Positions 1 to 64,000 are shown, counted from the stretch's first letter. The stretch is DNA of 64,000 nucleotides from a virus (IMGVR_UViG_3300007640_000027); one strand, 5' to 3'. Translations and numbers: made by a program. The notes: a model not told the origin generated them from the sequence alone.

Positions 1-1405
1 AACCCTCTTCACTAGCTAATCTTTTTAAATCTATTTGTGCAATTGATTCTATATATTCTGTTATTACAGTCTCACTAGTGCTGATCATTTTACCTAAGTT
101 TTCTTCTATAAAATCAGAAGTTGCACCATAAAAAGTTTTTAAACTACTTGTTATTCCTACAACAGCATCTCTTCCTTCTGTTAGAAGTGCAGCACCAGGT
201 TGAAACTCAATTTTAGATATTTGAGCGAGTATCTCTTCTTGAACACTAAGTTGATCGTCGGCGATTTGCTTTTGACTTTTTCCCTCTAACTCTTGTAAGT
301 CTCTTAATTCTTTAAAATTACCAGCAGTAAGTCGTGAAACTTCAATACTATCATCCATATTCGGAAGTTTAATTTTCAACTCCCCTTCAGTATCAAATTC
401 TGAAAGATTTTTCACCAATTCTTGATACTCCATAGGTATAGTACCAAGACCTTCAATTACTGATAATTTTTCTTGTTCTTGTTTAGAACGCATCGCCTGT
501 TCGGCCAAATCACTATAAGACATACCCAGCTGATCTGCCATAGTTCTCAAACGATACATTTGAGTAACAGGAATATCAAATTTACCTGTTTCTTTGTTAA
601 AACTCACCGCACTTGCCGCTGCTTCCATAATTGAATCTTGTAGACCACCCATATCTTGTTGTGCCATATACAACATTTGCATAGGGTCACCCAACTTACC
701 TATCTCACCACCCATCATTTGGAAACTTGCAGCCATTTCAATTGCTTGTTCAGGATCCATTAACTTATCTGCCAATTCAACAGTTTTGCCAAAGTCAAAA
801 CGTAATGATTGTGCACGTGCAACCATTTCAGAAAGACCATCAATACCATTTTTGAAATTATATCCAGCCAAAAGTTTTACGTTATCGGCAATAACCCCCA
901 TGAATTGATTCACATTCAATCCATAATTTCTTGCCATATTGGACATATCTTCCAAATTATCAATCATATAATCCGTACTCAATCCCAATGTGTCAAAAGC
1001 CTCTTCAAATTTTGCCATTTCATCAGCTGCCAAACCTGTGTTTCTGGCAATCAGTTGCATATCAATTATTTGATTTTTGGTAAAGAAATTAGTTCTTTGT
1101 AGCGATTGATTGAGTTTAGAAAATAAATCAATATTGTCCTCAATAGAAACACCAAATTCCAGTGTCGCCATTGTAGTGTCCGTTAAAACTTTTTCTAATT
1201 GTCTAACAGTTTCGGGTCCTCTCTGTAGTACTTCCCTATTTAAATTTACAATCTGCTGATTTATATTCAAAGCAGATTCAAACATCTTATTAGGAACTAA
1301 ATTTTTTAATGTGTCTTGTAATTTGAATAAACTATCAGTAGTTGCATTTGTAGAACTACTTAAATTTTTCATCGCATTATTTGCATCACCAATTGTACCC
1401 GCCAT
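1..1405 (-). CDS. Tape measure-like protein, N-terminal part (runs off the window start)
   Basis: Not in the ORF track. ATG at 1405 (MAGTIGDANNAMKNL...) and open to position 1; helical, rich in Ala/Met/Gln/Leu; follows the tube and chaperone genes, the canonical tape-measure position. Confidence 0.75.
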   Translation of the reverse strand, partial: MAGTIGDANNAMKNLSSSTNATTDSLFKLQDTLKNLVPNKMFESALNINQQIVNLNREVLQRGPETVRQLEKVLTDTTMATLEFGVSIEDNIDLFSKLNQSLQRTNFFTKNQIIDMQLIARNTGLAADEMAKFEEAFDTLGLSTDYMIDNLEDMSNMARNYGLNVNQFMGVIADNVKLLAGYNFKNGIDGLSEMVARAQSLRFDFGKTVELADKLMDPEQAIEMAASFQMMGGEIGKLGDPMQMLYMAQQDMGGLQDSIMEAAASAVSFNKETGKFDIPVTQMYRLRTMADQLGMSYSDLAEQAMRSKQEQEKLSVIEGLGTIPMEYQELVKNLSEFDTEGELKIKLPNMDDSIEVSRLTAGNFKELRDLQELEGKSQKQIADDQLSVQEEILAQISKIEFQPGAALLTEGRDAVVGITSSLKTFYGATSDFIEENLGKMISTSETVITEYIESIAQIDLKRLASEEG

Positions 1406-1443
1406 GTGTAGATTTCTTTTCTAATAAATATTACACCTAAGAA

Positions 1444-1608
1444 TTATTTGCTTTGATTTTCTTCAATCAGCTTGTTAATGAAGTATTTTCTTTCATAGGT
1501 AGGCATAATCATTATATCCCCATAAGAAAAATGAGCATATTTAATCAGATAATAAATTTCATCTAATAAGTTTTTTCTATGTTCAGAAGAAAGGGCGAAA
1601 AAACTCAA
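1444..1608 (-). CDS. T4 gp51-like small tail/baseplate assembly ORF, probably the frameshift extension of the upstream chaperone
   Basis: Hand translation LSFFALSSEHRKNLLDEIYYLIKYAHFSYGDIMIMPTYERKYFINKLIEENQSK*; the ...S..DI..MP..ER.Y.I..L.EE pattern is gp51/GT-like; overlaps the end of the chaperone gene in the +1 frame. Confidence 0.65.
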   Translation of the reverse strand: MSFFALSSEHRKNLLDEIYYLIKYAHFSYGDIMIMPTYERKYFINKLIEENQSK

Positions 1609-2329
1609 CCCCGAAAGAGATATTAATCTCTACATTCTCTCCTGACGGGGCTTTTACATTTCTTTTTAGGTCCAATCTTGGTTCAGCTTTTGCCATCAAT
1701 TTTTTGATGTGTTTGCTATCCATAATTGGTAAGTTATTTATAAATTCACTTTTTTTGCTTTCGTCTACTCCTTCAATTTTAACGATCATTCGTTCCAAAC
1801 GAGTAGTTGATACGGGTGCAATCACACCATCAGGATATTGTTCAATAATATTGTTAATTTCTTGAAGATCTTTTGATGATAAAATTCTACAATAAACTTT
1901 TTTATTTGATTTCGTCAAACTAATTTCAAATAGACCCTCTTCATTTGGTGTAATTTCAGGATCCAATACAGATACACGGTCCAACATTACTGAAGATTCA
2001 AAAAATTTGTTTGTTGCAGGATCTTTTACTTTAAAAGTATATTCAGGACCGAACGAGGAGTTCCTTAAGAAAATAAGGATCGCTTGGATATCCACGTCCA
2101 ACAATTCATCAATATTTACATCGGGTTCATAAATTTTTTCTCTTAATAATGTTTTAATAAGATTATCATTCTGATTAGCGTTCATTATTAAATTTTCATC
2201 TTTGGCTGTTAAATAACCAACCTTAACTGATTTTTTCCCATTTTTATAGAACTTACCTTCAGAGGGTAATTTAACCACATCGTGTGGTAAATCAAAGTTC
2301 ATTTGTCCATATTGTGTTGTTTGATCCAT
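1583..2329 (-). CDS. Tail assembly chaperone / T4 gp26-like baseplate hub assembly protein
   Basis: LPSxGKFY...TAKDENLI motif and C-terminal EFFRP; sits between the tube and tape measure genes. Confidence 0.7.
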   Translation of the reverse strand: MDQTTQYGQMNFDLPHDVVKLPSEGKFYKNGKKSVKVGYLTAKDENLIMNANQNDNLIKTLLREKIYEPDVNIDELLDVDIQAILIFLRNSSFGPEYTFKVKDPATNKFFESSVMLDRVSVLDPEITPNEEGLFEISLTKSNKKVYCRILSSKDLQEINNIIEQYPDGVIAPVSTTRLERMIVKIEGVDESKKSEFINNLPIMDSKHIKKLMAKAEPRLDLKRNVKAPSGENVEINISFGVEFFRPFF

Positions 2330-2384
2330 AGTTTTTAACCTTTTTAATAATTAAATATAATTGAAGAAATAATTTTTTGTAGTA

Positions 2385-2428
2385 TAAAAAAAGAAAATCC
2401 ACAACCTACCGAAATAGATTGTGGATTG
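2385..2428 (-). terminator. Intrinsic terminator after the tail tube gene
   Basis: AATCCACAA...TTGTGGATT inverted repeat, followed by a T-run on the minus strand. Confidence 0.65.
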
Positions 2429-2452
2429 TATAAAATATGTATTGTTTTTAAA

Positions 2453-2944
2453 TTAGTATACTAATATACATCTGTCAGGACGTAACGTAGCTGAAATTGT
2501 TGCCAACCCGTCATCACCATAACTTAAATCGTTAAAGTTAACGTTCGTTAAGAAAGTTCCCTGTAAAATCCATTTTTCAACAGCAACTCCTGTAGGATCC
2601 AACATTTCCAAAGTAACGTCATCTTTTTTGTAACCCGCAGCATAACCCATTCTACCTGTTACAGATTCTGCGTGTAATCTAACCCACTCCATCAACGCTT
2701 GTGCAGCTGAAGGTCCGATTGGATCTCTAAATGTTACGTTTATTGTTTCCCAAGTAAAACGTCCTGCAACATATGTTTCCGTATTTAAAAACGGTATTGG
2801 TGTTGCTCCGATGTTTATTTGTGGTCTTGATGCCGACTCTACAAACCATGAATTAATTCCCAATGAAGAAGGAAAAGATAAGATAAATCTATTCTTTCTT
2901 TTGGGTTCATACGGTACGGGCATTTTCATTAATAAATCTGCCAT
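2453..2944 (-). CDS. Tail tube protein (T4 gp19-like)
   Basis: YEPKRKNRF, AGRFTWETINVTFRDPI, LMEW, WILQGTF motifs; downstream of the sheath gene. Confidence 0.85.
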   Translation of the reverse strand: MADLLMKMPVPYEPKRKNRFILSFPSSLGINSWFVESASRPQINIGATPIPFLNTETYVAGRFTWETINVTFRDPIGPSAAQALMEWVRLHAESVTGRMGYAAGYKKDDVTLEMLDPTGVAVEKWILQGTFLTNVNFNDLSYGDDGLATISATLRPDRCILVY

Positions 2945-3035
2945 GGTTTAAATTTTTTTGTTTTTTATTTATTTATAAATATCTCTTAAAGATTTTTCTA
3001 TTTACTTTTTTTTTGATCCAGTTAAAATCTCTATA

Positions 3036-3893
3036 CTAGACTTCTTTTTTCTCCCCTTTACTAGTTAAATATGTTCTAACTGGATTATCTTCATACTCTT
3101 TTTCAAGAAAATCTTTAATCTTTTCAATATTTCTTACATCATCATCAGAAAATCCAATACTAGGTATGAAATTATTAGAAATATCATTCTTTAAAAACGC
3201 TTTCTTACCTAAATTAGAAGACATTTCCTTAACATATGCAATAAATTCTTTTAAAGCCTCTTTTTTAGCCTCTTCAGGATTTGCTTCAGCATTGGTCCCA
3301 AAACTAACAGGATAATACTTACATAAATCCAAATAGTCATTAATTAATTTATTATCATCTTTAATTTTTTCACCCACCAAATCCCTGTATTTTTTAAGGT
3401 TATAAACCAAGATCTCTTTGTTTATACCCATATGGTTCGTTTGAATGAAATTATATATAGATTCCCTTAAAATAGTCGGTGTGTGACCCCTTGCAGTTAT
3501 AATTGCAAAAATAGATCCCGCATTGATACATTCCACAAAATCATTCCACGACGGTCCTGGTTTTGCCAACATTGAATCCACAACAAATTGTTTATCACCC
3601 TCCACTCTAAAGTTTTTAAACGGATTTTCAGAAAAACCAACAATCTTGTGTCCCTTATAATCAAATTCCTCCACACCGATCATTGTACGGTACTCTGCAA
3701 AATCTTCGGTACTCATACCAACTTCCTTTCCATCTTCGTCCAAAACAATAATTTTGGTCGGCATCTCAAGAATGTTGTCGTCCCAATCAAATGCATAATA
3801 CTTTAAATCGGGGTTGTCCTGATCATCAAAACCTTCAAAAAGTTGTTTTGTTTGATAAACCTCGTTTAAGTGTTTTCTTATAATGTGTTTCAT
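3036..3893 (-). CDS. HAD-superfamily phosphatase-like protein with an N-terminal leader
   Basis: FDWDDN (DxD), ITARG and GFSDDD HAD motifs; leader MKHIIRKHLNE...LFE. Confidence 0.55.
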   Translation of the reverse strand: MKHIIRKHLNEVYQTKQLFEGFDDQDNPDLKYYAFDWDDNILEMPTKIIVLDEDGKEVGMSTEDFAEYRTMIGVEEFDYKGHKIVGFSENPFKNFRVEGDKQFVVDSMLAKPGPSWNDFVECINAGSIFAIITARGHTPTILRESIYNFIQTNHMGINKEILVYNLKKYRDLVGEKIKDDNKLINDYLDLCKYYPVSFGTNAEANPEEAKKEALKEFIAYVKEMSSNLGKKAFLKNDISNNFIPSIGFSDDDVRNIEKIKDFLEKEYEDNPVRTYLTSKGEKKEV

Positions 3894-4033
3894 TTTTCAG
3901 AAGAAATAGTTCCGATTAATCTTTCAAATTGTTCTTCAGTTATCACAATGTTTTGTGGTTTTTCTGAAAAGTATTTTTTTTCAGACCCCTCTAATTTAAG
4001 AGATTCAGTAATTACATTTTTTTTAAATTGCAT
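3890..4033 (-). CDS. Small protein (47 aa) with an ITEEQFERL motif
   Basis: Hand translation MQFKKNVITESLKLEGSEKKYFSEKPQNIVITEEQFERLIGTISSEK*; ATGA overlap with the next gene. Confidence 0.65.
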   Translation of the reverse strand: MQFKKNVITESLKLEGSEKKYFSEKPQNIVITEEQFERLIGTISSEK

Positions 4034-4063
4034 TTTCTTATAGTTTTAAAAAATTTAATTGGC

Positions 4064-4091
4064 AAAGGGGGATCAATTGGTGAACCCCCAT
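4064..4091 (-). terminator. Hairpin terminator after the sheath gene
   Basis: On the minus strand GGGGGTTCA-CCAAT-TGATCCCCC followed by TTT. Confidence 0.5.
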
Positions 4092-4113
4092 AATATAAAT
4101 ATAAGTATATTAA

Positions 4114-7100
4114 TTATACATCTTCAAATGAAGCACCTGTTGGTGTGATCAAGAATTCAATATCAATAAATTCTAATGCTCTTGTTGGTTTGATATAAAT
4201 CTTACCTGTTAGAGTATTTGAATCAAGATCTTCAGGTGTGTCTGTTACTACAACTCTAAAGTCAATAAGACCTCTGTCACGTCTGATGTTTTCCAAGATT
4301 GGATTAACTGAATCCAAGAATTCTTGACGAACCTGTTGATCATTTTGATCAAACAATAGACGTACAGCAACCGCTGAAATCAACTTACGTGCTTGTAATA
4401 ACAATCTTCTCACGTTAATTCTATCAAGTGCTGATTCTCTAACTTGAAGAGTTTTGTTACCCCAAATTACAGTTCCCACATCAGAGAATGTTGCAATTGG
4501 GTTAATTCTTCCTTTATAAAGAATATCACGATCTTCTTGTGTGAGTTTCTTTCTTGCTTTCACTGAATTCACAAGACCACGAGTGTAACCCGCTGAAGCG
4601 AACCAAGGGAATGCGATGTTATCCGTCAACGCCAAGTTTCTTACAACTTCAGCTGTCGGTGGAATATAAACTTGTGTGTTATTAACACTGTCTCTTGTAA
4701 GAACCCAAGGATAATACGTTGCCGTATAGTTTGAGTCAATACCTGTTTCATCTAAATTATCTACTGATTCTTCAGGATAAATGAAATCGGTTGTGAAACT
4801 TCTTGTGTTATTAACAAACATATTGTAATCAGGTGTAGTACAGATATAAACTGAATCAGCACGATCTGTTTCAATCATATCAATTGCACTTTCAACCAAG
4901 TTTGAGTTATTAACATAATCTATACCAGGTGTTACAAACAAGTTGATGTTAACCGCTTCAGGGTTCGCAAATGTTGATTGACCCCATAAGTAAGCATAAT
5001 AATCGGTGTTTGCCCATCTTTGTTTGTCTGGTCCCACGATTTGTTTGAATGCACCCCATCCTGTTGCGTTTGAATAATTTACAGAAGTTGCTGCACCTTT
5101 AAGATAACCTGTATTACCTAATGTAAATGAATCTAAGTTTGTTCTATATTCTCTGTAAATATCCCAACCATCAAAACCACCTGAAGGTGCGATTGTGAAT
5201 TTACGAGCAGATAAACTGAAATATGGGTTATCATTGGTTGATGGATCATTTCTGAATTCTGCAACACCAACCTCAAATTGTGATTGACCTGATGTAATAT
5301 AATTTGAAGGAACTGTAACTACGGTAGCACCTGAATCCATATGGAAACCTTTTGTAAGGTAAGCCCAAGGTGATGATTCTAATGCTTGACCTAAGTTAGT
5401 TGGATTTTGTTTTCCTTTATATTGGAAGAAATCAACATCAATTCCAACTGTATTTGAAACACCCAAATAAGTTCTACGAACTCTATCACCTGCACTTCTT
5501 GTAACATTGTCACCTGAAGCGGTACCAAATGGTGGGTTAAATAAAACTTCACCCGGTGTGTTATATTTTGTTTTATATAATAAATGTGGAGACTTGATTG
5601 AGTTGGACTCATATCTTCTCGTTAAATATCCTCTGAAACCACAAGGTAATGCATCTGTCGGTGCGTCCTCGCTCATTTCCAACATAATAAATGATGATCT
5701 CAATTGATATTCTCCGTTTGAAGTACCCACTTTTTTAGCAACGAAACCATTTTGATTTGGATCTAACGTACAGTTTGTGAATTTTTCTAACACAAATGGA
5801 TTCGCATCCGTATCAAAGAAATCTCTAACAATAATATCAAAAGTTAAGTTTTGAAATGACATATTCACGATTGAAATCTTAACTTGTTGATTCGCTGAAT
5901 TACCATCAGAAATCAATACAAATTTAAATAAGTCATATACTTCATTACCACGCAATTCTGAAACCACATATGGAGTTTCAGGTGTTTGGTAACGATCCAA
6001 ATACCAACCAATTGATGTATTAGTTGCATTATCATTTCTTGCAGAAGGAAGATCAATTAATGTGCAATTTAAACCACGAATCTTACCTTCACGGTATCCA
6101 TAATTTAATAAGTTATAATATGCTTCTTCAACAAATAAAGGAATTTCAGTTCTTGGTTTTGCAAAATTACTCTGACCAAATACTTTGGTAATATAATTTG
6201 TATTAGCCAATGAGAATGAAGTTTCAAATTCAAATGTGTTAGAATCTTTTGTGATACCTGAAATTTTAAATGTATCAAAAGGATTAGAAGTAACTCCCGA
6301 ATACACACCTGAACAGATCATTTGAACATCGGTTAATCCTGATACTTCATATATTGGTCCATCACCTGTACCGTAATCACTAATACCTCTTGAACGTAAA
6401 GTTGCAATTACCATATCATTGTAATCACTAATAGGTGTTCCCGAATAGTTGGTTACATATATAACTGCAGTACCTGAATAAGATCCAGCACCTGTTGAAG
6501 TTAAACCTGTTGTTACCATACCAAAACCAACACCTGTGTATTGACTTGAGTTACTTGGGAACATCGCATAATACCAAGGATCATTTTCTGGTGCAGTGAA
6601 ATCTGCAACATCAGTTGTGATACCATCAACTCCAAATGTTTCACTGAAGCCTGTATATGAAGACGAAGCACCTGTTACTGAACTAAATGTAGATGCCGAT
6701 ACGGTACCCCAAAACTGTGCAGTAGCACCTGAAGTCGCCACATCATTAATCTCACCATTAAAGTGAGCGATAAAATCATCTTCCAATGAAGACTCACCAC
6801 CACTGAATGTAGTATAAGGAAGTGAGAATACCGATGAAATTGATGCTGGTAAATTTTGATTGAAAATTGAAATGGTCGTACTATCACCTGTTACCCCTGA
6901 AAAATCTACACTATATACTGTAGCAGGAGCACTAGTTACGGTAAGACCTGATGAATCCAAATTACCAACTGTGGTAATTGACCACGAAGGACCTGCATCA
7001 TATCCTGAAAGACCCAATACTCTTGTTACGAATAATTGGTTAGATTGTTGAAGATACGCCTTTGCAATGTAGGCTGCTTCGTATTTAGGAATCTGTGTGT

Positions 7101-7305
7101 TCACAAATTTTGCAGGGTTTGTACCACCAAAAATTGTTTGGAATTCATCATAATTTGAGATGAAAATTGGTTCAAATGCCGGACCCGATAAAGTTTCTCC
7201 GACCAACCCTAAGGTTGTAACCCCGACGCTTTGTGCCACAAAACTTAAGTCTCTTTCTGATGTATAAACACCCGGTGAGACAAATACTTTGTTTGATGTC
7301 GCCAT
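4114..7305 (-). CDS. Contractile tail sheath protein (T4 gp18-like) with large S/T/G-rich insertions
   Basis: SPGVYTSERDLS N-terminus; PWFASAGYTRG, RINPI, WGNKTL, LDRINVRRLL, IKPTRALEFI C-terminal motifs. Confidence 0.95.
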   Translation of the reverse strand: MATSNKVFVSPGVYTSERDLSFVAQSVGVTTLGLVGETLSGPAFEPIFISNYDEFQTIFGGTNPAKFVNTQIPKYEAAYIAKAYLQQSNQLFVTRVLGLSGYDAGPSWSITTVGNLDSSGLTVTSAPATVYSVDFSGVTGDSTTISIFNQNLPASISSVFSLPYTTFSGGESSLEDDFIAHFNGEINDVATSGATAQFWGTVSASTFSSVTGASSSYTGFSETFGVDGITTDVADFTAPENDPWYYAMFPSNSSQYTGVGFGMVTTGLTSTGAGSYSGTAVIYVTNYSGTPISDYNDMVIATLRSRGISDYGTGDGPIYEVSGLTDVQMICSGVYSGVTSNPFDTFKISGITKDSNTFEFETSFSLANTNYITKVFGQSNFAKPRTEIPLFVEEAYYNLLNYGYREGKIRGLNCTLIDLPSARNDNATNTSIGWYLDRYQTPETPYVVSELRGNEVYDLFKFVLISDGNSANQQVKISIVNMSFQNLTFDIIVRDFFDTDANPFVLEKFTNCTLDPNQNGFVAKKVGTSNGEYQLRSSFIMLEMSEDAPTDALPCGFRGYLTRRYESNSIKSPHLLYKTKYNTPGEVLFNPPFGTASGDNVTRSAGDRVRRTYLGVSNTVGIDVDFFQYKGKQNPTNLGQALESSPWAYLTKGFHMDSGATVVTVPSNYITSGQSQFEVGVAEFRNDPSTNDNPYFSLSARKFTIAPSGGFDGWDIYREYRTNLDSFTLGNTGYLKGAATSVNYSNATGWGAFKQIVGPDKQRWANTDYYAYLWGQSTFANPEAVNINLFVTPGIDYVNNSNLVESAIDMIETDRADSVYICTTPDYNMFVNNTRSFTTDFIYPEESVDNLDETGIDSNYTATYYPWVLTRDSVNNTQVYIPPTAEVVRNLALTDNIAFPWFASAGYTRGLVNSVKARKKLTQEDRDILYKGRINPIATFSDVGTVIWGNKTLQVRESALDRINVRRLLLQARKLISAVAVRLLFDQNDQQVRQEFLDSVNPILENIRRDRGLIDFRVVVTDTPEDLDSNTLTGKIYIKPTRALEFIDIEFLITPTGASFEDV

Positions 7306-7436
7306 TTTGTTAATTTTATTTGAAATTTATTTTTACTATAAATACTTGGAAAAAAAACAAAAAATTATATTTTCTGTATTTATTTATGGGTCAGTAAGAA
7401 AATTTTCTACCTTTTTTCTGCCAAAAACATTTACCG

Positions 7437-7592
7437 ATGGGGGATATCAAAAACATAAAAATATCAAAAAGAAGTCACGAAGTACTAAAGAAGTATTGTG
7501 AAAAAGAGGGATTGGTTTTGTATAAGTTCTTGGAAAAACTGATTGAGGATCACTGTTCAGAACCGACTGATATATATGGTGATAAATTATAA
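7437..7592 (+). CDS. Small ribbon-helix-helix-like DNA-binding protein (51 aa)
   Basis: Hand translation MGDIKNIKISKRSHEVLKKYCEKEGLVLYKFLEKLIEDHCSEPTDIYGDKL*; alternating beta strand KNIKIS, helix, G turn, helix. Confidence 0.65.
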   Translation: MGDIKNIKISKRSHEVLKKYCEKEGLVLYKFLEKLIEDHCSEPTDIYGDKL

Positions 7593-8627
7593 AAGTTGTA
7601 CGTTGCAATAAAGAATCGCTTCTTTTGAATTATCATCTTTTACTATTTCAATAACCACAACATCATTAGTATTAACGGAAATTTCGGTCATATCATCACC
7701 ATAATAATTTCCATTTATATATACTGAAAAACTATCCACATTTTCGCTATTAATGATTTTGATATCTGCGGTGTATCTATATGTTTCGGTAAGTGCGGTT
7801 ATACCTGTGGCAAAATTAATATTTAAATCAAACTGATCTGAATTTTTATTTGGATTGTTAAATCTTTTTGAACTTGATGAAACATCTGTTTCCAATAAGG
7901 TAAGACTTCTTGATATTGCTGGTTTCACTTCAAACTCTTCTTCATCCAACAAAAATCCCATCATCATAAATTCATAATTTTGAACATAATATTTCCTTTT
8001 CTCAATATCCAAAACTGATTCATCGCTGATGCTGTTTAATACGATTGGAATATAATGTCCTTTGATTGTTGCATAAGACTGACGTGATGCAAACTCCTGA
8101 AGAACTTTTTTGTTAAAATCATTCAAATGTCTCATCTTATTGCAGAAAATCTTAATATTATATGTAATATCAACAGGTATTGGTTGAGGTATGGTATATA
8201 TGTCCATACCTTTTCTTTGACCATCCCAAGTTGGAACTTTCGCATATATAAATTGTCTGCGGTTTGGAATATTGTATTGTGTTGAAGGATTGGTACCATA
8301 AGGTACTTCTGGCTTTCTAACTGTAGCAACAAAAGGTGGTCTGATATTTTTATCTAAATCTTGGAAGTTCCAACTCTCCGTGAATTGTGCCCAATTTTGT
8401 GTCGTAATAATAATGTCTATTGTTGGAACCTTTTTTCCGTCTGCAGAAATTTCCAAATTTTCTTTTACAAAATCCAACATACCTCTATCCAAATCAGAAT
8501 GTTGTATTCCTTTTGGAAGATACGTTCCGTCTCTTTCAATATTTTCAAGCAATTCTTCTCTTCTCCTCAATAAAATTTCATCAGGAGTTAAGGGTAATGT
8601 CTTTTTTATTTTTTTTGGTAATGCCAT
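7587..8627 (-). CDS. Tail terminator / sheath stabiliser (T4 gp15-like)
   Basis: PIPVDITYNIKIF motif; located between neck and sheath genes; ATG at 8627 preferred over the TTG at 8633. Confidence 0.55.
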   Translation of the reverse strand: MALPKKIKKTLPLTPDEILLRRREELLENIERDGTYLPKGIQHSDLDRGMLDFVKENLEISADGKKVPTIDIIITTQNWAQFTESWNFQDLDKNIRPPFVATVRKPEVPYGTNPSTQYNIPNRRQFIYAKVPTWDGQRKGMDIYTIPQPIPVDITYNIKIFCNKMRHLNDFNKKVLQEFASRQSYATIKGHYIPIVLNSISDESVLDIEKRKYYVQNYEFMMMGFLLDEEEFEVKPAISRSLTLLETDVSSSSKRFNNPNKNSDQFDLNINFATGITALTETYRYTADIKIINSENVDSFSVYINGNYYGDDMTEISVNTNDVVVIEIVKDDNSKEAILYCNVQLL

Positions 8628-8652
8628 TAACAATAAATACTAAAGTATAGAA

Positions 8653-9168
8653 TTATAATCCCGTAAATTCACCATCGTTAACTGGTGATGCAACAATGCT
8701 TCTATAAAAAGGTTTGTAACCTCCATAAGTGTGTTTATTATCGCTCACCACACGACCATCATTTACCACCGTATAATAACGAACTCGTGTTTCAGTTTCA
8801 TAATATCCAATGTAGTCACCATATTCAATTTCAATATTTAATTCGTCCAAGTGATTTTGATAAACACCGACTTTTAAATTACCAGGTTCCATTTGAGACA
8901 TTCTTGAATTACCATAATCTTGGTTTTCAGGTTGTTCAATTGTAACATAACCATTAAACTGAACGGGTGGAAGATATTTTATACCATTTTCAACTGTTTC
9001 ACCATATACATCATCTGTTTTTGTTTTTTGACGATCCACACGGTATAACACCAAACTGAAATTCATATCACCCTCCAACCACTCACGGCCCATTGCGATA
9101 TCCAAATCATAATCTTCGGCTCCGAAGAATTTATTTAAGCGAGTAATCGGGACTTTTCTTTGCGACAT
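8653..9168 (-). CDS. Neck / head-closure protein (T4 gp14-like)
   Basis: LYRVD...DDVYGE...PV...GDYI pattern; genomic context. Confidence 0.55.
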   Translation of the reverse strand: MSQRKVPITRLNKFFGAEDYDLDIAMGREWLEGDMNFSLVLYRVDRQKTKTDDVYGETVENGIKYLPPVQFNGYVTIEQPENQDYGNSRMSQMEPGNLKVGVYQNHLDELNIEIEYGDYIGYYETETRVRYYTVVNDGRVVSDNKHTYGGYKPFYRSIVASPVNDGEFTGL

Positions 9169-9169
9169 A

Positions 9170-9198
9170 TTGATTATTTATATAAAATAGATTATATT
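9170..9198 (+). promoter_or_regulatory. Sigma70-like promoter for the SNF2 helicase
   Basis: TTGATT-N17-TATATT. Confidence 0.5.
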
Positions 9199-9212
9199 AT
9201 AAATATTATCAA

Positions 9213-10976
9213 ATGGAAAACAATAAAGAAATATTATCTTCAATCCCCGAAGTTAAAGCCCACCGTATTTTAGAAAATTACAGTGGGTTTAATAATTATA
9301 TTCTATCCATTAAATCAAAAAAAGAAAAACAAAAACATTTTAAACTGACTCGTGCACAAGCCGATTACATTAACAAATACCATAAAGTAGTTCCAAAGGT
9401 GGCAAGAAAATGGGTGGAATTGGACAGTTATTTTGCAAAAAAAATGATGGAAGATAACCTATATACCAAAATACCTGAGAAAATATATGTGGAAAAACTG
9501 TTGGTTGAAAAAGATAAGGCATACCACATTTGGGGAAAAACATTTGAATCTGAAAAACTACATCCATTTTGGTTACCAAAAGTCGCAATCTTGCAAAATC
9601 AAAATCAGGTTGAGGTTAATATTGATTATGAAAAATATTCTCATAGACCACCATTATCTCATCAAAAGGAAGCGATTGAAAAATTGGTTGGGAACAAAAA
9701 ATTCATTTTGGCGGATGATATGGGATTGGGAAAGACGACCTCAACTGTTATCGGAGCATTAGAAACGGGTGCAAAAAAGATAATGATTGTTTGTCCCGCA
9801 TCCTTAAAACTGAATTGGAAACGGGAAATTGAAAATTATACAGATAGGTCAATTTCTGTTATTGAAGGGAAAAAATGGGAAAGTGCAGACTTTGTGATCA
9901 TCAATTATGATATTATCAAAAATTTTCACGATTCCAAAAATAAAGAAGAATCAATCATCTTGCAAGAAGATTTTGATTTAATTGTATTAGATGAGGCCCA
10001 TTATATTCAGAACACACAAGCCAAAAGAACCAAACTGTTAAATGATGTGATATCACAAATTGATCGGGTTTGGTTTTTAACAGGAACCCCAATGACCTCA
10101 CGTCCAATTAATTATTATAATTTGTTGGATTTGGTGGAATCACCCGTCGCTTACAATTGGATGGCGTATGTTATTCGTTATTGCGAAGGTTACCAATTTA
10201 ATGTCGGAGCAAGAAAAGTATGGAACGTAAATGGGGCATCCAATTTGGAAGAATTAAGAGATAGAACCAAATCTCACGTATTAAGAAGATTAAAAGAAGA
10301 TATTTTAGATTTACCTGAGAAAATTATAACTCCCGTCTATTTGAGATTAAAATCAAAAGAATATGAAGAATTAATGGGGGATTATTATGATTGGTACGAA
10401 AATGATGATGAAAAAAAATCTTTGACCGTTCAATTCACAAAATTAATGAAAGTTAGACAATGTATCGCAGAAGAAAAAATAAAAGATACGATTGAACTTG
10501 CTGAAAATATTATTGAACAAGGAAAAAAGGTTTTAATATTCACCAATTTTACTGATACATTAAATCAAATTGCGGATCATTTTGGAAAGAAATCCGTTAA
10601 GTTGGACGGAAGAATGTCAAAGAATGCAAGACAACTCTCTGTTGACCAATTTCAAGAAAATGATAAAATCAAAGTTTTTGTTGGAAACTTAAAAGCAGCT
10701 GGTGTTGGAATTACATTAACCGCGGCCGAAGCCGTTATTATGAATGACTTATCATTTGTCCCATCTGATCACGCACAAGCAGAAGATAGAGCATACCGTT
10801 ATGGTCAAAAATTTTCCGTGTCCGTTTATTACCCGATTTTTGAAAATACTATTGAAGGAGTGATTTATGATATTTTAAATAAGAAGAAAAAAATCATCCG
10901 AACAGTAATGGGGGACGACGAAGGATCAACAGATACGTTTGAAGAAATAATGAATTTGATCAATAAACGAAAATAA
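9213..10976 (+). CDS. SNF2-family (HARP/SMARCAL1-like) helicase/ATPase
   Basis: LADDMGLGKT, VCPASL, DEAH, LTGTP, GITLTAA, QAEDRAYRYGQ. Confidence 0.93.
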   Translation: MENNKEILSSIPEVKAHRILENYSGFNNYILSIKSKKEKQKHFKLTRAQADYINKYHKVVPKVARKWVELDSYFAKKMMEDNLYTKIPEKIYVEKLLVEKDKAYHIWGKTFESEKLHPFWLPKVAILQNQNQVEVNIDYEKYSHRPPLSHQKEAIEKLVGNKKFILADDMGLGKTTSTVIGALETGAKKIMIVCPASLKLNWKREIENYTDRSISVIEGKKWESADFVIINYDIIKNFHDSKNKEESIILQEDFDLIVLDEAHYIQNTQAKRTKLLNDVISQIDRVWFLTGTPMTSRPINYYNLLDLVESPVAYNWMAYVIRYCEGYQFNVGARKVWNVNGASNLEELRDRTKSHVLRRLKEDILDLPEKIITPVYLRLKSKEYEELMGDYYDWYENDDEKKSLTVQFTKLMKVRQCIAEEKIKDTIELAENIIEQGKKVLIFTNFTDTLNQIADHFGKKSVKLDGRMSKNARQLSVDQFQENDKIKVFVGNLKAAGVGITLTAAEAVIMNDLSFVPSDHAQAEDRAYRYGQKFSVSVYYPIFENTIEGVIYDILNKKKKIIRTVMGDDEGSTDTFEEIMNLINKRK

Positions 10977-11031
10977 CCTCATTTTTCTTAACATTTGGTT
11001 CATAAGAATATTTATATATTAAAAAGACAAC

Positions 11032-12612
11032 GTGAAATTTAATATTTTAAGAAAAAAAGTTGATCTGATTACAGAACAAATAAACGGAAACCAAAGGTAC
11101 CCGAAAACAGCCGTTCTCAACGAAATCTACAAAAAGGTACCTCAAGAAATATTACTAGAAATGAAAGAAATAGGTATTGAAGAATTGCCCTATTCTTACG
11201 GTGCATTAAAACGTTTTATTGATGCAGAAACAATGGATATTCATTATAATAGACATTACAAAGGGTACGTAAAGAAATTAAATAAAGCCTTGGAAAATAA
11301 AGAAGACGGTGATTTGGAATTAGAACAAATCATCAAAGGAATATCAAGGTTCAATAAAACCGTTCGTGATAACGCCGGTGGAGCATTTAACCACGCCTTA
11401 TTTTGGAAAATGCTAAGCCCAAAAAGACAAAGAGCACACGGAAAGGTTTATGAAAAAATCAAAAAAGACTTCGGTGATTTTAATGGTTTTAGAAATCGTT
11501 TTGAAACCGTCGCAAGAAAAAGATTCGGTTCAGGTTGGGTTTGGTTGGTATTAACCAAAAGAGGTGACCTTAAAATTATGTCCACCGCAAATCAAGATAA
11601 TCCGTTAATGAACGTAATTAAAAATGGGGGTTACCCAATTTTGGGATTGGACCTGTGGGAACACGCATATTATTTAAAGTACAAAAATAAAAGAGATGAA
11701 TACATTAAAAACTTTTGGAAAGTTATAAATTGGGAATTTGTTAATCAACTTTATAACCTCAGAACACAAAAAAAAGTTAATGAGTCTCGTAATATCAAAC
11801 AAGTAATTAGTGAAGGAAAAAGTTTGGGTTGCAACAGAAAACAAGTTGGTTTTTATGCTCAACTTTTTAACAAAAATTACAACATTAAAAACCGATACAA
11901 AAATACCATTATGAGTATTTTGAAAGAACTTTTTCACGATTATTGGTACGATGCTGATGAATACGGAAAAGATGAATTATCGGGTGTTTATGATTTTGAA
12001 CAACCTGGTCGTTCGGTAATTAACAAATTGAACACTAACTATACCGCATTCTGCACATTGGTTAATGATTTAAACCAATATCTTAAACTTAATGGTATTG
12101 ATCCCATCGCATTTAACTTAGATGATAAAAGACAACAGTTATCAGAATTGGACCGTTTTTTAAGATACCTAATGGAATTGAGATATAGAATCTTTTCACC
12201 AGAATCAGAGACATTCAAAAAAGTAATGTCAGGTTTGGATATCAATAACCGTTCAGGTGACAAACGAGAAGTTGATGCGGTGAAAGATTTAAAAATAATC
12301 TTTAATACCGATGAAGTGGAAAAAGAAGGGGGTCTTGGTAAAAAAGTGGATGCACTCGGTGGTGTTGATGCTTATGTAATGACACCCGAAGGTAAAAAAA
12401 CCGTTCAAATTAAACCCCTAAGTGGTTATGAAGTTAAAGATGGTTTTGTTATTCTTTATGGAACAGGTAATGTTGCACCATATAAAACAGACTATATGGC
12501 GTTTAAACATAACACCAAAGGAACCTTCGTTTTTGATAACGCACAGACAAAAATTATTGACGGAAAATACGTTTATCCGATCTCTGCACTTTATAATAAT
12601 ATAGATTTATAA
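11032..12612 (+). CDS. Mn/Fe superoxide dismutase fused to a C-terminal PD-(D/E)xK-like domain
   Basis: HYNRHYKGY, NAGGAFNHALFW, FGSGWVWL, NQD, DLWEHAYY (all metal ligands present); about 280 extra C-terminal aa containing E...GVD...VQIK. Confidence 0.9.
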   Translation: MKFNILRKKVDLITEQINGNQRYPKTAVLNEIYKKVPQEILLEMKEIGIEELPYSYGALKRFIDAETMDIHYNRHYKGYVKKLNKALENKEDGDLELEQIIKGISRFNKTVRDNAGGAFNHALFWKMLSPKRQRAHGKVYEKIKKDFGDFNGFRNRFETVARKRFGSGWVWLVLTKRGDLKIMSTANQDNPLMNVIKNGGYPILGLDLWEHAYYLKYKNKRDEYIKNFWKVINWEFVNQLYNLRTQKKVNESRNIKQVISEGKSLGCNRKQVGFYAQLFNKNYNIKNRYKNTIMSILKELFHDYWYDADEYGKDELSGVYDFEQPGRSVINKLNTNYTAFCTLVNDLNQYLKLNGIDPIAFNLDDKRQQLSELDRFLRYLMELRYRIFSPESETFKKVMSGLDINNRSGDKREVDAVKDLKIIFNTDEVEKEGGLGKKVDALGGVDAYVMTPEGKKTVQIKPLSGYEVKDGFVILYGTGNVAPYKTDYMAFKHNTKGTFVFDNAQTKIIDGKYVYPISALYNNIDL

Positions 12613-12643
12613 AAAGTAAGATATTTATAATAAAAATATCACT

Positions 12644-13756
12644 ATGTCTATAATTAACGAACCAGATAGAAGTAAACTTTATACGAGAGTTAAACACCTA
12701 TTAGGTGCACCTATAAGAAGTGTTGAAATAGAGGATGAAATGATGGATTCTCTACTTGAACTTTCAATTCAGGACTATGCACAATACGTTAATGATTGGT
12801 TGATTGAATCACAATGGACATCTTTATATGGGCTTAATTTAGATGAACAATCTTTAACTCGTGCATTTACATCACGATCATTAGATTGGGAAACTCAATA
12901 TACATACGCTTACTCTAAAATTGTTGGACTACAAGCGGGGGGTGATTCTGAACTTAAAAAAGATTATATTGATCTCGTACCAAATCAACAAATATACGAA
13001 ATTCCTGCGGGTAGAGAGGTAAATGAACTTTTATGGTTTAGTAGATCTGAACTTGATGCCGCATTCTTTGATCCGTTTATGGGTGGATTCGGAGGATTTG
13101 GTGGTATCGGTTTGGGTGGTGCTGCTGGTTTTTCACAAATGGGTACAATGGGTAACTACTTTATTACACCCGCCTTTGATATCTTATTAAGAATGCAAGA
13201 TATTAACATTAAAAGAAGAATTATTTCTGGTGAACTTACTTATCGTATTACCGCACTTGCTGAAGGTAAAAAAGCATTACATTTAATGAATGTACCTGGT
13301 GGTAAGTTTGACTTCGGTAATATTCAATTTAATGAATATAGAGTTTGGTATTGGTATTATGATACTTTTGATAGAGAAGATTGTTTGGCAAAAAATCCTG
13401 ATGTGGTACGTTTACCGTCAGATATTCCAATTGACGAAATGAAATGGGACGAATTAAATACACCCGCACAAGCATGGGTTCGTAAATGGTTTGTTGCATA
13501 TGTAAAAGAAACTGTTGGTCGTGTTAGAGGAAAATATCAGGGTAATTTAAAAACACCTGATAGTGAAATTCAAATGGAATATGATTCTTTATTAACTGAA
13601 TCTAAGGACGAAAGATCAAAGTTAATTGAAGAACTTACACAAAGATTGGAAAGATTAAGACCAGAAAAAATGATGGAGAGGGAAGCATCCGTTGCTGAAA
13701 ATCTTAACAAATCACTTCAATACCGAGCATTCCCAAGACAATTTTATGTAATATAA
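12644..13756 (+). CDS. Neck / head-tail adaptor protein (T4 gp13-like)
   Basis: LGAPIRSVEI N-terminus; WVRKW...KE.VGRVRGKY C-terminus. Confidence 0.7.
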   Translation: MSIINEPDRSKLYTRVKHLLGAPIRSVEIEDEMMDSLLELSIQDYAQYVNDWLIESQWTSLYGLNLDEQSLTRAFTSRSLDWETQYTYAYSKIVGLQAGGDSELKKDYIDLVPNQQIYEIPAGREVNELLWFSRSELDAAFFDPFMGGFGGFGGIGLGGAAGFSQMGTMGNYFITPAFDILLRMQDINIKRRIISGELTYRITALAEGKKALHLMNVPGGKFDFGNIQFNEYRVWYWYYDTFDREDCLAKNPDVVRLPSDIPIDEMKWDELNTPAQAWVRKWFVAYVKETVGRVRGKYQGNLKTPDSEIQMEYDSLLTESKDERSKLIEELTQRLERLRPEKMMEREASVAENLNKSLQYRAFPRQFYVI

Positions 13757-14103
13757 TGGCAATTTATAAGTCAATACCCTCAATTAGAATTATCAATGGA
13801 AGGGAAATTAGAACTTCCGATAATGCTATTGTAAGTAGTCCAAGATACCGAACAAGTGGTGAAAGTTGCATTATAGTAAAAGATATACCTGAGGCACAAA
13901 TTATATTGGACGAAACAAATACGGATCACCTAACAATCAAATCAATAACCAAAACTATTATTCAAACAAACTTATTGATTGATGATAAGTTTAAAGAAAT
14001 TGAACTCGGAAATGAATCTTCAGTTGAGTTAAAATTTGTTATGGGTGGTTGGTACATCTTATCTTCTGATGGTTTGAAAGAAGAAGATTTAAGCATTGAC
14101 TAA
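13756..14103 (+). CDS. Hypothetical beta-rich protein
   Basis: ORF coupled to the neck gene (TAATG overlap). Confidence 0.55.
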   Translation: MAIYKSIPSIRIINGREIRTSDNAIVSSPRYRTSGESCIIVKDIPEAQIILDETNTDHLTIKSITKTIIQTNLLIDDKFKEIELGNESSVELKFVMGGWYILSSDGLKEEDLSID

Positions 14104-16916
14104 ATCTAACCCCACCAACTTCTTATTTTTTTCCACATAATTCATATCAACCAAATCCAATGTATTTTCCAAATACATATAAAACGGATCTTTTTGCATT
14201 TTCTTCCAAAACACAATTTCCATATCTGAAAGGGTTAATACCTCATCCAAATCATCTTGGTCCCCATCTCTTCTCGGATAACCTCTCACCAATTCTGTTT
14301 GGGTGTGAGTAAATAAAGGACGATCCGCAGGATCTTCAATCAATATTTCATCACGAATATCAGGATGAAAAACAACCAATAGGGGTTCAATTCTTTTATT
14401 AAATGAACTGATGTAACGAGCGATGTTATATTCACCCAATTTATCGGGATAATTTTCAATATCTTTTTCATCAATTAAATAACAATTCAATTGAATATCA
14501 ACATCATCTGCGGGCATTGTTTTTCCGTATTTTGCCTTGTATTCACGTTTTTCTTGTGCGGTTGCGTTCCAAACATTTTTCTTAACCACATCGCCGTGTG
14601 ATTTTTTCTCACCATTATTCACATAATAAATGGTGTCACCCAAACCAACAGGAAGGTTATGTTGAATTGCAAGTTCCATATGTGCTTGACGTGACATTAA
14701 TGATCCCGCTTTGGTTTTCTTTGTAATATGAACTTTATATTCATTAATACTTTGTTTTACCCTTGCTTTGTTTGCAATCTTTGCAATTGGAATTTGTTGG
14801 TTATAAATCTTCTCCAAATATTCATAATAGTAGTCCAAAAATTCGTGTCCCTTACCGTCCAATAACAATCTTAATCCGTGATCCAAAAACTCTGCAACAT
14901 ATGTGGGTAATTTTTTTGACTTAATGGTGTTACCTGTAAGTTTTACTTTACCCTTATCAGTAAGAAGGGCATAGTTTTTACGGGCAACATTTATGGTTGA
15001 CGGCCAAATACCATCTGTATCCAACCCCATTTCACCTCTCATAAACAGATCATTATATTCAGCAACATCGGCTTCGGTTCCGTGATATTCTTTTCCTTCA
15101 ACAACCAAATCATTTAATCCTTTTCCAATATAAGTTTGCGATTCACGACCAGGTGGTGATGAGAAGTTCACACCATCCGTATCCATAACGAGGGGTTTGT
15201 AACCTCTATCCATAAACCACATAATCATCTGACGAAGGTATTGACGACCTGTACAGGTGATCTGTTCACCCATATCCATATCACCCCACGGGAATACTTG
15301 TGGTGCGGATAATGAACCAAAGAATGCGTTAATAAAGATTTTAATTGGCAACTGTTTGCGGTTATATTTTAAAGATTCTTTTGGGTTGGTTTCATATAGG
15401 TCCGCAGCCAGTTTTTTGTATTTGATACGAGTATCACGGAAATACTTTAACATACTTTTCATTGCACCTGTAACATCACATTCAGGGAATACATCGTGAA
15501 CCAACTGAATGGATGGGTATAGTGAAGAATAGTCAAGTTTTAATACATTAGTTGAATACCCAACAGCAAGTAGTCGTGATAAACCACCGGTAAATGATCT
15601 TTTTTCACCTTTTTGGGGTATTGCAAGACCTTTTTTATAAGACCATGCGGCCATAATCATTTTCCATAATGTTGCAGTTCCCATCGTTGATAACCTTTCA
15701 TATGTGGTCGGAACCAGTTTTGAAAGAAGGAAATTTGCCTGATTGAATTCTTCATCAACCACCATCGTTTCCCAAATATCATCATAAAGGTATCTTTCAA
15801 TGATGTATTGACCATTAACCTTTTCAAAAGCATCAGGGAACCGTTCCATAAGATTTTCGGTACCAGGTGCACCAACTTCTTTATAACCACCTGATTTTGG
15901 ATTAAAATAATAATCTTTGTTATCAAAATAGATTTTTCCGATTTTATCTCCCTCAACATAAACCCGATTTTCTTTTTCTGCTCCGATGAATTTGGTAATA
16001 TATTTCAAACCCCAACTTTTGATATCCGAGTTGATGGCTTGCGCTCTGCGAACCGCATGAGCAATGTCCACAATATTATAACCCCACATTTGAATTTGGG
16101 TATATTCCTCCATCTCATTTGCCAATTTGAGCATCCCTTGTTTTTGTTTGATTTTGGATTGAGGATTTAATGTTTTTGCAATCTTTTTGGGGTTCAAACC
16201 CAAAATCTCCGCTCTCCTTAAAATAAAAGGAAAGTCAAAGAATGCCGAGTTATAACCTCCGACCAATGAAGGACGAAGTTGCGCAATTGTATTGAAGAAC
16301 TCAATAATAACCTGTTTTTCTTCATCATCATTTTCACATGCGATAACCTTTTCAAAACCACGGTTATCTTTCATTCCGATTAAGAATATTCTGCTGGTCT
16401 CGGGAGATAAACCTGTGGTCTCAATATCAAATACAAATCGGTGAACCTCATCATATTCATCAAATCCTTTGAATAACCTTTTGTTTTTCTGAACGAGATA
16501 TTGTTCGGTTGGTGATAATATGATGATGTGTTTTGAATTTCCGCGTTCCCACGGATCCAATCCACCGTTTTTGAAAAAGTTAACCAAGTTTGCATATGAT
16601 TTGGTGGATTTAACCAAAAACTTAAAACCCTTTTCCATGCGAGGATCACCCATTGTATCTTGCTTCTCAATGATAATCCCGTGTTCAGACATCGCCTCTT
16701 TCTGTTGAGCCTTTGATCCGTTATAAAATTTTAATCCGTGAAGATTTCCGACCCATGCGAAGGGAACAAAGGAGTCGGTCTTAATTACCTTACCTTGTTC
16801 GGGGTGTTGAATGATTTTGTATATTTTTCCTGACGCATAATCATATTCAAGTGATACGATATATTTTTCAGGGTCCTCTCCATTGAGGAACTCTTCAATT
16901 TCTTGTTGTGATACCA
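14089..16916 (-). CDS. Family B DNA polymerase
   Basis: Exonuclease motifs FDIET and GYNSAFFDFPFI; polymerase motifs LDYSSLYPS, KIFINAFFG, MDTDG; ATG at 16916 preferred over the GTG at 16953. Confidence 0.95.
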
Positions 16917-16933
16917 TAATATTTGTTTTTTCC

Positions 16934-16980
16934 GTCTGAGATATTTTGCTCACACCGCAATGATGTGATTACTCTTTGAC
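16934..16980 (-). promoter_or_regulatory. Structured 5' UTR element upstream of the DNA polymerase
   Basis: mRNA GUC-aaa-GAG-uaa-[UCACAUC auugc GGUGUGA]-gcaaaauau-CUC-a-GAC, with nested stems. Confidence 0.45.
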
Positions 16981-16989
16981 ATTTTTCAA

Positions 16990-17018
16990 AATATAAGACA
17001 AAAAAAACCTTAAGTCAA
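16990..17018 (-). promoter_or_regulatory. Sigma70-like promoter for the DNA polymerase
   Basis: TTGACT-N17-TATATT on the minus strand. Confidence 0.6.
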
Positions 17019-17039
17019 TTTGGGGTAAGTAATAATTTT

Positions 17040-17687
17040 TTACTCTTCGCTGTTATCATCATAGAAGAAGACATCTTGATCACCAACACTCCACTTGGTC
17101 CCGTCTTCACAATAAAATTCTGTAGTTGATACTTTAAAATCAGGTATTTTAATACCTTTTGGTGTCAATGATTGATCATAATATAATACGCGATTATTTG
17201 GTTGTGCCGCGAATTGCCCATTTTCTAATTTTATAATATTAAATGATTTGTGTTCGTTAGGTGTTTCAGAAAGGGATACATTTAACTCATTCGGATCCGA
17301 ATGGCAAGAATCTATTGTAAACAAATAGTTACCACTATAAAATTTTTTATTTTTCATATAAACTCTACAATCTAAATTAGATAATGTTGATTTTTCAATA
17401 ACAGTTATATTATATGAAAACGCGTCCCACAATTCTAAATGATCCAAAGGTAACAACTCATCTTCATTTAAATCTGTTTTCCAAACATATGCCGATATGG
17501 GTAACTTATCATATACCGCACCATAATTGGTTAAATAAGACTCAAAGTATAGTGCACTACCCTTAATGGATTTTACTGATACCCAATAACAAGGCTCAAA
17601 CTCACCGTAACCTTTTTCAAAATCATACAAATATTCTTTTCTAACATAACATTCTAATGGTGGTAAGTTCGCAACTAAGTAACTCAT
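17040..17687 (-). CDS. Conserved phage hypothetical protein
   Basis: YLVANLPP...DKLPISA...QPNNR pattern resembles a widespread T4-like phage family (from memory). Confidence 0.6.
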   Translation of the reverse strand: MSYLVANLPPLECYVRKEYLYDFEKGYGEFEPCYWVSVKSIKGSALYFESYLTNYGAVYDKLPISAYVWKTDLNEDELLPLDHLELWDAFSYNITVIEKSTLSNLDCRVYMKNKKFYSGNYLFTIDSCHSDPNELNVSLSETPNEHKSFNIIKLENGQFAAQPNNRVLYYDQSLTPKGIKIPDFKVSTTEFYCEDGTKWSVGDQDVFFYDDNSEE

Positions 17688-17697
17688 ATTTAATACA

Positions 17698-18051
17698 TTA
17701 AATTATGTTTATATATAAAATTTCTCGTATCGGTGCAATTAACTCACCCATTGAATTCACAATATGAAATTCACCTTCATATCTCCCTTTTCTATTAGTG
17801 TCTCTTTTTGAGAATTTGTAGTAGATATAATATTCCGTTGGTGAGTCGGGGTTGTTTTTTGTTTTTGTTGTGATGTAAGCATTATTCATCAAAATCTTTT
17901 GGATTCCGTTATCCGTATTCTTCATTGAAAAACGAATGGTTGCGGTATCCAAATCGGCATCAAATATTTTGTAAGCATCTGTTCTTCCGTCACGGACAAC
18001 TTGCATCTTTAAGATTGGTAATTCACTATTTTGTTTGATAAAAAATTCCAT
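17698..18051 (-). CDS. BppU-like baseplate/Ig-fold structural protein, paralog 1
   Basis: FFIKQNSELPIL...FSMK...DT...G.YEGEF pattern. Confidence 0.55.
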   Translation of the reverse strand: MEFFIKQNSELPILKMQVVRDGRTDAYKIFDADLDTATIRFSMKNTDNGIQKILMNNAYITTKTKNNPDSPTEYYIYYKFSKRDTNRKGRYEGEFHIVNSMGELIAPIREILYINII

Positions 18052-18447
18052 TTATTTATTTGGTTTGCAACATAAATCCACCTCACTGAATGAATCATCA
18101 ATGTTTATAAATAGTTTATTTCTTAAAGGCAAAATAATTTCACCCTGACTATTTGTAATCTTAAACTCCGCTTGAAATCTTCCCATTTTTCGGGTTTCTT
18201 TTCTGGTGAATTGATAATAAACAAAATAATCTTCTTCAGGTCCGTCACCGGTCGTATTTGTTTTTTTAACTACAAATGCGGGTTTATTAACAATAACATC
18301 CATATCCGTTTCCACGTTTTTCATAGAAAAAGTAATGGTTGAACTGTTGGTTAAATTATCAAACTCACGAAAATCTAATCTTCCGTCCTTAATAATTTGA
18401 ACCTTTAATATCGGTAACGTACTATTTTTCTTTATAAAAAATTCCAT
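18052..18447 (-). CDS. BppU-like baseplate/Ig-fold structural protein, paralog 2
   Basis: Clearly paralogous to the adjacent gene (MEFFIKKNSTLPILKVQIIKDGR). Confidence 0.55.
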   Translation of the reverse strand: MEFFIKKNSTLPILKVQIIKDGRLDFREFDNLTNSSTITFSMKNVETDMDVIVNKPAFVVKKTNTTGDGPEEDYFVYYQFTRKETRKMGRFQAEFKITNSQGEIILPLRNKLFINIDDSFSEVDLCCKPNK

Positions 18448-18458
18448 ATTCTGTTATA

Positions 18459-20513
18459 TTATACATTCGGATTATTATCAACAATGTTAAATCCGAAATC
18501 ACATTCAATTTCGTTGGCAATAAAGTCAAAGTCACAAGCCACGGTTTCCAATGAGAAGTTGAAGAAACAACCCAATAAACACGGATAACATTCAGGACAC
18601 CAATAATCATATAAGTCAAACCTGTCCTTTAATAATCTCGCGTTATGTTGAATCTGCGGTGTACTTAATGGTTCCACATACATTCTGAATTGTGAAATAC
18701 CACCCATAAATGTCCCACCAAAATTTTGTTCCAAAAGAATATCGGTCGTCAAACCAGATAAACTGGTACCTGATAATGTTTCATTTGGCATACTCTCAGG
18801 ATCCTGAATATATGGTCCTTCCAAAGCAGAACAACCACTAAACATCAAACTTTCTCTTAACCCTTGAGTACCACCACCCCAACTGATGTTAAACGGAACA
18901 CCCAATTGTTTTTCCTTCTGAGTATTGAGTTCTCTTGGAATAATCTCCTCAAAATCTTCAATAACCATAAACAGATAACCGTTTACGTATAGTTTCAATA
19001 ATCCCTTTCTTTTATCTCTTTCTCTTAACCACTTGCGGTTTAATTCCACAATGTTTTCCTTCTTTTCTTTGGTTGAACCTGGATGTGTCTGTGGTGGCAT
19101 AATGAGATTATATGCAGCACCATTTATCGCAGAAGGATATAACTGTTCCCGAATATCACCCAATCCACCCCAATTCAATAAATCACACCCCTCCAAACTC
19201 TGATATCTTTCAAACACGGCAGTTATCATAACCCATCTTTCCTCAGTGTTTGCTGTCACACAAATAGGGTTATTGTAATTACAATCATCATAAATTCCAC
19301 GAGTGGAACAAATTTCATTAACACAATAACCTGATGAATATGTTAAACCAGTGGTCTCACAACTTCCCGTTGTTACACAATCACCAGTTAATTTTAAATA
19401 TTTCACACAAAGTTGGGGATTTTTGGGGTCACCCTCAAACTTTAAAGACATTGCATTTGAAAACACATCTTTTCCTGGATCAACAGGTGGATTTTCCACC
19501 GTTGTATTATAACCACCACAAGGACCAAGATTATGTTTTATGGTTGTACCCGTGGTTGGAAATACGGTTAAACAATCTGAGTTGGTTACACCAGTGTTTG
19601 CACATGCACAAGTTTTAATACAATTTGTTAATCCTGATGTTACACGGTTATAGGTCCAACCTGACGCATCGCCTGATATATCAATATTAAAATCACACGT
19701 AAATGTTTCGGTTGTTTGAACGTCACCCGATGCTGGATGGTAATACTTGTTTTCGGCTCTCGTTCCAAAGAAAAAGAACGTATTCGCATTATCAGGATAA
19801 ACATCATTTAAATAAACTTCAGAAGGTTGAATTTCATATTCTTCTCTTTGACGAGGTTTAAGAAGAAACTCCGCAGACCAACCTTTATTTACCCTTTCAG
19901 GAAAAACTTCATAATCATACCCGAATAACTTATAAAACCCCTGATAAAAACCACCATATAATTCATTGTAATAACCAACAGTTTCACCACTTTTGGAAAC
20001 TATATTATATATGGTTTTTGAATTACCTGAAAATCTATGGTTTGGCCAATCGGCATAACTGGTAACAGGAAACATTTTCATTCTCCTATCAAAATAATGG
20101 GGATTAAATGTTTCACCAGTATTAATACCCATCGTGAAAGTTAAAGTTTCACCAGTCATCTTATTGTATAATCCGTTGTCCGTCCCCGTTAAACCAATAT
20201 CACATAACGTGCTTGCAGTTAAACAAGTGAGATCCACATTGTCAGGATTATAATAATTCTTTGATACAACAGGATTACCTGAATAATGAACATTCCATAA
20301 TAAAGTCATTTGTTGCGCAGAATCAGATGATGATAAATCCATATTGATCGGCAACCTGTTTCCGTCATTTTCGGCGATTAAATTGGTTGAAAATACAACT
20401 TCTTCATCATAATCACGTTCATCCGACACCAAAGTTAAATCAAAATAACTGGAATCATCAAGACGGAGATCATACCTGTTAAAATAGTAGTTGTTGATAT
20501 TCTGACTCGCCAT
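18459..20513 (-). CDS. Cys/Thr/Gly-rich virion protein with LamG/concanavalin-like features
   Basis: LKLYVNG and F.GGISQFRMY..PLS..QI LamG-like motifs; 23 Cys by hand count. Confidence 0.55.
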   Translation of the reverse strand: MASQNINNYYFNRYDLRLDDSSYFDLTLVSDERDYDEEVVFSTNLIAENDGNRLPINMDLSSSDSAQQMTLLWNVHYSGNPVVSKNYYNPDNVDLTCLTASTLCDIGLTGTDNGLYNKMTGETLTFTMGINTGETFNPHYFDRRMKMFPVTSYADWPNHRFSGNSKTIYNIVSKSGETVGYYNELYGGFYQGFYKLFGYDYEVFPERVNKGWSAEFLLKPRQREEYEIQPSEVYLNDVYPDNANTFFFFGTRAENKYYHPASGDVQTTETFTCDFNIDISGDASGWTYNRVTSGLTNCIKTCACANTGVTNSDCLTVFPTTGTTIKHNLGPCGGYNTTVENPPVDPGKDVFSNAMSLKFEGDPKNPQLCVKYLKLTGDCVTTGSCETTGLTYSSGYCVNEICSTRGIYDDCNYNNPICVTANTEERWVMITAVFERYQSLEGCDLLNWGGLGDIREQLYPSAINGAAYNLIMPPQTHPGSTKEKKENIVELNRKWLRERDKRKGLLKLYVNGYLFMVIEDFEEIIPRELNTQKEKQLGVPFNISWGGGTQGLRESLMFSGCSALEGPYIQDPESMPNETLSGTSLSGLTTDILLEQNFGGTFMGGISQFRMYVEPLSTPQIQHNARLLKDRFDLYDYWCPECYPCLLGCFFNFSLETVACDFDFIANEIECDFGFNIVDNNPNV

Positions 20514-20569
20514 TATGGTTTTTTTAGATAAATACTTTCTTTGCGGTATTTATTATAAAAAGTTATATC

Positions 20570-21307
20570 ATGGAAGATATCTTTAAGAGAAAAAGTTTCG
20601 CAGAAAAAAGAGCAGAAGAACTTGGTTGTGAAGGAATACACAAACATAAGGGGGGGTTTATGCCTTGTTCTACTCACAAAAAATATGAAGAAAAAGTCAA
20701 AGCAAATAAATCCAAAGAAGAAATGGAAGAGGTAATTGACTTTGATGGAACAATGAATAATTCAAAAATTCCAATCTTAGATCCAAGAGTAACCAACAAA
20801 GGTACAAATACTATGGATAAAACTGTTGCTATGACCAGAATAACACAAGATCCTTTAATGAGGGGTTATAGAGTATATTACGGAGAATCATTGGTAAGAG
20901 AAGAAGATATGGAAAATGCATTCGGATATGAGGAAACAAATGATATGAATGCAGAAGAAACAATTGATTATTTTATAAAAGAACTTGGTTTTGATAAAGA
21001 TGATGCTGAAGACAGGGCGGTTGAAATGGGTAAAGATCCCGATATTCCTGATAATCCTGAATTGAAAGATGAAGAAGATTTTATTGATACAATGAGATTA
21101 GTTGAAAAGAAATTCACAAAAAAAGACATTATACAGATGTCTGAAGATCTTTTGGTTAAAAAAAGCGAAGATAAAGATATCAAAAAGAAAACCGATGATG
21201 GTGTTTCACCAATTTTATTAAGAAATATTAAAGCATTAAAAAACCAAGCAGATGTGTTAGGTTTATCAGATGAAGAATTAATACGTTTAATTAAAAATGA
21301 ACAGTAA
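20570..21307 (+). CDS. Acidic hypothetical protein, putative head-associated, with a GCEGxH...MPCxxH module
   Basis: AEELGCEGIHKHKGGFMPCSTH resembles DUF3721-type motifs; late promoter upstream. Confidence 0.5.
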   Translation: MEDIFKRKSFAEKRAEELGCEGIHKHKGGFMPCSTHKKYEEKVKANKSKEEMEEVIDFDGTMNNSKIPILDPRVTNKGTNTMDKTVAMTRITQDPLMRGYRVYYGESLVREEDMENAFGYEETNDMNAEETIDYFIKELGFDKDDAEDRAVEMGKDPDIPDNPELKDEEDFIDTMRLVEKKFTKKDIIQMSEDLLVKKSEDKDIKKKTDDGVSPILLRNIKALKNQADVLGLSDEELIRLIKNEQ

Positions 21308-21755
21308 ACTATACGATAGAAAAGCAAAACTACCTGATAGTTTGAAACAACATTTGGAAGATTCTTTTAAGAATATTGATGCAGATAGCAATACTGAAGG
21401 TTTTAATAGAAATAAAGAATTAAGAGAATCAGGTATTGCAACGTATCAACAAATTAAGAGAATTAAAAACTGGTTTGATAGTTATCAAGGTAACGAAGAA
21501 GATGCTCCGTTTATTTTAAATGGAGGAAAAAGAATGCACAGATGGTGTGATCAAGTACTTGACCATTGGAGAGATACAATGGAAAAAGGAAAGAAAATTA
21601 AAGCCGATACAGGAATGGAAAATCAATTTATTGACACACACGACAAAGAGGGTGGATCAGTTAATCCTCACGATAGTCACGAAAAAAGTATTAATAAATT
21701 TGATACCGCAGTTACGGAACAAATAAGAATAATAAACAAATTAATGTCCAATTAA
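21297..21755 (+). CDS. Hypothetical protein, putative head-associated
   Basis: ORF in the late operon; IKRIKNWFDS...GG..M..W module. Confidence 0.55.
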   Translation: MNSKLYDRKAKLPDSLKQHLEDSFKNIDADSNTEGFNRNKELRESGIATYQQIKRIKNWFDSYQGNEEDAPFILNGGKRMHRWCDQVLDHWRDTMEKGKKIKADTGMENQFIDTHDKEGGSVNPHDSHEKSINKFDTAVTEQIRIINKLMSN

Positions 21756-21757
21756 TT

Positions 21758-22096
21758 ATGGCAACACAAAACGACGAATTAGATTTTTCTCAACCAAATA
21801 ACGAGTTGACACAAATCGCAAACTCAAGAAGATCAGTACTTCTTCCAAGAAATGATTTTCAACCTGAAGGTCAAGAATATGGCGTTTCACACCCTGACGC
21901 AACTGCCGATGGTGATAACGCTGGTCGTGGTACAGGACAATTTCTTGATATTTTTAATTACAATGCAGGTACATTACAAGATATTCAAGAAAGAATTGGT
22001 GACATCAAAGTGAACAAATATAACAACAACAAACCGTATTATGTTCAAGATGATCAAAGTCCAAATACACCTAATAACCCATTACCAGTATTGTAA
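21758..22096 (+). CDS. Hypothetical protein
   Basis: ORF in operon; HPDATADGDNAGRGTG. Confidence 0.55.
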   Translation: MATQNDELDFSQPNNELTQIANSRRSVLLPRNDFQPEGQEYGVSHPDATADGDNAGRGTGQFLDIFNYNAGTLQDIQERIGDIKVNKYNNNKPYYVQDDQSPNTPNNPLPVL

Positions 22097-22494
22097 TGAA
22101 ACTAATAAGTACGTTTAAAGGTTTATTGACAGAAATTGCGTCAATTCAAGACGTTCAAAAATCTATTCAGGATAAAAAAGTTATGACCATTTATTATGAT
22201 GGTGATATTCCTGGAGGTAAAGGTTTAAGACGTATTGAACCTGTATGCTTGGGATATAGCAAAGCAGGAAACCTTGTATTACGTGCTTGGGATATTGACG
22301 GTGCATCGCATACAGCGACAACAGGTGAACAACCGTTACCTGGTTGGAGGTTATTCAGGTTAGATAAAATCTTTACTTATAACCCTACTGGTGATAATTT
22401 TAATACACCAAGACCCGGATACAACTTTAATGGTGATAAAAGTATGGAGAGGGTCATTTTAAACGCGCAATTTAATACAGAACAAGATGAGTGA
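22096..22494 (+). CDS. Stand-alone WYL-domain protein
   Basis: IYY...RRIEP..LG....LRAW...WRLFRLDKI signature; no HTH domain. Confidence 0.8.
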   Translation: MKLISTFKGLLTEIASIQDVQKSIQDKKVMTIYYDGDIPGGKGLRRIEPVCLGYSKAGNLVLRAWDIDGASHTATTGEQPLPGWRLFRLDKIFTYNPTGDNFNTPRPGYNFNGDKSMERVILNAQFNTEQDE

Positions 22495-23092
22495 TTTAAT
22501 GCAAAAATTAGCAGCTTCAAAAAAGATGATGGATATACATAATGCAATTCCAAGAGGACAAGCGACCGGCCAACTTCCTGTGAATGAAAATGTTAATGCG
22601 ACATATAACGTACCACAAGAAGTAGTTAGTCAGTCACCCGCACCTGTACCACAACCACCAATTACACAATCAGTCACTACTAACCGACCTGTTACGGAAG
22701 ATGCAATTAAAAACTCAAAACTCCCTGATGAGATTAAAAGATTAATGTTAGAAAATCCAATTGAACAACCACAAATGAATGGTCCTGTTTTATCTGATGA
22801 CATTATTGAAGGAGCAACAAGACTTATGGGTCAAAAACAAAGTAACACGCCAGTGACTGAAACACAAACTAATAACATTCCTACATCATCTGTTAATAGA
22901 AATGACTCAGACTTAAAACAAATGATCAGAGATGTCGTTCGTGATACAGTTAGAGATGTAGTTAAAGAAGAATTATCAAACGCAGGTTTAATATCTGAAT
23001 CTTCACAAAAAACAAATGATACTTTATCATTAAGAGTCGGAAAACACGTTTTTGAAGGGAAGGTAACTAAGATAAAAAAACTTAAACAATAA
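22487..23092 (+). CDS. Hypothetical Pro/Gln/Thr-rich protein
   Basis: ORF; NSKLPDEIKRLM..NPI motif. Confidence 0.55.
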   Translation: MSDLMQKLAASKKMMDIHNAIPRGQATGQLPVNENVNATYNVPQEVVSQSPAPVPQPPITQSVTTNRPVTEDAIKNSKLPDEIKRLMLENPIEQPQMNGPVLSDDIIEGATRLMGQKQSNTPVTETQTNNIPTSSVNRNDSDLKQMIRDVVRDTVRDVVKEELSNAGLISESSQKTNDTLSLRVGKHVFEGKVTKIKKLKQ

Positions 23093-23093
23093 C

Positions 23094-23122
23094 TTGTCTT
23101 ATCTTTTGTTTTTTGTTATACT
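23094..23122 (+). promoter_or_regulatory. Sigma70-like promoter heading the glycosyltransferase locus
   Basis: TTGTCT-N17-TATACT. Confidence 0.55.
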
Positions 23123-23139
23123 TCTTGTAAAACAAAAGC

Positions 23140-24348
23140 ATGAGTAAAATTAATGTATTATGTCTGCCCTCAGACCGTAGCGGAGTCGGAAAGTTCCGTT
23201 CTGTAGAACCTCACATTTTCTTACAAAACAAGTATCCTGATGATTTTCACGTGGATATTGACTATGAACCAAAAATCAATGATGATAACTATTGGAAACA
23301 ATACGATATCGTACATTTTCATAGACAGATAGGTAAAGATTTTTTAAAATCACCTATGATTATTGAAAAACTCAATAAGATGGGTATTGTAACCATTATG
23401 GACTTAGATGACTATTGGTTACCAGGACCTGAACATCCTGCACACTCTTTGGTCAAGCAAGAAAAAATAGATCAACATATCAAAAACAATCTGAAAGTTG
23501 CAGGTCACGTAACCACAACTACTTCAGTATATGCGGATTTAATTAAAAAGTTAAATCCAAATGTTTACGTATTACCAAACTCAATTAACCCTGATGAAAG
23601 CCAATTTAAGGCAGAAACTTTACCATCAGACAAACTTCGTTTTGGTTGGTTAGGTGGTTCTTCACACTTAAAAGATTTGGAATTATTAAAAGGTACGGTT
23701 AATAAACTTTCAAGTATGAAAGATCAGTTTGAAATGTACATTTGTGGTTTTGACTTACGAGGAACTGTAACTGAGATTAACCCTCAAACAGGTGAGAAGA
23801 AACAAAGACCAATCAAACCAACAGAAACCGTTTGGGCAAGATATGAAGAATTCTTCACGGACAATTATAAAATGATTGACGAAGATTACAAAAAATTCTT
23901 GATGACTTTTCAAGAAACAGAATATCCCAATGCAAACTTTTACCATAGAGTATGGACCAAACCTGTTACATCATATGCAAAAAATTATTCAAGATTTGAT
24001 GTATCTTTGGCACCAATTAAGGATAATACATTTAACCGAGCAAAATCACAACTTAAAGTTATTGAAGCAGGTTTTTACAAAAAAGCATTAATCGCATCAG
24101 ATGTGGGCCCTTATACAATTGATTTGAAACATGCATTAGATAATGGAAAATTCACCAATGGAAACGCATTATTGGTAGATAAAAACCGAAATCACGGTGA
24201 TTGGGCAAAATATATGAAGAAATTAATTCAGAACCCATCTTGGGCTGAAGATCTAGGAGAAAGACTTTATGAAACCGTAAAAGATACGTACAATTTAAAT
24301 ACAGTAACAAAAACACGAGCAGAACTTTATAAAACATTAGCAAAATGA
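23140..24348 (+). CDS. Glycosyltransferase (GT-B, GT4-like)
   Basis: DLDDYW, GWLGGSSH..DL, DVSLAPI...FN..KS.LK.IEAG. Confidence 0.85.
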   Translation: MSKINVLCLPSDRSGVGKFRSVEPHIFLQNKYPDDFHVDIDYEPKINDDNYWKQYDIVHFHRQIGKDFLKSPMIIEKLNKMGIVTIMDLDDYWLPGPEHPAHSLVKQEKIDQHIKNNLKVAGHVTTTTSVYADLIKKLNPNVYVLPNSINPDESQFKAETLPSDKLRFGWLGGSSHLKDLELLKGTVNKLSSMKDQFEMYICGFDLRGTVTEINPQTGEKKQRPIKPTETVWARYEEFFTDNYKMIDEDYKKFLMTFQETEYPNANFYHRVWTKPVTSYAKNYSRFDVSLAPIKDNTFNRAKSQLKVIEAGFYKKALIASDVGPYTIDLKHALDNGKFTNGNALLVDKNRNHGDWAKYMKKLIQNPSWAEDLGERLYETVKDTYNLNTVTKTRAELYKTLAK

Positions 24349-25046
24349 TTAATTACCCAAAAACAAAATTATTATTCTTTGATCTTGAAACCGTTGGAAT
24401 TGAAAAAGACCTTCCAACATTAAGAGATAAAAATCCCGAACTGGCAAGACTTTTTGAGAGTTATAAAAACTGGTTTGATAAGAAATTTAACGATGAAGAC
24501 AAAAATACCGTTGAAGAAACTTTCGTGAACCGAGCAGCACTCGTTCCTGAATTTGCAAAAATCATCGTTGGAACATTCGCATTCGTTGATCAAAATGGAA
24601 AAACCCACATTAAAACCTTCTCAGGTGATAATGAAAAAGAAATTCTTTTGGAGATGAAAGAACTTATTGATCGGGTGAATAAATTGGATTTTTGGTTATG
24701 TGGTCACAACATCAAAATATTTGATATTCCAATGCTCGGAAAACGATTTGTTATTAACGGAATCAAACCACCAAAAATTCTTCCAACATATGACACCAAA
24801 CCGTGGGAAATGAAAGCGTTGGACACAAAAGATGTTTGGGGGTTTGGGAATAATTATTCCATTTCATCTTTGGACTTAATGTGTGTATCATTGGGTATTG
24901 AAAGTCCAAAAACAGGTGAGGTATCAGGAAACCTTGTTCACGATACATATTGGAACAAAAACGGTCTTGGACCCATCGCAGAATATTGCGAAAGAGATGT
25001 TAAGGTTTTAATTGATGTGATGGATAAACTTTATAATATGAAATAA
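24345..25046 (+). CDS. PolB-like DEDDy 3'-5' exonuclease
   Basis: FDLET, GHNIKIFDIP, YCERDV. Confidence 0.85.
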   Translation: MINYPKTKLLFFDLETVGIEKDLPTLRDKNPELARLFESYKNWFDKKFNDEDKNTVEETFVNRAALVPEFAKIIVGTFAFVDQNGKTHIKTFSGDNEKEILLEMKELIDRVNKLDFWLCGHNIKIFDIPMLGKRFVINGIKPPKILPTYDTKPWEMKALDTKDVWGFGNNYSISSLDLMCVSLGIESPKTGEVSGNLVHDTYWNKNGLGPIAEYCERDVKVLIDVMDKLYNMK

Positions 25047-25047
25047 A

Positions 25048-25647
25048 ATGTTAAACAACATTAAAGAATTAAGAGATAGTTTAAAAAAAATTAAAGATTT
25101 AAAAAATACACTGGAATCAGACGGAAGTGCAGATCCGATGAGCATCTTTACAGATTTGGGAATTGATGTGAAAGATTTGGATAAAGAATTCGCAGATCAA
25201 ATGAGATTAAAGGTTACCCTTCGTTATCAAAAAGATGGTGATAACCCTGAATTACAATATCATTATCAAAGTGATTCAGGTTTTGATTTAAGAGCAAATG
25301 AAACCGTAACACTTGAACCGTTTGAAAGAAAACTCGTACCCACAGGAATATTCTTTGAAATACCCGAAGGTTATGAAATTCAAGTTCGTCCAAAAAGTGG
25401 ATTAACAATCAAAAGAGGATTGACCGTTTTAAACACACCAGGAACCATAGATCAAGGTTATACAGGTGAGATTAAGTGCATCATCATCAATATGGATAAA
25501 AACCCTCAGACCATAGAAAAAGGGGATAAAATTGCTCAAGCAGTTCTTTGTCCCGTGATGACAGGAAGAAACGTGACCTTACAACAAATAGATAAAGTTC
25601 AAGATAAAGAGAGAAAAGACAATGGGTTCGGATCAACAGGAAATTAA
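25048..25647 (+). CDS. dut: dUTPase
   Basis: SGFDL, RPKSG, PGTIDQGYTGE, KIAQ, R..NGFGSTG. Confidence 0.95.
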   Translation: MLNNIKELRDSLKKIKDLKNTLESDGSADPMSIFTDLGIDVKDLDKEFADQMRLKVTLRYQKDGDNPELQYHYQSDSGFDLRANETVTLEPFERKLVPTGIFFEIPEGYEIQVRPKSGLTIKRGLTVLNTPGTIDQGYTGEIKCIIINMDKNPQTIEKGDKIAQAVLCPVMTGRNVTLQQIDKVQDKERKDNGFGSTGN

Positions 25648-26026
25648 TATTAGTCCCGTCTTACCTGATGGGAAAAAGAATTATCTAATTGATATTGACG
25701 GAACAATAACCGATGATATTCCAAATGAACAACCCGAAAGAATGGAAACTTGTTTTCCTTATGAAGGTTCAGTTGAAATTATAAACGGATGGTATGATGA
25801 AGGACATATTATTACCTTCTTTACCTCACGTACAGATGAACATAGAGAAATAACAGAAAAGTGGTTTGAAAAACATAATTTTAAATACCACAACTTATTG
25901 ATGAATAAACCCAGAGGAGGTAACTACCATTGGATAGATAATCACATAGTTAGAGGGACACGTTATAATGGAAAATGGACACCACTAACGGAAAAAGAAA
26001 CCACCATACAAGTATTTGAAGACTGA
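25622..26026 (+). CDS. HAD phosphatase (capsule-biosynthesis-phosphatase-like)
   Basis: IDIDGT, FTSR, MNKPRG, WIDN. Confidence 0.8.
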   Translation: MGSDQQEINISPVLPDGKKNYLIDIDGTITDDIPNEQPERMETCFPYEGSVEIINGWYDEGHIITFFTSRTDEHREITEKWFEKHNFKYHNLLMNKPRGGNYHWIDNHIVRGTRYNGKWTPLTEKETTIQVFED

Positions 26027-27675
26027 TGATTACAATAGGATACAGCACCAAAAAAATTGATCCCGAGTTTAAAAACTACATAGAAAAATCTTGCGGTTTA
26101 CACAACGTGGAAATTATACCATTTGAAAATCCCGGTACTCACTCACTAACCGAAGCATATAACATCATTTTGGAACAATCCACAAATGATATTGTTGTCC
26201 TGTGCCACGATGATATCTATTTTGATACCAAAAATTGGGGTAACAAAATCTTAAAACATTTTAAGAGAAATCCTGAATATGGGATTTTGGGTGTCGCTGG
26301 TTCCATAAAAATACCTGAAAGTGGAATGTGGTGGGAGGACCAAACAAAAATGAGGGGGATCGTAAATCATCAACACGAAGGAAAAAAATGGGAGTCAAGG
26401 TATTCATCCAGTTTGGGTAATAAAATTGAAGATGTGGTACTCGTTGATGGTCTTTTTATGGTGTTAAACAAAAAAAACATCAAAAATCAATTCAGCACCG
26501 ATGTTCAGGGGTTCCATATGTATGATGTTGATTTTTGCATCAATAACTTTATAGAAAAAGTAAAAATAGGTGTATTATACGACATTAGAATTACTCACTT
26601 ATCTATCGGACAAACCAATGAACAATGGGAGAAAAATAGACAATTATTCTCAGAAAAATTCAAAGATCAATTACCTATTCGTATTTATGATAATTTTGAA
26701 AATAGACCATTAAAAGTTTTACTCGGGGTATTAAATTTTCAAGGTCTTACCGGTTCTGAGGTGTCCACATTAGAATTAGCCAAAGGTCTTTCAAAAAATG
26801 GTTGTGACGTATCAGTTATTTCAACAAGCATCGGCAAAAATTTTGATCAGATCTGCAAAAAACATAATATCAAAACATATACCACATCAAATCCACCTGG
26901 GTTTTTGGTCGGAGATGGAAACCAAATTATTAATACTCCACAAGGACAAGTTAGAACAGAAAAAGGAAAATACTATAAAGTTGGTGGTGTTGATTTTGAT
27001 GTTATTCAAACTAACCACACACCAATTACCAACTTATTGTTAAATCTTTATCCTGAAAAAAAATTCGTAACAGTGGTTCGGTCTGAAATAATAGATTTGG
27101 AAAATCCAATTGTGGATGAAAAAGTTAAAAAATACATAACAATACGACCATCAATAAAAGACTATTTAGTTAATGAGTTTAACATAAAAGAAAATATTAT
27201 TGATGTGATTTATAATCCATTTGACACTTCAAGATTTAAAAAAGGTCCCGAACCAAACAATGAAAAAGAAATAATACTTTTTGTTGGAACAATGGATTAT
27301 TTGAGAAAACAATCTATTGAACACTTAATTGAAAAGGTAACATCAGAAAATAAGACGTTATGGTTGGTGGGAAAAGATACAATGGGATACGCGACCGAAT
27401 ATTCTAATAACTATGATAATGTAAAATATTTTGGTGAAAGTGATAAAGTTGAAGATTTTTATCAAAAGTGCGATGTTACCGCAGGAATAATGTTGGGAAG
27501 AACAACGATTGAAGGGTATTTATGTGGAAAACCTGCTTGGATTTATTACGTTGATAATTCAGGAAACATTCAAAATTTTGAATATACAGAAGTACCTGAT
27601 AATCTTAAAGTTTTTGAAAAAGATTATTCAATAAACAAATTTAAGCAAACATATTTAGAGGTTTATAATCAATAA
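26026..27675 (+). CDS. Bifunctional glycosyltransferase (GT-A/GT2-like N-half plus GT-B C-half)
   Basis: VLCHDD, GVAG, VDGLF, FHMYDVD in the N-half; TGSE...LAK.L...G..V and GRTTIEG in the C-half. Confidence 0.8.
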   Translation: MITIGYSTKKIDPEFKNYIEKSCGLHNVEIIPFENPGTHSLTEAYNIILEQSTNDIVVLCHDDIYFDTKNWGNKILKHFKRNPEYGILGVAGSIKIPESGMWWEDQTKMRGIVNHQHEGKKWESRYSSSLGNKIEDVVLVDGLFMVLNKKNIKNQFSTDVQGFHMYDVDFCINNFIEKVKIGVLYDIRITHLSIGQTNEQWEKNRQLFSEKFKDQLPIRIYDNFENRPLKVLLGVLNFQGLTGSEVSTLELAKGLSKNGCDVSVISTSIGKNFDQICKKHNIKTYTTSNPPGFLVGDGNQIINTPQGQVRTEKGKYYKVGGVDFDVIQTNHTPITNLLLNLYPEKKFVTVVRSEIIDLENPIVDEKVKKYITIRPSIKDYLVNEFNIKENIIDVIYNPFDTSRFKKGPEPNNEKEIILFVGTMDYLRKQSIEHLIEKVTSENKTLWLVGKDTMGYATEYSNNYDNVKYFGESDKVEDFYQKCDVTAGIMLGRTTIEGYLCGKPAWIYYVDNSGNIQNFEYTEVPDNLKVFEKDYSINKFKQTYLEVYNQ

Positions 27676-27691
27676 TATTAAAATTTTTTAG

Positions 27692-28513
27692 GTGAAAATT
27701 GAAGCATTTGACGAATTTGGCTACATTTTGTGGTATTACGCACCAGTAGCTTATAATAGTTTTTTAAAAGGAGAATTAGAGTACACTAAAAGTAAAATAG
27801 GCACTAAACCTGTTTTTTATTTTTCTGAAAATCATTCAGAAGAGAATAAACATTTTGATCCACCTATTTTAGCAAAAATATTACATCCTGAAGAACATAA
27901 TACTTCGTGTTATACACTTAAAGGTCCAAAATTTATTAATAATAATTGGACTCCTCCACCTTATAATGAAGTATATAAAAATGATAAATTTGTTTATGAT
28001 AAACCAATATTAACAATTCACAATAAAAACACTAAGGAATGGATGTCTCACCCACATAATTACTTTGATTCTGTTACATTAGACAAAATGTTTTCTATGT
28101 TAAAACATAAATTTCAAATAGTGTATTTTAGACCTCCTGATAACTCAGAAAAATTTAAATTACAAAAAGATAAACATCAAAACTCTGTAGATATTGGAGA
28201 TAAAGAAGTTTTAACTAAACATCCTGAAGTTATTGATATTGAAAATTTGTTATTAGAAACAAATAAAATTTACAACGAAGTTCAATTTATGATATTAGCT
28301 AACTCAGATCATCATATCTCACCCGCAGGTGATGCAGTAATACCAGCATATTTTGGTGGTGATCTTTTTATATATAATTGTCCTAATTGTACCTCAGCAA
28401 ATAGAGAAGTTTGGAGAACCGGATCTTGGATGGAAAAGTTATCGGGATCTAAAATTTTTGGTCACAATAATTATGACGAGTTGTTAAATAACATAACTGA
28501 AAAATGGTTATAG
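27692..28513 (+). CDS. Hypothetical glycan-modification protein (GT-like)
   Basis: EFGY.L N-terminus, W.PPPY, HNK..EW; lies inside the sugar locus. Confidence 0.45.
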   Translation: MKIEAFDEFGYILWYYAPVAYNSFLKGELEYTKSKIGTKPVFYFSENHSEENKHFDPPILAKILHPEEHNTSCYTLKGPKFINNNWTPPPYNEVYKNDKFVYDKPILTIHNKNTKEWMSHPHNYFDSVTLDKMFSMLKHKFQIVYFRPPDNSEKFKLQKDKHQNSVDIGDKEVLTKHPEVIDIENLLLETNKIYNEVQFMILANSDHHISPAGDAVIPAYFGGDLFIYNCPNCTSANREVWRTGSWMEKLSGSKIFGHNNYDELLNNITEKWL

Positions 28514-28587
28514 AACTTTTAAATTAAAAATGTATTTAATAATACATATTTTATATAAAATGATTAATTTTTTAAAAAATTAAAATT

Positions 28588-29769
28588 ATGAAAAAAATAG
28601 ACTTATTTAAAGTTTTTATGTCACCTACCGCAGCTGAAGAAGTGGGTAAAGTTTTAAACAGTGGTTACATAGGTCAAGGACCAAAAGTAGATGAATTTGA
28701 AACAATATTAAAACAAAGATTTAACCACGATTATATTTCTACTGTAAATGCAGGAACATCTGCCCTACATTTAGCACTTCATTTATTAAAAAAGCCTTCA
28801 ATAAATCAATTGACTAAATTTGGTAGTTTAATGTATGAATCAAAATGGCCAGGTTTAGAAGATGGAGATGAAGTTTTAGCTACACCGATGACTTGTACCG
28901 CCTCAAACTGGCCTATATTGGCAAATAATCTTAAAATAAAATGGGTAGATATTGACCCAACTACTTTAAATATGGATTTAGATGATTTAGCCAGAAAAAT
29001 TACACCAAAAACAAAAGTAATAATGTTGGTACATTGGGGTGGTTATCCGAATGACTTAGAAAAAGTTAAACAAATTCAAGAAAGAGCATATAGTATGTAT
29101 GGTTTTAAACCCGCTATTATTGAAGATGGTGCACACTCTTTTGGTTCAGAATACAAAGGTAAACTTATCGGTACACATGGTAATTTAACAATGTTTTCTT
29201 TACAAGCAATTAAACATATAACATCTGTAGATGGTGGGTTGCTTTTTTCACCACATAAAAAATTAAATGACAGGGCAAGGTTAATTAGGTGGTATGGTAT
29301 TGACAGAGACAGTGATAGAAAAGATTTTAGATGTGAGGCCGATATTGAGGAATGGGGTTTTAAGTTTCATATGAATGATGTTTGCGCTACGGTTGGTATT
29401 GAAAATTTAAAACATGCTGATGAAATTATTAGTAAGCATAGAGAAAATGCCAAATACTACGATGAAAACTTAAAAGAGGTAAATGGTGTTACATTGTTAA
29501 AAAGAGAAGATGGTTTTGATTCTGCATTTTGGATATACTCAATGTTAGTTGAAGATAGAGATGGTTTTTATAAACATATGGAAAAACACAATATTTCAGT
29601 ATCTCAAGTTCATGAAAGAAATGATAAACACACTTGCGTTAGAGAATATGTTAGTAATCTACCTAATTTAGATAGAACAATAAACAAAATTGTTTCAATA
29701 CCTGTTGGTTGGTGGGTAACACCTGAAGAAAGAGAATATATTGTTGAGACAATAAAAAAAGGTTGGTAA
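28588..29769 (+). CDS. DegT/DnrJ/EryC1/StrS PLP-dependent sugar aminotransferase
   Basis: NAGTSALHLAL, VHWGG, IEDGAHSFG, FSLQAIKHIT..DGG. Confidence 0.93.
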   Translation: MKKIDLFKVFMSPTAAEEVGKVLNSGYIGQGPKVDEFETILKQRFNHDYISTVNAGTSALHLALHLLKKPSINQLTKFGSLMYESKWPGLEDGDEVLATPMTCTASNWPILANNLKIKWVDIDPTTLNMDLDDLARKITPKTKVIMLVHWGGYPNDLEKVKQIQERAYSMYGFKPAIIEDGAHSFGSEYKGKLIGTHGNLTMFSLQAIKHITSVDGGLLFSPHKKLNDRARLIRWYGIDRDSDRKDFRCEADIEEWGFKFHMNDVCATVGIENLKHADEIISKHRENAKYYDENLKEVNGVTLLKREDGFDSAFWIYSMLVEDRDGFYKHMEKHNISVSQVHERNDKHTCVREYVSNLPNLDRTINKIVSIPVGWWVTPEEREYIVETIKKGW

Positions 29770-30191
29770 TGAAATTGAGACCATTAACCATAAATGATAT
29801 TGATTTCTTACTTGAAGTTAGAAATGATGATTCTACACGTAGATTTTTAGAAAATGATTCTATTTTTACGTATGATGAAAGTTTAAATTGGTTTAATACT
29901 ACAAAACCTAATTGGTTTATTATTGAAGTCAATAACGAAAGAGTTGGTTATATTAGAACTAATGGTGATGAAGTTGGTTGTGATATTCATCCTAATTTTC
30001 GCAGAAAAGGTTATGCTCGTCAAGCTTATTTAGAATACTTAAAAGATAAATCATACGCCACTTTATGGGTTTTTGAAAATAACTTTGCAAAAAACTTATA
30101 TAAATCTTTAGGTTTTATAGAAACAGGTGAAGTTAAAATCATTAGAAATCAAAAGTATATATTTATGAAATATGAAAGAAGAAATAGTTAA
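29763..30191 (+). CDS. GNAT N-acetyltransferase (PseH-like)
   Basis: LLEVRND, IHPNFRRKGYA, N.AKNLYKSLGF. Confidence 0.8.
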   Translation: MVMKLRPLTINDIDFLLEVRNDDSTRRFLENDSIFTYDESLNWFNTTKPNWFIIEVNNERVGYIRTNGDEVGCDIHPNFRRKGYARQAYLEYLKDKSYATLWVFENNFAKNLYKSLGFIETGEVKIIRNQKYIFMKYERRNS

Positions 30192-30801
30192 TAAAATTTT
30201 TATTGGTGGTTTTGGTGGTACGGGAAGTAGAGTTATTACTGAAATATTTGAAGCGTTTGGATACTATATCGGAAGAGAAATTGGTGGAAATTCATTAGAT
30301 TTTGGTAAAGGTAAATTTGTAGGTGCATTTGACAGATCTTGGAGAGTTAAAAATTTTAATGAAGTTATTAAGTTTATTAAAGATAATCTAAAAAACTCAG
30401 ATCGTTTTGCCATTAAACATGGTCATTTTATGTTTATTAATGATGTACTTAAAGAAAATTTTCCCGGATGTAAAACAGTATATATTATGAGACATCCAAT
30501 AGATATGGCGGTTAAAAATCAATATAAACCTCATTGTAAATATAGTAATATTAAGTGTAATGATTTAGACGGTAAAATAAAATATTATATAAATGAATCT
30601 ATTAAATCCTGTGAACAATCAGATTTAATTATAAAATATGAAGATCTTTGTGTTGATTTAGAAAATCAACTAAAAATAATTAAGCAATTTATTGGTGATA
30701 ATACTTTATTTTTACCTAAAATAAACATAAAACCTTCATCATCAACAGGTAAACAAGTACACTTATATGATAAGTACGATGTTTCAATGTTAGGGTATTA
30801 A
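30172..30801 (+). CDS. Sulfotransferase-like protein
   Basis: IFIGGFGGTGSRV PAPS-loop-like motif, MRHPID, IKYEDL. Confidence 0.65.
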   Translation: MKEEIVNKIFIGGFGGTGSRVITEIFEAFGYYIGREIGGNSLDFGKGKFVGAFDRSWRVKNFNEVIKFIKDNLKNSDRFAIKHGHFMFINDVLKENFPGCKTVYIMRHPIDMAVKNQYKPHCKYSNIKCNDLDGKIKYYINESIKSCEQSDLIIKYEDLCVDLENQLKIIKQFIGDNTLFLPKINIKPSSSTGKQVHLYDKYDVSMLGY

Positions 30802-30812
30802 ATTCGTAAATT

Positions 30813-31490
30813 ATGAATATAAAAAATCATCCAATAGAATTTTATATAGATAAGTTAAATAAAAAAGAACATTTTTCATTTACCAGATGGGGAGATGGAG
30901 AGTGGTTTTGTGCTATGGGAGTACAGGGTCAAAATTGTGACTCACATATTTACTTTCCAGAATTAAAAGATGGTCTTAATTTAGCATTAAAAAATAATAA
31001 AGGTTATTATAAGGCAATATGGAATTTAGATCATGGACAAATAAAAAATATCTTAAATAGATTACTACCTTTTTTAAATGATAATAAAATATCTGTAGAT
31101 TGGGTAAATGCCGGAATATGGGAAGATGTTACTCTTAATGGTAAATTAAAAACTTTAATAGATTCTTTAGAAAAAAGAAATTTTGTAATAGTGTCAAACG
31201 ATAACTTAAAAAACTTAAACATCAAATATTGTGATTTTATTACCGTACCTTCACGTAATTGTTTTTTAGATAAAGAAAGGATTAAACTCGACATGATTAA
31301 AATGACTGAAAAATATAAAGATGTAGTATTTGGTTTATCGGCATCTATGGCCACAAATGTAATTGTAGACGAACTTTACGATGTTATCGGAGATAGATGT
31401 ACTATGATTGATTTTGGATCTATATGGGATCCATTTGTTGGTAAACAAACTAGAAGTTATCACAGACAATATAAAACCAATAAAATATGA
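30813..31490 (+). CDS. GT-D fold (DUF1792-like) glycosyltransferase
   Basis: FSFTRWGDGE and C-terminal IDFGSIWD motifs. Confidence 0.65.
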   Translation: MNIKNHPIEFYIDKLNKKEHFSFTRWGDGEWFCAMGVQGQNCDSHIYFPELKDGLNLALKNNKGYYKAIWNLDHGQIKNILNRLLPFLNDNKISVDWVNAGIWEDVTLNGKLKTLIDSLEKRNFVIVSNDNLKNLNIKYCDFITVPSRNCFLDKERIKLDMIKMTEKYKDVVFGLSASMATNVIVDELYDVIGDRCTMIDFGSIWDPFVGKQTRSYHRQYKTNKI

Positions 31491-32203
31491 TTCATTGTAG
31501 ACCATATGGTGGAATTTCAAATAGAATGAAATGTATAATTTCATGTATTGCAGAGTATGATGAAATTAATTTAATATGGAAAATACCTGAAACCGGTGGT
31601 GGTGTTAGATGTGAATTTAATGACATTTATAAAAATATCTATAAAGGACATTCAAGCAAAATAGTAAATAGTTGTAAATTTATACATGAAGAAATGAATA
31701 CCTTAGAAGATGAAGAAAAAAACACATTATCTAATGAACTTAAACAAAAATACTTAAATGTAATAAAAACATTACAACCTGTTGATTATATTTTAGAAAG
31801 AGTTAAAGAAGAAAAAGATAAATTAGGTGATTTTAATACTGTTAGTGTAAGAACTTTCAGAAGTTTTGAGCAAGAGTATGAATCTTGGGGTAAATTTTTT
31901 AAAATAGAAAATTTATTTAAAATTATGGATAATTTAGAAGGTAAAATTCTATTAACTTGTGACGATAATGATGTTACAGACGTAATAAAAAATAAATATG
32001 ATGTTTATACCACACCAAAAAGAACTAAATTCGGAGATTTTACTACTGTAGAAGGTATGCAAGACATATTAATAGATCAATATTTAGGAGGTATGGCAAA
32101 AAATTTATATGGTACAAGAATGAGTAGTTTTAGTGAAATGCAATGGTGGTTGGGACTTTGTCAGTCAAATTATATACAAATGAAATTACATGAAAAAAAT
32201 TAA
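31487..32203 (+). CDS. O-fucosyltransferase/NodZ-like glycosyltransferase
   Basis: GGISNRM, VSVRT, LTCDD, ID.YL...GT..SSFS. Confidence 0.6.
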   Translation: MIHCRPYGGISNRMKCIISCIAEYDEINLIWKIPETGGGVRCEFNDIYKNIYKGHSSKIVNSCKFIHEEMNTLEDEEKNTLSNELKQKYLNVIKTLQPVDYILERVKEEKDKLGDFNTVSVRTFRSFEQEYESWGKFFKIENLFKIMDNLEGKILLTCDDNDVTDVIKNKYDVYTTPKRTKFGDFTTVEGMQDILIDQYLGGMAKNLYGTRMSSFSEMQWWLGLCQSNYIQMKLHEKN

Positions 32204-32360
32204 TAAACTTTTCAGAATATTAAAACTACGATTTTTGTATGGTTATATGAATTGTGAAAATTGTGGTAAATTTACAAATAAAATCACATCTATCCCTTAT
32301 ATTGAAGCGGGTTTTTTAGTTTGTCACAGATGTGATAAAATTGATCTAAATAATGAATAA
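32190..32360 (+). CDS. Small zinc-ribbon protein (56 aa)
   Basis: Hand translation MKKINKLFRILKLRFLYGYMNCENCGKFTNKITSIPYIEAGFLVCHRCDKIDLNNE*; CxxC...CxxC; overlaps both neighbours. Confidence 0.5.
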   Translation: MKKINKLFRILKLRFLYGYMNCENCGKFTNKITSIPYIEAGFLVCHRCDKIDLNNE

Positions 32361-32748
32361 CGTTTGGGTAAACGGTACTTTTGATGTTTTACACGTAGGA
32401 CATATTCGTTTATTAAAATTAGCTAGTACTTTTGGGAAAGTTCGTGTCGGTATAGATTCGGATGATAGGATTAAAAAATTAAAGGGACCTGAGAGACCTT
32501 TTAATACGATGAACGTAAGAAAAGAGATGTTGGAGTCTTTAGTTTATGTTGATAGTGTCGTAATATTTAATGATGATTATAGTTTAGTTAACGAAATAAA
32601 AAATTGGAATTCTAAAACTATGGTCATTGGATCGGATTATAAAAACAAAAAAATAATTGGTGGTGATTTGTTTGAGAATATTATTTATTTTGACAGACTT
32701 TCGGACTACTCAACCACAAAAATTTTGGAGTTTTATAAGAATGAATAA
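32353..32748 (+). CDS. Cytidylyl/adenylyltransferase (RfaE domain II / TagD-like)
   Basis: GTFDVLHVGH, GIDSD, KG.ERP, GSDY, YSTT. Confidence 0.88.
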   Translation: MNNVWVNGTFDVLHVGHIRLLKLASTFGKVRVGIDSDDRIKKLKGPERPFNTMNVRKEMLESLVYVDSVVIFNDDYSLVNEIKNWNSKTMVIGSDYKNKKIIGGDLFENIIYFDRLSDYSTTKILEFYKNE

Positions 32749-32767
32749 CTACTTAAAATTTTAATAG

Positions 32768-33475
32768 ATGCCGGAAAGAGGTAAGAAGAGTTTGGATTTT
32801 AATAACAGGAAGGATTTAATCAATCATATTATCGGTAAAAGAACAAGAAGAAAGTTTCTTTCAGAAAATCAAAAAAATTATTATGAATATCTCAGAGAAA
32901 ATGAGATAACCATTTGTACAGGCCCTGCGGGTGTTGGTAAGTCTTATATTGCGATGAGAGCGGCAATTGATTTATTAATGGATAAGGATAATTCATATGA
33001 AAAAATAATCATTGTCAGACCTGCTGTTGAAGCTGAAGAAAAATTAGGTTCATTACCTGGTAATTTGGAAGAAAAATTGGATCCTTATATTTTTCCTTCA
33101 TATTATCTTTTAAATAAGATAATCGGAAAAGATGCGAGAGAAAAACTTAAAGAAAATGATGTAATTGAAGTATTTGCCTTGGCATATATGAGAGGTATGA
33201 ATATAGATAATTCAATCTTGATTTTTGAGGAAGCACAAAATTCAACTCCATCACAAATGAAATTACTATTGACAAGAATCGGTTTCAATAGTAAATTTTT
33301 CATATCAGGTGATATTGATCAAACGGACAGATATAAGGATAAAACACAATCAGGTTTGTATGATGCGATGTCAAGGTTTAATGACATTAAAAATATTGGA
33401 ATTTTTAAGTTTGAAAAAGAAGATGTTATTAGAAATCCTTTGATTGGAGAAATATTAAAAAAATATGAATCATGA
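32768..33475 (+). CDS. phoH: PhoH-family ATPase
   Basis: GPAGVGKS, RPAVE, LPG, AYMRG, EEAQN, LTRIG, GDIDQTD. Confidence 0.93.
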   Translation: MPERGKKSLDFNNRKDLINHIIGKRTRRKFLSENQKNYYEYLRENEITICTGPAGVGKSYIAMRAAIDLLMDKDNSYEKIIIVRPAVEAEEKLGSLPGNLEEKLDPYIFPSYYLLNKIIGKDAREKLKENDVIEVFALAYMRGMNIDNSILIFEEAQNSTPSQMKLLLTRIGFNSKFFISGDIDQTDRYKDKTQSGLYDAMSRFNDIKNIGIFKFEKEDVIRNPLIGEILKKYES

Positions 33476-34125
33476 AAATAGCGTTTGATATTAATGATGT
33501 TTTAAGAAACACATACGTAAAAGCATCTGAGATATACCAAAAATTTTATGTTGACGAATTCCAAGAAGAAAAAACGTCAGTTTTTGATGAGGAAAAGGAA
33601 GAGTTCATTGAAATTGATCTTGAAGACGAATTTAAGTATGAATTAAATTTGCCGATTAAAGATAAATCAAACTTAATTGAAAATTTTAAATTTAAATCTG
33701 AAGATGATTTAAATAATTTCTTTTATGTGGATTTTCCAATGCAAATTTTTGGACATGCGCCTTCATTGGACAGTAAAACATTTCAAAGTCTAAATGAGAT
33801 CTATGAGGATCTTCGTGATGATCATAATTTGTCAATTATTTCATATGAGGTTTTAAAAAGCAAACCCGCTAGTTTATTTTTCTTATCAAAATATGGTTGT
33901 TTAATTGAAACGATTAAATTTTATTCTAATACAACATTTGATAATATATGGAAAGATCACGAAATCATTGTGACCGCCGATCCTGAAATTATAAAATCAA
34001 AACCCAAAAATAAAACGGTTATAAAACTTGGAACAACTTATAACAAAGATTTTAATGCTGATTATGAAATTTCAGAAATAAACGATCTAAAAGATCTATA
34101 TAACCAATTAAAATTAAAAAAATGA
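33472..34125 (+). CDS. 5'(3')-deoxyribonucleotidase-like HAD protein (possibly degenerate)
   Basis: MKIAFDINDVLR N-terminus; C-terminal YN....AD..I. Confidence 0.55.
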   Translation: MKIAFDINDVLRNTYVKASEIYQKFYVDEFQEEKTSVFDEEKEEFIEIDLEDEFKYELNLPIKDKSNLIENFKFKSEDDLNNFFYVDFPMQIFGHAPSLDSKTFQSLNEIYEDLRDDHNLSIISYEVLKSKPASLFFLSKYGCLIETIKFYSNTTFDNIWKDHEIIVTADPEIIKSKPKNKTVIKLGTTYNKDFNADYEISEINDLKDLYNQLKLKK

Positions 34126-34394
34126 TGCTAGATATATTGGGAGAAAAGTACTATATTGATTTGGATGCTTTGGATAAATTCATTTCATATAGTGTTAACA
34201 TACCGACAGGTGCAACTGAACAACACATTTCTATTGCAAAATATGAAGGGATAAAATTAATGATTGAATCTATTTTTAACGAAGAAAACGAAATTGATGA
34301 AAATTTGGGTATTCATCACGCAAAAAATTTAACTATTCCCTTTCGTTTAGCATTTAATACATTATTAAGACATGAAATATTAAAACATTTATAA
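34122..34394 (+). CDS. Hypothetical protein
   Basis: ORF in operon. Confidence 0.55.
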   Translation: MMLDILGEKYYIDLDALDKFISYSVNIPTGATEQHISIAKYEGIKLMIESIFNEENEIDENLGIHHAKNLTIPFRLAFNTLLRHEILKHL

Positions 34395-34395
34395 T

Positions 34396-35460
34396 ATGGA
34401 TAAGGAAACATTATTAAAAGTTGAAAAATCAATTCAAAATTTGAATGATAAAAAATCAAGAATATATTTCTTGGTTCAAGACACAAAAGGAAATGCCAGA
34501 GCATCAATAAGATACATTTATCAGATGGCAAAGGTATTAAAAGATAACGGGTATAATGCAATTATTCTTCACGAAAAAAATGATTATGAAGGAGTTTCTT
34601 CTTGGTTAAGTGAGGGATATGAAGGCATTCCACATGAATCAATTGAAGAACAGAATCTACAGATTTCGCCTGAAGATTATGTAATCATTCCTGAACTTTA
34701 TGGTCACGTTTTGGAACAACTATCTCAAATCCCATCAGGAAAAATCGTATTGTGTCAAGCGTATGATTATATGTTGGAGACTTTGCAACCAGGAACTTCT
34801 TGGAGTCAATATGGTTTTTTGAAGTCAATCACAACATCTGAACAACAACAGAACTATGTTGAAGGAATAATGAAGAACGTGACGTTTGATATTATTCCTC
34901 CTGTATTATCACCTGTATTTAAAGAAAAAGACAAACCGTCAAAACCAATAATTTCTATTCATACTCGTGATCAGAGAGACACTATGAAGATTATTAAATC
35001 ATTTTATTTAAAATACCCACAATTCCGTTGGATCACATTCCGTGATATGAGAGGTATTAGTGAGGAACAATTTTCAGAGTATTTAAGAGACTCTTTCGTT
35101 TCTGTATGGGTAGATGATCTTTCAGGATTTGGAACCTTTCCTTTGGAAAGTATGGCGTCTAAAACACCTGTTATTGGTAAGGTACCAAACATTAAACCTG
35201 AATGGATGAATGATGATAATGGTATTTGGACTTTCAATGTAAATGAAATGGTTGATATCGTTGCTGATTTTATTCAAAATTGGTTGGAAGATAACATTTC
35301 TGAAAAGTTATATGAACAAGGTTTGGAGACTGCAAAGAAATATCAAAATATGGAAGATTTTCAGAATATAGTACTTGAAACATTCAACAGATTTATTCAA
35401 GTAAGAAAAGAAAATTTTGAAACTCAATTAGAAAAATTAAAAGTTGAAACTAATGAATAA
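34396..35460 (+). CDS. Glycosyltransferase (GT-B)
   Basis: DYVIIPE, SGFGTFPLESMAS.TPVIG. Confidence 0.75.
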   Translation: MDKETLLKVEKSIQNLNDKKSRIYFLVQDTKGNARASIRYIYQMAKVLKDNGYNAIILHEKNDYEGVSSWLSEGYEGIPHESIEEQNLQISPEDYVIIPELYGHVLEQLSQIPSGKIVLCQAYDYMLETLQPGTSWSQYGFLKSITTSEQQQNYVEGIMKNVTFDIIPPVLSPVFKEKDKPSKPIISIHTRDQRDTMKIIKSFYLKYPQFRWITFRDMRGISEEQFSEYLRDSFVSVWVDDLSGFGTFPLESMASKTPVIGKVPNIKPEWMNDDNGIWTFNVNEMVDIVADFIQNWLEDNISEKLYEQGLETAKKYQNMEDFQNIVLETFNRFIQVRKENFETQLEKLKVETNE

Positions 35461-36265
35461 TATGGAAAATATAGACGTTTCGGTAATTTTGCCGATTGAA
35501 AGCACAAAACATAAAAAATTTGACACTTTTTTTAGAACTTTTATTACATCAGTTCATAATCAACAGTTATTACCAAATGAACTTGTTATTGTTCATTCAG
35601 GTGAAGAAAATTTGGTTAGTTATCTAAATGAATTTGAATTTAGCGGTTTAACTGTTAACATTATTCAAAATGATGGACCAACTGACTTTTCAAGTCAAGT
35701 TAATTTGGGTGTTGAAAAATCAAATAGTAAGTGGGTATCAATTGCTGAATTTGATGATGAATATTCATCAATTTGGTTTAAGAATGTAAAAAGATATATG
35801 ACCGCATATCCTGAAGTTGGTGGATTTTTACCATTGGTTGTGGATGTGGATGAAAAAGGTGTATTTGCGGGTTTTACAAATGAAGCAACATTTGCGGCGA
35901 ATATGAATTCTGAAATTGGATATTTGACTAACGAAGTATTACTAAACTATCAAAACTTTCAAAGTAGTGGAATGGTTATTTTAAAAGAATTGTTCCAAGA
36001 GTTTGGAGGTTTTAAACCCTCAATGAAACTAACATTTGTTTATGAGTTCCTATTACGAATGACGTATAATTCTAATAAAATTATGACGATACCTAGAATA
36101 GGTTACAAACACACGAATATGAGAGAAGGATCCATTTTTTGGAATTACAAAAATGGTGAGAATAAGGTGACCCAAGACGAGGTTTCATTTTGGATTGAAT
36201 CGGCAAAAAAAGAACATTTCTTTAAAGAAGATAGGAACATAAAATACGAAGTTCAGCATGATTAA
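35444..36265 (+). CDS. Glycosyltransferase (GT2)
   Basis: VSVILPI, N.GV, EFDD, FGGFK...YEFLLR. Confidence 0.8.
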   Translation: MKLMNNMENIDVSVILPIESTKHKKFDTFFRTFITSVHNQQLLPNELVIVHSGEENLVSYLNEFEFSGLTVNIIQNDGPTDFSSQVNLGVEKSNSKWVSIAEFDDEYSSIWFKNVKRYMTAYPEVGGFLPLVVDVDEKGVFAGFTNEATFAANMNSEIGYLTNEVLLNYQNFQSSGMVILKELFQEFGGFKPSMKLTFVYEFLLRMTYNSNKIMTIPRIGYKHTNMREGSIFWNYKNGENKVTQDEVSFWIESAKKEHFFKEDRNIKYEVQHD

Positions 36266-37029
36266 TGTTCTTGGAAAAATTTACAGGATCTTCTGAAAAT
36301 TTATCAGAAGATCCAAAACCAAAAAAAAGAGGCAGAAAAGCTAAACAGGCAAATTATTTTGACACGCGTGAAGAAGAAGCGGTTAAAATGTTTTTGTCTG
36401 CTGACACTTTTCAAGAAAAAAACGAAATTTATAACGAATATCTTAGACATCCGTTAGATAAGATGATATCTTCAATCATTAGAAGGTATAAACTTTATCG
36501 TAAGGATATGGATTTTCGTGAAATACATAATGACACACATTCTTTTTTGATCACCAAAGTAGAAAAATTCAAACCTGAACGTAACAAAAAGGCATATTCT
36601 TATTTTGGTACCATATGTAAGAATTATTTAATGGGTCAGTTGATTAAGGATCAAAAGGAACAAAATAGAAAAATATCATATGAGGACATTACAAGTAAGA
36701 TTGAAAATCGTCCTGATATGATTTATTATATTGAACACGAAAAAATTGATGCCGCGGATGTTATAATACGATTTACTAAAGAATTAGAACAATATATTGA
36801 GGAAACAGAATTAAACAACAATGAATTAAAATTAGGTTATGCATTGATTGACTTGTTTTCTGATTATGAAGTCATATTTCAAGGTGCAGAAAATAAAAAA
36901 TTCAACAAAAATGTAATCTTACTTTCACTAAGGGAAATGACTAATTTGAACACAAAAGAAATACGTAATTCAATGAAGAAATATAAAGATCTATATTACG
37001 AAATTGTCAAAAAGTTAAATAACCTATAA
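36265..37029 (+). CDS. Late-transcription sigma factor (T4 gp55-like)
   Basis: Sigma region 2: KF.PE...KAYSYFGTICKNYL. Confidence 0.7.
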   Translation: MFLEKFTGSSENLSEDPKPKKRGRKAKQANYFDTREEEAVKMFLSADTFQEKNEIYNEYLRHPLDKMISSIIRRYKLYRKDMDFREIHNDTHSFLITKVEKFKPERNKKAYSYFGTICKNYLMGQLIKDQKEQNRKISYEDITSKIENRPDMIYYIEHEKIDAADVIIRFTKELEQYIEETELNNNELKLGYALIDLFSDYEVIFQGAENKKFNKNVILLSLREMTNLNTKEIRNSMKKYKDLYYEIVKKLNNL

Positions 37030-37057
37030 ATTAAATTCCGATATATTTATAGATACT

Positions 37058-37429
37058 ATGTCAAGACCAAAGAAAAAACAGATTCAACTTAATAAAGATT
37101 CAGTATTGGCACTGATGCAAGAAATCTATAATGAACTTGTGGAACAGAGAGGGACCGCTATTAGAATACAAAATAAAATGTTGGCGATGTTAAAAGATCC
37201 TGAAGATATGCAAGTTATTGGTCCTGTTATCAAAGAACAACAAAAAATTGTTAATGATACCATTGAGAAAAAACTAACTCTTTCAAAACTACAATCTTCC
37301 ATATGGGAAAAATCCACAAACACTGAAGCAGATAATTTTGTATTGAGTGAAATGGATGACGAATTTTTACAAAATCTTATCAATAAGGATGTTGATAATG
37401 AAACAGGTGGTGATGGTTATAAACTTTAA
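37058..37429 (+). CDS. Hypothetical coiled-coil protein
   Basis: ORF behind a late-type promoter. Confidence 0.55.
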   Translation: MSRPKKKQIQLNKDSVLALMQEIYNELVEQRGTAIRIQNKMLAMLKDPEDMQVIGPVIKEQQKIVNDTIEKKLTLSKLQSSIWEKSTNTEADNFVLSEMDDEFLQNLINKDVDNETGGDGYKL

Positions 37430-37443
37430 TTAAATTTGTAAAA

Positions 37444-39390
37444 ATGCCATTAGATCTATCAAAATCATATGATGAAGCAAAAAGTAAGACGAATGCGATC
37501 AAATCTGCAAATGAAAGTATTTCAGAAAAAGGAAGAGATTTTTTAAACAATTCTGGTAATAACTTTGAAAAAACAAAATCAGAAGCCCTAAAACAACTTA
37601 ATTCTCTTGGAGATGTTCGTCAAAAAGCACAACAACAAATTAAAGGTCAGTTTGAGGAATTAATTGATTTATTGAGAATTATTGTACCTGAAAGACCGAA
37701 TATTAATTTAAAACCAAATATTAATATAAATACGATCGCACCTGAAAGACCGAATATTAATTCAAATACGATTGATTTTATATTAGAACAACTTTTACAA
37801 GCATCTCAAAATACAAAATCAAGAATTGGTGAGATATTCACTGAAGAAACAATTAAAGCCGCTGGTTGTTCTCAAGAGGAAACATATAATCCAAATGTGC
37901 CAGTTTATATAAAGTTAAAACAAATTGACTTTAAAAAAACTTTAAAAAATTCTTTCAATCAGGGACCTTGGGATTTAGAGTATGAATCCCAATCTACAGG
38001 TAGTGGTCAATTTCCATTTTCACTTAATAGAGAATTATATAATTTAACTCAAAACCAAAGTACTTTTACATTACAAGGAATATCTAATAACAATTTATTT
38101 GATATTAAATATACCAATCAAAGACCATTACCGGGTGGTGGTTTTGAATTTGATGATTTTTACGAAATAATACCAAAAGCCAGACAATCAGGTAATAACA
38201 TTTCTGATTTGATAAGTGATTATTTTAAATCAATAGAGATAGTAGATTTTGATAATATCATAAATAATTTAATGAACAGCATATTAAATTCATTTGATAT
38301 TAGCGCAAAAATAAGTGTGGATCAAAAACAAGATCAGGATAAGTTTGGATTATTATTAAGTAGAATATTAGGTTTATGTTTTGATGATAACCAAGAAATT
38401 GATGTTGCCGGAACAGCCAAATTAGGTCAATTAGATAATTTAGATCAATCATTTTTTCAATTTTCACCAATAGATTTAAGAATTATTGAAAATGAAATTA
38501 GTGATTTTCAATTAGGTGTAACCGAATTTACCGATTGTGATAATATAAAACTACCGGTAAATACGGAACAAGTTCTTAATGATATTAGAGAAATAAGACA
38601 ATTACCTGATGGTCAAAAAGTGGAAGCTTTTATTGAGATGATCAATAAAACTTCAAATAATAATGATTGGAAAAACTTAATCTCACCTTCATTAAATATT
38701 AATTTGTCAATGAAATTTGACTTATTAAGAGACTTACCTAGAACTGTATTTCTTTCATTATTAACACCAAAAGCCGTTTTGGGAATTATGGTTGCGTTAA
38801 GATTGGTAGGTAACACGAATATTGATAGTGTTGAAGATTTTGAAACTTTTGTAACAAACTTAAGAAAATTTACGGTAAATGCCGTAACTAGATTGGGTGC
38901 AATTTTTGTTGAAGAACTTTTTATATTATTAAAAGAAAATATAAGAGAACTTGTTCAGATTTTATTATTGGAAATTGCAAAAGAAACAACAAACAAACAA
39001 ATTACAATTATTACAAGAATTTTATATGTACTTTTACAATTAACCAATGCAATAATTGATTATAGGAAATGTGAAAGTGTAATAGATGAAATACTAAAAT
39101 TATTGAATTTAGTTTCAATTGGTGGAATTCAAATACCATCATTTGCATTATTAAGTGCGGGATTATTACCTGGTTTTTCAAGAATAAGGGCATTTGCAAA
39201 CGCAATTGAAGAAATGCAAAAAAAAGGATTACCAACAGGTGCATTACCTGATGGATCACCGAATCAAGTTTTACAATTTTTAAAATCGTCAATTGATGGT
39301 ATGGATCAAGAAGAAACTGAAAATGGTAAAGTGAGTGTTGCTATGATTACACCTGCAGGTCCTGTATCACTTAACGGAAAAAAACTTTAA
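37444..39390 (+). CDS. Large hypothetical protein, putative virion/baseplate component
   Basis: 648-aa ORF directly upstream of the spike gene. Confidence 0.5.
   Translation: MPLDLSKSYDEAKSKTNAIKSANESISEKGRDFLNNSGNNFEKTKSEALKQLNSLGDVRQKAQQQIKGQFEELIDLLRIIVPERPNINLKPNININTIAPERPNINSNTIDFILEQLLQASQNTKSRIGEIFTEETIKAAGCSQEETYNPNVPVYIKLKQIDFKKTLKNSFNQGPWDLEYESQSTGSGQFPFSLNRELYNLTQNQSTFTLQGISNNNLFDIKYTNQRPLPGGGFEFDDFYEIIPKARQSGNNISDLISDYFKSIEIVDFDNIINNLMNSILNSFDISAKISVDQKQDQDKFGLLLSRILGLCFDDNQEIDVAGTAKLGQLDNLDQSFFQFSPIDLRIIENEISDFQLGVTEFTDCDNIKLPVNTEQVLNDIREIRQLPDGQKVEAFIEMINKTSNNNDWKNLISPSLNINLSMKFDLLRDLPRTVFLSLLTPKAVLGIMVALRLVGNTNIDSVEDFETFVTNLRKFTVNAVTRLGAIFVEELFILLKENIRELVQILLLEIAKETTNKQITIITRILYVLLQLTNAIIDYRKCESVIDEILKLLNLVSIGGIQIPSFALLSAGLLPGFSRIRAFANAIEEMQKKGLPTGALPDGSPNQVLQFLKSSIDGMDQEETENGKVSVAMITPAGPVSLNGKKL
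37686..37762 (+). repeat. 23-bp direct repeat with a 54-nt period inside the CDS
   Basis: ACCTGAAAGACCGAATATTAATT at 37686 and 37740 (PERPNIN twice). Confidence 0.85.
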
Positions 39391-39392
39391 TT

Positions 39393-39590
39393 ATGGAAAA
39401 GGATATTATGGATATAATTGATGATTACAAAAACTCACCCAACAAAGATTTGGTAAGAGTTTTAGGGTATCTCCGTGATGATTTTGAAAAAACAAAAAAA
39501 TTAATTATTGATTTGACACATCATTTAGATTCAACGGAAAAAATTTACCATAAGGTATTAAAAGAATATGAACAAAGAATTCCAAAATGA
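39393..39590 (+). CDS. Hypothetical protein
   Basis: ORF in operon. Confidence 0.55.
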   Translation: MEKDIMDIIDDYKNSPNKDLVRVLGYLRDDFEKTKKLIIDLTHHLDSTEKIYHKVLKEYEQRIPK

Positions 39591-41128
39591 GTCTTTTTAA
39601 TAGAAATAATAGAATTATATTTCCTGCGGTCGTATTGGATAATAACGACCCCCTAAGGTTAGGTAGAATTCGTGCACACGTTACTACACAGAACCGAACG
39701 GAACTTGAATCCATACCTCATGTTCCATGGGGTGAGAATGATCCTTTTTTGGTTCTTCCTTTATTGCCTTATTTTTTAAATGTAACGCCACAAGACGAGA
39801 ATTATGTTCACGTTCTTTTTACGGATCCTGATTATGATAAGAACAAAGATAAGTTTTACATTTCGGGAATTTATTCGTCACCGACCACGGTTCCTGATGA
39901 GGGTTATGACTCAGCACAGACACATTTAGAAAGCGGGTCTCAGAGACTTAGTTACAGAGACATTATTGTAAATGGTGGTGAAGAAGAAAGGTATAAAGGT
40001 GTGTATGCGAACCCTGATGATATTGCCATTTATGGTAAGGGTACTGCTGATGTAATCATAAAGGGGAATGAGTTATTGTTAAGGGCGGGGAAGAATGTTA
40101 ATCACGGTGCTCGTGAAATTCCGAACAGGTATGATCAAAGATCATTTATTCAATTAACCAAATATGATAGTCAGACTCTTTATTTGGATCCGTCAAAATA
40201 TTTTGAATTTCAAAAACAAACCACAAGGGTTAGGATATTGGTGGAATATAATTTGGACAACCCTGAGAATTCACAAAATTCATTTACGGGTTCAATTTTA
40301 ATTTATTCTTTAAAGCCGGATGAACAGGTATCAACAGATAATTTAAATGTGTCATCTGATGTTTCATCTTTAAAATTCTTAAGAAACAGGATTAATATTA
40401 ACCAAACGGTATCTTTGGATGATTATTGTAACATAATCAATTTGGTGTTAACTCGGATTAAACAAGGTGATTTAAGTTCGTTGGAGGTTAACACGAGATA
40501 TCCTGGTTTAACTGTTTCGGGTGAAAGGACATTTAGAGAAGATGAGAAGTTTCCGTTTTATTATAGACCATCAAGTTTATTAAGAAAGATTATATATGAA
40601 AGAAATCTTTCTTCATCATCATTTTCTGCTCAAGAAATTGAAAATATGGAAACTTTGCAGTCGTTGGTTAAAAATCCAGTTGATTCAAGTAACGAGTTTT
40701 ATGGTTTGGTTTATGATCAGAAAAACAAAAATGTTCCGTTTGAAGTTTTGGAAACGACTGTACTTCCAAAAGAAGTTGTTTCATCCAACAAAACGGTTAA
40801 TATTCAAGGATCTGATCAAATTTATTTGTTATCACATCTTTCTCAGATACCAGGAAAAACGAAGGTGGATTTATCAAATACTTTATATGGGGTAAGTGAA
40901 AGTCTGTTGGCTGATCAGATTGAGCCGAATACCTCATCTGTGGTGAGGGGTGAAGAGTTATTGGAACTTTTGCAATTGATTGTTGAATTTTTAATTTCAC
41001 ACGTTCATCCATTTCCTGGTGTACCCCCTGTACCCGTATCATCAACGGGAAGATCGGTTGATGAATTATTAAAAGAATTATATGATGCCTCAGATAAAAT
41101 ACTTAACAAAAATATTCGGATTAACTAA
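39587..41128 (+). CDS. Baseplate central spike (gp5/GpV-like OB fold)
   Basis: V.DNNDPLRLGRIR N-terminus; C-terminal HVHP metal-binding apex motif. Confidence 0.75.
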   Translation: MSLFNRNNRIIFPAVVLDNNDPLRLGRIRAHVTTQNRTELESIPHVPWGENDPFLVLPLLPYFLNVTPQDENYVHVLFTDPDYDKNKDKFYISGIYSSPTTVPDEGYDSAQTHLESGSQRLSYRDIIVNGGEEERYKGVYANPDDIAIYGKGTADVIIKGNELLLRAGKNVNHGAREIPNRYDQRSFIQLTKYDSQTLYLDPSKYFEFQKQTTRVRILVEYNLDNPENSQNSFTGSILIYSLKPDEQVSTDNLNVSSDVSSLKFLRNRININQTVSLDDYCNIINLVLTRIKQGDLSSLEVNTRYPGLTVSGERTFREDEKFPFYYRPSSLLRKIIYERNLSSSSFSAQEIENMETLQSLVKNPVDSSNEFYGLVYDQKNKNVPFEVLETTVLPKEVVSSNKTVNIQGSDQIYLLSHLSQIPGKTKVDLSNTLYGVSESLLADQIEPNTSSVVRGEELLELLQLIVEFLISHVHPFPGVPPVPVSSTGRSVDELLKELYDASDKILNKNIRIN

Positions 41129-41149
41129 GTATTTATATAAAAAAAAGGC

Positions 41150-42661
41150 ATGTCAATATATAAATCTTATTTCAATAGAAATAACACAATTGTTTATAAT
41201 TCTGATGTAAATACGGGAAGAAATCCTGTTGCTGAATTATTTTTTGGTAGCGTGGATAATTTAATCTCCCCAAAAGGATATTCTCGTTTTATTTTTGATA
41301 TTGATCTTGATGAGTTAAGAAATCGCATTTCAAACAATACCATTTCAACGGGATGTAGCAAAAACATCACACATACATTAAGAATGACCAATTCATCATC
41401 TTTTGATCAAGAATTGTTAAATAAACAATGGAGCAACGGAAGAAGACGTGCCACTTCATTTGATTTAATCTTATTTAGAATACCAAAGGTATCAGGAACA
41501 ACTGGTCAAGGTCAAATATGGGATGAAGGTGTGGGTTATGATTATTATGATGCAAATACCACCAACTCATTTGATTCCATGTTCTATAGACAATCACCCC
41601 CAAATGATAAGTCTTATTCAACTCGTCCTTCCAATTGGTTTAATTCTCAAACCATATCAGGATGGACCACACCAGGAATATATGATAATACAAACTCTTT
41701 AACGGGATCCAGTGCGGTCTTTAATTATTCAGCATTAACCATCGTGGATGTTCAACATTTTGAATTCGGAAATGAAGATATTGAATTTGATATGACCGAT
41801 GAAATTAATAACATCTTAACGGGGGCAACCACTGGAACCACAGGATGGGGTATCGCCTTTAGACCTGAAATAGAAAATATAACAGGTCTTACTGAAAATA
41901 GTTCGGTCGGGTTTTTCACAAGACATACTCAAACGTTTTATGAACCCTATTTGGAAACTAATTATGATGACTTAATTCAAGATGATAGAAATATCTTCTA
42001 TGAAACAAAACAAAATAAATTATATCTGTACTCATACGCTCAAGGTCAACCCCAAAGTTTGGATGCAAACCCAACGGTGGACCTGGTAGATATCAACGGA
42101 GACCAAATAAATGGTTTTACGGGACTTTCTACCTGTCAGGTGACTAAGGGGGTCTATGAGGTGACGATAAGCGGTCTAACAGCAACTACGGTACCTTGTA
42201 TGGTCTATGATACGTGGAAAGGTCTATCAATTAACGGAACATCCATATCTGATGTGGAAAATGAATTCGTTTTAAGACCCCTTTCTGATTTTTATCAAAT
42301 AGGATCAACCAACCAAGAACCATCATTATATGGGTTTGATTTTTATGGTCTAAAACAAGATGAAAAAATACTCGGTGGTGATATTCGCAAAGTGGGGGTT
42401 ATTGTTAAAAAAGCATATACCACAAGGGAAGTACTCAATAAAGTTGACGCATATTACCGTATTTATGTAAGAGAAGGCACAACAGAAGTTCAAGTACAAG
42501 ACTGGACTGAAATTAATAGAACACCAGACGGTCACTATTTCATATTAGATACTTCAGATAAAATACCTAATGAATATTTTGTTGACCTAAAAGTTAACAC
42601 TGATAGAGAAGTTAATACTTATAAAAGACAGATAAAGTTCCAAATAGTAGATAGAAAATGA
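41150..42661 (+). CDS. Putative virion structural protein
   Basis: T/G/S-rich, WDEG.G motif; late promoter; follows the spike gene. Confidence 0.55.
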   Translation: MSIYKSYFNRNNTIVYNSDVNTGRNPVAELFFGSVDNLISPKGYSRFIFDIDLDELRNRISNNTISTGCSKNITHTLRMTNSSSFDQELLNKQWSNGRRRATSFDLILFRIPKVSGTTGQGQIWDEGVGYDYYDANTTNSFDSMFYRQSPPNDKSYSTRPSNWFNSQTISGWTTPGIYDNTNSLTGSSAVFNYSALTIVDVQHFEFGNEDIEFDMTDEINNILTGATTGTTGWGIAFRPEIENITGLTENSSVGFFTRHTQTFYEPYLETNYDDLIQDDRNIFYETKQNKLYLYSYAQGQPQSLDANPTVDLVDINGDQINGFTGLSTCQVTKGVYEVTISGLTATTVPCMVYDTWKGLSINGTSISDVENEFVLRPLSDFYQIGSTNQEPSLYGFDFYGLKQDEKILGGDIRKVGVIVKKAYTTREVLNKVDAYYRIYVREGTTEVQVQDWTEINRTPDGHYFILDTSDKIPNEYFVDLKVNTDREVNTYKRQIKFQIVDRK

Positions 42662-42909
42662 TACAGTTAATAATTACAGAGAGTCAATACAAAACAATAG
42701 TTAAAACATTAATTGACGAGAAGAAAAAATCTAAGAAGAAGGACACAACCCTTTGTAAAAGAGGTATTACCGCAGCAAAAGCTAAATATGAAGTATACCC
42801 CTCAGCTTACGCTAATGGGTACGCAGTTCAAGTTTGCAAAGGAAAGATGCCCGACGTACACGGAAACAAAAGATGTTCGGGAAAATTTTGTCCAAAGAAA
42901 AAAAAGTAA
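42658..42909 (+). CDS. Small basic protein with a YPSAYANG module
   Basis: Leader IITESQY..LIDE followed by C..G..AAK.KY..YPSAYANG.AVQ.CKG. Confidence 0.6.
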   Translation: MIQLIITESQYKTIVKTLIDEKKKSKKKDTTLCKRGITAAKAKYEVYPSAYANGYAVQVCKGKMPDVHGNKRCSGKFCPKKKK

Positions 42910-42917
42910 TATATTTG
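42910..42917 (+). promoter_or_regulatory. Bacteroidota-type -7 promoter box
   Basis: TATATTTG (TAnnTTTG) 33 nt upstream of 42951. Confidence 0.4.
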
Positions 42918-42950
42918 TAAAAAAATTACAAATCCTATAATTCGTTTGTT

Positions 42951-43145
42951 ATGTCATTAAATCGTTATGTCCTCTATAAGGGGGATAGAGTTTTTATGGA
43001 AACTGAGTCCGCATCGGTTGATAGTGCAATTGATTACTTTTATGTGATCCAACCTGATTTCATGGTAAATAAAGATTTTCGTGTGAAAATGGTGCCAACA
43101 CCAACACCCGTAAATAAATACAAATCACCCGAACAGGGAGATTAA
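42951..43145 (+). CDS. Hypothetical protein
   Basis: ORF. Confidence 0.45.
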   Translation: MSLNRYVLYKGDRVFMETESASVDSAIDYFYVIQPDFMVNKDFRVKMVPTPTPVNKYKSPEQGD

Positions 43146-43670
43146 CCATAAATAACCACTGTTACCTCCGTGCATCATATGTTCAAGGTCCGATTTTTTT
43201 CGGACCTTATTTTCTTGTATAATGTTGGTACGTTTTGAATCAAAATACTTTTTCATCTCTTTTAATTCAAGTATTGTTGCAGATTTGCTTTCAATAATAT
43301 CACGTATGTATTTGTTTTTATCTTCTTTTAATAAATAATAACCCATTTTCATGTTTGATAAAACATTGTTAGGTATGGTAATTTTTTTATTTTCAAAGAC
43401 CTTATCTGATGATTCATCAATAATGATAACCAAATCGTCTTGTCCTTTAATTACCCTGTGATAAGTTTCTTTTGGTATAAAATAAGTTTTTCCTCTTTCC
43501 AAAACAACAGGTAACTCATCATCCATTTGTAATTTCCAATTATTAGATTCTTTAACAAAAACTTTTCTGTCATATTGATCTTTATGCCATTTCAACTCAT
43601 CGGTATCCACGGATTCTTTAAAAATCCTTTCAAATATGTTTAAACTGATATTTTTTTGTTGATAAATCAT
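43125..43670 (-). CDS. Cupin-like domain fused to a second phage module
   Basis: WHKD..DR...IP...YHRVIKG cupin-like motif; C-terminal MKKYFDS...GG.SG..W. Confidence 0.55.
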   Translation of the reverse strand: MIYQQKNISLNIFERIFKESVDTDELKWHKDQYDRKVFVKESNNWKLQMDDELPVVLERGKTYFIPKETYHRVIKGQDDLVIIIDESSDKVFENKKITIPNNVLSNMKMGYYLLKEDKNKYIRDIIESKSATILELKEMKKYFDSKRTNIIQENKVRKKSDLEHMMHGGNSGYLWLISLFG

Positions 43671-43687
43671 AACTTATGGGTTGATTA

Positions 43688-44929
43688 TTACCAGTATCTT
43701 CCTGATACATTTTTACCAAAATCTTTATGTGCACGACACGCCCAATAACCGGCCTTTGTTTTATCTTTCTTTTTGTGACACTGATGTCTTGCGGCAAATG
43801 ATTTGCGAGCCGCAGGATCATTCCACTTGGCAGTCATAACAGGTGATCCATAAGTTACCTTTTTGATGTTACCTGTTTTTGGATCACGAACATAAACATA
43901 CCACTTTTTAGGTCCACCCGTCTTAGGTTTATTCAATTTAACATCTTTACCTTTATATTCTGCTTCCGATAAACCAAATATTTTTTTAGCGATAGGATTT
44001 AAATCGGAAGGCTTAATAAGTTTAGCAGGTATGGTTTCTGATTTAGATATTAATGCTTTTTGTGCTCTATGGTTTCCATCTAATATCCATAGAATTTTAC
44101 CATTCTCATCTACCATAATTAAAATAGGATATTGAGATGAGACTTCCACTTGAGAAATTCGTTCAATCTCCTCAGGATTATTATCCCAATTTAAGACAAT
44201 ATTAGCCAATTTTTCAGTTGGAAAGTTAATAATTTTAATGTCTTTGGTAAGTTCTAAAATATCTTGAAGAGTTATTTTACCCTCATCTGTTGCCCAATAC
44301 GTGTCTTCCCCTTGCTCATTAACCAAAGGAAAATCCAAAGGTAATCTCTCACCTTTATAGATAAAGAACTTACCTCTTTCTGATTCCAATATTTCAATAT
44401 CCTCTTCAGACCATTCACCAATCCCTTGTTTATATAATTTACGTGCTTCGTTAATTACATCAAAATATTTAGGACTACCGTGTCTAAAAATAGTTTCACT
44501 TATGGATATTTTATTATCCAAATGATATTGTAACTCCTCAGAAATAATCGGTTTTTTGTTTTGGCTTTCAACAATCATATTAACCAATTTATCAATCGCC
44601 TCGTTTTTCTTTTTGTTTTTGTAATTCTTAATTTTAATACGTGTAGGTTTTTGACCCTTTCCTGATTGAGGATCTTCCTTTTCTTTTTTACGTTTTCTAC
44701 GACATGCAGAATCTTTTTCAGCTTGAGTCATTTTACCCGCAACACCAGCAGCACGACAAACAGGATATGCGCCCTTATCCGCATCCTTACGACCACAAGG
44801 AGGATGTCCTCCACCCTTTTTCTTTTTGCAAATGTTTACCCACGGACCTTTGGGTTGTGAAGAACCCTTCTTTTTCTTCTTTTTTCCAAACCACACCGCC
44901 AAATCTTCTGATAAAATATACTCATTCAT
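43688..44929 (-). CDS. Modular protein: basic Cys module, helical module, ParB/Srx-like domain, basic C-terminal module
   Basis: WVNI...PCGRK...YPVC; LDGNHR (ParB-like); RKSFAARHQC...AGYWAC; ATG at 44929 preferred over the TTG at 44992. Confidence 0.6.
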   Translation of the reverse strand: MNEYILSEDLAVWFGKKKKKKGSSQPKGPWVNICKKKKGGGHPPCGRKDADKGAYPVCRAAGVAGKMTQAEKDSACRRKRKKEKEDPQSGKGQKPTRIKIKNYKNKKKNEAIDKLVNMIVESQNKKPIISEELQYHLDNKISISETIFRHGSPKYFDVINEARKLYKQGIGEWSEEDIEILESERGKFFIYKGERLPLDFPLVNEQGEDTYWATDEGKITLQDILELTKDIKIINFPTEKLANIVLNWDNNPEEIERISQVEVSSQYPILIMVDENGKILWILDGNHRAQKALISKSETIPAKLIKPSDLNPIAKKIFGLSEAEYKGKDVKLNKPKTGGPKKWYVYVRDPKTGNIKKVTYGSPVMTAKWNDPAARKSFAARHQCHKKKDKTKAGYWACRAHKDFGKNVSGRYW

Positions 44930-45016
44930 ACTTGATAATTTAAATATAATTCTTATATATTGTATAAATATGTAGAAAAATAAACTTTTCAATTAACAAC
45001 AAAAAAAATTTAAATT

Positions 45017-45403
45017 ATGGCACGTCCTAAAAAATCAGAGACAACTGCAAAATCAACAACAACAAAAAAAACAACTTCAAAAGCAACTGAAGAAACTGTG
45101 GATAAAACAGAAGAACAAGTAAAAGAAGTTATGGAAGGATCAACAGAAGAAAAACCCAAACCCGTAGGTACTCTTTATAACATCATTAATTATAACAGCA
45201 CCGCAGATTTGGATAACTTCATCAGAAACCTTACCGCTGATCAAGCACTATACGTGGTAGTTCAAGCAAGTAGAGCGGCACATACTCGTAACGCATACGG
45301 TATTGAAGAATCAGAACTATTATCAAAAGCAATCCGAGTTCTTACAACTCCACCAAAACAAGAAGAAACTCAGGTTCCTGAACCTGAAGTTCACAAAGCA
45401 TAA
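45017..45403 (+). CDS. Hypothetical protein with a K/T/E-rich N-terminus
   Basis: ORF followed by a terminator. Confidence 0.6.
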   Translation: MARPKKSETTAKSTTTKKTTSKATEETVDKTEEQVKEVMEGSTEEKPKPVGTLYNIINYNSTADLDNFIRNLTADQALYVVVQASRAAHTRNAYGIEESELLSKAIRVLTTPPKQEETQVPEPEVHKA

Positions 45404-45421
45404 TATGTATATTAATTTTAT

Positions 45422-45450
45422 AAAGGGGGTCGTTGATCCCCTTTTTTTTT
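45422..45450 (+). terminator. Intrinsic terminator
   Basis: AAAGGGGGTC-GTT-GATCCCCTTT plus a T-run. Confidence 0.75.
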
Positions 45451-45464
45451 AACATTATAAAGGT

Positions 45465-45656
45465 ATGACACAATCAGAAATTGGATCACGTATAATTGAG
45501 ATAGAATCTAAAATAACTAGTGAGGTTAGAAATGGACACAAACCACATATTTATGATAAGTTCAGAGAAGAAAGAGGGGAATTGGTTGAATTAAGGTGTA
45601 AATATTTTGGTGAAGAATCAGAAATATGTAAAAGATATAGAATTACTTCTAAATAA
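45465..45656 (+). CDS. Hypothetical protein
   Basis: ORF. Confidence 0.45.
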   Translation: MTQSEIGSRIIEIESKITSEVRNGHKPHIYDKFREERGELVELRCKYFGEESEICKRYRITSK

Positions 45657-45690
45657 AAAAAGGGAACCGTTTGGTTCCCTTTTCTTTTAT
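45655..45690. terminator. Bidirectional terminator after the major capsid gene
   Basis: AAAAGGGAACC-GTTT-GGTTCCCTTTT flanked by A and T runs. Confidence 0.8.
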
Positions 45691-45703
45691 AACTGAAAAT
45701 TAA

Positions 45704-47485
45704 TTATCTTAATTCTCTTAAGTCAAATGTACGTACACCATCTACAACAATTCTACCATAGAAACGGTTGTTAACCATTTTCTTAGCGTATCTTGTCATA
45801 ATACCTTTGATAGGTGTAAAGTTGAATGGGTTGTACATTGTTGGTGTCAATTGTAATGGTACATATGGTGCGTAAACGTATCCTGTATCCAATAAAGAAG
45901 AACCTTTATGTCCTAACAATACTGTGTTAGGTGGGAAGTAAGGATCACGATATACTTGATATCTACCTGATAAAGTACCAACTCTTTCAATACCCATGTT
46001 GTACTGATCTTGATCTGGTGCTGCGTTTGATACGTGGAAGTATTCCAAGTCATCAAAGATCGCTGAAATTTCAGAAGAAACTACGATCCAGTTAGCACCA
46101 CCTCTAAGTGTTGATTTATGGATTTGAGCCGAGATTTGGTTGATCGCAGTGATCAATGTTTGGTTCCAGTCTTTTTGGTTATAGTTAACTGAACCGTTAG
46201 ATACTCTCTTCCATCCGTTGTAATCCCAACGTAATGTCCAAGCTGCACCTTTTCTCAAGTCTCTTAAGATTTCACGGTCAATTTCCGCTGCCACTTGTTC
46301 TGATAATAAAGCTGTTAATTCAGCTTCAGCATCAATGTTATGGAATGCAGAAACGTCTTGTGCCAATTCTGGTGACCATTGTGCTCTTAATTTTCTTTCT
46401 GTTACTGATACAGTAACTGACTCAAGATCAAATGATACTTCACCAATTCTGTCTTCAAATTCTAATTCTTCATATCTTCTCCAATGTGCTGTAAATGTTG
46501 CACCTGAACCGATAGTTGAACCTGTGTATCCGTCTAATGAAGTTGAACCGATAGCTGCAGGAGTTGAAGTATCTACTGACAAGTAGATGATACCGTCAGC
46601 GTCACAAATGTTATCGTAATAACCACCTGGACCTGAACCTGGGAATGCAGCTTGTGATTGTGTTCCATACTCTACAATACCTTTACCGTATTTTTGAGTT
46701 ACTACGTTAAAGTTCCAATATTGAGCAGGAGTATCTGAATCTACTTCTAATGAAGCTAAGAAATCTTCAGTATCCATTTCTTGACCTTCAGGTCCGATTA
46801 ATTTACCAGCACCAGCATTAGAGAAACCTGTTAATTGGAAAATTAATTCCTTAACATTTGCACTCGCAACTGAACCAGTACCTCCTGTAGCGAGAGATAA
46901 TGCCTCAGCTAATGTAGTTACAACTAAATCACTACCTGACCATTTAACTGGTATGATATTTGATGTTAATGCAGTGTAAGCACCTTTTGAATAGTCAAAT
47001 AATCCAGCAGGATCAGAGTTTGGTGCTGAACCTTCGTAGAAACGGTCATACAAGTTTTTACCTGAACCGTATCCTTGTCTTGGATCGTTTTCACCAGCAT
47101 TTACTGCCTCAGGAGAACCGATTGGAGCGTAGTGCTCACCGTTGTTACGGTTCTGAATTTTAGGTACAAAGTAGAACAATTTACCGATTGGTAAGTTCAT
47201 CGCTTGTACAGATACGATATCATTAGCTAATAATTTAGAGAAAACTCTTCTAATGATAGGGAAAACAACTGTTTCAAATGAACCTGAGTTATCGGAAGCA
47301 GATGCTTCGTTGATTAGGTGAGAAGCTTGGTTTTCATATAATTGTGCCATGTTCTCTTTTACGTGTCCTTTAAGACCTTCTAGGAATCCTAATTTATCCC
47401 ATTTGTTAATTGTGTCTTCTTTGATAACTTTTAAATGTTTTAATCCAATGTTACCAACAAGACCTGATTCTAATAATGCTCCCAT
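45704..47485 (-). CDS. Major capsid protein (T4 gp23-like)
   Basis: VSVQAMNLP.G, RKLRAQWSPELAQD...H.IDAEAEL, EIDREI, YAPYVPL, GIMTRYA. Confidence 0.97.
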   Translation of the reverse strand: MGALLESGLVGNIGLKHLKVIKEDTINKWDKLGFLEGLKGHVKENMAQLYENQASHLINEASASDNSGSFETVVFPIIRRVFSKLLANDIVSVQAMNLPIGKLFYFVPKIQNRNNGEHYAPIGSPEAVNAGENDPRQGYGSGKNLYDRFYEGSAPNSDPAGLFDYSKGAYTALTSNIIPVKWSGSDLVVTTLAEALSLATGGTGSVASANVKELIFQLTGFSNAGAGKLIGPEGQEMDTEDFLASLEVDSDTPAQYWNFNVVTQKYGKGIVEYGTQSQAAFPGSGPGGYYDNICDADGIIYLSVDTSTPAAIGSTSLDGYTGSTIGSGATFTAHWRRYEELEFEDRIGEVSFDLESVTVSVTERKLRAQWSPELAQDVSAFHNIDAEAELTALLSEQVAAEIDREILRDLRKGAAWTLRWDYNGWKRVSNGSVNYNQKDWNQTLITAINQISAQIHKSTLRGGANWIVVSSEISAIFDDLEYFHVSNAAPDQDQYNMGIERVGTLSGRYQVYRDPYFPPNTVLLGHKGSSLLDTGYVYAPYVPLQLTPTMYNPFNFTPIKGIMTRYAKKMVNNRFYGRIVVDGVRTFDLRELR

Positions 47486-47513
47486 TTTAGTATTATTTAT
47501 TAAAGTTTAATTT

Positions 47514-48869
47514 TTATCCGAGTTTATTCATCAAATCTTTCATTCTCATGAATTGAGGATTCTCGTAAGTTTTGCTCTCAATTAAATTACTCGCAGATCC
47601 TCTACTCGGTGATTTAGTTACTTTAGCTTTTACACTTTCAGTAACAACTGAATCATTTTTAGAGTTAAAGTCTTCTTTGAGTGTTTGATAAAGAGCCTTT
47701 GATTCTTTAAGAGTTTCAACTGAATCAAAACGTCTTAAAATGTTTATTTTTTCTTGTTTTGTTGTTGTGTTTTCAGTGAAAAGACGTGTAGCATAAGCAA
47801 GATTTGAGTTGAAAACTGCAACTTCGTTGAGTTTTTCTTTAAAAATGTTAAGTGCCTTACGGTACTCTTCATTTTTCTCTCTTAATTGTTGAACTTCTTT
47901 TTTCAATTCAACATTTTCTCTTACTGCCGGTCTTAATCTGTCTGAAGCGTAGTCTTTAACGTTAGAGTTTGCAGTTTTAGCGTTTGGATATTTTCTTAAA
48001 GAAGCGTTGCTTCTTGCAGTTTCTTCCATTTCGCCTTCTTCCATTTCATAGTCTTTGTAGTGACCATCTACATCACCAGTCTTATGACCATCTCTACGTT
48101 TGTACTCGCCTTCTTTAGATCCCCAACCTTCTTTTGGTTCTTCCATTTCTTCAGACATTTCTTCTTCGTCTTCAAGTTCAATTTCATAAACCATTTCATC
48201 TTCTTCTTCCATTTCATAACCTTCTTTGTATTCGCCTTCCATTTCTTCGTCAGCGATTACTTCTTCGTCTTCTTCAGCTTCAGTTTGGATGATGTATTCA
48301 GCATCTTGATTTTCATCTTTTAAATGAATCTCATCGTCATCTTGTTTGATGATGATACCGTCTTCTTCACCCATTGCTTTGAAAACTTTTAAAAGTTCTT
48401 CGTCAGAAATACTTGTAAGATCCAAAGGTTCAACGAATTCTTCGTCTTCCACTTCATCTTCATCAGATAAATCCAACATAGACATCATTTCCATGTCTTC
48501 ATCACCTTCTTCATCAGATAAATCCAAGTCCATTTCGTCCTCGTCTTCATCTTCAACATCAAGATCAGGAAGTTCTAACTCTTCCTCATCTTCAACTTCA
48601 ATTTCAGCCTCTTCTTGTTCTTTCATTTCGTGACCTTTACCTTCTTCCATATCTTCTTCAGACATTTCAGAATAATCACCTTCTTCCATATCAACTGAAA
48701 CCATTTTTTCCTCAACCTCATCCTCTTCGGATAAAGATTCTTTTACCAGTTCACTGATTTCTTCCTTCATTGTAGAAGCAAGTATTCCTTTTGCATTTTC
48801 ATTTACGGCTTCCTCCAAATTCTTCATTTGTAGTAATGCCTCTTCAACTAAGTTTCTTTTTTCTGCCAT
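47514..48869 (-). CDS. Prohead scaffolding/core protein (T4 gp22-like)
   Basis: Extremely acidic coiled-coil protein immediately upstream of the major capsid gene. Confidence 0.75.
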   Translation of the reverse strand: MAEKRNLVEEALLQMKNLEEAVNENAKGILASTMKEEISELVKESLSEEDEVEEKMVSVDMEEGDYSEMSEEDMEEGKGHEMKEQEEAEIEVEDEEELELPDLDVEDEDEDEMDLDLSDEEGDEDMEMMSMLDLSDEDEVEDEEFVEPLDLTSISDEELLKVFKAMGEEDGIIIKQDDDEIHLKDENQDAEYIIQTEAEEDEEVIADEEMEGEYKEGYEMEEEDEMVYEIELEDEEEMSEEMEEPKEGWGSKEGEYKRRDGHKTGDVDGHYKDYEMEEGEMEETARSNASLRKYPNAKTANSNVKDYASDRLRPAVRENVELKKEVQQLREKNEEYRKALNIFKEKLNEVAVFNSNLAYATRLFTENTTTKQEKINILRRFDSVETLKESKALYQTLKEDFNSKNDSVVTESVKAKVTKSPSRGSASNLIESKTYENPQFMRMKDLMNKLG

Positions 48870-48995
48870 TAGTATATTTTTGCAAAAAAGTTTATTATTC
48901 CTTTATAAATATAGTAGGAATAAAAAAAAATTCATTTTTATACCCAAATAGCAATATTTTTTTTTAATTTTGTGTTTTTTTTGTTAATTTATTGC

Positions 48996-49027
48996 AAAAA
49001 AAAATCGGGTATAAACCCGATTTTCTT
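48996..49027 (-). terminator. Intrinsic terminator
   Basis: AAAATCGGGT-ATAA-ACCCGATTTT with a T-run on the minus strand. Confidence 0.7.
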
Positions 49028-49048
49028 AATTTTTGTTGATAATTAATC

Positions 49049-49258
49049 TTATGAAATTACCTCATCTATCTTACTTTCTGATACCGAAGTAATTCTCCAT
49101 TCGTAAGAAAAACCTTCAAAATTCTTCGTTACTTTTGCCTCACAATCTGTTACTGATATTGCTGAAACCAACTTTTCTTCACGAATTCGTTTAACCTTTC
49201 CTGATTGATCATCCAATAAATCATATTGAATCTTTACTATAAAATACTTTTCTTCCAT
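49049..49258 (-). CDS. DUF4494-like small protein
   Basis: YF.VKI.Y...GKVKR..E..LV.A.S.T..EA...I.S..ESKI.EV pattern of a Bacteroidota family (from memory). Confidence 0.55.
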   Translation of the reverse strand: MEEKYFIVKIQYDLLDDQSGKVKRIREEKLVSAISVTDCEAKVTKNFEGFSYEWRITSVSESKIDEVIS

Positions 49259-49270
49259 AATGTGTTTTTT

Positions 49271-49990
49271 TTAATACCCTAAATAATCGGAAAGTTTTTT
49301 CATTAAATCAATAGATTGATCCAAAGAATTTTGACTTTTGTTCTCAGATCTCGCTTTTGTCTCCTCTTCAATATTTTCATCATACTTCATTCGGTCATCT
49401 TGATTTAAAAATAGATATGCCCCAGGTGTAGATGGTGAAGATACTAAATCAAAACATATTAGTTCAAAATCATCTTGTACTTCGTTTTGTTCTCCTTTTT
49501 TTGTTAATGTTCCTATTCCACGAGAAGAAACCCCCATAGTTACACCTTGTCTCATCAAGTTTGCTGCTTGATCACCAGGACAAGAAACTACTCCACGTTC
49601 GTGAAAACCAGGTGAGGTTAATAATTTTAATTTACCCATTAATACATTACCTTCCCACCACATATCAGTAATAAGGTGTGATACACGGTCTAAGTCAATT
49701 AATGATGACTCAGGGTGATTAAGTTCTGAAATAGACAATCCTTTTTTGATTGCTTGTTGGTATTTTTCAGCTTCTCGTCTTAATATTTTTTCGGGATAAA
49801 TTCTACCGTTTCTATTTGGTGTATCGTACTTTTGAAGTACCGCATAGAATTCAAAAGGTTTAGAATGGTCAAGTTGTCCGTAAGATTCTTTTATGATCTC
49901 AGCATTTCTGGTATCATTTGGATTAATGAAACCGGCATCCCATTCAATTAATATACCGTTACCCGTATCGTTTGGTCCTAATATTTTCAT
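49271..49990 (-). CDS. Prohead protease (T4 gp21-like)
   Basis: NRNGRIYP, ELNHP, VSH, GVSSRG, FDLVSSPSTPGA. Confidence 0.93.
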   Translation of the reverse strand: MKILGPNDTGNGILIEWDAGFINPNDTRNAEIIKESYGQLDHSKPFEFYAVLQKYDTPNRNGRIYPEKILRREAEKYQQAIKKGLSISELNHPESSLIDLDRVSHLITDMWWEGNVLMGKLKLLTSPGFHERGVVSCPGDQAANLMRQGVTMGVSSRGIGTLTKKGEQNEVQDDFELICFDLVSSPSTPGAYLFLNQDDRMKYDENIEEETKARSENKSQNSLDQSIDLMKKLSDYLGY

Positions 49991-50018
49991 TTATTTTATT
50001 TTAAATATTTTTATAACT

Positions 50019-50423
50019 TTATCCATATAATTCAAGTATCACATCAAATTCACTTATACTACGATTAATAAGACTGAGTACTTTTGAATTCATTTGTTTA
50101 GCGATAAAAGTTTTATAATCAAAAGCTAATGCGGTGTCTTGATCAAAGTCACTTGAGTACAACGCATAATTTTTAGCGAATTCAGTTACATCATTTCCTT
50201 CATATATTATTTCACCTACTTGAACAAGAACTTCTATGTCATTATTTTTTAGATCCCCTTGAATTACGATATTACTTGGAATTATTTTGGAACCTCTAAA
50301 TCCATATTCATACACAAAATCATTAAGATTAATTAGATTATTAATTCTTTGTGTGACATTTTCTTGTTCACTGATCATATCTTGTAATCTTAGATATTGA
50401 GATTCATTTATTAAGAATTTCAT
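50019..50423 (-). CDS. Hypothetical protein with an INESQY leader
   Basis: MKFLINESQYLRLQDMISEQ; late promoter upstream. Confidence 0.55.
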   Translation of the reverse strand: MKFLINESQYLRLQDMISEQENVTQRINNLINLNDFVYEYGFRGSKIIPSNIVIQGDLKNNDIEVLVQVGEIIYEGNDVTEFAKNYALYSSDFDQDTALAFDYKTFIAKQMNSKVLSLINRSISEFDVILELYG

Positions 50424-50448
50424 AGTTCAAGTTTAATTAATAAATATA

Positions 50449-50886
50449 TTAAACTTTTTCTTTTTTTGTTTTATGTAGGGTAAAGTATTTATTTTTCATA
50501 AGAGTATATTGATAAATAGACTTTACAATGTCCTTTATTTTATCCCTGAGTGTGACTGATTTAAACTCCATATTTTTCTTGAAAAATAATGTCACCTCCA
50601 AGTTCATAAAACTTCTTTTTCCTGGTTGAATGCCGCTGGTTCGTAAATCCAAATCAACAATCATATTGTCTTCAAAAATTTCTTTATCAAGAACTTCAGA
50701 TAACATTAACCTTACATTTCTTTCTAAATTCCTTGTATTTCTGTTCCAATTATCATATTCTTCTTTTGGTTCCATCCACGTTTGAATTACAATATATATG
50801 GATTTCATTTCTATGGAATCTACTGTTCCATAAGACGATTTAATATTTTTAAACCCCTTTAGTGTTGAAGTTTTTCCTTTTTTCAT
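50449..50886 (-). CDS. Conserved hypothetical protein
   Basis: YGTVD...KSIY...IVDLDLRTSG...KRSFM.LE.TL. Confidence 0.6.
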   Translation of the reverse strand: MKKGKTSTLKGFKNIKSSYGTVDSIEMKSIYIVIQTWMEPKEEYDNWNRNTRNLERNVRLMLSEVLDKEIFEDNMIVDLDLRTSGIQPGKRSFMNLEVTLFFKKNMEFKSVTLRDKIKDIVKSIYQYTLMKNKYFTLHKTKKEKV

Positions 50887-50923
50887 TTATTATTTTCATA
50901 ATTATATAGTTTATTTTGATTAA

Positions 50924-50952
50924 ATTATATTAAAAAAAATAGGTTAAATCAA
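50924..50952 (-). promoter_or_regulatory. Sigma70-like promoter
   Basis: TTGATT-N17-TATAAT on the minus strand. Confidence 0.55.
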
Positions 50953-50971
50953 ACAAATAATAAAATCTTTA

Positions 50972-50978
50972 TATTTAT
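50972..50978 (+). promoter_or_regulatory. Late-promoter motif TATTTAT upstream of bS21 (representative of about 20 copies)
   Basis: The same sense-strand heptamer precedes nearly all structural operons (see findings). Confidence 0.65.
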
Positions 50979-50995
50979 CATCATATAAAAACTTT

Positions 50996-51187
50996 ATGCT
51001 AATTATAAAAGTAAAAAATAAAGGAGGGATAGAAAGAGCCCTCAAGGAATACAAAAACAAGGTTTACAAAACCAAAATGCTTGAACAAATCAGAAACAGG
51101 CAAGAACACACCAAAAAATCAATTAAAAGAAGAGAAGAAAGACTTAACGCCATTTATATTCAAAAGAAAAAAGGGTCAGAAGACTGA
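50996..51187 (+). CDS. rpsU: Phage-encoded 30S ribosomal protein bS21
   Basis: MLII.V....IERALK.YK.KV.KT....IR.R....K.S..RR....A.Y; 63 aa, basic. Confidence 0.88.
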   Translation: MLIIKVKNKGGIERALKEYKNKVYKTKMLEQIRNRQEHTKKSIKRREERLNAIYIQKKKGSED

Positions 51188-51198
51188 CCCTTTCATTT
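51168..51198. terminator. Hairpin overlapping the bS21 stop, between convergent genes
   Basis: AAAGGGTCAG-AAGA-CTGACCCTTT. Confidence 0.65.
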
Positions 51199-51403
51199 AA
51201 ATCTTTTTGGAAAAGTGTTCAACTGCGGTTGCTCCTAGTCCAACCATTACTATTCCAACCATACCTTCCCAAACATATTCTTTTAAAGGTATCTCTTTAA
51301 AAACATTCACTCCGAATGCAAGTGCTACCAATATAAATGCGATAAATGTAATTATCCTTTTGGAAGATCTGTTACCGTCAACATCATTTAAAAAATTACT
51401 CAT
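51197..51403 (-). CDS. Small two-TM membrane protein (holin-like)
   Basis: G..SSKR followed by two hydrophobic helices and a basic C-terminus. Confidence 0.5.
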   Translation of the reverse strand: MSNFLNDVDGNRSSKRIITFIAFILVALAFGVNVFKEIPLKEYVWEGMVGIVMVGLGATAVEHFSKKI

Positions 51404-51614
51404 TTTTTAAAAATTTGTCCGATATATATTTTTTTATAATATCCATATTTTTGCTTGCGAAAATACCCAAAGCAAAACCTGCATAAATTTTGTATCCTAA
51501 AATCCATAATACGATACCTAAGATACCACCACCCAAACCATCAACACCCATGGTTTGTGCCCAAGCCTTAACTAAGCCAATAACTTTTTTTACATATTCA
51601 ATAACATTTTTCAT
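51396..51614 (-). CDS. Small membrane protein
   Basis: Central Gly-rich hydrophobic segment. Confidence 0.5.
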   Translation of the reverse strand: MKNVIEYVKKVIGLVKAWAQTMGVDGLGGGILGIVLWILGYKIYAGFALGIFASKNMDIIKKYISDKFLKNE

Positions 51615-52345
51615 AATCCTGATTTTAAATTTTTGAGTTTATATAGGCTTATACCTGAAACTTCAGATTCATTAATTCTTTGAATTGATAATTCAATTTT
51701 CTCTTTTAATTCAGAATCATCAGATTCATTAAGCTTGGTGCTTAATTTTTCAATAACCTCTTCTTTTAATGATTCAATTTCTTTTTTGAGTTCAGATCTT
51801 GAAAGAGATAAAATTTCTTTCAATTCCTTTTTTTCACTTTCTGAAATATTTGAATATTCTTTGTTGAAAGTATTGGTTACGATCTTCAACATTGAGGAAA
51901 TTGGAATTTGAGAATAACTAACATTCTCTACTAACTTTTCGGAAGATGTTAAAATGTTTTTTATATTTTTCTTGGACTCCAAAACTTTTTCAATATCTTT
52001 GATGCCCTTTTTATATACGATATTATCAATGTCTTGGTAGTGATTTTCTGATGTGTCAGATAAATTTTCATTTAACCACATTTTAATTTCTTTAAGTTCT
52101 TCAGAAGATTTTTCAATCGTTTCTTTTAAAGAAATAACCATTTCATTAAGATACTCATCTACAATATCTTTAGATATATTTGATTTTTTACTTAATTTAT
52201 CATAACCGTGATAAATTTCAGCTATATTTTTATTCTTAATTACATTCTCATTAAAAACCTTCATTGTATTTTTAAATGATGGTTTTCCATATGAATTCAC
52301 CAAAAGGTATTCAATATTACTTTTTATTTGTCCGAAAGTTCTCAT
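51611..52345 (-). CDS. Hypothetical coiled-coil protein (putative prohead component)
   Basis: Downstream of the portal gene; many L/I-x-E sites. Confidence 0.55.
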   Translation of the reverse strand: MRTFGQIKSNIEYLLVNSYGKPSFKNTMKVFNENVIKNKNIAEIYHGYDKLSKKSNISKDIVDEYLNEMVISLKETIEKSSEELKEIKMWLNENLSDTSENHYQDIDNIVYKKGIKDIEKVLESKKNIKNILTSSEKLVENVSYSQIPISSMLKIVTNTFNKEYSNISESEKKELKEILSLSRSELKKEIESLKEEVIEKLSTKLNESDDSELKEKIELSIQRINESEVSGISLYKLKNLKSGL

Positions 52346-52364
52346 AAGTTTTTATTAATAAATA

Positions 52365-54239
52365 TTACTTTTTTAAGATTCGTTCCAATTCTTTTTCTAT
52401 ATCACCCAAAGATTGTCTTCCTTTTGATAAATCTATCGTTTGTGATCCACTAATAATATTGTCTTCTAAAATCAAATTTAAATCGTTTTTATTTACAGAT
52501 TCAGGAGTAATTTCCTCACCACCACCTAATCCTCCGGCTTCACCGCCAGTCTCTCCACCAACTTCTCCCCCTAAGTCACCACCGAGGTCTTCACCACCTA
52601 AATCACCTCCAATACTACCACCGAATCCTCCACCAATATCACTTGATGGTTCAGTAACTTCACCCGCAGGTTCACCTTCTGTTCCAGCAGGCGCTTTGGT
52701 TCCATATAACTTATCAATATTTGAGAATATACCTGTTTTCTGAATAACCTCAGCTGTTTTTTCCAACTCAGATCCAACAGCCTTTTCAATTCGTTGTTGT
52801 TGTAAATCCAATTTAATTTCTTCATCAGAGAAACCAAGAATATGTTTCTTAGCCCACGATGATGATACAGGTTGTATTCCATTACCAGGATCACTAACCG
52901 CATCTCTATATAATTGAATTTTTTGTTGCCAATTTTCAACCTTAAGAAGATCCGCTTGAGTTGAAGGATTTGTGAGACCTAATGTAAAATTATTAAGTTC
53001 ATCTTCAAACCCCAATAAAAACAAATGAATAATTGCAATCTTATTCATTTCTTGAAGCATAGATTTTTGAATTCTATTTATAGTTCTTGCGAAACGAATA
53101 TCTTGTAACGCCAAGTTTTTACCATCACCGACAACATCTTCAAAACCCAAAAATGCTTTTGGTACACGAAGAGCGGTGAGTAATTTTTTCTGTATGTATT
53201 CAATATCTGCGATCTCAGACAAGTTCTGAGCGCCAGGTAGGGTATCAATAGGGTTTGGTGCGTTAGGGTCTCTAACGGGGATAAAAAAGTCCTGATCAAC
53301 CGCCATTTGATTATACCTTAAGTCCACATTACCATTTGAAGGATCAACGATCTGATCTCTTTTAAATTTATTGGCAACTCTTTGTACATACGGCTCCACA
53401 TCTTTGTCGTCCATATTACCAACAAAGATTTTAAAAACACGTCTTTCTGGTGCTCTTGATGTTCTATAAATTAACATCGCATCTTCAGATAAAATAAGTT
53501 GTTTCCAAATTCTTCTAGCTTTTTCCAACATAGACGTACCATAGGGTAATTTTCGGTCATCACCCAATAATCTAAAATGGGCGATTTCCCAAGTATTAAA
53601 GGTCATATCCTTATTCTGCCATAAGAATTTTAACGCATCGTTTTCAGTTTCGGTGGTATTCCTTTCAGGTTTGATTTTCATACCACGTTCTTGGCGAGTT
53701 ATTTCAATATTCGGCAATTGTTGAGCACCCATAACTCCTTTAACAGGATCCAACTTCAAATAAACAAAGTTATCACCATATTTGCAAGTGTTTCGGGTCC
53801 ACATCGGAAGATTGGTACTGATGTCCAATCTGTTATTAAACAGATCGGCAAGAATAGATTTTATTCTTTTACTTTCAGAATATATTTGCAAAGTAAAACC
53901 ATCTTCATCTGTTGTTGTAGATTCTTCAGCATAGATATCCAAAGCCGCAGAAATTTCAGGAGTATACTCCATAGATTCATAATCATAAAAAGATGCCAAA
54001 CGTGTGGGTTCATAATAAACCGCTTGAGAATATAAATTATTTTCAATCTTTTGCCATTGCTGACCCAAATATAATGTTTGTTGGCTTTGAAGTTTTTCTC
54101 TTTCAAATTCTTTTTTGTCTGGTGTTTTTAAGATTTCTTTTTTATCAAACTTAAACACCGGTGCTTGCTGATCAATTGTTGAATCAGGACCAAATACTTT
54201 GGTAAGACGTTGCCATATTGTGAAATTATTTTCAGCCAT
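52365..54239 (-). CDS. Portal protein (T4 gp20-like)
   Basis: PEISAALDIYAEE, YR.SRAPERRVF.I.VGNM, DFFIP.R, TLPG.QNL..I.DIEY..KKL..AL.VP; Gly-rich acidic tail. Confidence 0.95.
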   Translation of the reverse strand: MAENNFTIWQRLTKVFGPDSTIDQQAPVFKFDKKEILKTPDKKEFEREKLQSQQTLYLGQQWQKIENNLYSQAVYYEPTRLASFYDYESMEYTPEISAALDIYAEESTTTDEDGFTLQIYSESKRIKSILADLFNNRLDISTNLPMWTRNTCKYGDNFVYLKLDPVKGVMGAQQLPNIEITRQERGMKIKPERNTTETENDALKFLWQNKDMTFNTWEIAHFRLLGDDRKLPYGTSMLEKARRIWKQLILSEDAMLIYRTSRAPERRVFKIFVGNMDDKDVEPYVQRVANKFKRDQIVDPSNGNVDLRYNQMAVDQDFFIPVRDPNAPNPIDTLPGAQNLSEIADIEYIQKKLLTALRVPKAFLGFEDVVGDGKNLALQDIRFARTINRIQKSMLQEMNKIAIIHLFLLGFEDELNNFTLGLTNPSTQADLLKVENWQQKIQLYRDAVSDPGNGIQPVSSSWAKKHILGFSDEEIKLDLQQQRIEKAVGSELEKTAEVIQKTGIFSNIDKLYGTKAPAGTEGEPAGEVTEPSSDIGGGFGGSIGGDLGGEDLGGDLGGEVGGETGGEAGGLGGGEEITPESVNKNDLNLILEDNIISGSQTIDLSKGRQSLGDIEKELERILKK

Positions 54240-54283
54240 TTAAAATTCTTTTTATATAAATACTAATAAAGAGTTATTTTTAT

Positions 54284-56059
54284 TCAACCTTTATATCCAA
54301 ACAACCAACCATATTTTTCATAATTCTCTTTGGTATGGTTATTTGCATATGGATTATGTGTTTGTTGGTTACCCATAACAGGTACACCAGGATTAAAATC
54401 TCTAGCAGTATTTTTTGGCTCACTTTCCTGTACCATCCAACTATCCATCATCGCTTTGGTTTGATTATCCACTTTTTCCAATTTAGAAAAAGATGTTTCA
54501 CCCACATAAATCGCCATCGCAATTGCCATAATCAAATCATCATGCTGACCCTTTTGGTGATCTGGTCTTCCGTTTATATATACAAAGGTACCGATCTCAT
54601 TTAATAACCTTTGAGACCGAATAACAAAATTGTGTCTTAACGCTTCCTCAAATGATGCAACAATCTGAACTCTTTTTGTGTTAAAATTTATGCCAGGTAT
54701 TTTTTCCATTGCCTTTGGATTATACTTCCACTTATCAGCAACATTTGTACCATCAACATATAAATTTTTATAACCCAACTCTTGCATCTTACGAGCAGTA
54801 GATACCCCCATACCTCCCGTGATATCAATTACCACAAAACAATTATACATTGTCGCCCATTTATATGCGACCTCAGCCGCAACATCAGGTGGTATCTTAC
54901 CCACATATTCTAATACCTGTTCCCTATCATCAAAATCAATAATAGAAAAAGTTGTAAAGTCTTCGCTATCACCACGTGAAACATCCAACCCCATAATATA
55001 TTTTTTCCCATTTTCAGGTTCCTTCCATTGCCAAATGGCACCACCCATAAACTTATTAATCGGATCTTTAATATCCCTCTCACGAATTCTTTCCACAACA
55101 TCAGGTGGAATAACATTATCCCCCGATCCAAGAAAATTACATTCCAATTCCTGACTGATCTTACGTCTGTCAAATTTTAGTTTTTTAGCCATCTTCTCAA
55201 ACCAAGAAGAATATGGTTTATAACCATCAGACATTAATCTTTTGATTTCAGAAAAATCCCTTTCTCTCGGAGCAATATTTGTGAAATCAATTATTATCTC
55301 ATCATCATTATATTCTTCTCTGTTAAGCATATAATGAACAATATCTTTGACCTTTATTAGTTTTAAGTCACTGGCATAGCGAGGATCACGGTACCAATAC
55401 ATTTCCGTGACCTTAAAGTCATTCATTTTCTTAAGTGACTGATCGTATATAGGATAATAAATTGAATCAAAACCATTTGGTGTGGAAATTACAATTACTT
55501 TACCACCTGTAGATAATGATGCCATACACGCAGACCAGAAATCGTCATCTGCCTCAATGTAGGCGGCCTCATCAAAAATCAACATCGTGGGGGTATAACC
55601 TCTTAATGCATCTTTTGATGTTGCAACGGCTTTAACTTCACAACCATTAGTTAACCTGTAGTGACCAGCACCATTTTTCTTTGCATCAAAATCAATACCC
55701 AACCAAGATGGCCATTGATCCAAAAAGGAACGGATTTTCGTTGACATTTCAACGGCAGTATCCTTTTTGTTTGCAATAATTAGAATTTTTTCAGGTTTGG
55801 ATTTGGATGCGGTTACGAGTTTTTTGGATACCCAAGCCGCAGTTACTGTTGATACACCCGCTTGTCGGTATTTCAACGCAATATTTTCATCATAGTTTTC
55901 GTAGTCATTAACCAAAGAAACCTGATCATTAAAAAGGTTTAATGGTACGAAACTTGATTGTGTATTATCAAAAGTTTTTAGATAAGTCTTAAGAGCATAT
56001 GGAGTATCTTTAACAATTTTTGCATATTCCAATAATGCTTGTTCTCTTGTTACTGACAT
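54284..56059 (-). CDS. Terminase large subunit (T4 gp17-like)
   Basis: KYRQAGVST, IFDEAA, ISTPNG, QELEC.F.GS, GLDVSRG...D, HDDLIMA. Confidence 0.95.
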   Translation of the reverse strand: MSVTREQALLEYAKIVKDTPYALKTYLKTFDNTQSSFVPLNLFNDQVSLVNDYENYDENIALKYRQAGVSTVTAAWVSKKLVTASKSKPEKILIIANKKDTAVEMSTKIRSFLDQWPSWLGIDFDAKKNGAGHYRLTNGCEVKAVATSKDALRGYTPTMLIFDEAAYIEADDDFWSACMASLSTGGKVIVISTPNGFDSIYYPIYDQSLKKMNDFKVTEMYWYRDPRYASDLKLIKVKDIVHYMLNREEYNDDEIIIDFTNIAPRERDFSEIKRLMSDGYKPYSSWFEKMAKKLKFDRRKISQELECNFLGSGDNVIPPDVVERIRERDIKDPINKFMGGAIWQWKEPENGKKYIMGLDVSRGDSEDFTTFSIIDFDDREQVLEYVGKIPPDVAAEVAYKWATMYNCFVVIDITGGMGVSTARKMQELGYKNLYVDGTNVADKWKYNPKAMEKIPGINFNTKRVQIVASFEEALRHNFVIRSQRLLNEIGTFVYINGRPDHQKGQHDDLIMAIAMAIYVGETSFSKLEKVDNQTKAMMDSWMVQESEPKNTARDFNPGVPVMGNQQTHNPYANNHTKENYEKYGWLFGYKG

Positions 56060-56078
56060 CCATAATTTTAATTAAATT

Positions 56079-57347
56079 TTATGAAAGAGAGATACCTAAA
56101 TCACCCAATAAATTATCTAGTGCATCGTCCTCATCATCATCTTCCATTGCACTCATAGCATCTTCATAGTCTTCCATTTGAAGTTGCTCAATGATATCAT
56201 CAACCATACGGTTCATAATTTGAGTACCTCTTTTGTCTCCACTTAAGATATATTTTGCCAATTCAAAGAATTCATCAGTAGTTAAAGATGAAAAACGACT
56301 AAATAAATAAGATTGAATGATCTTTTTATCATCATCAAATAATCTATCAGGATATGCTTCAGTAAATTTCTCCCAGAAAACAGGTCCCAAACGTAAATCC
56401 CATATTTCATAAGGTAAAGTATCTTGAGATGCCATTACCATTTCTGCCGCCTTAGGATCATCAGGTAACCCTTGTGTACCCAAAGCTTCATATACACCTT
56501 TTATGATTTCGTGTACCAAAATTGGAAAAAATAACCCTTTAGCAATAATTGTTGGTGGGTCAGTTTCATCATCAACTTCTTCTTTACCTTCCATTGCTTG
56601 TCCACCTTCAGCCGCAGACATTGTCATTTGATCCGGCAAGATCCAATAAAGTAAATCATTTACTGACATTACAACACCATAAAGATTTAACAAACGTGGA
56701 TTGATTTTATTTAATTCTTCCTCCACCATATGAAACATATAATGTCCCTTTTTGGATGCACCTTGAATAAGTGAATTAACAAAACGTCTTTTTGCTTTTT
56801 CCAAATCAAACTTTTCAAAAGCGGCAATGAAGTTTTCCAAATCATCTTCGGCCTCATCTTCAGAAACTCCAAATTGTTCCACCACATCTTCATCTTCTGG
56901 TTCAACAGAAGTAGTTTGCATACCTGATGTACCTATTTGTCCACGACCTGACATTATTTCAACATCATATTGAAATGCATCATCCGGAATACCTAATTCT
57001 CTTTTTACTAAATCAACTGCAAGTTGTTCCAAATATCCTTCATTATTAGATTCAATTTGTTTTATCTCTTGAACAGATCTCATTAACATAGAACCAAGGT
57101 TCGTAAGTTGGTTTTGACTTACAGATTCCATACCTGTATATCTTTTAACCTTATCTACAACATCTTTGAATCTTTTTGACGCCAATAATTGCTCAAATGA
57201 ATTATCTTCTTCATCGTCTTCATCCTTGCGAGGCAAAGCAGGACTTTGAGAAAATGGTGTTTCACCTTTTTCTAATTTTGATTGTATTGAAGGATCCATT
57301 CTTTCTGGTCCTTCGTATTCTATCTGTTCTTTAATCTTCTTACTCAT
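56079..57347 (-). CDS. Acidic hypothetical protein (putative head-associated)
   Basis: KRRFVNSLIQG...HEIIKG...E.WDLRLGP; upstream of the terminase gene. Confidence 0.55.
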   Translation of the reverse strand: MSKKIKEQIEYEGPERMDPSIQSKLEKGETPFSQSPALPRKDEDDEEDNSFEQLLASKRFKDVVDKVKRYTGMESVSQNQLTNLGSMLMRSVQEIKQIESNNEGYLEQLAVDLVKRELGIPDDAFQYDVEIMSGRGQIGTSGMQTTSVEPEDEDVVEQFGVSEDEAEDDLENFIAAFEKFDLEKAKRRFVNSLIQGASKKGHYMFHMVEEELNKINPRLLNLYGVVMSVNDLLYWILPDQMTMSAAEGGQAMEGKEEVDDETDPPTIIAKGLFFPILVHEIIKGVYEALGTQGLPDDPKAAEMVMASQDTLPYEIWDLRLGPVFWEKFTEAYPDRLFDDDKKIIQSYLFSRFSSLTTDEFFELAKYILSGDKRGTQIMNRMVDDIIEQLQMEDYEDAMSAMEDDDEDDALDNLLGDLGISLS

Positions 57348-58644
57348 CTTTAAATTTAATATTTAAATTATCAAATGAAAGAAATTCAGGAACTTTATTA
57401 TCACCTGATTCTCCTTTCGGATTTGGTTTGTGTTTTGGTTTAAAAGGATTTTTTCTTTCTGGTTTTTCTTTTGTACCAGGTTTTACTCTTGTAGGTGCGG
57501 TTTCCACATCACTACTACCTTTTGGTTTTGGTTTGTGTTTTGGTTTGAAAGGACTTTTTCTTTCAGGTTTGCTCGGAGTTTTTGTTGGAATAACTACCGG
57601 TGCTTCTTTTGTACCAGGTGTATTTTCCAATAAATTCAATAAATCTTTTTTTGTCATACTTGGTTTATTCTCACTTTCCAACAAAGATAAGATTTTATTT
57701 TCCAATTGTCTAACTTTTCTTTTATAAGATTCATTTTTTACCTTTTCAGGTAATTTGCTAAAGTCTTTTGTATCATCAGCAAACTCACGTGCCATTTTAC
57801 ACCATTTTGATTTTGGTCCCTCTTCTTCACATTTTGCAAAGAAATAACCTTGTTGTGCTTTTGAACGGAATTTTTCCTTCATTTCTTCTTTTTCAAAAAT
57901 ACCCATTCCATCATCACTATCATTAAAACCATCATCTTCCCCAGGTCCCATATCTAAGTTACCACCCTTCTCATAAGGATCACGACCTGACATCTTATCT
58001 AAGTCCAATGATGATTGACCCTCAAACATACCTAATGTAGTTATAGGGGTCTTCATTTTTTTTGAGTGTTTCTTACCTTCACCCATTTCTATTTCTTCTT
58101 CACCTTCAACCGCCTTACGGATGGTATCAACGTGTCCTTGAATATAACTGTGTTCATCTTCCAATCCCATCATCTCTGCCATATCCATAATTTGCTCAGC
58201 CAAATTCTCGGCAACAACCATATAACCTTCATCAGTACCGGTCTCGTCATCTTCTAATATATGTTTTTCAATATAAAATAAAGCATCTTGTAATTTCGCT
58301 GTTCTTTCAGCCAAATCCATATCCTCTACTTTATCTTCAATATTTGCGTATAATTCAGAAGCACCAGGACAAACATCAAAATATTTTGTTTGATATGAAC
58401 CAACAGTAATTTCTTGTGGATCATCCTCCTCATCTTGCTCTTCCAAATTTGAGGCAAGATTGTTTAAGTCCTCTTCGGTTGATTTAATAGCATTTTTAAG
58501 TTGCATAACTTTTTCTATTTTGGCATCCAAATCTTCTTTAACCAATCTTTTATGTAATGCTTTTATTTGATTCTTACTTAAAGATTTTATGGTTGAAATT
58601 GAAAAACCTTCATTGATTAAATCGTTTAATATATTAGTTTTCAT
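57340..58644 (-). CDS. Acidic modular protein with Pro/Lys-rich repeats
   Basis: KPERK(S/N)PFKPKHKP(K/N)PKG twice; F.SKAQQ.YF module. Confidence 0.55.
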   Translation of the reverse strand: MKTNILNDLINEGFSISTIKSLSKNQIKALHKRLVKEDLDAKIEKVMQLKNAIKSTEEDLNNLASNLEEQDEEDDPQEITVGSYQTKYFDVCPGASELYANIEDKVEDMDLAERTAKLQDALFYIEKHILEDDETGTDEGYMVVAENLAEQIMDMAEMMGLEDEHSYIQGHVDTIRKAVEGEEEIEMGEGKKHSKKMKTPITTLGMFEGQSSLDLDKMSGRDPYEKGGNLDMGPGEDDGFNDSDDGMGIFEKEEMKEKFRSKAQQGYFFAKCEEEGPKSKWCKMAREFADDTKDFSKLPEKVKNESYKRKVRQLENKILSLLESENKPSMTKKDLLNLLENTPGTKEAPVVIPTKTPSKPERKSPFKPKHKPKPKGSSDVETAPTRVKPGTKEKPERKNPFKPKHKPNPKGESGDNKVPEFLSFDNLNIKFKDE

Positions 58645-59044
58645 CTTCTATTAAATTTTTTTCATATTTTAATATAATATCTCTTTCATAGAGTTTGTCT
58701 TCCACCGATTTGATATCTTCACCAAACCTAAAGACCAATCGTTTTAAATTTGTTGGAATTTGTGAATCATCGTCGTCTATCTCCCAAGCCAACGCGATCA
58801 CATCATCCATGGCGTCATACATAGAAAAAAAATCTGATTCTTGGATCAAATTTAATTCAATGTCAGAATTTTTAAGAACACCTACCTTCTCTATATAATT
58901 AATTTGGGGTGGGAATGGTTTTCCTGATGCAGGTTGACTATCCCATTCTTCACCCCAAATGTCTTTTTGTTTAGAAAAAATAAATTCGTAAATGTTTTGA
59001 CCGTTATAATTCGGACCCAATCCATTTACATATATTAGTTTCAT
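58634..59044 (-). CDS. Conserved hypothetical protein
   Basis: LIYVN.LG...YEFIF...WGE.W...D.VIALAWE. Confidence 0.6.
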   Translation of the reverse strand: MKLIYVNGLGPNYNGQNIYEFIFSKQKDIWGEEWDSQPASGKPFPPQINYIEKVGVLKNSDIELNLIQESDFFSMYDAMDDVIALAWEIDDDDSQIPTNLKRLVFRFGEDIKSVEDKLYERDIILKYEKNLIEDEN

Positions 59045-60255
59045 AGCAATTCCCCTTTTGGAGAAATTTTATATGTTTTGTCTCCTTTTTGGAAAACCAA
59101 ATTTTTCATATTAGTTTTTCCAATAAATGTTAAATCATTATTTTCTTTTAATAATGAATTTGAAGCCATTTCTTGTTCAACTGTTTCTGATAATCTTTGG
59201 ATTTCTTTATTAACAGATACTTTTTTCACTTTTGATTGAATAAAGTTTTTAACTTGTTTTTCTTCGTTAATCTTTTTTTCTTCTTCAGTGATTACAAAAT
59301 ATTTTGAAATGATTTTATCTATTTTTGATTCAGAAAACATATGATCCATTTCTTTATCTTCCATATCCTCAGATAATTCAGTTTCAGGTTCTTCTTCGTC
59401 CATGTCTAAATCAAGATCCAAGTCAAAATCCTCATCACCCGCTTCAACATCAATTTTTGCTTCATCATCCACACCATAATCAATATCTTCTTCTGGTTCT
59501 TCAAATTTTTCCAAAATTTCTTCTCTATCTTCTTCATCCAAATTTTCCAAATCCAATGCAGATAAGATTGAGTTAATAACATATTTCATATCCGAAGATC
59601 TGATACCCATTGCTTGATCAAATGAACGAAGTTTTTGAGCCAATTTTCCTGTTAACTTTTGAATGGTCTTAAATGAAGTTTCTTCTTCATCTGATTCAAC
59701 ATCAACATCAACTTCTTCTTCATCACCCATTTCTTCATCACCTTCAGGTGCTTCCATATCCAAATCTAAGTCCAAATCCATTTCTTCTTCAGATCCTTCT
59801 TCATCACCCATATTTAAGTCCAAATCCAAATCAGTTTCGTCTGGTGTTGGTTCTTCTTTTGGTGCTTCAACTTCAGCCTCAGGTGTTTTTAATACAAATT
59901 TCTTTTGCTCACCAATTAAATCAACCCCTTCTTGATTCTCGTGAATTCTATTCAATTCACCAGCCAATAGGTTGATTTTTTTCATTGCTTGAGAAAATGA
60001 TTTGTGATATTTTCTATTTTTCATCGGTTCAATATAATCCAACTCGGATTCATTGATTCCTTTTTTAACTATATAACCTACTTTTTCTTTTACGATTCCG
60101 TAGTAATTTCCGTCTGCCAATTGTATTGTATAGTCCGCAGAGGTATTATTTGATTCAGTCAAAGATTCTTTGCCATAATTGGCGATTTCCATGATCCTTC
60201 TTAATTTATCAGATCCTTCTAATCTTTCACTTCCTAAAGGTTTTAAATCTCCCAT
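59041..60255 (-). CDS. Highly acidic putative prohead core protein
   Basis: D/E-rich DLDLDL tracts like the scaffold; many L/I-x-E sites. Confidence 0.55.
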   Translation of the reverse strand: MGDLKPLGSERLEGSDKLRRIMEIANYGKESLTESNNTSADYTIQLADGNYYGIVKEKVGYIVKKGINESELDYIEPMKNRKYHKSFSQAMKKINLLAGELNRIHENQEGVDLIGEQKKFVLKTPEAEVEAPKEEPTPDETDLDLDLNMGDEEGSEEEMDLDLDLDMEAPEGDEEMGDEEEVDVDVESDEEETSFKTIQKLTGKLAQKLRSFDQAMGIRSSDMKYVINSILSALDLENLDEEDREEILEKFEEPEEDIDYGVDDEAKIDVEAGDEDFDLDLDLDMDEEEPETELSEDMEDKEMDHMFSESKIDKIISKYFVITEEEKKINEEKQVKNFIQSKVKKVSVNKEIQRLSETVEQEMASNSLLKENNDLTFIGKTNMKNLVFQKGDKTYKISPKGELL

Positions 60256-60270
60256 TTTTTTAATTTTTTT

Positions 60271-60420
60271 TTAAGAATAAAGGCCGTTTCCTCCCAATCT
60301 AACCATAGAACATTGGATTGATGGCTCCCCATTATCATCACTAAAGATTGGATGTGGTGTTTCGGTACTCCCCGTATACACCTTGTACTCCGTTTGTGCT
60401 GTGCAACCAGTAACTGCCAT
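60271..60420 (-). CDS. Small putative virion protein (49 aa)
   Basis: Hand translation MAVTGCTAQTEYKVYTGSTETPHPIFSDDNGEPSIQCSMVRLGGNGLYS*; TATTTAT upstream. Confidence 0.55.
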   Translation of the reverse strand: MAVTGCTAQTEYKVYTGSTETPHPIFSDDNGEPSIQCSMVRLGGNGLYS

Positions 60421-60484
60421 AATTAGTTTTTTATAAATAAATATATCCTAAATATAGAATTTCTTATAAATATAACAATAAAAG

Positions 60485-61228
60485 TTATTTTGCTTCTTTT
60501 AATGATAGACGATCATCCATCAATTCGTTCTGAAAATCAAACAGTTTTTGAATATATCCATTTCTTCTTAAGAACTTAAATACCAAATTTTCATAAGAAT
60601 ATTCTCCCTCTTGTTTAAGCCCTGAATTTCTATAATCTTTCAATTTTTCTTTTAATTTGTTGATCATTTCGTTGGCCGTTATCAAATCCTCATCTTTGCT
60701 ATTTTCAATAATCGCATCAATTTTATCAATCCAAGAATTAACCTTTTGTTCCAAGAATTCTTTATTGATCTTAACATCTTCCATATTTGGTTGTTCAATC
60801 CATTTGTCATATAAAACCGAATAAACCCCCGTTGATACGTGTGGTTCATTGGTGTCTTGAACATATAACTCCACATCAAAACTCTTTACCTTGATATCGT
60901 GAGTTGAATTAAATAAGGTCTTTTTTAATTTGAATAAATCAGAAAATAAATCTTTCTGTTCTCCCGTTTCTTTAAAGTCAAACATAATGTGCAAATCAAT
61001 ATCAGAAAAATCTGACCAATTATAATTCGCCAAAGATCCCGTCATTACCACATCCAAAACAAAAATATCATAACCCAAATAATCAACAAACTCGTTTGCG
61101 ATTTCTAATAAAATATCTCGTATTGGGGGTCTCATGACATAAGAATCATTATATGTCTTTTCCCAAATTTCTTCATTCAAATCATTTTGAATGTAAAAAC
61201 TACTTAAAATATCATCAAATGTTTTCAT
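60485..61228 (-). CDS. Pol-beta-superfamily nucleotidyltransferase
   Basis: TGSLANY...SDIDLH (GS...DxD) and a downstream VELYV. Confidence 0.75.
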   Translation of the reverse strand: MKTFDDILSSFYIQNDLNEEIWEKTYNDSYVMRPPIRDILLEIANEFVDYLGYDIFVLDVVMTGSLANYNWSDFSDIDLHIMFDFKETGEQKDLFSDLFKLKKTLFNSTHDIKVKSFDVELYVQDTNEPHVSTGVYSVLYDKWIEQPNMEDVKINKEFLEQKVNSWIDKIDAIIENSKDEDLITANEMINKLKEKLKDYRNSGLKQEGEYSYENLVFKFLRRNGYIQKLFDFQNELMDDRLSLKEAK

Positions 61229-61249
61229 CTACAATAAATAGATTAAAAA

Positions 61250-61498
61250 TTACTTTTCTATTTTTTTGTATTTAAAATTCTTTGCAATTTCTTTTGAGAA
61301 AAACGAACCCTGAGACTTTGCCATTCTGAATTTTGTGTAAATTGAATGAGGAACCTCTTGGTATTCATAGATCAAACCATTATTAAATGTGGTTGTTAAC
61401 GTTTTAGATGATGTATCATAAATCGTTTTTTTTAGATTTGATGACTCAATCTCGTTAATAATTAACTTTCCTTCAATTTTTTCACTTTTAATAGCCAT
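61250..61498 (-). CDS. KTSC-domain protein
   Basis: SSN....YD.....L...F.NG..Y.Y..VP...Y.....A.S.G.FF...I. Confidence 0.88.
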   Translation of the reverse strand: MAIKSEKIEGKLIINEIESSNLKKTIYDTSSKTLTTTFNNGLIYEYQEVPHSIYTKFRMAKSQGSFFSKEIAKNFKYKKIEK

Positions 61499-61532
61499 AA
61501 CTTATTTTTTTCTATAAGTATATGATATTTTG

Positions 61533-61566
61533 AAAAATAAAAAACCCTCCTTTTTGGGAAGGGTTT
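61533..61566 (-). terminator. Intrinsic terminator
   Basis: AAACCCT...AGGGTTT hairpin with a T-run on the minus strand. Confidence 0.55.
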
Positions 61567-61587
61567 AAAATCTATTTTACCTTTTAA

Positions 61588-62103
61588 TTATTTATTAGGT
61601 GGGTATTCCACAAAGAAAGACTCTAAATCATCATGTATTTTTTGTGGATTATTAATATCAAATTCAAAATTAATACGACCGTCAGATTTATAACCTTTTT
61701 GTTTCCACCAATCATCTATTTGTTTTTTTAAATCATTATCATCCGAAATTAAAGTAAAATCTTTTCTACCCGAACTAATAGAAAGACCATATCCTACATT
61801 AAAGTTACCTTGAGTTGTACCCCAGTTTAAACTTTGATGTGGTTCACTAGAGTCATCATAACTCATAAAAGTTATAATTTTCGGATTATACAAATCTTTT
61901 AATTTGTTAAATAAAGTTTTCCATTCAGGACTATTACGGTCCATTTTAGTTTCTTCTTGTTCGAGTAAATAAGGTTTTACATCACCTGACTTTGTCTCAA
62001 TTAATTTTTTAAAATTATCAATGGCTAAATTCATACCACCTTCATGCAATTTGCGAATATTATTTTTTTCTTCTTCGCTAAGGTTATTTAGTAAATGTTT
62101 CAT
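61588..62103 (-). CDS. Hypothetical protein with an LSEEEKNNIRKLHE leader
   Basis: ORF with late promoter; leader ends YLLEQ. Confidence 0.55.
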   Translation of the reverse strand: MKHLLNNLSEEEKNNIRKLHEGGMNLAIDNFKKLIETKSGDVKPYLLEQEETKMDRNSPEWKTLFNKLKDLYNPKIITFMSYDDSSEPHQSLNWGTTQGNFNVGYGLSISSGRKDFTLISDDNDLKKQIDDWWKQKGYKSDGRINFEFDINNPQKIHDDLESFFVEYPPNK

Positions 62104-62135
62104 AGTTCTATTTTTAATATAAATATATGGACAAA

Positions 62136-62160
62136 TAAAAAACCCCTCACGTGGAGGGGA
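62136..62160 (-). terminator. Intrinsic terminator
   Basis: CCCCTC-ACGTG-GAGGGG with a T-run on the minus strand. Confidence 0.6.
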
Positions 62161-62167
62161 TATTAAA

Positions 62168-62617
62168 TTAAGATTTAAGTTCTTTCAGTTGATCTCTAAT
62201 TTCAATTGCTCGTTCAAAGTTTTGTTCTGAAATTACTTTTTTAAGTTCTAAATTAAGATTTGAAATTTCTTCTTTATTTTTTTCCAAGTTCTTAATTTGA
62301 TCTCTCAATTCTGCTGCTTTTTCAAAATCTTCATTTTCAACAGCAATACGGAGTTGATTTTTGAGGTCCATATTTTCAGGGTTCATCATTTTTTCCTCAA
62401 AACCACGAGGTGTGAAATAGATTTTAGTTTGAACAAAAGATCCATCATTAGATGTGAATGTCTCTTTTTCCCACTCACCTATTTCCGTTGAATAATTTTT
62501 CTTTTCGGTATTTCCTGTTCTATCTGTTTGTGGATAAAACAAATAATCAGAATTAAAATTGGAGTCTTTAAAAAGATCATTTAAATCATCAATCCAAGTT
62601 TTTCTTCTTCTAAACAT
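62168..62617 (-). CDS. Protein with two tandem UVR (UvrB/UvrC, McsA-like) coiled-coil motifs
   Basis: AVENEDFEKAAELRDQI and VISEQNFERAIEIRDQL. Confidence 0.8.
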   Translation of the reverse strand: MFRRRKTWIDDLNDLFKDSNFNSDYLFYPQTDRTGNTEKKNYSTEIGEWEKETFTSNDGSFVQTKIYFTPRGFEEKMMNPENMDLKNQLRIAVENEDFEKAAELRDQIKNLEKNKEEISNLNLELKKVISEQNFERAIEIRDQLKELKS

Positions 62618-62704
62618 AATTTTTTTTGGTTTTAAAAGTTTTATTTATATCTTTGTCCCTCACTATGTAAATATCATGCCATCAAAATAAAAAAAGATAA
62701 GATC

Positions 62705-62769
62705 TGACGTTTTGTAAGTAAAAATGTCAAAATGACAGTAAAAAAATAAATTACACTGACATTTTGTCT
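62705..62769. promoter_or_regulatory. Three operator-like TGWCA-N3-TGWCA boxes in the divergent promoter region
   Basis: TGACGTTTTGTAA (62705), TGTCAAAATGACA (62725), TGACATTTTGTCT (62757). Confidence 0.5.
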
Positions 62770-62832
62770 AAAAGTTGATAACTACATAGTTTTTGTTATA
62801 TTTGTTTCGTATAAACTTAAAATTGAAATAGA

Positions 62833-64000
62833 ATGATTGAAGAAATTGATCCAAATCAAAAAAGTGCAAGTTCATCCAAAGACACCTCAGGTTCATCAAC
62901 TCCCGTGTTGGATAACTTTTCTCGTGACCTGATCAAATTGGCACAAGAAGGAAAACTTGATCCAGTAATCGGAAGAGAACGTGAAATCAATCGGATTGCG
63001 CAAATACTCTCACGTCGCAAGAAAAATAACCCCATCATCATCGGAGAACCTGGTGCAGGAAAGACTGCGATTGTGGAAGGACTGGCAATGAAGATATATA
63101 ATGGTGATTGTCCGCAAAACTTATGTGATAAGAAAATCGTATCATTGGATATGACTTCAATCGTTGCGGGAACCAAATATCGTGGTCAGTTTGAAGAACG
63201 TATCAAAGTCATTTTGGAAGAACTTGAAAATAACACAGATATTATTGTGTTTATTGACGAGATTCACACAATGATCGGTGCTGGTAATTCAAGTGGTTCA
63301 TTGGATGCGTCCAATATCTTTAAACCCGCTCTTGCTCGTGGAGAACTCCAATGTATCGGAGCAACCACATTGGACGAATACCGTGAGAATATTGAAAAAG
63401 ACGGAGCATTGGATCGTCGTTTCCAAAAAGTGATCGTTGATGGTGCAACACCTGAAGAGACAATGGAAATTCTTACAAATCTTAAGGAACGTTATGAAAA
63501 ACACCACAAAGTTTCTTATTCACCTGAATCACTAAAAGCATGTGTATCTCTTGCGGGTCGTTACATCACCGATCGTGAATTCCCTGATAAAGCAATTGAT
63601 ATTATGGATGAGGTTGGTGCTCGTTGTCAAATCAATGTGAAGTTACCTGAGATTATTGAAGAACTTAAAGAAAAGGCGGCAGAAATTCGGGAAGAAAAAA
63701 TCCAAGTGGTTAAGTCTCAACGATATGAACAAGCAGCACAATTACGAGACAAGGAAAAGAAAATCCTGAAACAACTGGAAGATGAGAAACGCAAGTTTGA
63801 AGAATCAAAAGACACCGAACGTCATCCTGTGACCGAAGAAATGGTATATGAAGTCGTATCGGTAATGACCAAAATACCTATTTCCAAATTAACCACCGAT
63901 GACAAACAAAGTCTTTTGGATTTGGAATCAAACCTCAATATGAGTGTTATTGGTCAGGAAGATGCGGTCTCCAAAATATCAAAATCAATTCGGAGAAACC
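62833..64000 (+). CDS. clpC: ClpC-type AAA+ unfoldase lacking the N-terminal Clp-repeat domain (runs off the window end)
   Basis: Not in the ORF track. MIEEIDPN...[12 protein letters not shown]...LDPVIGRE...RRKKNNP...GEPGAGKT...FIDEIH...GATT..EY...PDKAID...[11 protein letters not shown] (UVR)...VIGQEDAV. Confidence 0.92.

Follow-up and report, generated by a model that had tools for sequence, protein, structure and literature searches.

A Ser/Thr-Gly-x-Thr motif enriched in the outer virion proteins of an aquatic jumbo phage clade, a plausible attachment signal for a phage-made sugar coat

Several bacterial systems O-glycosylate proteins in the cytoplasm by means of soluble glycosyltransferases (GTs), which put nucleotide sugars on Ser/Thr residues before export or assembly; among them are those acting on serine-rich-repeat adhesins (GtfA/B), flagellins (Maf/GmaR), autotransporters (BAHT heptosyltransferases) and the collagen-like G-x-T repeats of BclA/BclA3. 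The general O-glycosylation of Bacteroidota is periplasmic: a glycan is transferred en bloc to the sequon D-[S/T]-[A/I/L/V/M/T] of many unrelated proteins. In Kuenenia stuttgartiensis, whose S-layer protein is heavily O-glycosylated, the motif G-[T/S]-X has been proposed for that protein from glycopeptide recurrence (PMC5088730). Among phages, mycobacteriophage virions are O-glycosylated by phage-encoded GTs (Freeman et al. 2023, Cell Host Microbe, as summarised in PMC12619734), and the same summary places the glycans on C-terminal extensions of capsid and tail-tube subunits. The 'Moraphage' lineage groups large aquatic phages predicted to infect Flavobacteriia, and its core comprises four GT orthogroups, a dUTPase, a ClpA-like ATPase, a sigma factor, a sheath and a PolB; the paper describing it does not decide whether the GTs serve DNA, serotype or virion modification, and it describes no motif (PMC12619734, Arch Virol 2025).

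In this report, we analyzed a window of 64,000 nucleotides (the whole stretch of DNA under study) whose source is an uncultured jumbo phage of Flavobacterium-like bacteria, belonging to an abundant aquatic clade. Our main finding is that the motif [ST]GxT is present in outer particle proteins at five to seven times the chance level, in the window phage and in the whole clade; as the clade also conserves four soluble GT genes, the motif plausibly signals where a sugar coat made by the phage is attached. We found no publication describing this motif. As in the mycobacteriophages, a tailed phage encodes its own soluble GTs, and the proposed glycosylation of capsid and tail proteins would take place in the cytoplasm and coat the particle. 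Unlike in the mycobacteriophages, however, the candidate sites are spread over many proteins and lie in internal loops, the tube being free of them; a four-residue tag is proposed; and the phage is a T4-like jumbo myovirus of another host phylum. The general system of Bacteroidota, the host phylum, likewise uses a short sequon on many unrelated proteins, but the phage proteins lack signal peptides, virions assemble in the cytoplasm, and D[ST][AILVMT] is not enriched here (7 observed versus 11.0 expected in the four motif proteins), so that the motif is distinct from the host sequon, as an earlier note on this DNA had held. The sugar-tailoring genes of the window are PseC/PseH-like and RfaE-domain-II-like, as in flagellin and autotransporter glycan systems, whereas its GTs have no detectable homology to the GtfA/B, Maf/GmaR, BAHT or BclA/BclA3 enzymes and matched no known protein O-glycosyltransferase family. 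The K. stuttgartiensis case resembles ours in that a short Gly-containing motif was proposed from pattern recurrence, but there Gly precedes the acceptor, the protein belongs to the cell envelope and the motif itself is only proposed.

The window encodes a T4-like contractile-tailed phage, with a gp23-type capsid protein (Pfam Gp23, 2.2e-72), a gp20-type portal (PHROG, 4.8e-67), a large terminase (TerL, 7.4e-41), a sheath (PHROG 23, 4.8e-55), a tube (2.1e-25) and a prohead protease (Peptidase_S77, 5.3e-24). All core features of the 'Moraphage' lineage are seen in the window or in its relatives, a likeness by description only (PMC12619734). Comparisons involved IMG/VR relatives and two complete relative genomes, G002 (297 kb, 333 ORFs) and the more distant G004, with T4 and Flavobacterium phage immuto as outgroups.

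Motif sites were counted by regular expression on our own ORF call, independently of the hand counts in the earlier note, all of which were reproduced exactly. Expected numbers came from residue shuffles inside blocks of 10-40 aa, which keep local composition. Taken together, the sheath, the capsid protein and two orphan beta-sandwich proteins (684 and 503 aa) have 26 sites versus 4.4-5.8 expected (sd about 2.2; z 9.8), so that the enrichment survives correction for composition, whereas the remaining 74 ORFs of the window (17.9 k aa) are at chance level, with 6 versus 5.5. The whole excess of the window is thus borne by four to five proteins. No part of it falls to proteins that are internal or outside the virion: the tube, portal, scaffold, protease, terminase and SNF2 helicase have no site, and the polymerase has a single one.

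An unbiased scan of the 6283 observed tripeptide-type patterns placed SG.T at rank 1 (15 versus 2.4, Poisson p 3.5e-8) and TG.T at rank 3. The observed to expected ratio (O/E) reached 11 for [ST]G[LVIAM]T, and [ST]A.T was also enriched, 5-9 times, while control patterns were flat ([DN]G.T, 1.1; [ST]G.[VI], 0.9; reversed, 1.0; register-shifted, 1.0). G.T as a whole occurred 41 times versus 22.9 expected, a surplus fully explained by [ST]G.T; preceded by [DN], [AG], [VILM], [KREQ] or [FYW], it was in each case at or under expectation, so bare G.T is not enriched. An acceptor of the BclA/BclA3-SgtA type, in which G-x-T is used irrespective of the preceding residue, was therefore rejected, a leading Ser/Thr being required here. 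Codons at the sites match background synonymous usage; since they vary, the excess acts on the protein and not on the DNA.

The tail sheath (1063 aa; 4114..7305, minus strand), which has Pfam sheath C-terminal domains at residues 780-1051, carries 8 sites (13 with [ST]G.[ST]) versus 2.0-2.3 expected by local shuffle, with family means of 4.6 versus 1.6. All eight strict sites are in residues 102-748, an inserted outer region that has no counterpart in the aligned immuto sheath. Similarly, the major capsid protein (593 aa; 45704..47485, minus strand) has its three strict sites (TGGT, TGST and SGAT), plus TGFS, within or bordering a central insertion at residues 203-346, which bears out the clustering in insertions described previously. 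The capsid count is 3 versus 0.6-0.8 expected (local shuffle; p 0.02-0.03 by itself; family means 2.5 versus 0.84), and 48 of 53 homologues retain the TGST of residue 321, with its x and downstream flank hypervariable.

The richest protein is a 684-aa orphan (18459..20513, minus strand), modeled by AF2 (pTM 0.66) as a concanavalin-A-like lectin jelly roll with long Cys-rich interrupting loops. It has 9 sites versus 1.1-1.4 expected by local shuffle (family means 8.8 versus 1.2, 25 homologues), eight of them in low-confidence loops of the model. The model aligns with carbohydrate-binding jelly rolls and the cyanopodophage Pan3 tailspike (VIA-align Z about 15), and the ESM Atlas lead is Laminin_G_3. 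The 503-aa orphan (41150..42661, plus strand) lies within the baseplate/spike gene block and is modeled as an N-terminal beta-sandwich followed by two Ig-like domains (AF2, pTM 0.65), with Ig/FN3-type phage proteins as BFVD and PDB matches. Its 6 strict sites (9 relaxed) compare with 0.8-1.2 strict sites expected by local shuffle (family means 5.9 versus 0.84), and every site is in a loop or at a strand or helix end. Fold and gene context suggest that both orphans are virion components; their description as structural in the earlier note was likewise a deduction rather than an observation. The remaining carrier is a 49-aa ORF (60271..60420, minus strand) with two sites, TGCT and TGST; it is conserved in G002, whose copy keeps one of the sites and is 53% identical over 43 aa (tblastn, E 7e-13). 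The 348-aa ORF at 7587-8633, previously labeled a tail terminator, matched no family. Pairwise hhalign of the four motif families gave probabilities of 2% or less, that is, no homology, in agreement with the unrelated folds noted before. Predicted local contexts are mixed (hairpin turn, strand ends, helix end), and many sites fall in low-pLDDT regions of the models.

The motif excess holds clade-wide, in the IMG/VR relatives as in the two complete genomes. In G002, 11 of the 333 ORFs hold 90 sites versus 22 expected, and the other 322 hold 71 versus 69; of these 11, the ones that could be annotated encode the capsid protein, a tail fibre and surface modules of the Hoc-like, PKD and SprB types. 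In G004 the excess is smaller (167 versus 154 overall). No enrichment was found in 29 virion proteins of T4 (18 versus 16 expected), in the immuto sheath (2 versus 1.7) or in the immuto capsid (0 versus 0.65); immuto has two GT2-family genes, yet the motif is not enriched there. Across the clade, site number is maintained while many sites appear in alignment columns particular to one lineage: for the 684-aa family, rare columns number 25 with [ST]G.T, compared to 1 with [ST]G.[VI], 1 with [DN]G.T and 5 with the reversed pattern. Gly and Ala exchange at position 2 among homologues. Such behavior, in which the count is kept and positions shift, looks sequon-like. Less in line with a sequon, the motif Gly is kept at 53% of homologue positions, versus 81% for background Gly.

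Four soluble GT genes form part of the clade core, syntenic beside late and baseplate genes; they contain five detectable GT domains, fewer than the approximately seven counted in the earlier note. GT1 (23140..24348, plus strand) is of GT-B type (PHROG 7162 glycosyltransferase, 1.2e-46; weak Pfam GT1 matches), has no hydrophobic segment, and has homologues in 49 loci and in G002 and G004. GT2 (26026..27675, plus strand) fuses a GT-A domain (Glyco_tranf_2_5, 7.5e-29) to a GT-B domain (GT4, 1.3e-8), has no transmembrane segment, and is present in 48 loci and the same two genomes. GT3 (34396..35460, plus strand), a GT-B enzyme matching the Actinobacillus glucosyltransferase AmGGT in the PDB (6.5e-6) and, weakly, Pfam GT1, is very strongly conserved: it is present in 62 loci, and the best 120 of its 4400 metagenomic homologues are 64-98% identical. 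GT4 (35444..36265, plus strand), which overlaps GT3 by 17 nt, is a GT-A enzyme of the GT2 family (Pfam Glycos_transf_2, 29 bits, over the cut-off) found in 62 loci, G002 and G004. Its family profile retrieved only generic GT-A folds from the whole PDB (best 6p61, 2.8e-5; S. parasanguinis GalT1, 0.021), with no SunS or ThuS entry among the matches listed. GT2 and GT3 set the phage apart from the mycobacteriophages, other glycosylating actinobacteriophages and all other phages in GenBank, as neither had a tblastn match at E 1e-3 in 50,697 GenBank phage records.

Could the motif be a structural device of this clade that involves no modification, a favored loop or turn start in expanded beta-sandwich surface domains and fibres, with the GTs unrelated to it? 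We consider this rather unlikely. Gly and Thr do classically form turns and strands, and position -1 is hydrophobic in 46-70% of sites versus 30-35% of the background, but patterns of equal propensity ([DN]G.T, [ST]G.[VI], reversed and shifted) are not enriched, and the +3 Thr is replaced by Ser (17%) rather than by Val/Ile (3%, versus 6% for background Thr). In the 684-aa protein, the sole confidently modeled site forms a hairpin turn of two residues, yet the four families are unrelated and their predicted contexts mixed. Fibre-like proteins of relatives do have the motif inside repetitive strands, as in LPLSGGTVTG-type units, but they match no Pfam tail-fibre-repeat family. The immuto fibres also show a mild excess (1.5-3 times), whereas T4 and immuto homologues of the same folds show none. 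Finally, site residues are no better conserved than other Ser, Thr and Gly of the same proteins, but new sites are far commoner than new control motifs.

It appears improbable that the GTs act on the DNA of the phage (as in T4 glucosylation or glycan-hypermodified DNA) or on an envelope glycan of the host (as in seroconversion), the motif being an unrelated feature, which would leave it unexplained. Such roles are the ones most often documented for phage GTs (review PMC12619734), GT1 and GT2 have a dUTPase, a HAD phosphatase and a 3'-5' exonuclease as neighbors, and a swappable sugar cassette would also fit restriction escape. A DNA target is weakened, however, by the ThyA of relatives G002-G005, which is canonical and not a hydroxymethylase-like divergent copy (its match to cellular thymidylate synthases is at 2.9e-79, and the Asn of PFNIASY is retained), and by Pfam scans of all GT-block ORFs, which gave only GT1/GT2/GT4-type families and no T4 alpha- or beta-glucosyltransferase domain; a Tet_JBP search gave no match, and nor did its own control. 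As for the envelope, hydrophobicity over windows of 19 residues does not exceed 1.6 in any ORF of the 23-37 kb block, so the GTs are not membrane enzymes of the Gtr type, and Gtr-type seroconversion is ruled against by the absence from this block of a membrane-embedded GT (GtrB/GtrC), a flippase (GtrA) or a polymerase. The probability is also small, and no larger than for the DNA or envelope roles, that the tag serves another purpose than sugar attachment, such as phosphorylation, acylation, ADP-ribosylation, or the docking of a chaperone, cement or decoration protein in assembly. The same statistical and evolutionary evidence would support such a tag, no GT resembles a known protein glycosyltransferase, and, besides the conserved 49-aa ORF, there are numerous small late proteins of no assigned function; but the clade-core genes of the window include no kinase, ART or acyltransferase, the four conserved soluble GTs have no other assigned target, and docking sites would be expected at fixed positions whereas the sites shift.

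The best explanation, to which we give slightly less than even chances, is that the motif is a recognition tag on outward-facing virion proteins that are glycosylated by the conserved phage GTs. The tag would read (preferably hydrophobic)-[Ser/Thr]-[Gly, sometimes Ala]-x-Thr and stand on loops exposed at the outer domains of the sheath, at the capsid insertion, on the lectin-like protein and the Ig-domain protein and, in relatives, on fibres and adhesin-like giants. Acting in the infected cell's cytoplasm, one of the four soluble GTs would read it on folded or assembling proteins and O-glycosylate a hydroxyl, probably that of the first residue, with Ser and Thr equally accepted; Gly would give room, the +3 Thr would serve as recognition element, as in N-x-T, and the remaining GT domains would extend the glycan. 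Several points weigh against glycosylation by the phage GTs: motif and GTs co-occur at the level of the clade, a single evolutionary event that is uninformative, as every member carries both and no relative lacking the GTs was found; immuto has GT2-family genes but not the motif excess; the site residues show ordinary conservation; the excess weakens in G004; and no established family of protein O-glycosyltransferases matches the GTs. More tentatively still, a globally distributed clade of Flavobacteriia jumbo phages may sugar-coat every outward-facing part of the virion through a hydrophobic-[S/T]-[G/A]-x-T sequon read by conserved cytoplasmic GTs, a cassette diversifying the glycan. If true, the clade would provide the first case of a phage system that glycosylates proteins at a sequon, and the sequon would be new among those of bacterial-type O-glycosylation.

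The earlier proposal of a phage-specific O-glycosylation sequon thus keeps its core, a motif that is real, specific and acting at the protein level, with conserved GTs and flat outgroups, but its sulfated glycan is unsupported and it loses the island genes it had assigned to the pathway. These genes do exist, in a variable, low-GC (0.27-0.29) sugar-tailoring cassette (27692..32748, plus strand) that also contains unknown ORFs: a PseC-like DegT aminotransferase (28588-29769), a GNAT (29763-30191), a sulfotransferase-like ORF (30172-30801) with a sub-threshold Pfam match (19.8 bits, cut-off 22) and an RfaE-domain-II/TagD-like nucleotidyltransferase (32353-32748). Because the first three are absent from the complete G002 and G004, which keep the motif, this island is not part of the conserved system. 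Of the related loci, no more than 2-10 have homologues of the cassette genes, and the PseC/PseH-like amino-sugar pair, the nucleotidyltransferase and possibly the sulfotransferase might vary the outer sugars between strains. The GT block is closed by a sigma-70-like gene (36265..37029, plus strand; weak TIGR02937 match, 7.6e-4), a possible late sigma factor conserved in 63 loci, after which come the baseplate/spike genes.

In the window, the [ST]G.T motif (Ser/Thr-Gly-x-Thr) is concentrated in four proteins: the 1063-aa tail sheath (4114-7305), a 684-aa protein (18459-20513), a 503-aa protein (41150-42661) and the gp23-type major capsid protein (45704-47485, minus strand). Our own ORF call and regular-expression search gave, respectively, 8 strict copies (13 in the relaxed form [ST]G.[ST]), 9, 6 and 3, with 2 in a 49-aa ORF, 1 in the polymerase and none in the helicase, terminase or portal, matching every hand count of the earlier note. 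Local shuffles, in which residues were permuted in blocks of 10, 20 or 40 aa so that local composition was kept, ruled out a composition artefact: pooled, the four proteins hold 26 copies against 4.4-5.8 expected (z ~10), and the other 74 window ORFs hold 6 against 5.5. As a guard against post-hoc choice of the motif, all observed patterns of the types ab.c, abc and a.bc in the four proteins were scored; SG.T ranked first (15 versus 2.4 expected, p 3.5e-8), followed by GLT and then TG.T.

The signal is narrow. Observed-to-expected ratios were 5.0 for [ST]G.T, 11 for [ST]G[LVIAM]T, 2.8 for [ST]G.S and 2.4 for [ST]A.T, and control patterns comparable to it in turn-plus-strand propensity were flat ([DN]G.T, 1.1; [ST]G.[VI], 0.9; the reversed motif, 1.0; [ST]G..T, 1.0; G[ST].T, 0). 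An apparent excess of G.T comes wholly from copies with Ser/Thr in front, and neither the host sequon D[ST][AILVMT] nor N-x-S/T is enriched in these proteins. Codons at the sites vary synonymously, as in background usage; selection therefore bears on the protein rather than on a DNA word, and a DNA-level cause is ruled out. A homologous module common to the four proteins is likewise excluded (blastp E ≥0.04, hhalign probability ≤2%), so that they are, as had been claimed, families of unrelated fold.

The window comes from a contractile-tailed phage distantly related to T4. It also encodes a T4-baseplate-family protein (1583-2329), a tail tube (2453-2944), a family-B DNA polymerase (14089-16953), a prohead protease (49271-49990), a portal (52365-54239) and a large terminase (54284-56059), together with an SNF2 helicase, PhoH, a dUTPase-like protein and a ClpA/B-like ATPase. 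The closest named phage, Flavobacterium phage immuto, shares only 38% capsid identity. Related contigs number in the hundreds in IMG/VR; two of them, G002 (297 kb) and G004 (318 kb), are complete, and whole-genome counts were made on these in place of the window's own genome.

Among non-redundant IMG/VR homologues, members of the 684-aa family averaged 8.8 sites where 1.2 were expected; the corresponding means were 5.9 and 0.84 in the 503-aa family, 4.6 and 1.6 in the sheath, and 2.5 and 0.84 in the capsid. Nearly all remaining window gene families stood at zero or near chance. The 297-kb relative carries 90 sites versus 22 expected in just 11 of its 333 ORFs, and 71 versus 69 in the other 322. 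These 11 include the capsid, homologues of the 684-aa, 503-aa and spike proteins (the last with 3 versus 0.27), a tail fibre of 1619 aa, and large proteins in which there are hints of Hoc-like, PKD, SprB or DUF642 modules. The 318-kb relative shows the same pattern more weakly (sheath 5/1.8, capsid 3/0.9, 684-aa homologue 7/1.4, 503-aa homologue 4/0.4). In T4, by contrast, 29 virion proteins have 18 sites versus 16 expected (sheath 0, capsid 1, Hoc 1), and immuto has 2/1.7 in its sheath, 0/0.65 in its capsid and a mild excess only in its fibres. The motif is thus not a generic trait of beta-rich virion proteins, and its excess is a property of the clade, not of phage structural proteins in general.

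Next to the 684-aa gene, certain relatives encode additional fibre-like proteins, in which the number of sites reaches 39 versus 9.6 expected. At two related loci, L051 (13211-17875) and L049 (11866-14538), such proteins of 891-1555 aa lie directly downstream of the 684-aa homologue and bear 16-39 copies within repetitive units, for example LPLSGGTVTG; the window has just two small ORFs at this position (17698-18447). The motif-rich fibre-like proteins matched none of the Pfam fibre-repeat families, which rules out a known repeat family of this kind as the source of the motif. The 49-aa ORF (60271-60420) has a homologue in G002 (53% identity, E 7e-13) that keeps one of its two motif copies, and it is therefore probably a real small gene.

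Relative to immuto, the sheath carries an insertion at residues ~102-748 and the capsid one at ~203-346. All 8 strict sites of the sheath, and those of the capsid, fall inside or at the edge of these insertions, which bears out the clustering noted earlier. The 684-aa and 503-aa proteins have no sequence match in Pfam, PHROG, GenBank phages or PDB and were assigned at the fold level. The former is modelled as a lectin jelly roll of the concanavalin-A type, with Z ~15 against carbohydrate-binding modules and against the tailspike of cyanopodophage Pan3; its matches to clostridial toxins reflect this same common fold. Long, Cys-rich, low-confidence loops separate its strands and hold 8 of the 9 sites (binomial p 0.02). 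In residues ~280-400, invariant loop cysteines (C297, C301, C378, C384, C410 and others) are interleaved with motif sites; they are unusual for the bacterial cytoplasm and suggest metal sites, or disulfides formed after release. The 503-aa model consists of an N-terminal beta-sandwich and two Ig-like domains; its gene comes after one for a gp5/VgrG-like spike, which makes a place in the baseplate or tail likely. The product of that spike gene (39587-41128, 513 aa) has a gp5/VgrG-like motif at its start (…VVLDNNDPLRLGRI…) and an HxH near its C-terminus, and is therefore probably the baseplate central spike. Ahead of it, a 648-aa protein (37444-39390) has hydrophobic segments at 434-455, 520-538 and 556-575.

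Some sites are conserved in position: TGLT at 388 of the 684-aa protein (35/35), TGLT at 245 of the 503-aa protein (53/55) and TGST at 321 of the capsid (48/53), the last with a hypervariable x and downstream flank. Many others are lineage-specific. In the 684-aa family, 25 rare alignment columns hold [ST]G.T, versus 1 for [ST]G.[VI], 1 for [DN]G.T and 5 for the reversed motif; in the sheath family the number is 26 versus 10-15 for controls. It follows that the number of sites is maintained while their positions turn over. A hydrophobic or aromatic residue stands at position -1 in 46-70% of sites versus 30-35% of background (p 1.7e-5 in G004), and the motif Gly frequently swaps with Ala.

Where the earlier note counted about seven glycosyltransferase (GT) domains, five are detectable, in four genes: a GT-B (23140-24348), a GT-A plus GT-B fusion (26026-27675), a second GT-B (34396-35460) and a GT-A (35444-36265). 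All four belong to the syntenic core of the clade (48-62 loci plus both complete relatives). Members share 64-70% identity in the GT at 34396-35460, for which metagenomes yielded 4400 homologues; neither this GT nor the fusion matched any of 50,697 GenBank phage records. A 2025 paper on large aquatic 'moraphages' of Flavobacteriia reports four core GT orthogroups and leaves their role open (PMC12619734); the window agrees with these phages in gene content and may belong to their lineage. The second GT pair leads into a conserved gene with a weak sigma-70/ECF-like match (36265-37029; 7.6e-4), which closes the GT block ahead of the spike and baseplate genes and might encode a late sigma factor co-transcribed with the GTs.

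The two GT pairs flank a sugar-tailoring cassette of low GC (0.27-0.29; 27692-32748). Its genes include a PseC-like aminotransferase, a GNAT, an RfaE-II/TagD-like nucleotidyltransferase and an ORF with a sub-threshold likeness to sulfotransferases. Only 2-10 of ~50-60 related loci carry it, and both complete relatives lack the aminotransferase, GNAT and sulfotransferase-like genes yet keep the motif. The cassette is therefore an addition that varies between strains, outside the conserved core, and looks like a swappable 'serotype' island; a sulfated glycan is unsupported. Candidate identities for two ORFs, GT-D/DUF1792 (30813-31490) and fucosyltransferase-like (31487-32203), found no support in PDB sequence searches and were dropped.

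Statistically the observation is solid, and it has biological structure: a hydroxyl-Gly-x-hydroxyl tag, turning over in position, is limited to some ten surface-type virion proteins, in loops and insertions, and is specific to a clade that keeps four soluble GTs to which no other substrate has been assigned. The most parsimonious reading, which we advance tentatively, is that these enzymes carry out cytoplasmic, sequon-directed O-glycosylation of the virion surface. A structural loop motif specific to the clade is unlikely. Every site in the 503-aa model lies in coil, right after a strand or helix or just ahead of a strand; a hairpin turn, strand exits and a helix C-cap are found among the sites, so that local contexts are mixed. 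Substitutions of the +3 Thr go to Ser, not to Val or Ile, and residues aligned to the window's sites are conserved no better than Ser/Thr/Gly elsewhere in these proteins, which counts against strong site-specific constraint.

It is improbable that the GTs act on DNA or the envelope and that the motif is unrelated to them. Regarding ALTERNATIVES for the GTs, the relatives' thymidylate synthase has a match to cellular ThyA at 2.9e-79 and carries the Asn that specifies dUMP, and no T4 alpha/beta-GT domains were found, so that glycosylated hydroxymethyl bases are unlikely; a TET search found nothing, in a run whose control likewise gave no match. None of the four GTs has a hydrophobic segment, which rules out Gtr-type seroconversion. 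No GT showed sequence likeness to known protein O-glycosyltransferases, and when homologues in other lineages were sought for an independent test of co-occurrence, the best 120 matches all fell in the same clade. That the motif marks the proteins for some other modification or partner we consider quite improbable.

Phage particles are usually regarded as bare protein, and to our knowledge mycobacteriophages are the sole worked example of phages that glycosylate themselves; their glycans reportedly sit on C-terminal tails and dampen antibody recognition. This nearest published system differs from the one proposed for the window phage in site architecture and enzymes, and we found no description of the motif in the literature. 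If O-glycosylation is correct, a short predictable sequon across capsid, sheath, fibres and adhesin-like proteins would mean that phage glycans are placed by a rule that can be tested directly, and would explain the core GTs whose function published genomics left open. It would also point to a glycan coat as a common adaptation of aquatic jumbo phages, with possible benefits in protease or grazing resistance, colloidal behaviour, or adhesion to host surfaces and mucus, and tag and enzyme could serve as a portable pair for cytoplasmic glyco-engineering. Were the motif purely structural, it would still be an unusual clade-specific sequence rule missed by structure predictors.

Two further features of the window concern other functions. 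A 526-aa protein (11032-12612), kept in 59 related loci, contains an Fe/Mn superoxide dismutase complete in both domains (residues 50-239) and, after it, ~290 aa without a family match. Two UvrB/UvrC (UVR) motifs occur in a small protein (62168-62617) that adjoins the divergently oriented ClpA/B-like AAA+ ATPase (62833-63999); the ATPase likewise bears a UVR motif, and the two proteins resemble a phage-encoded Clp chaperone/adaptor pair.
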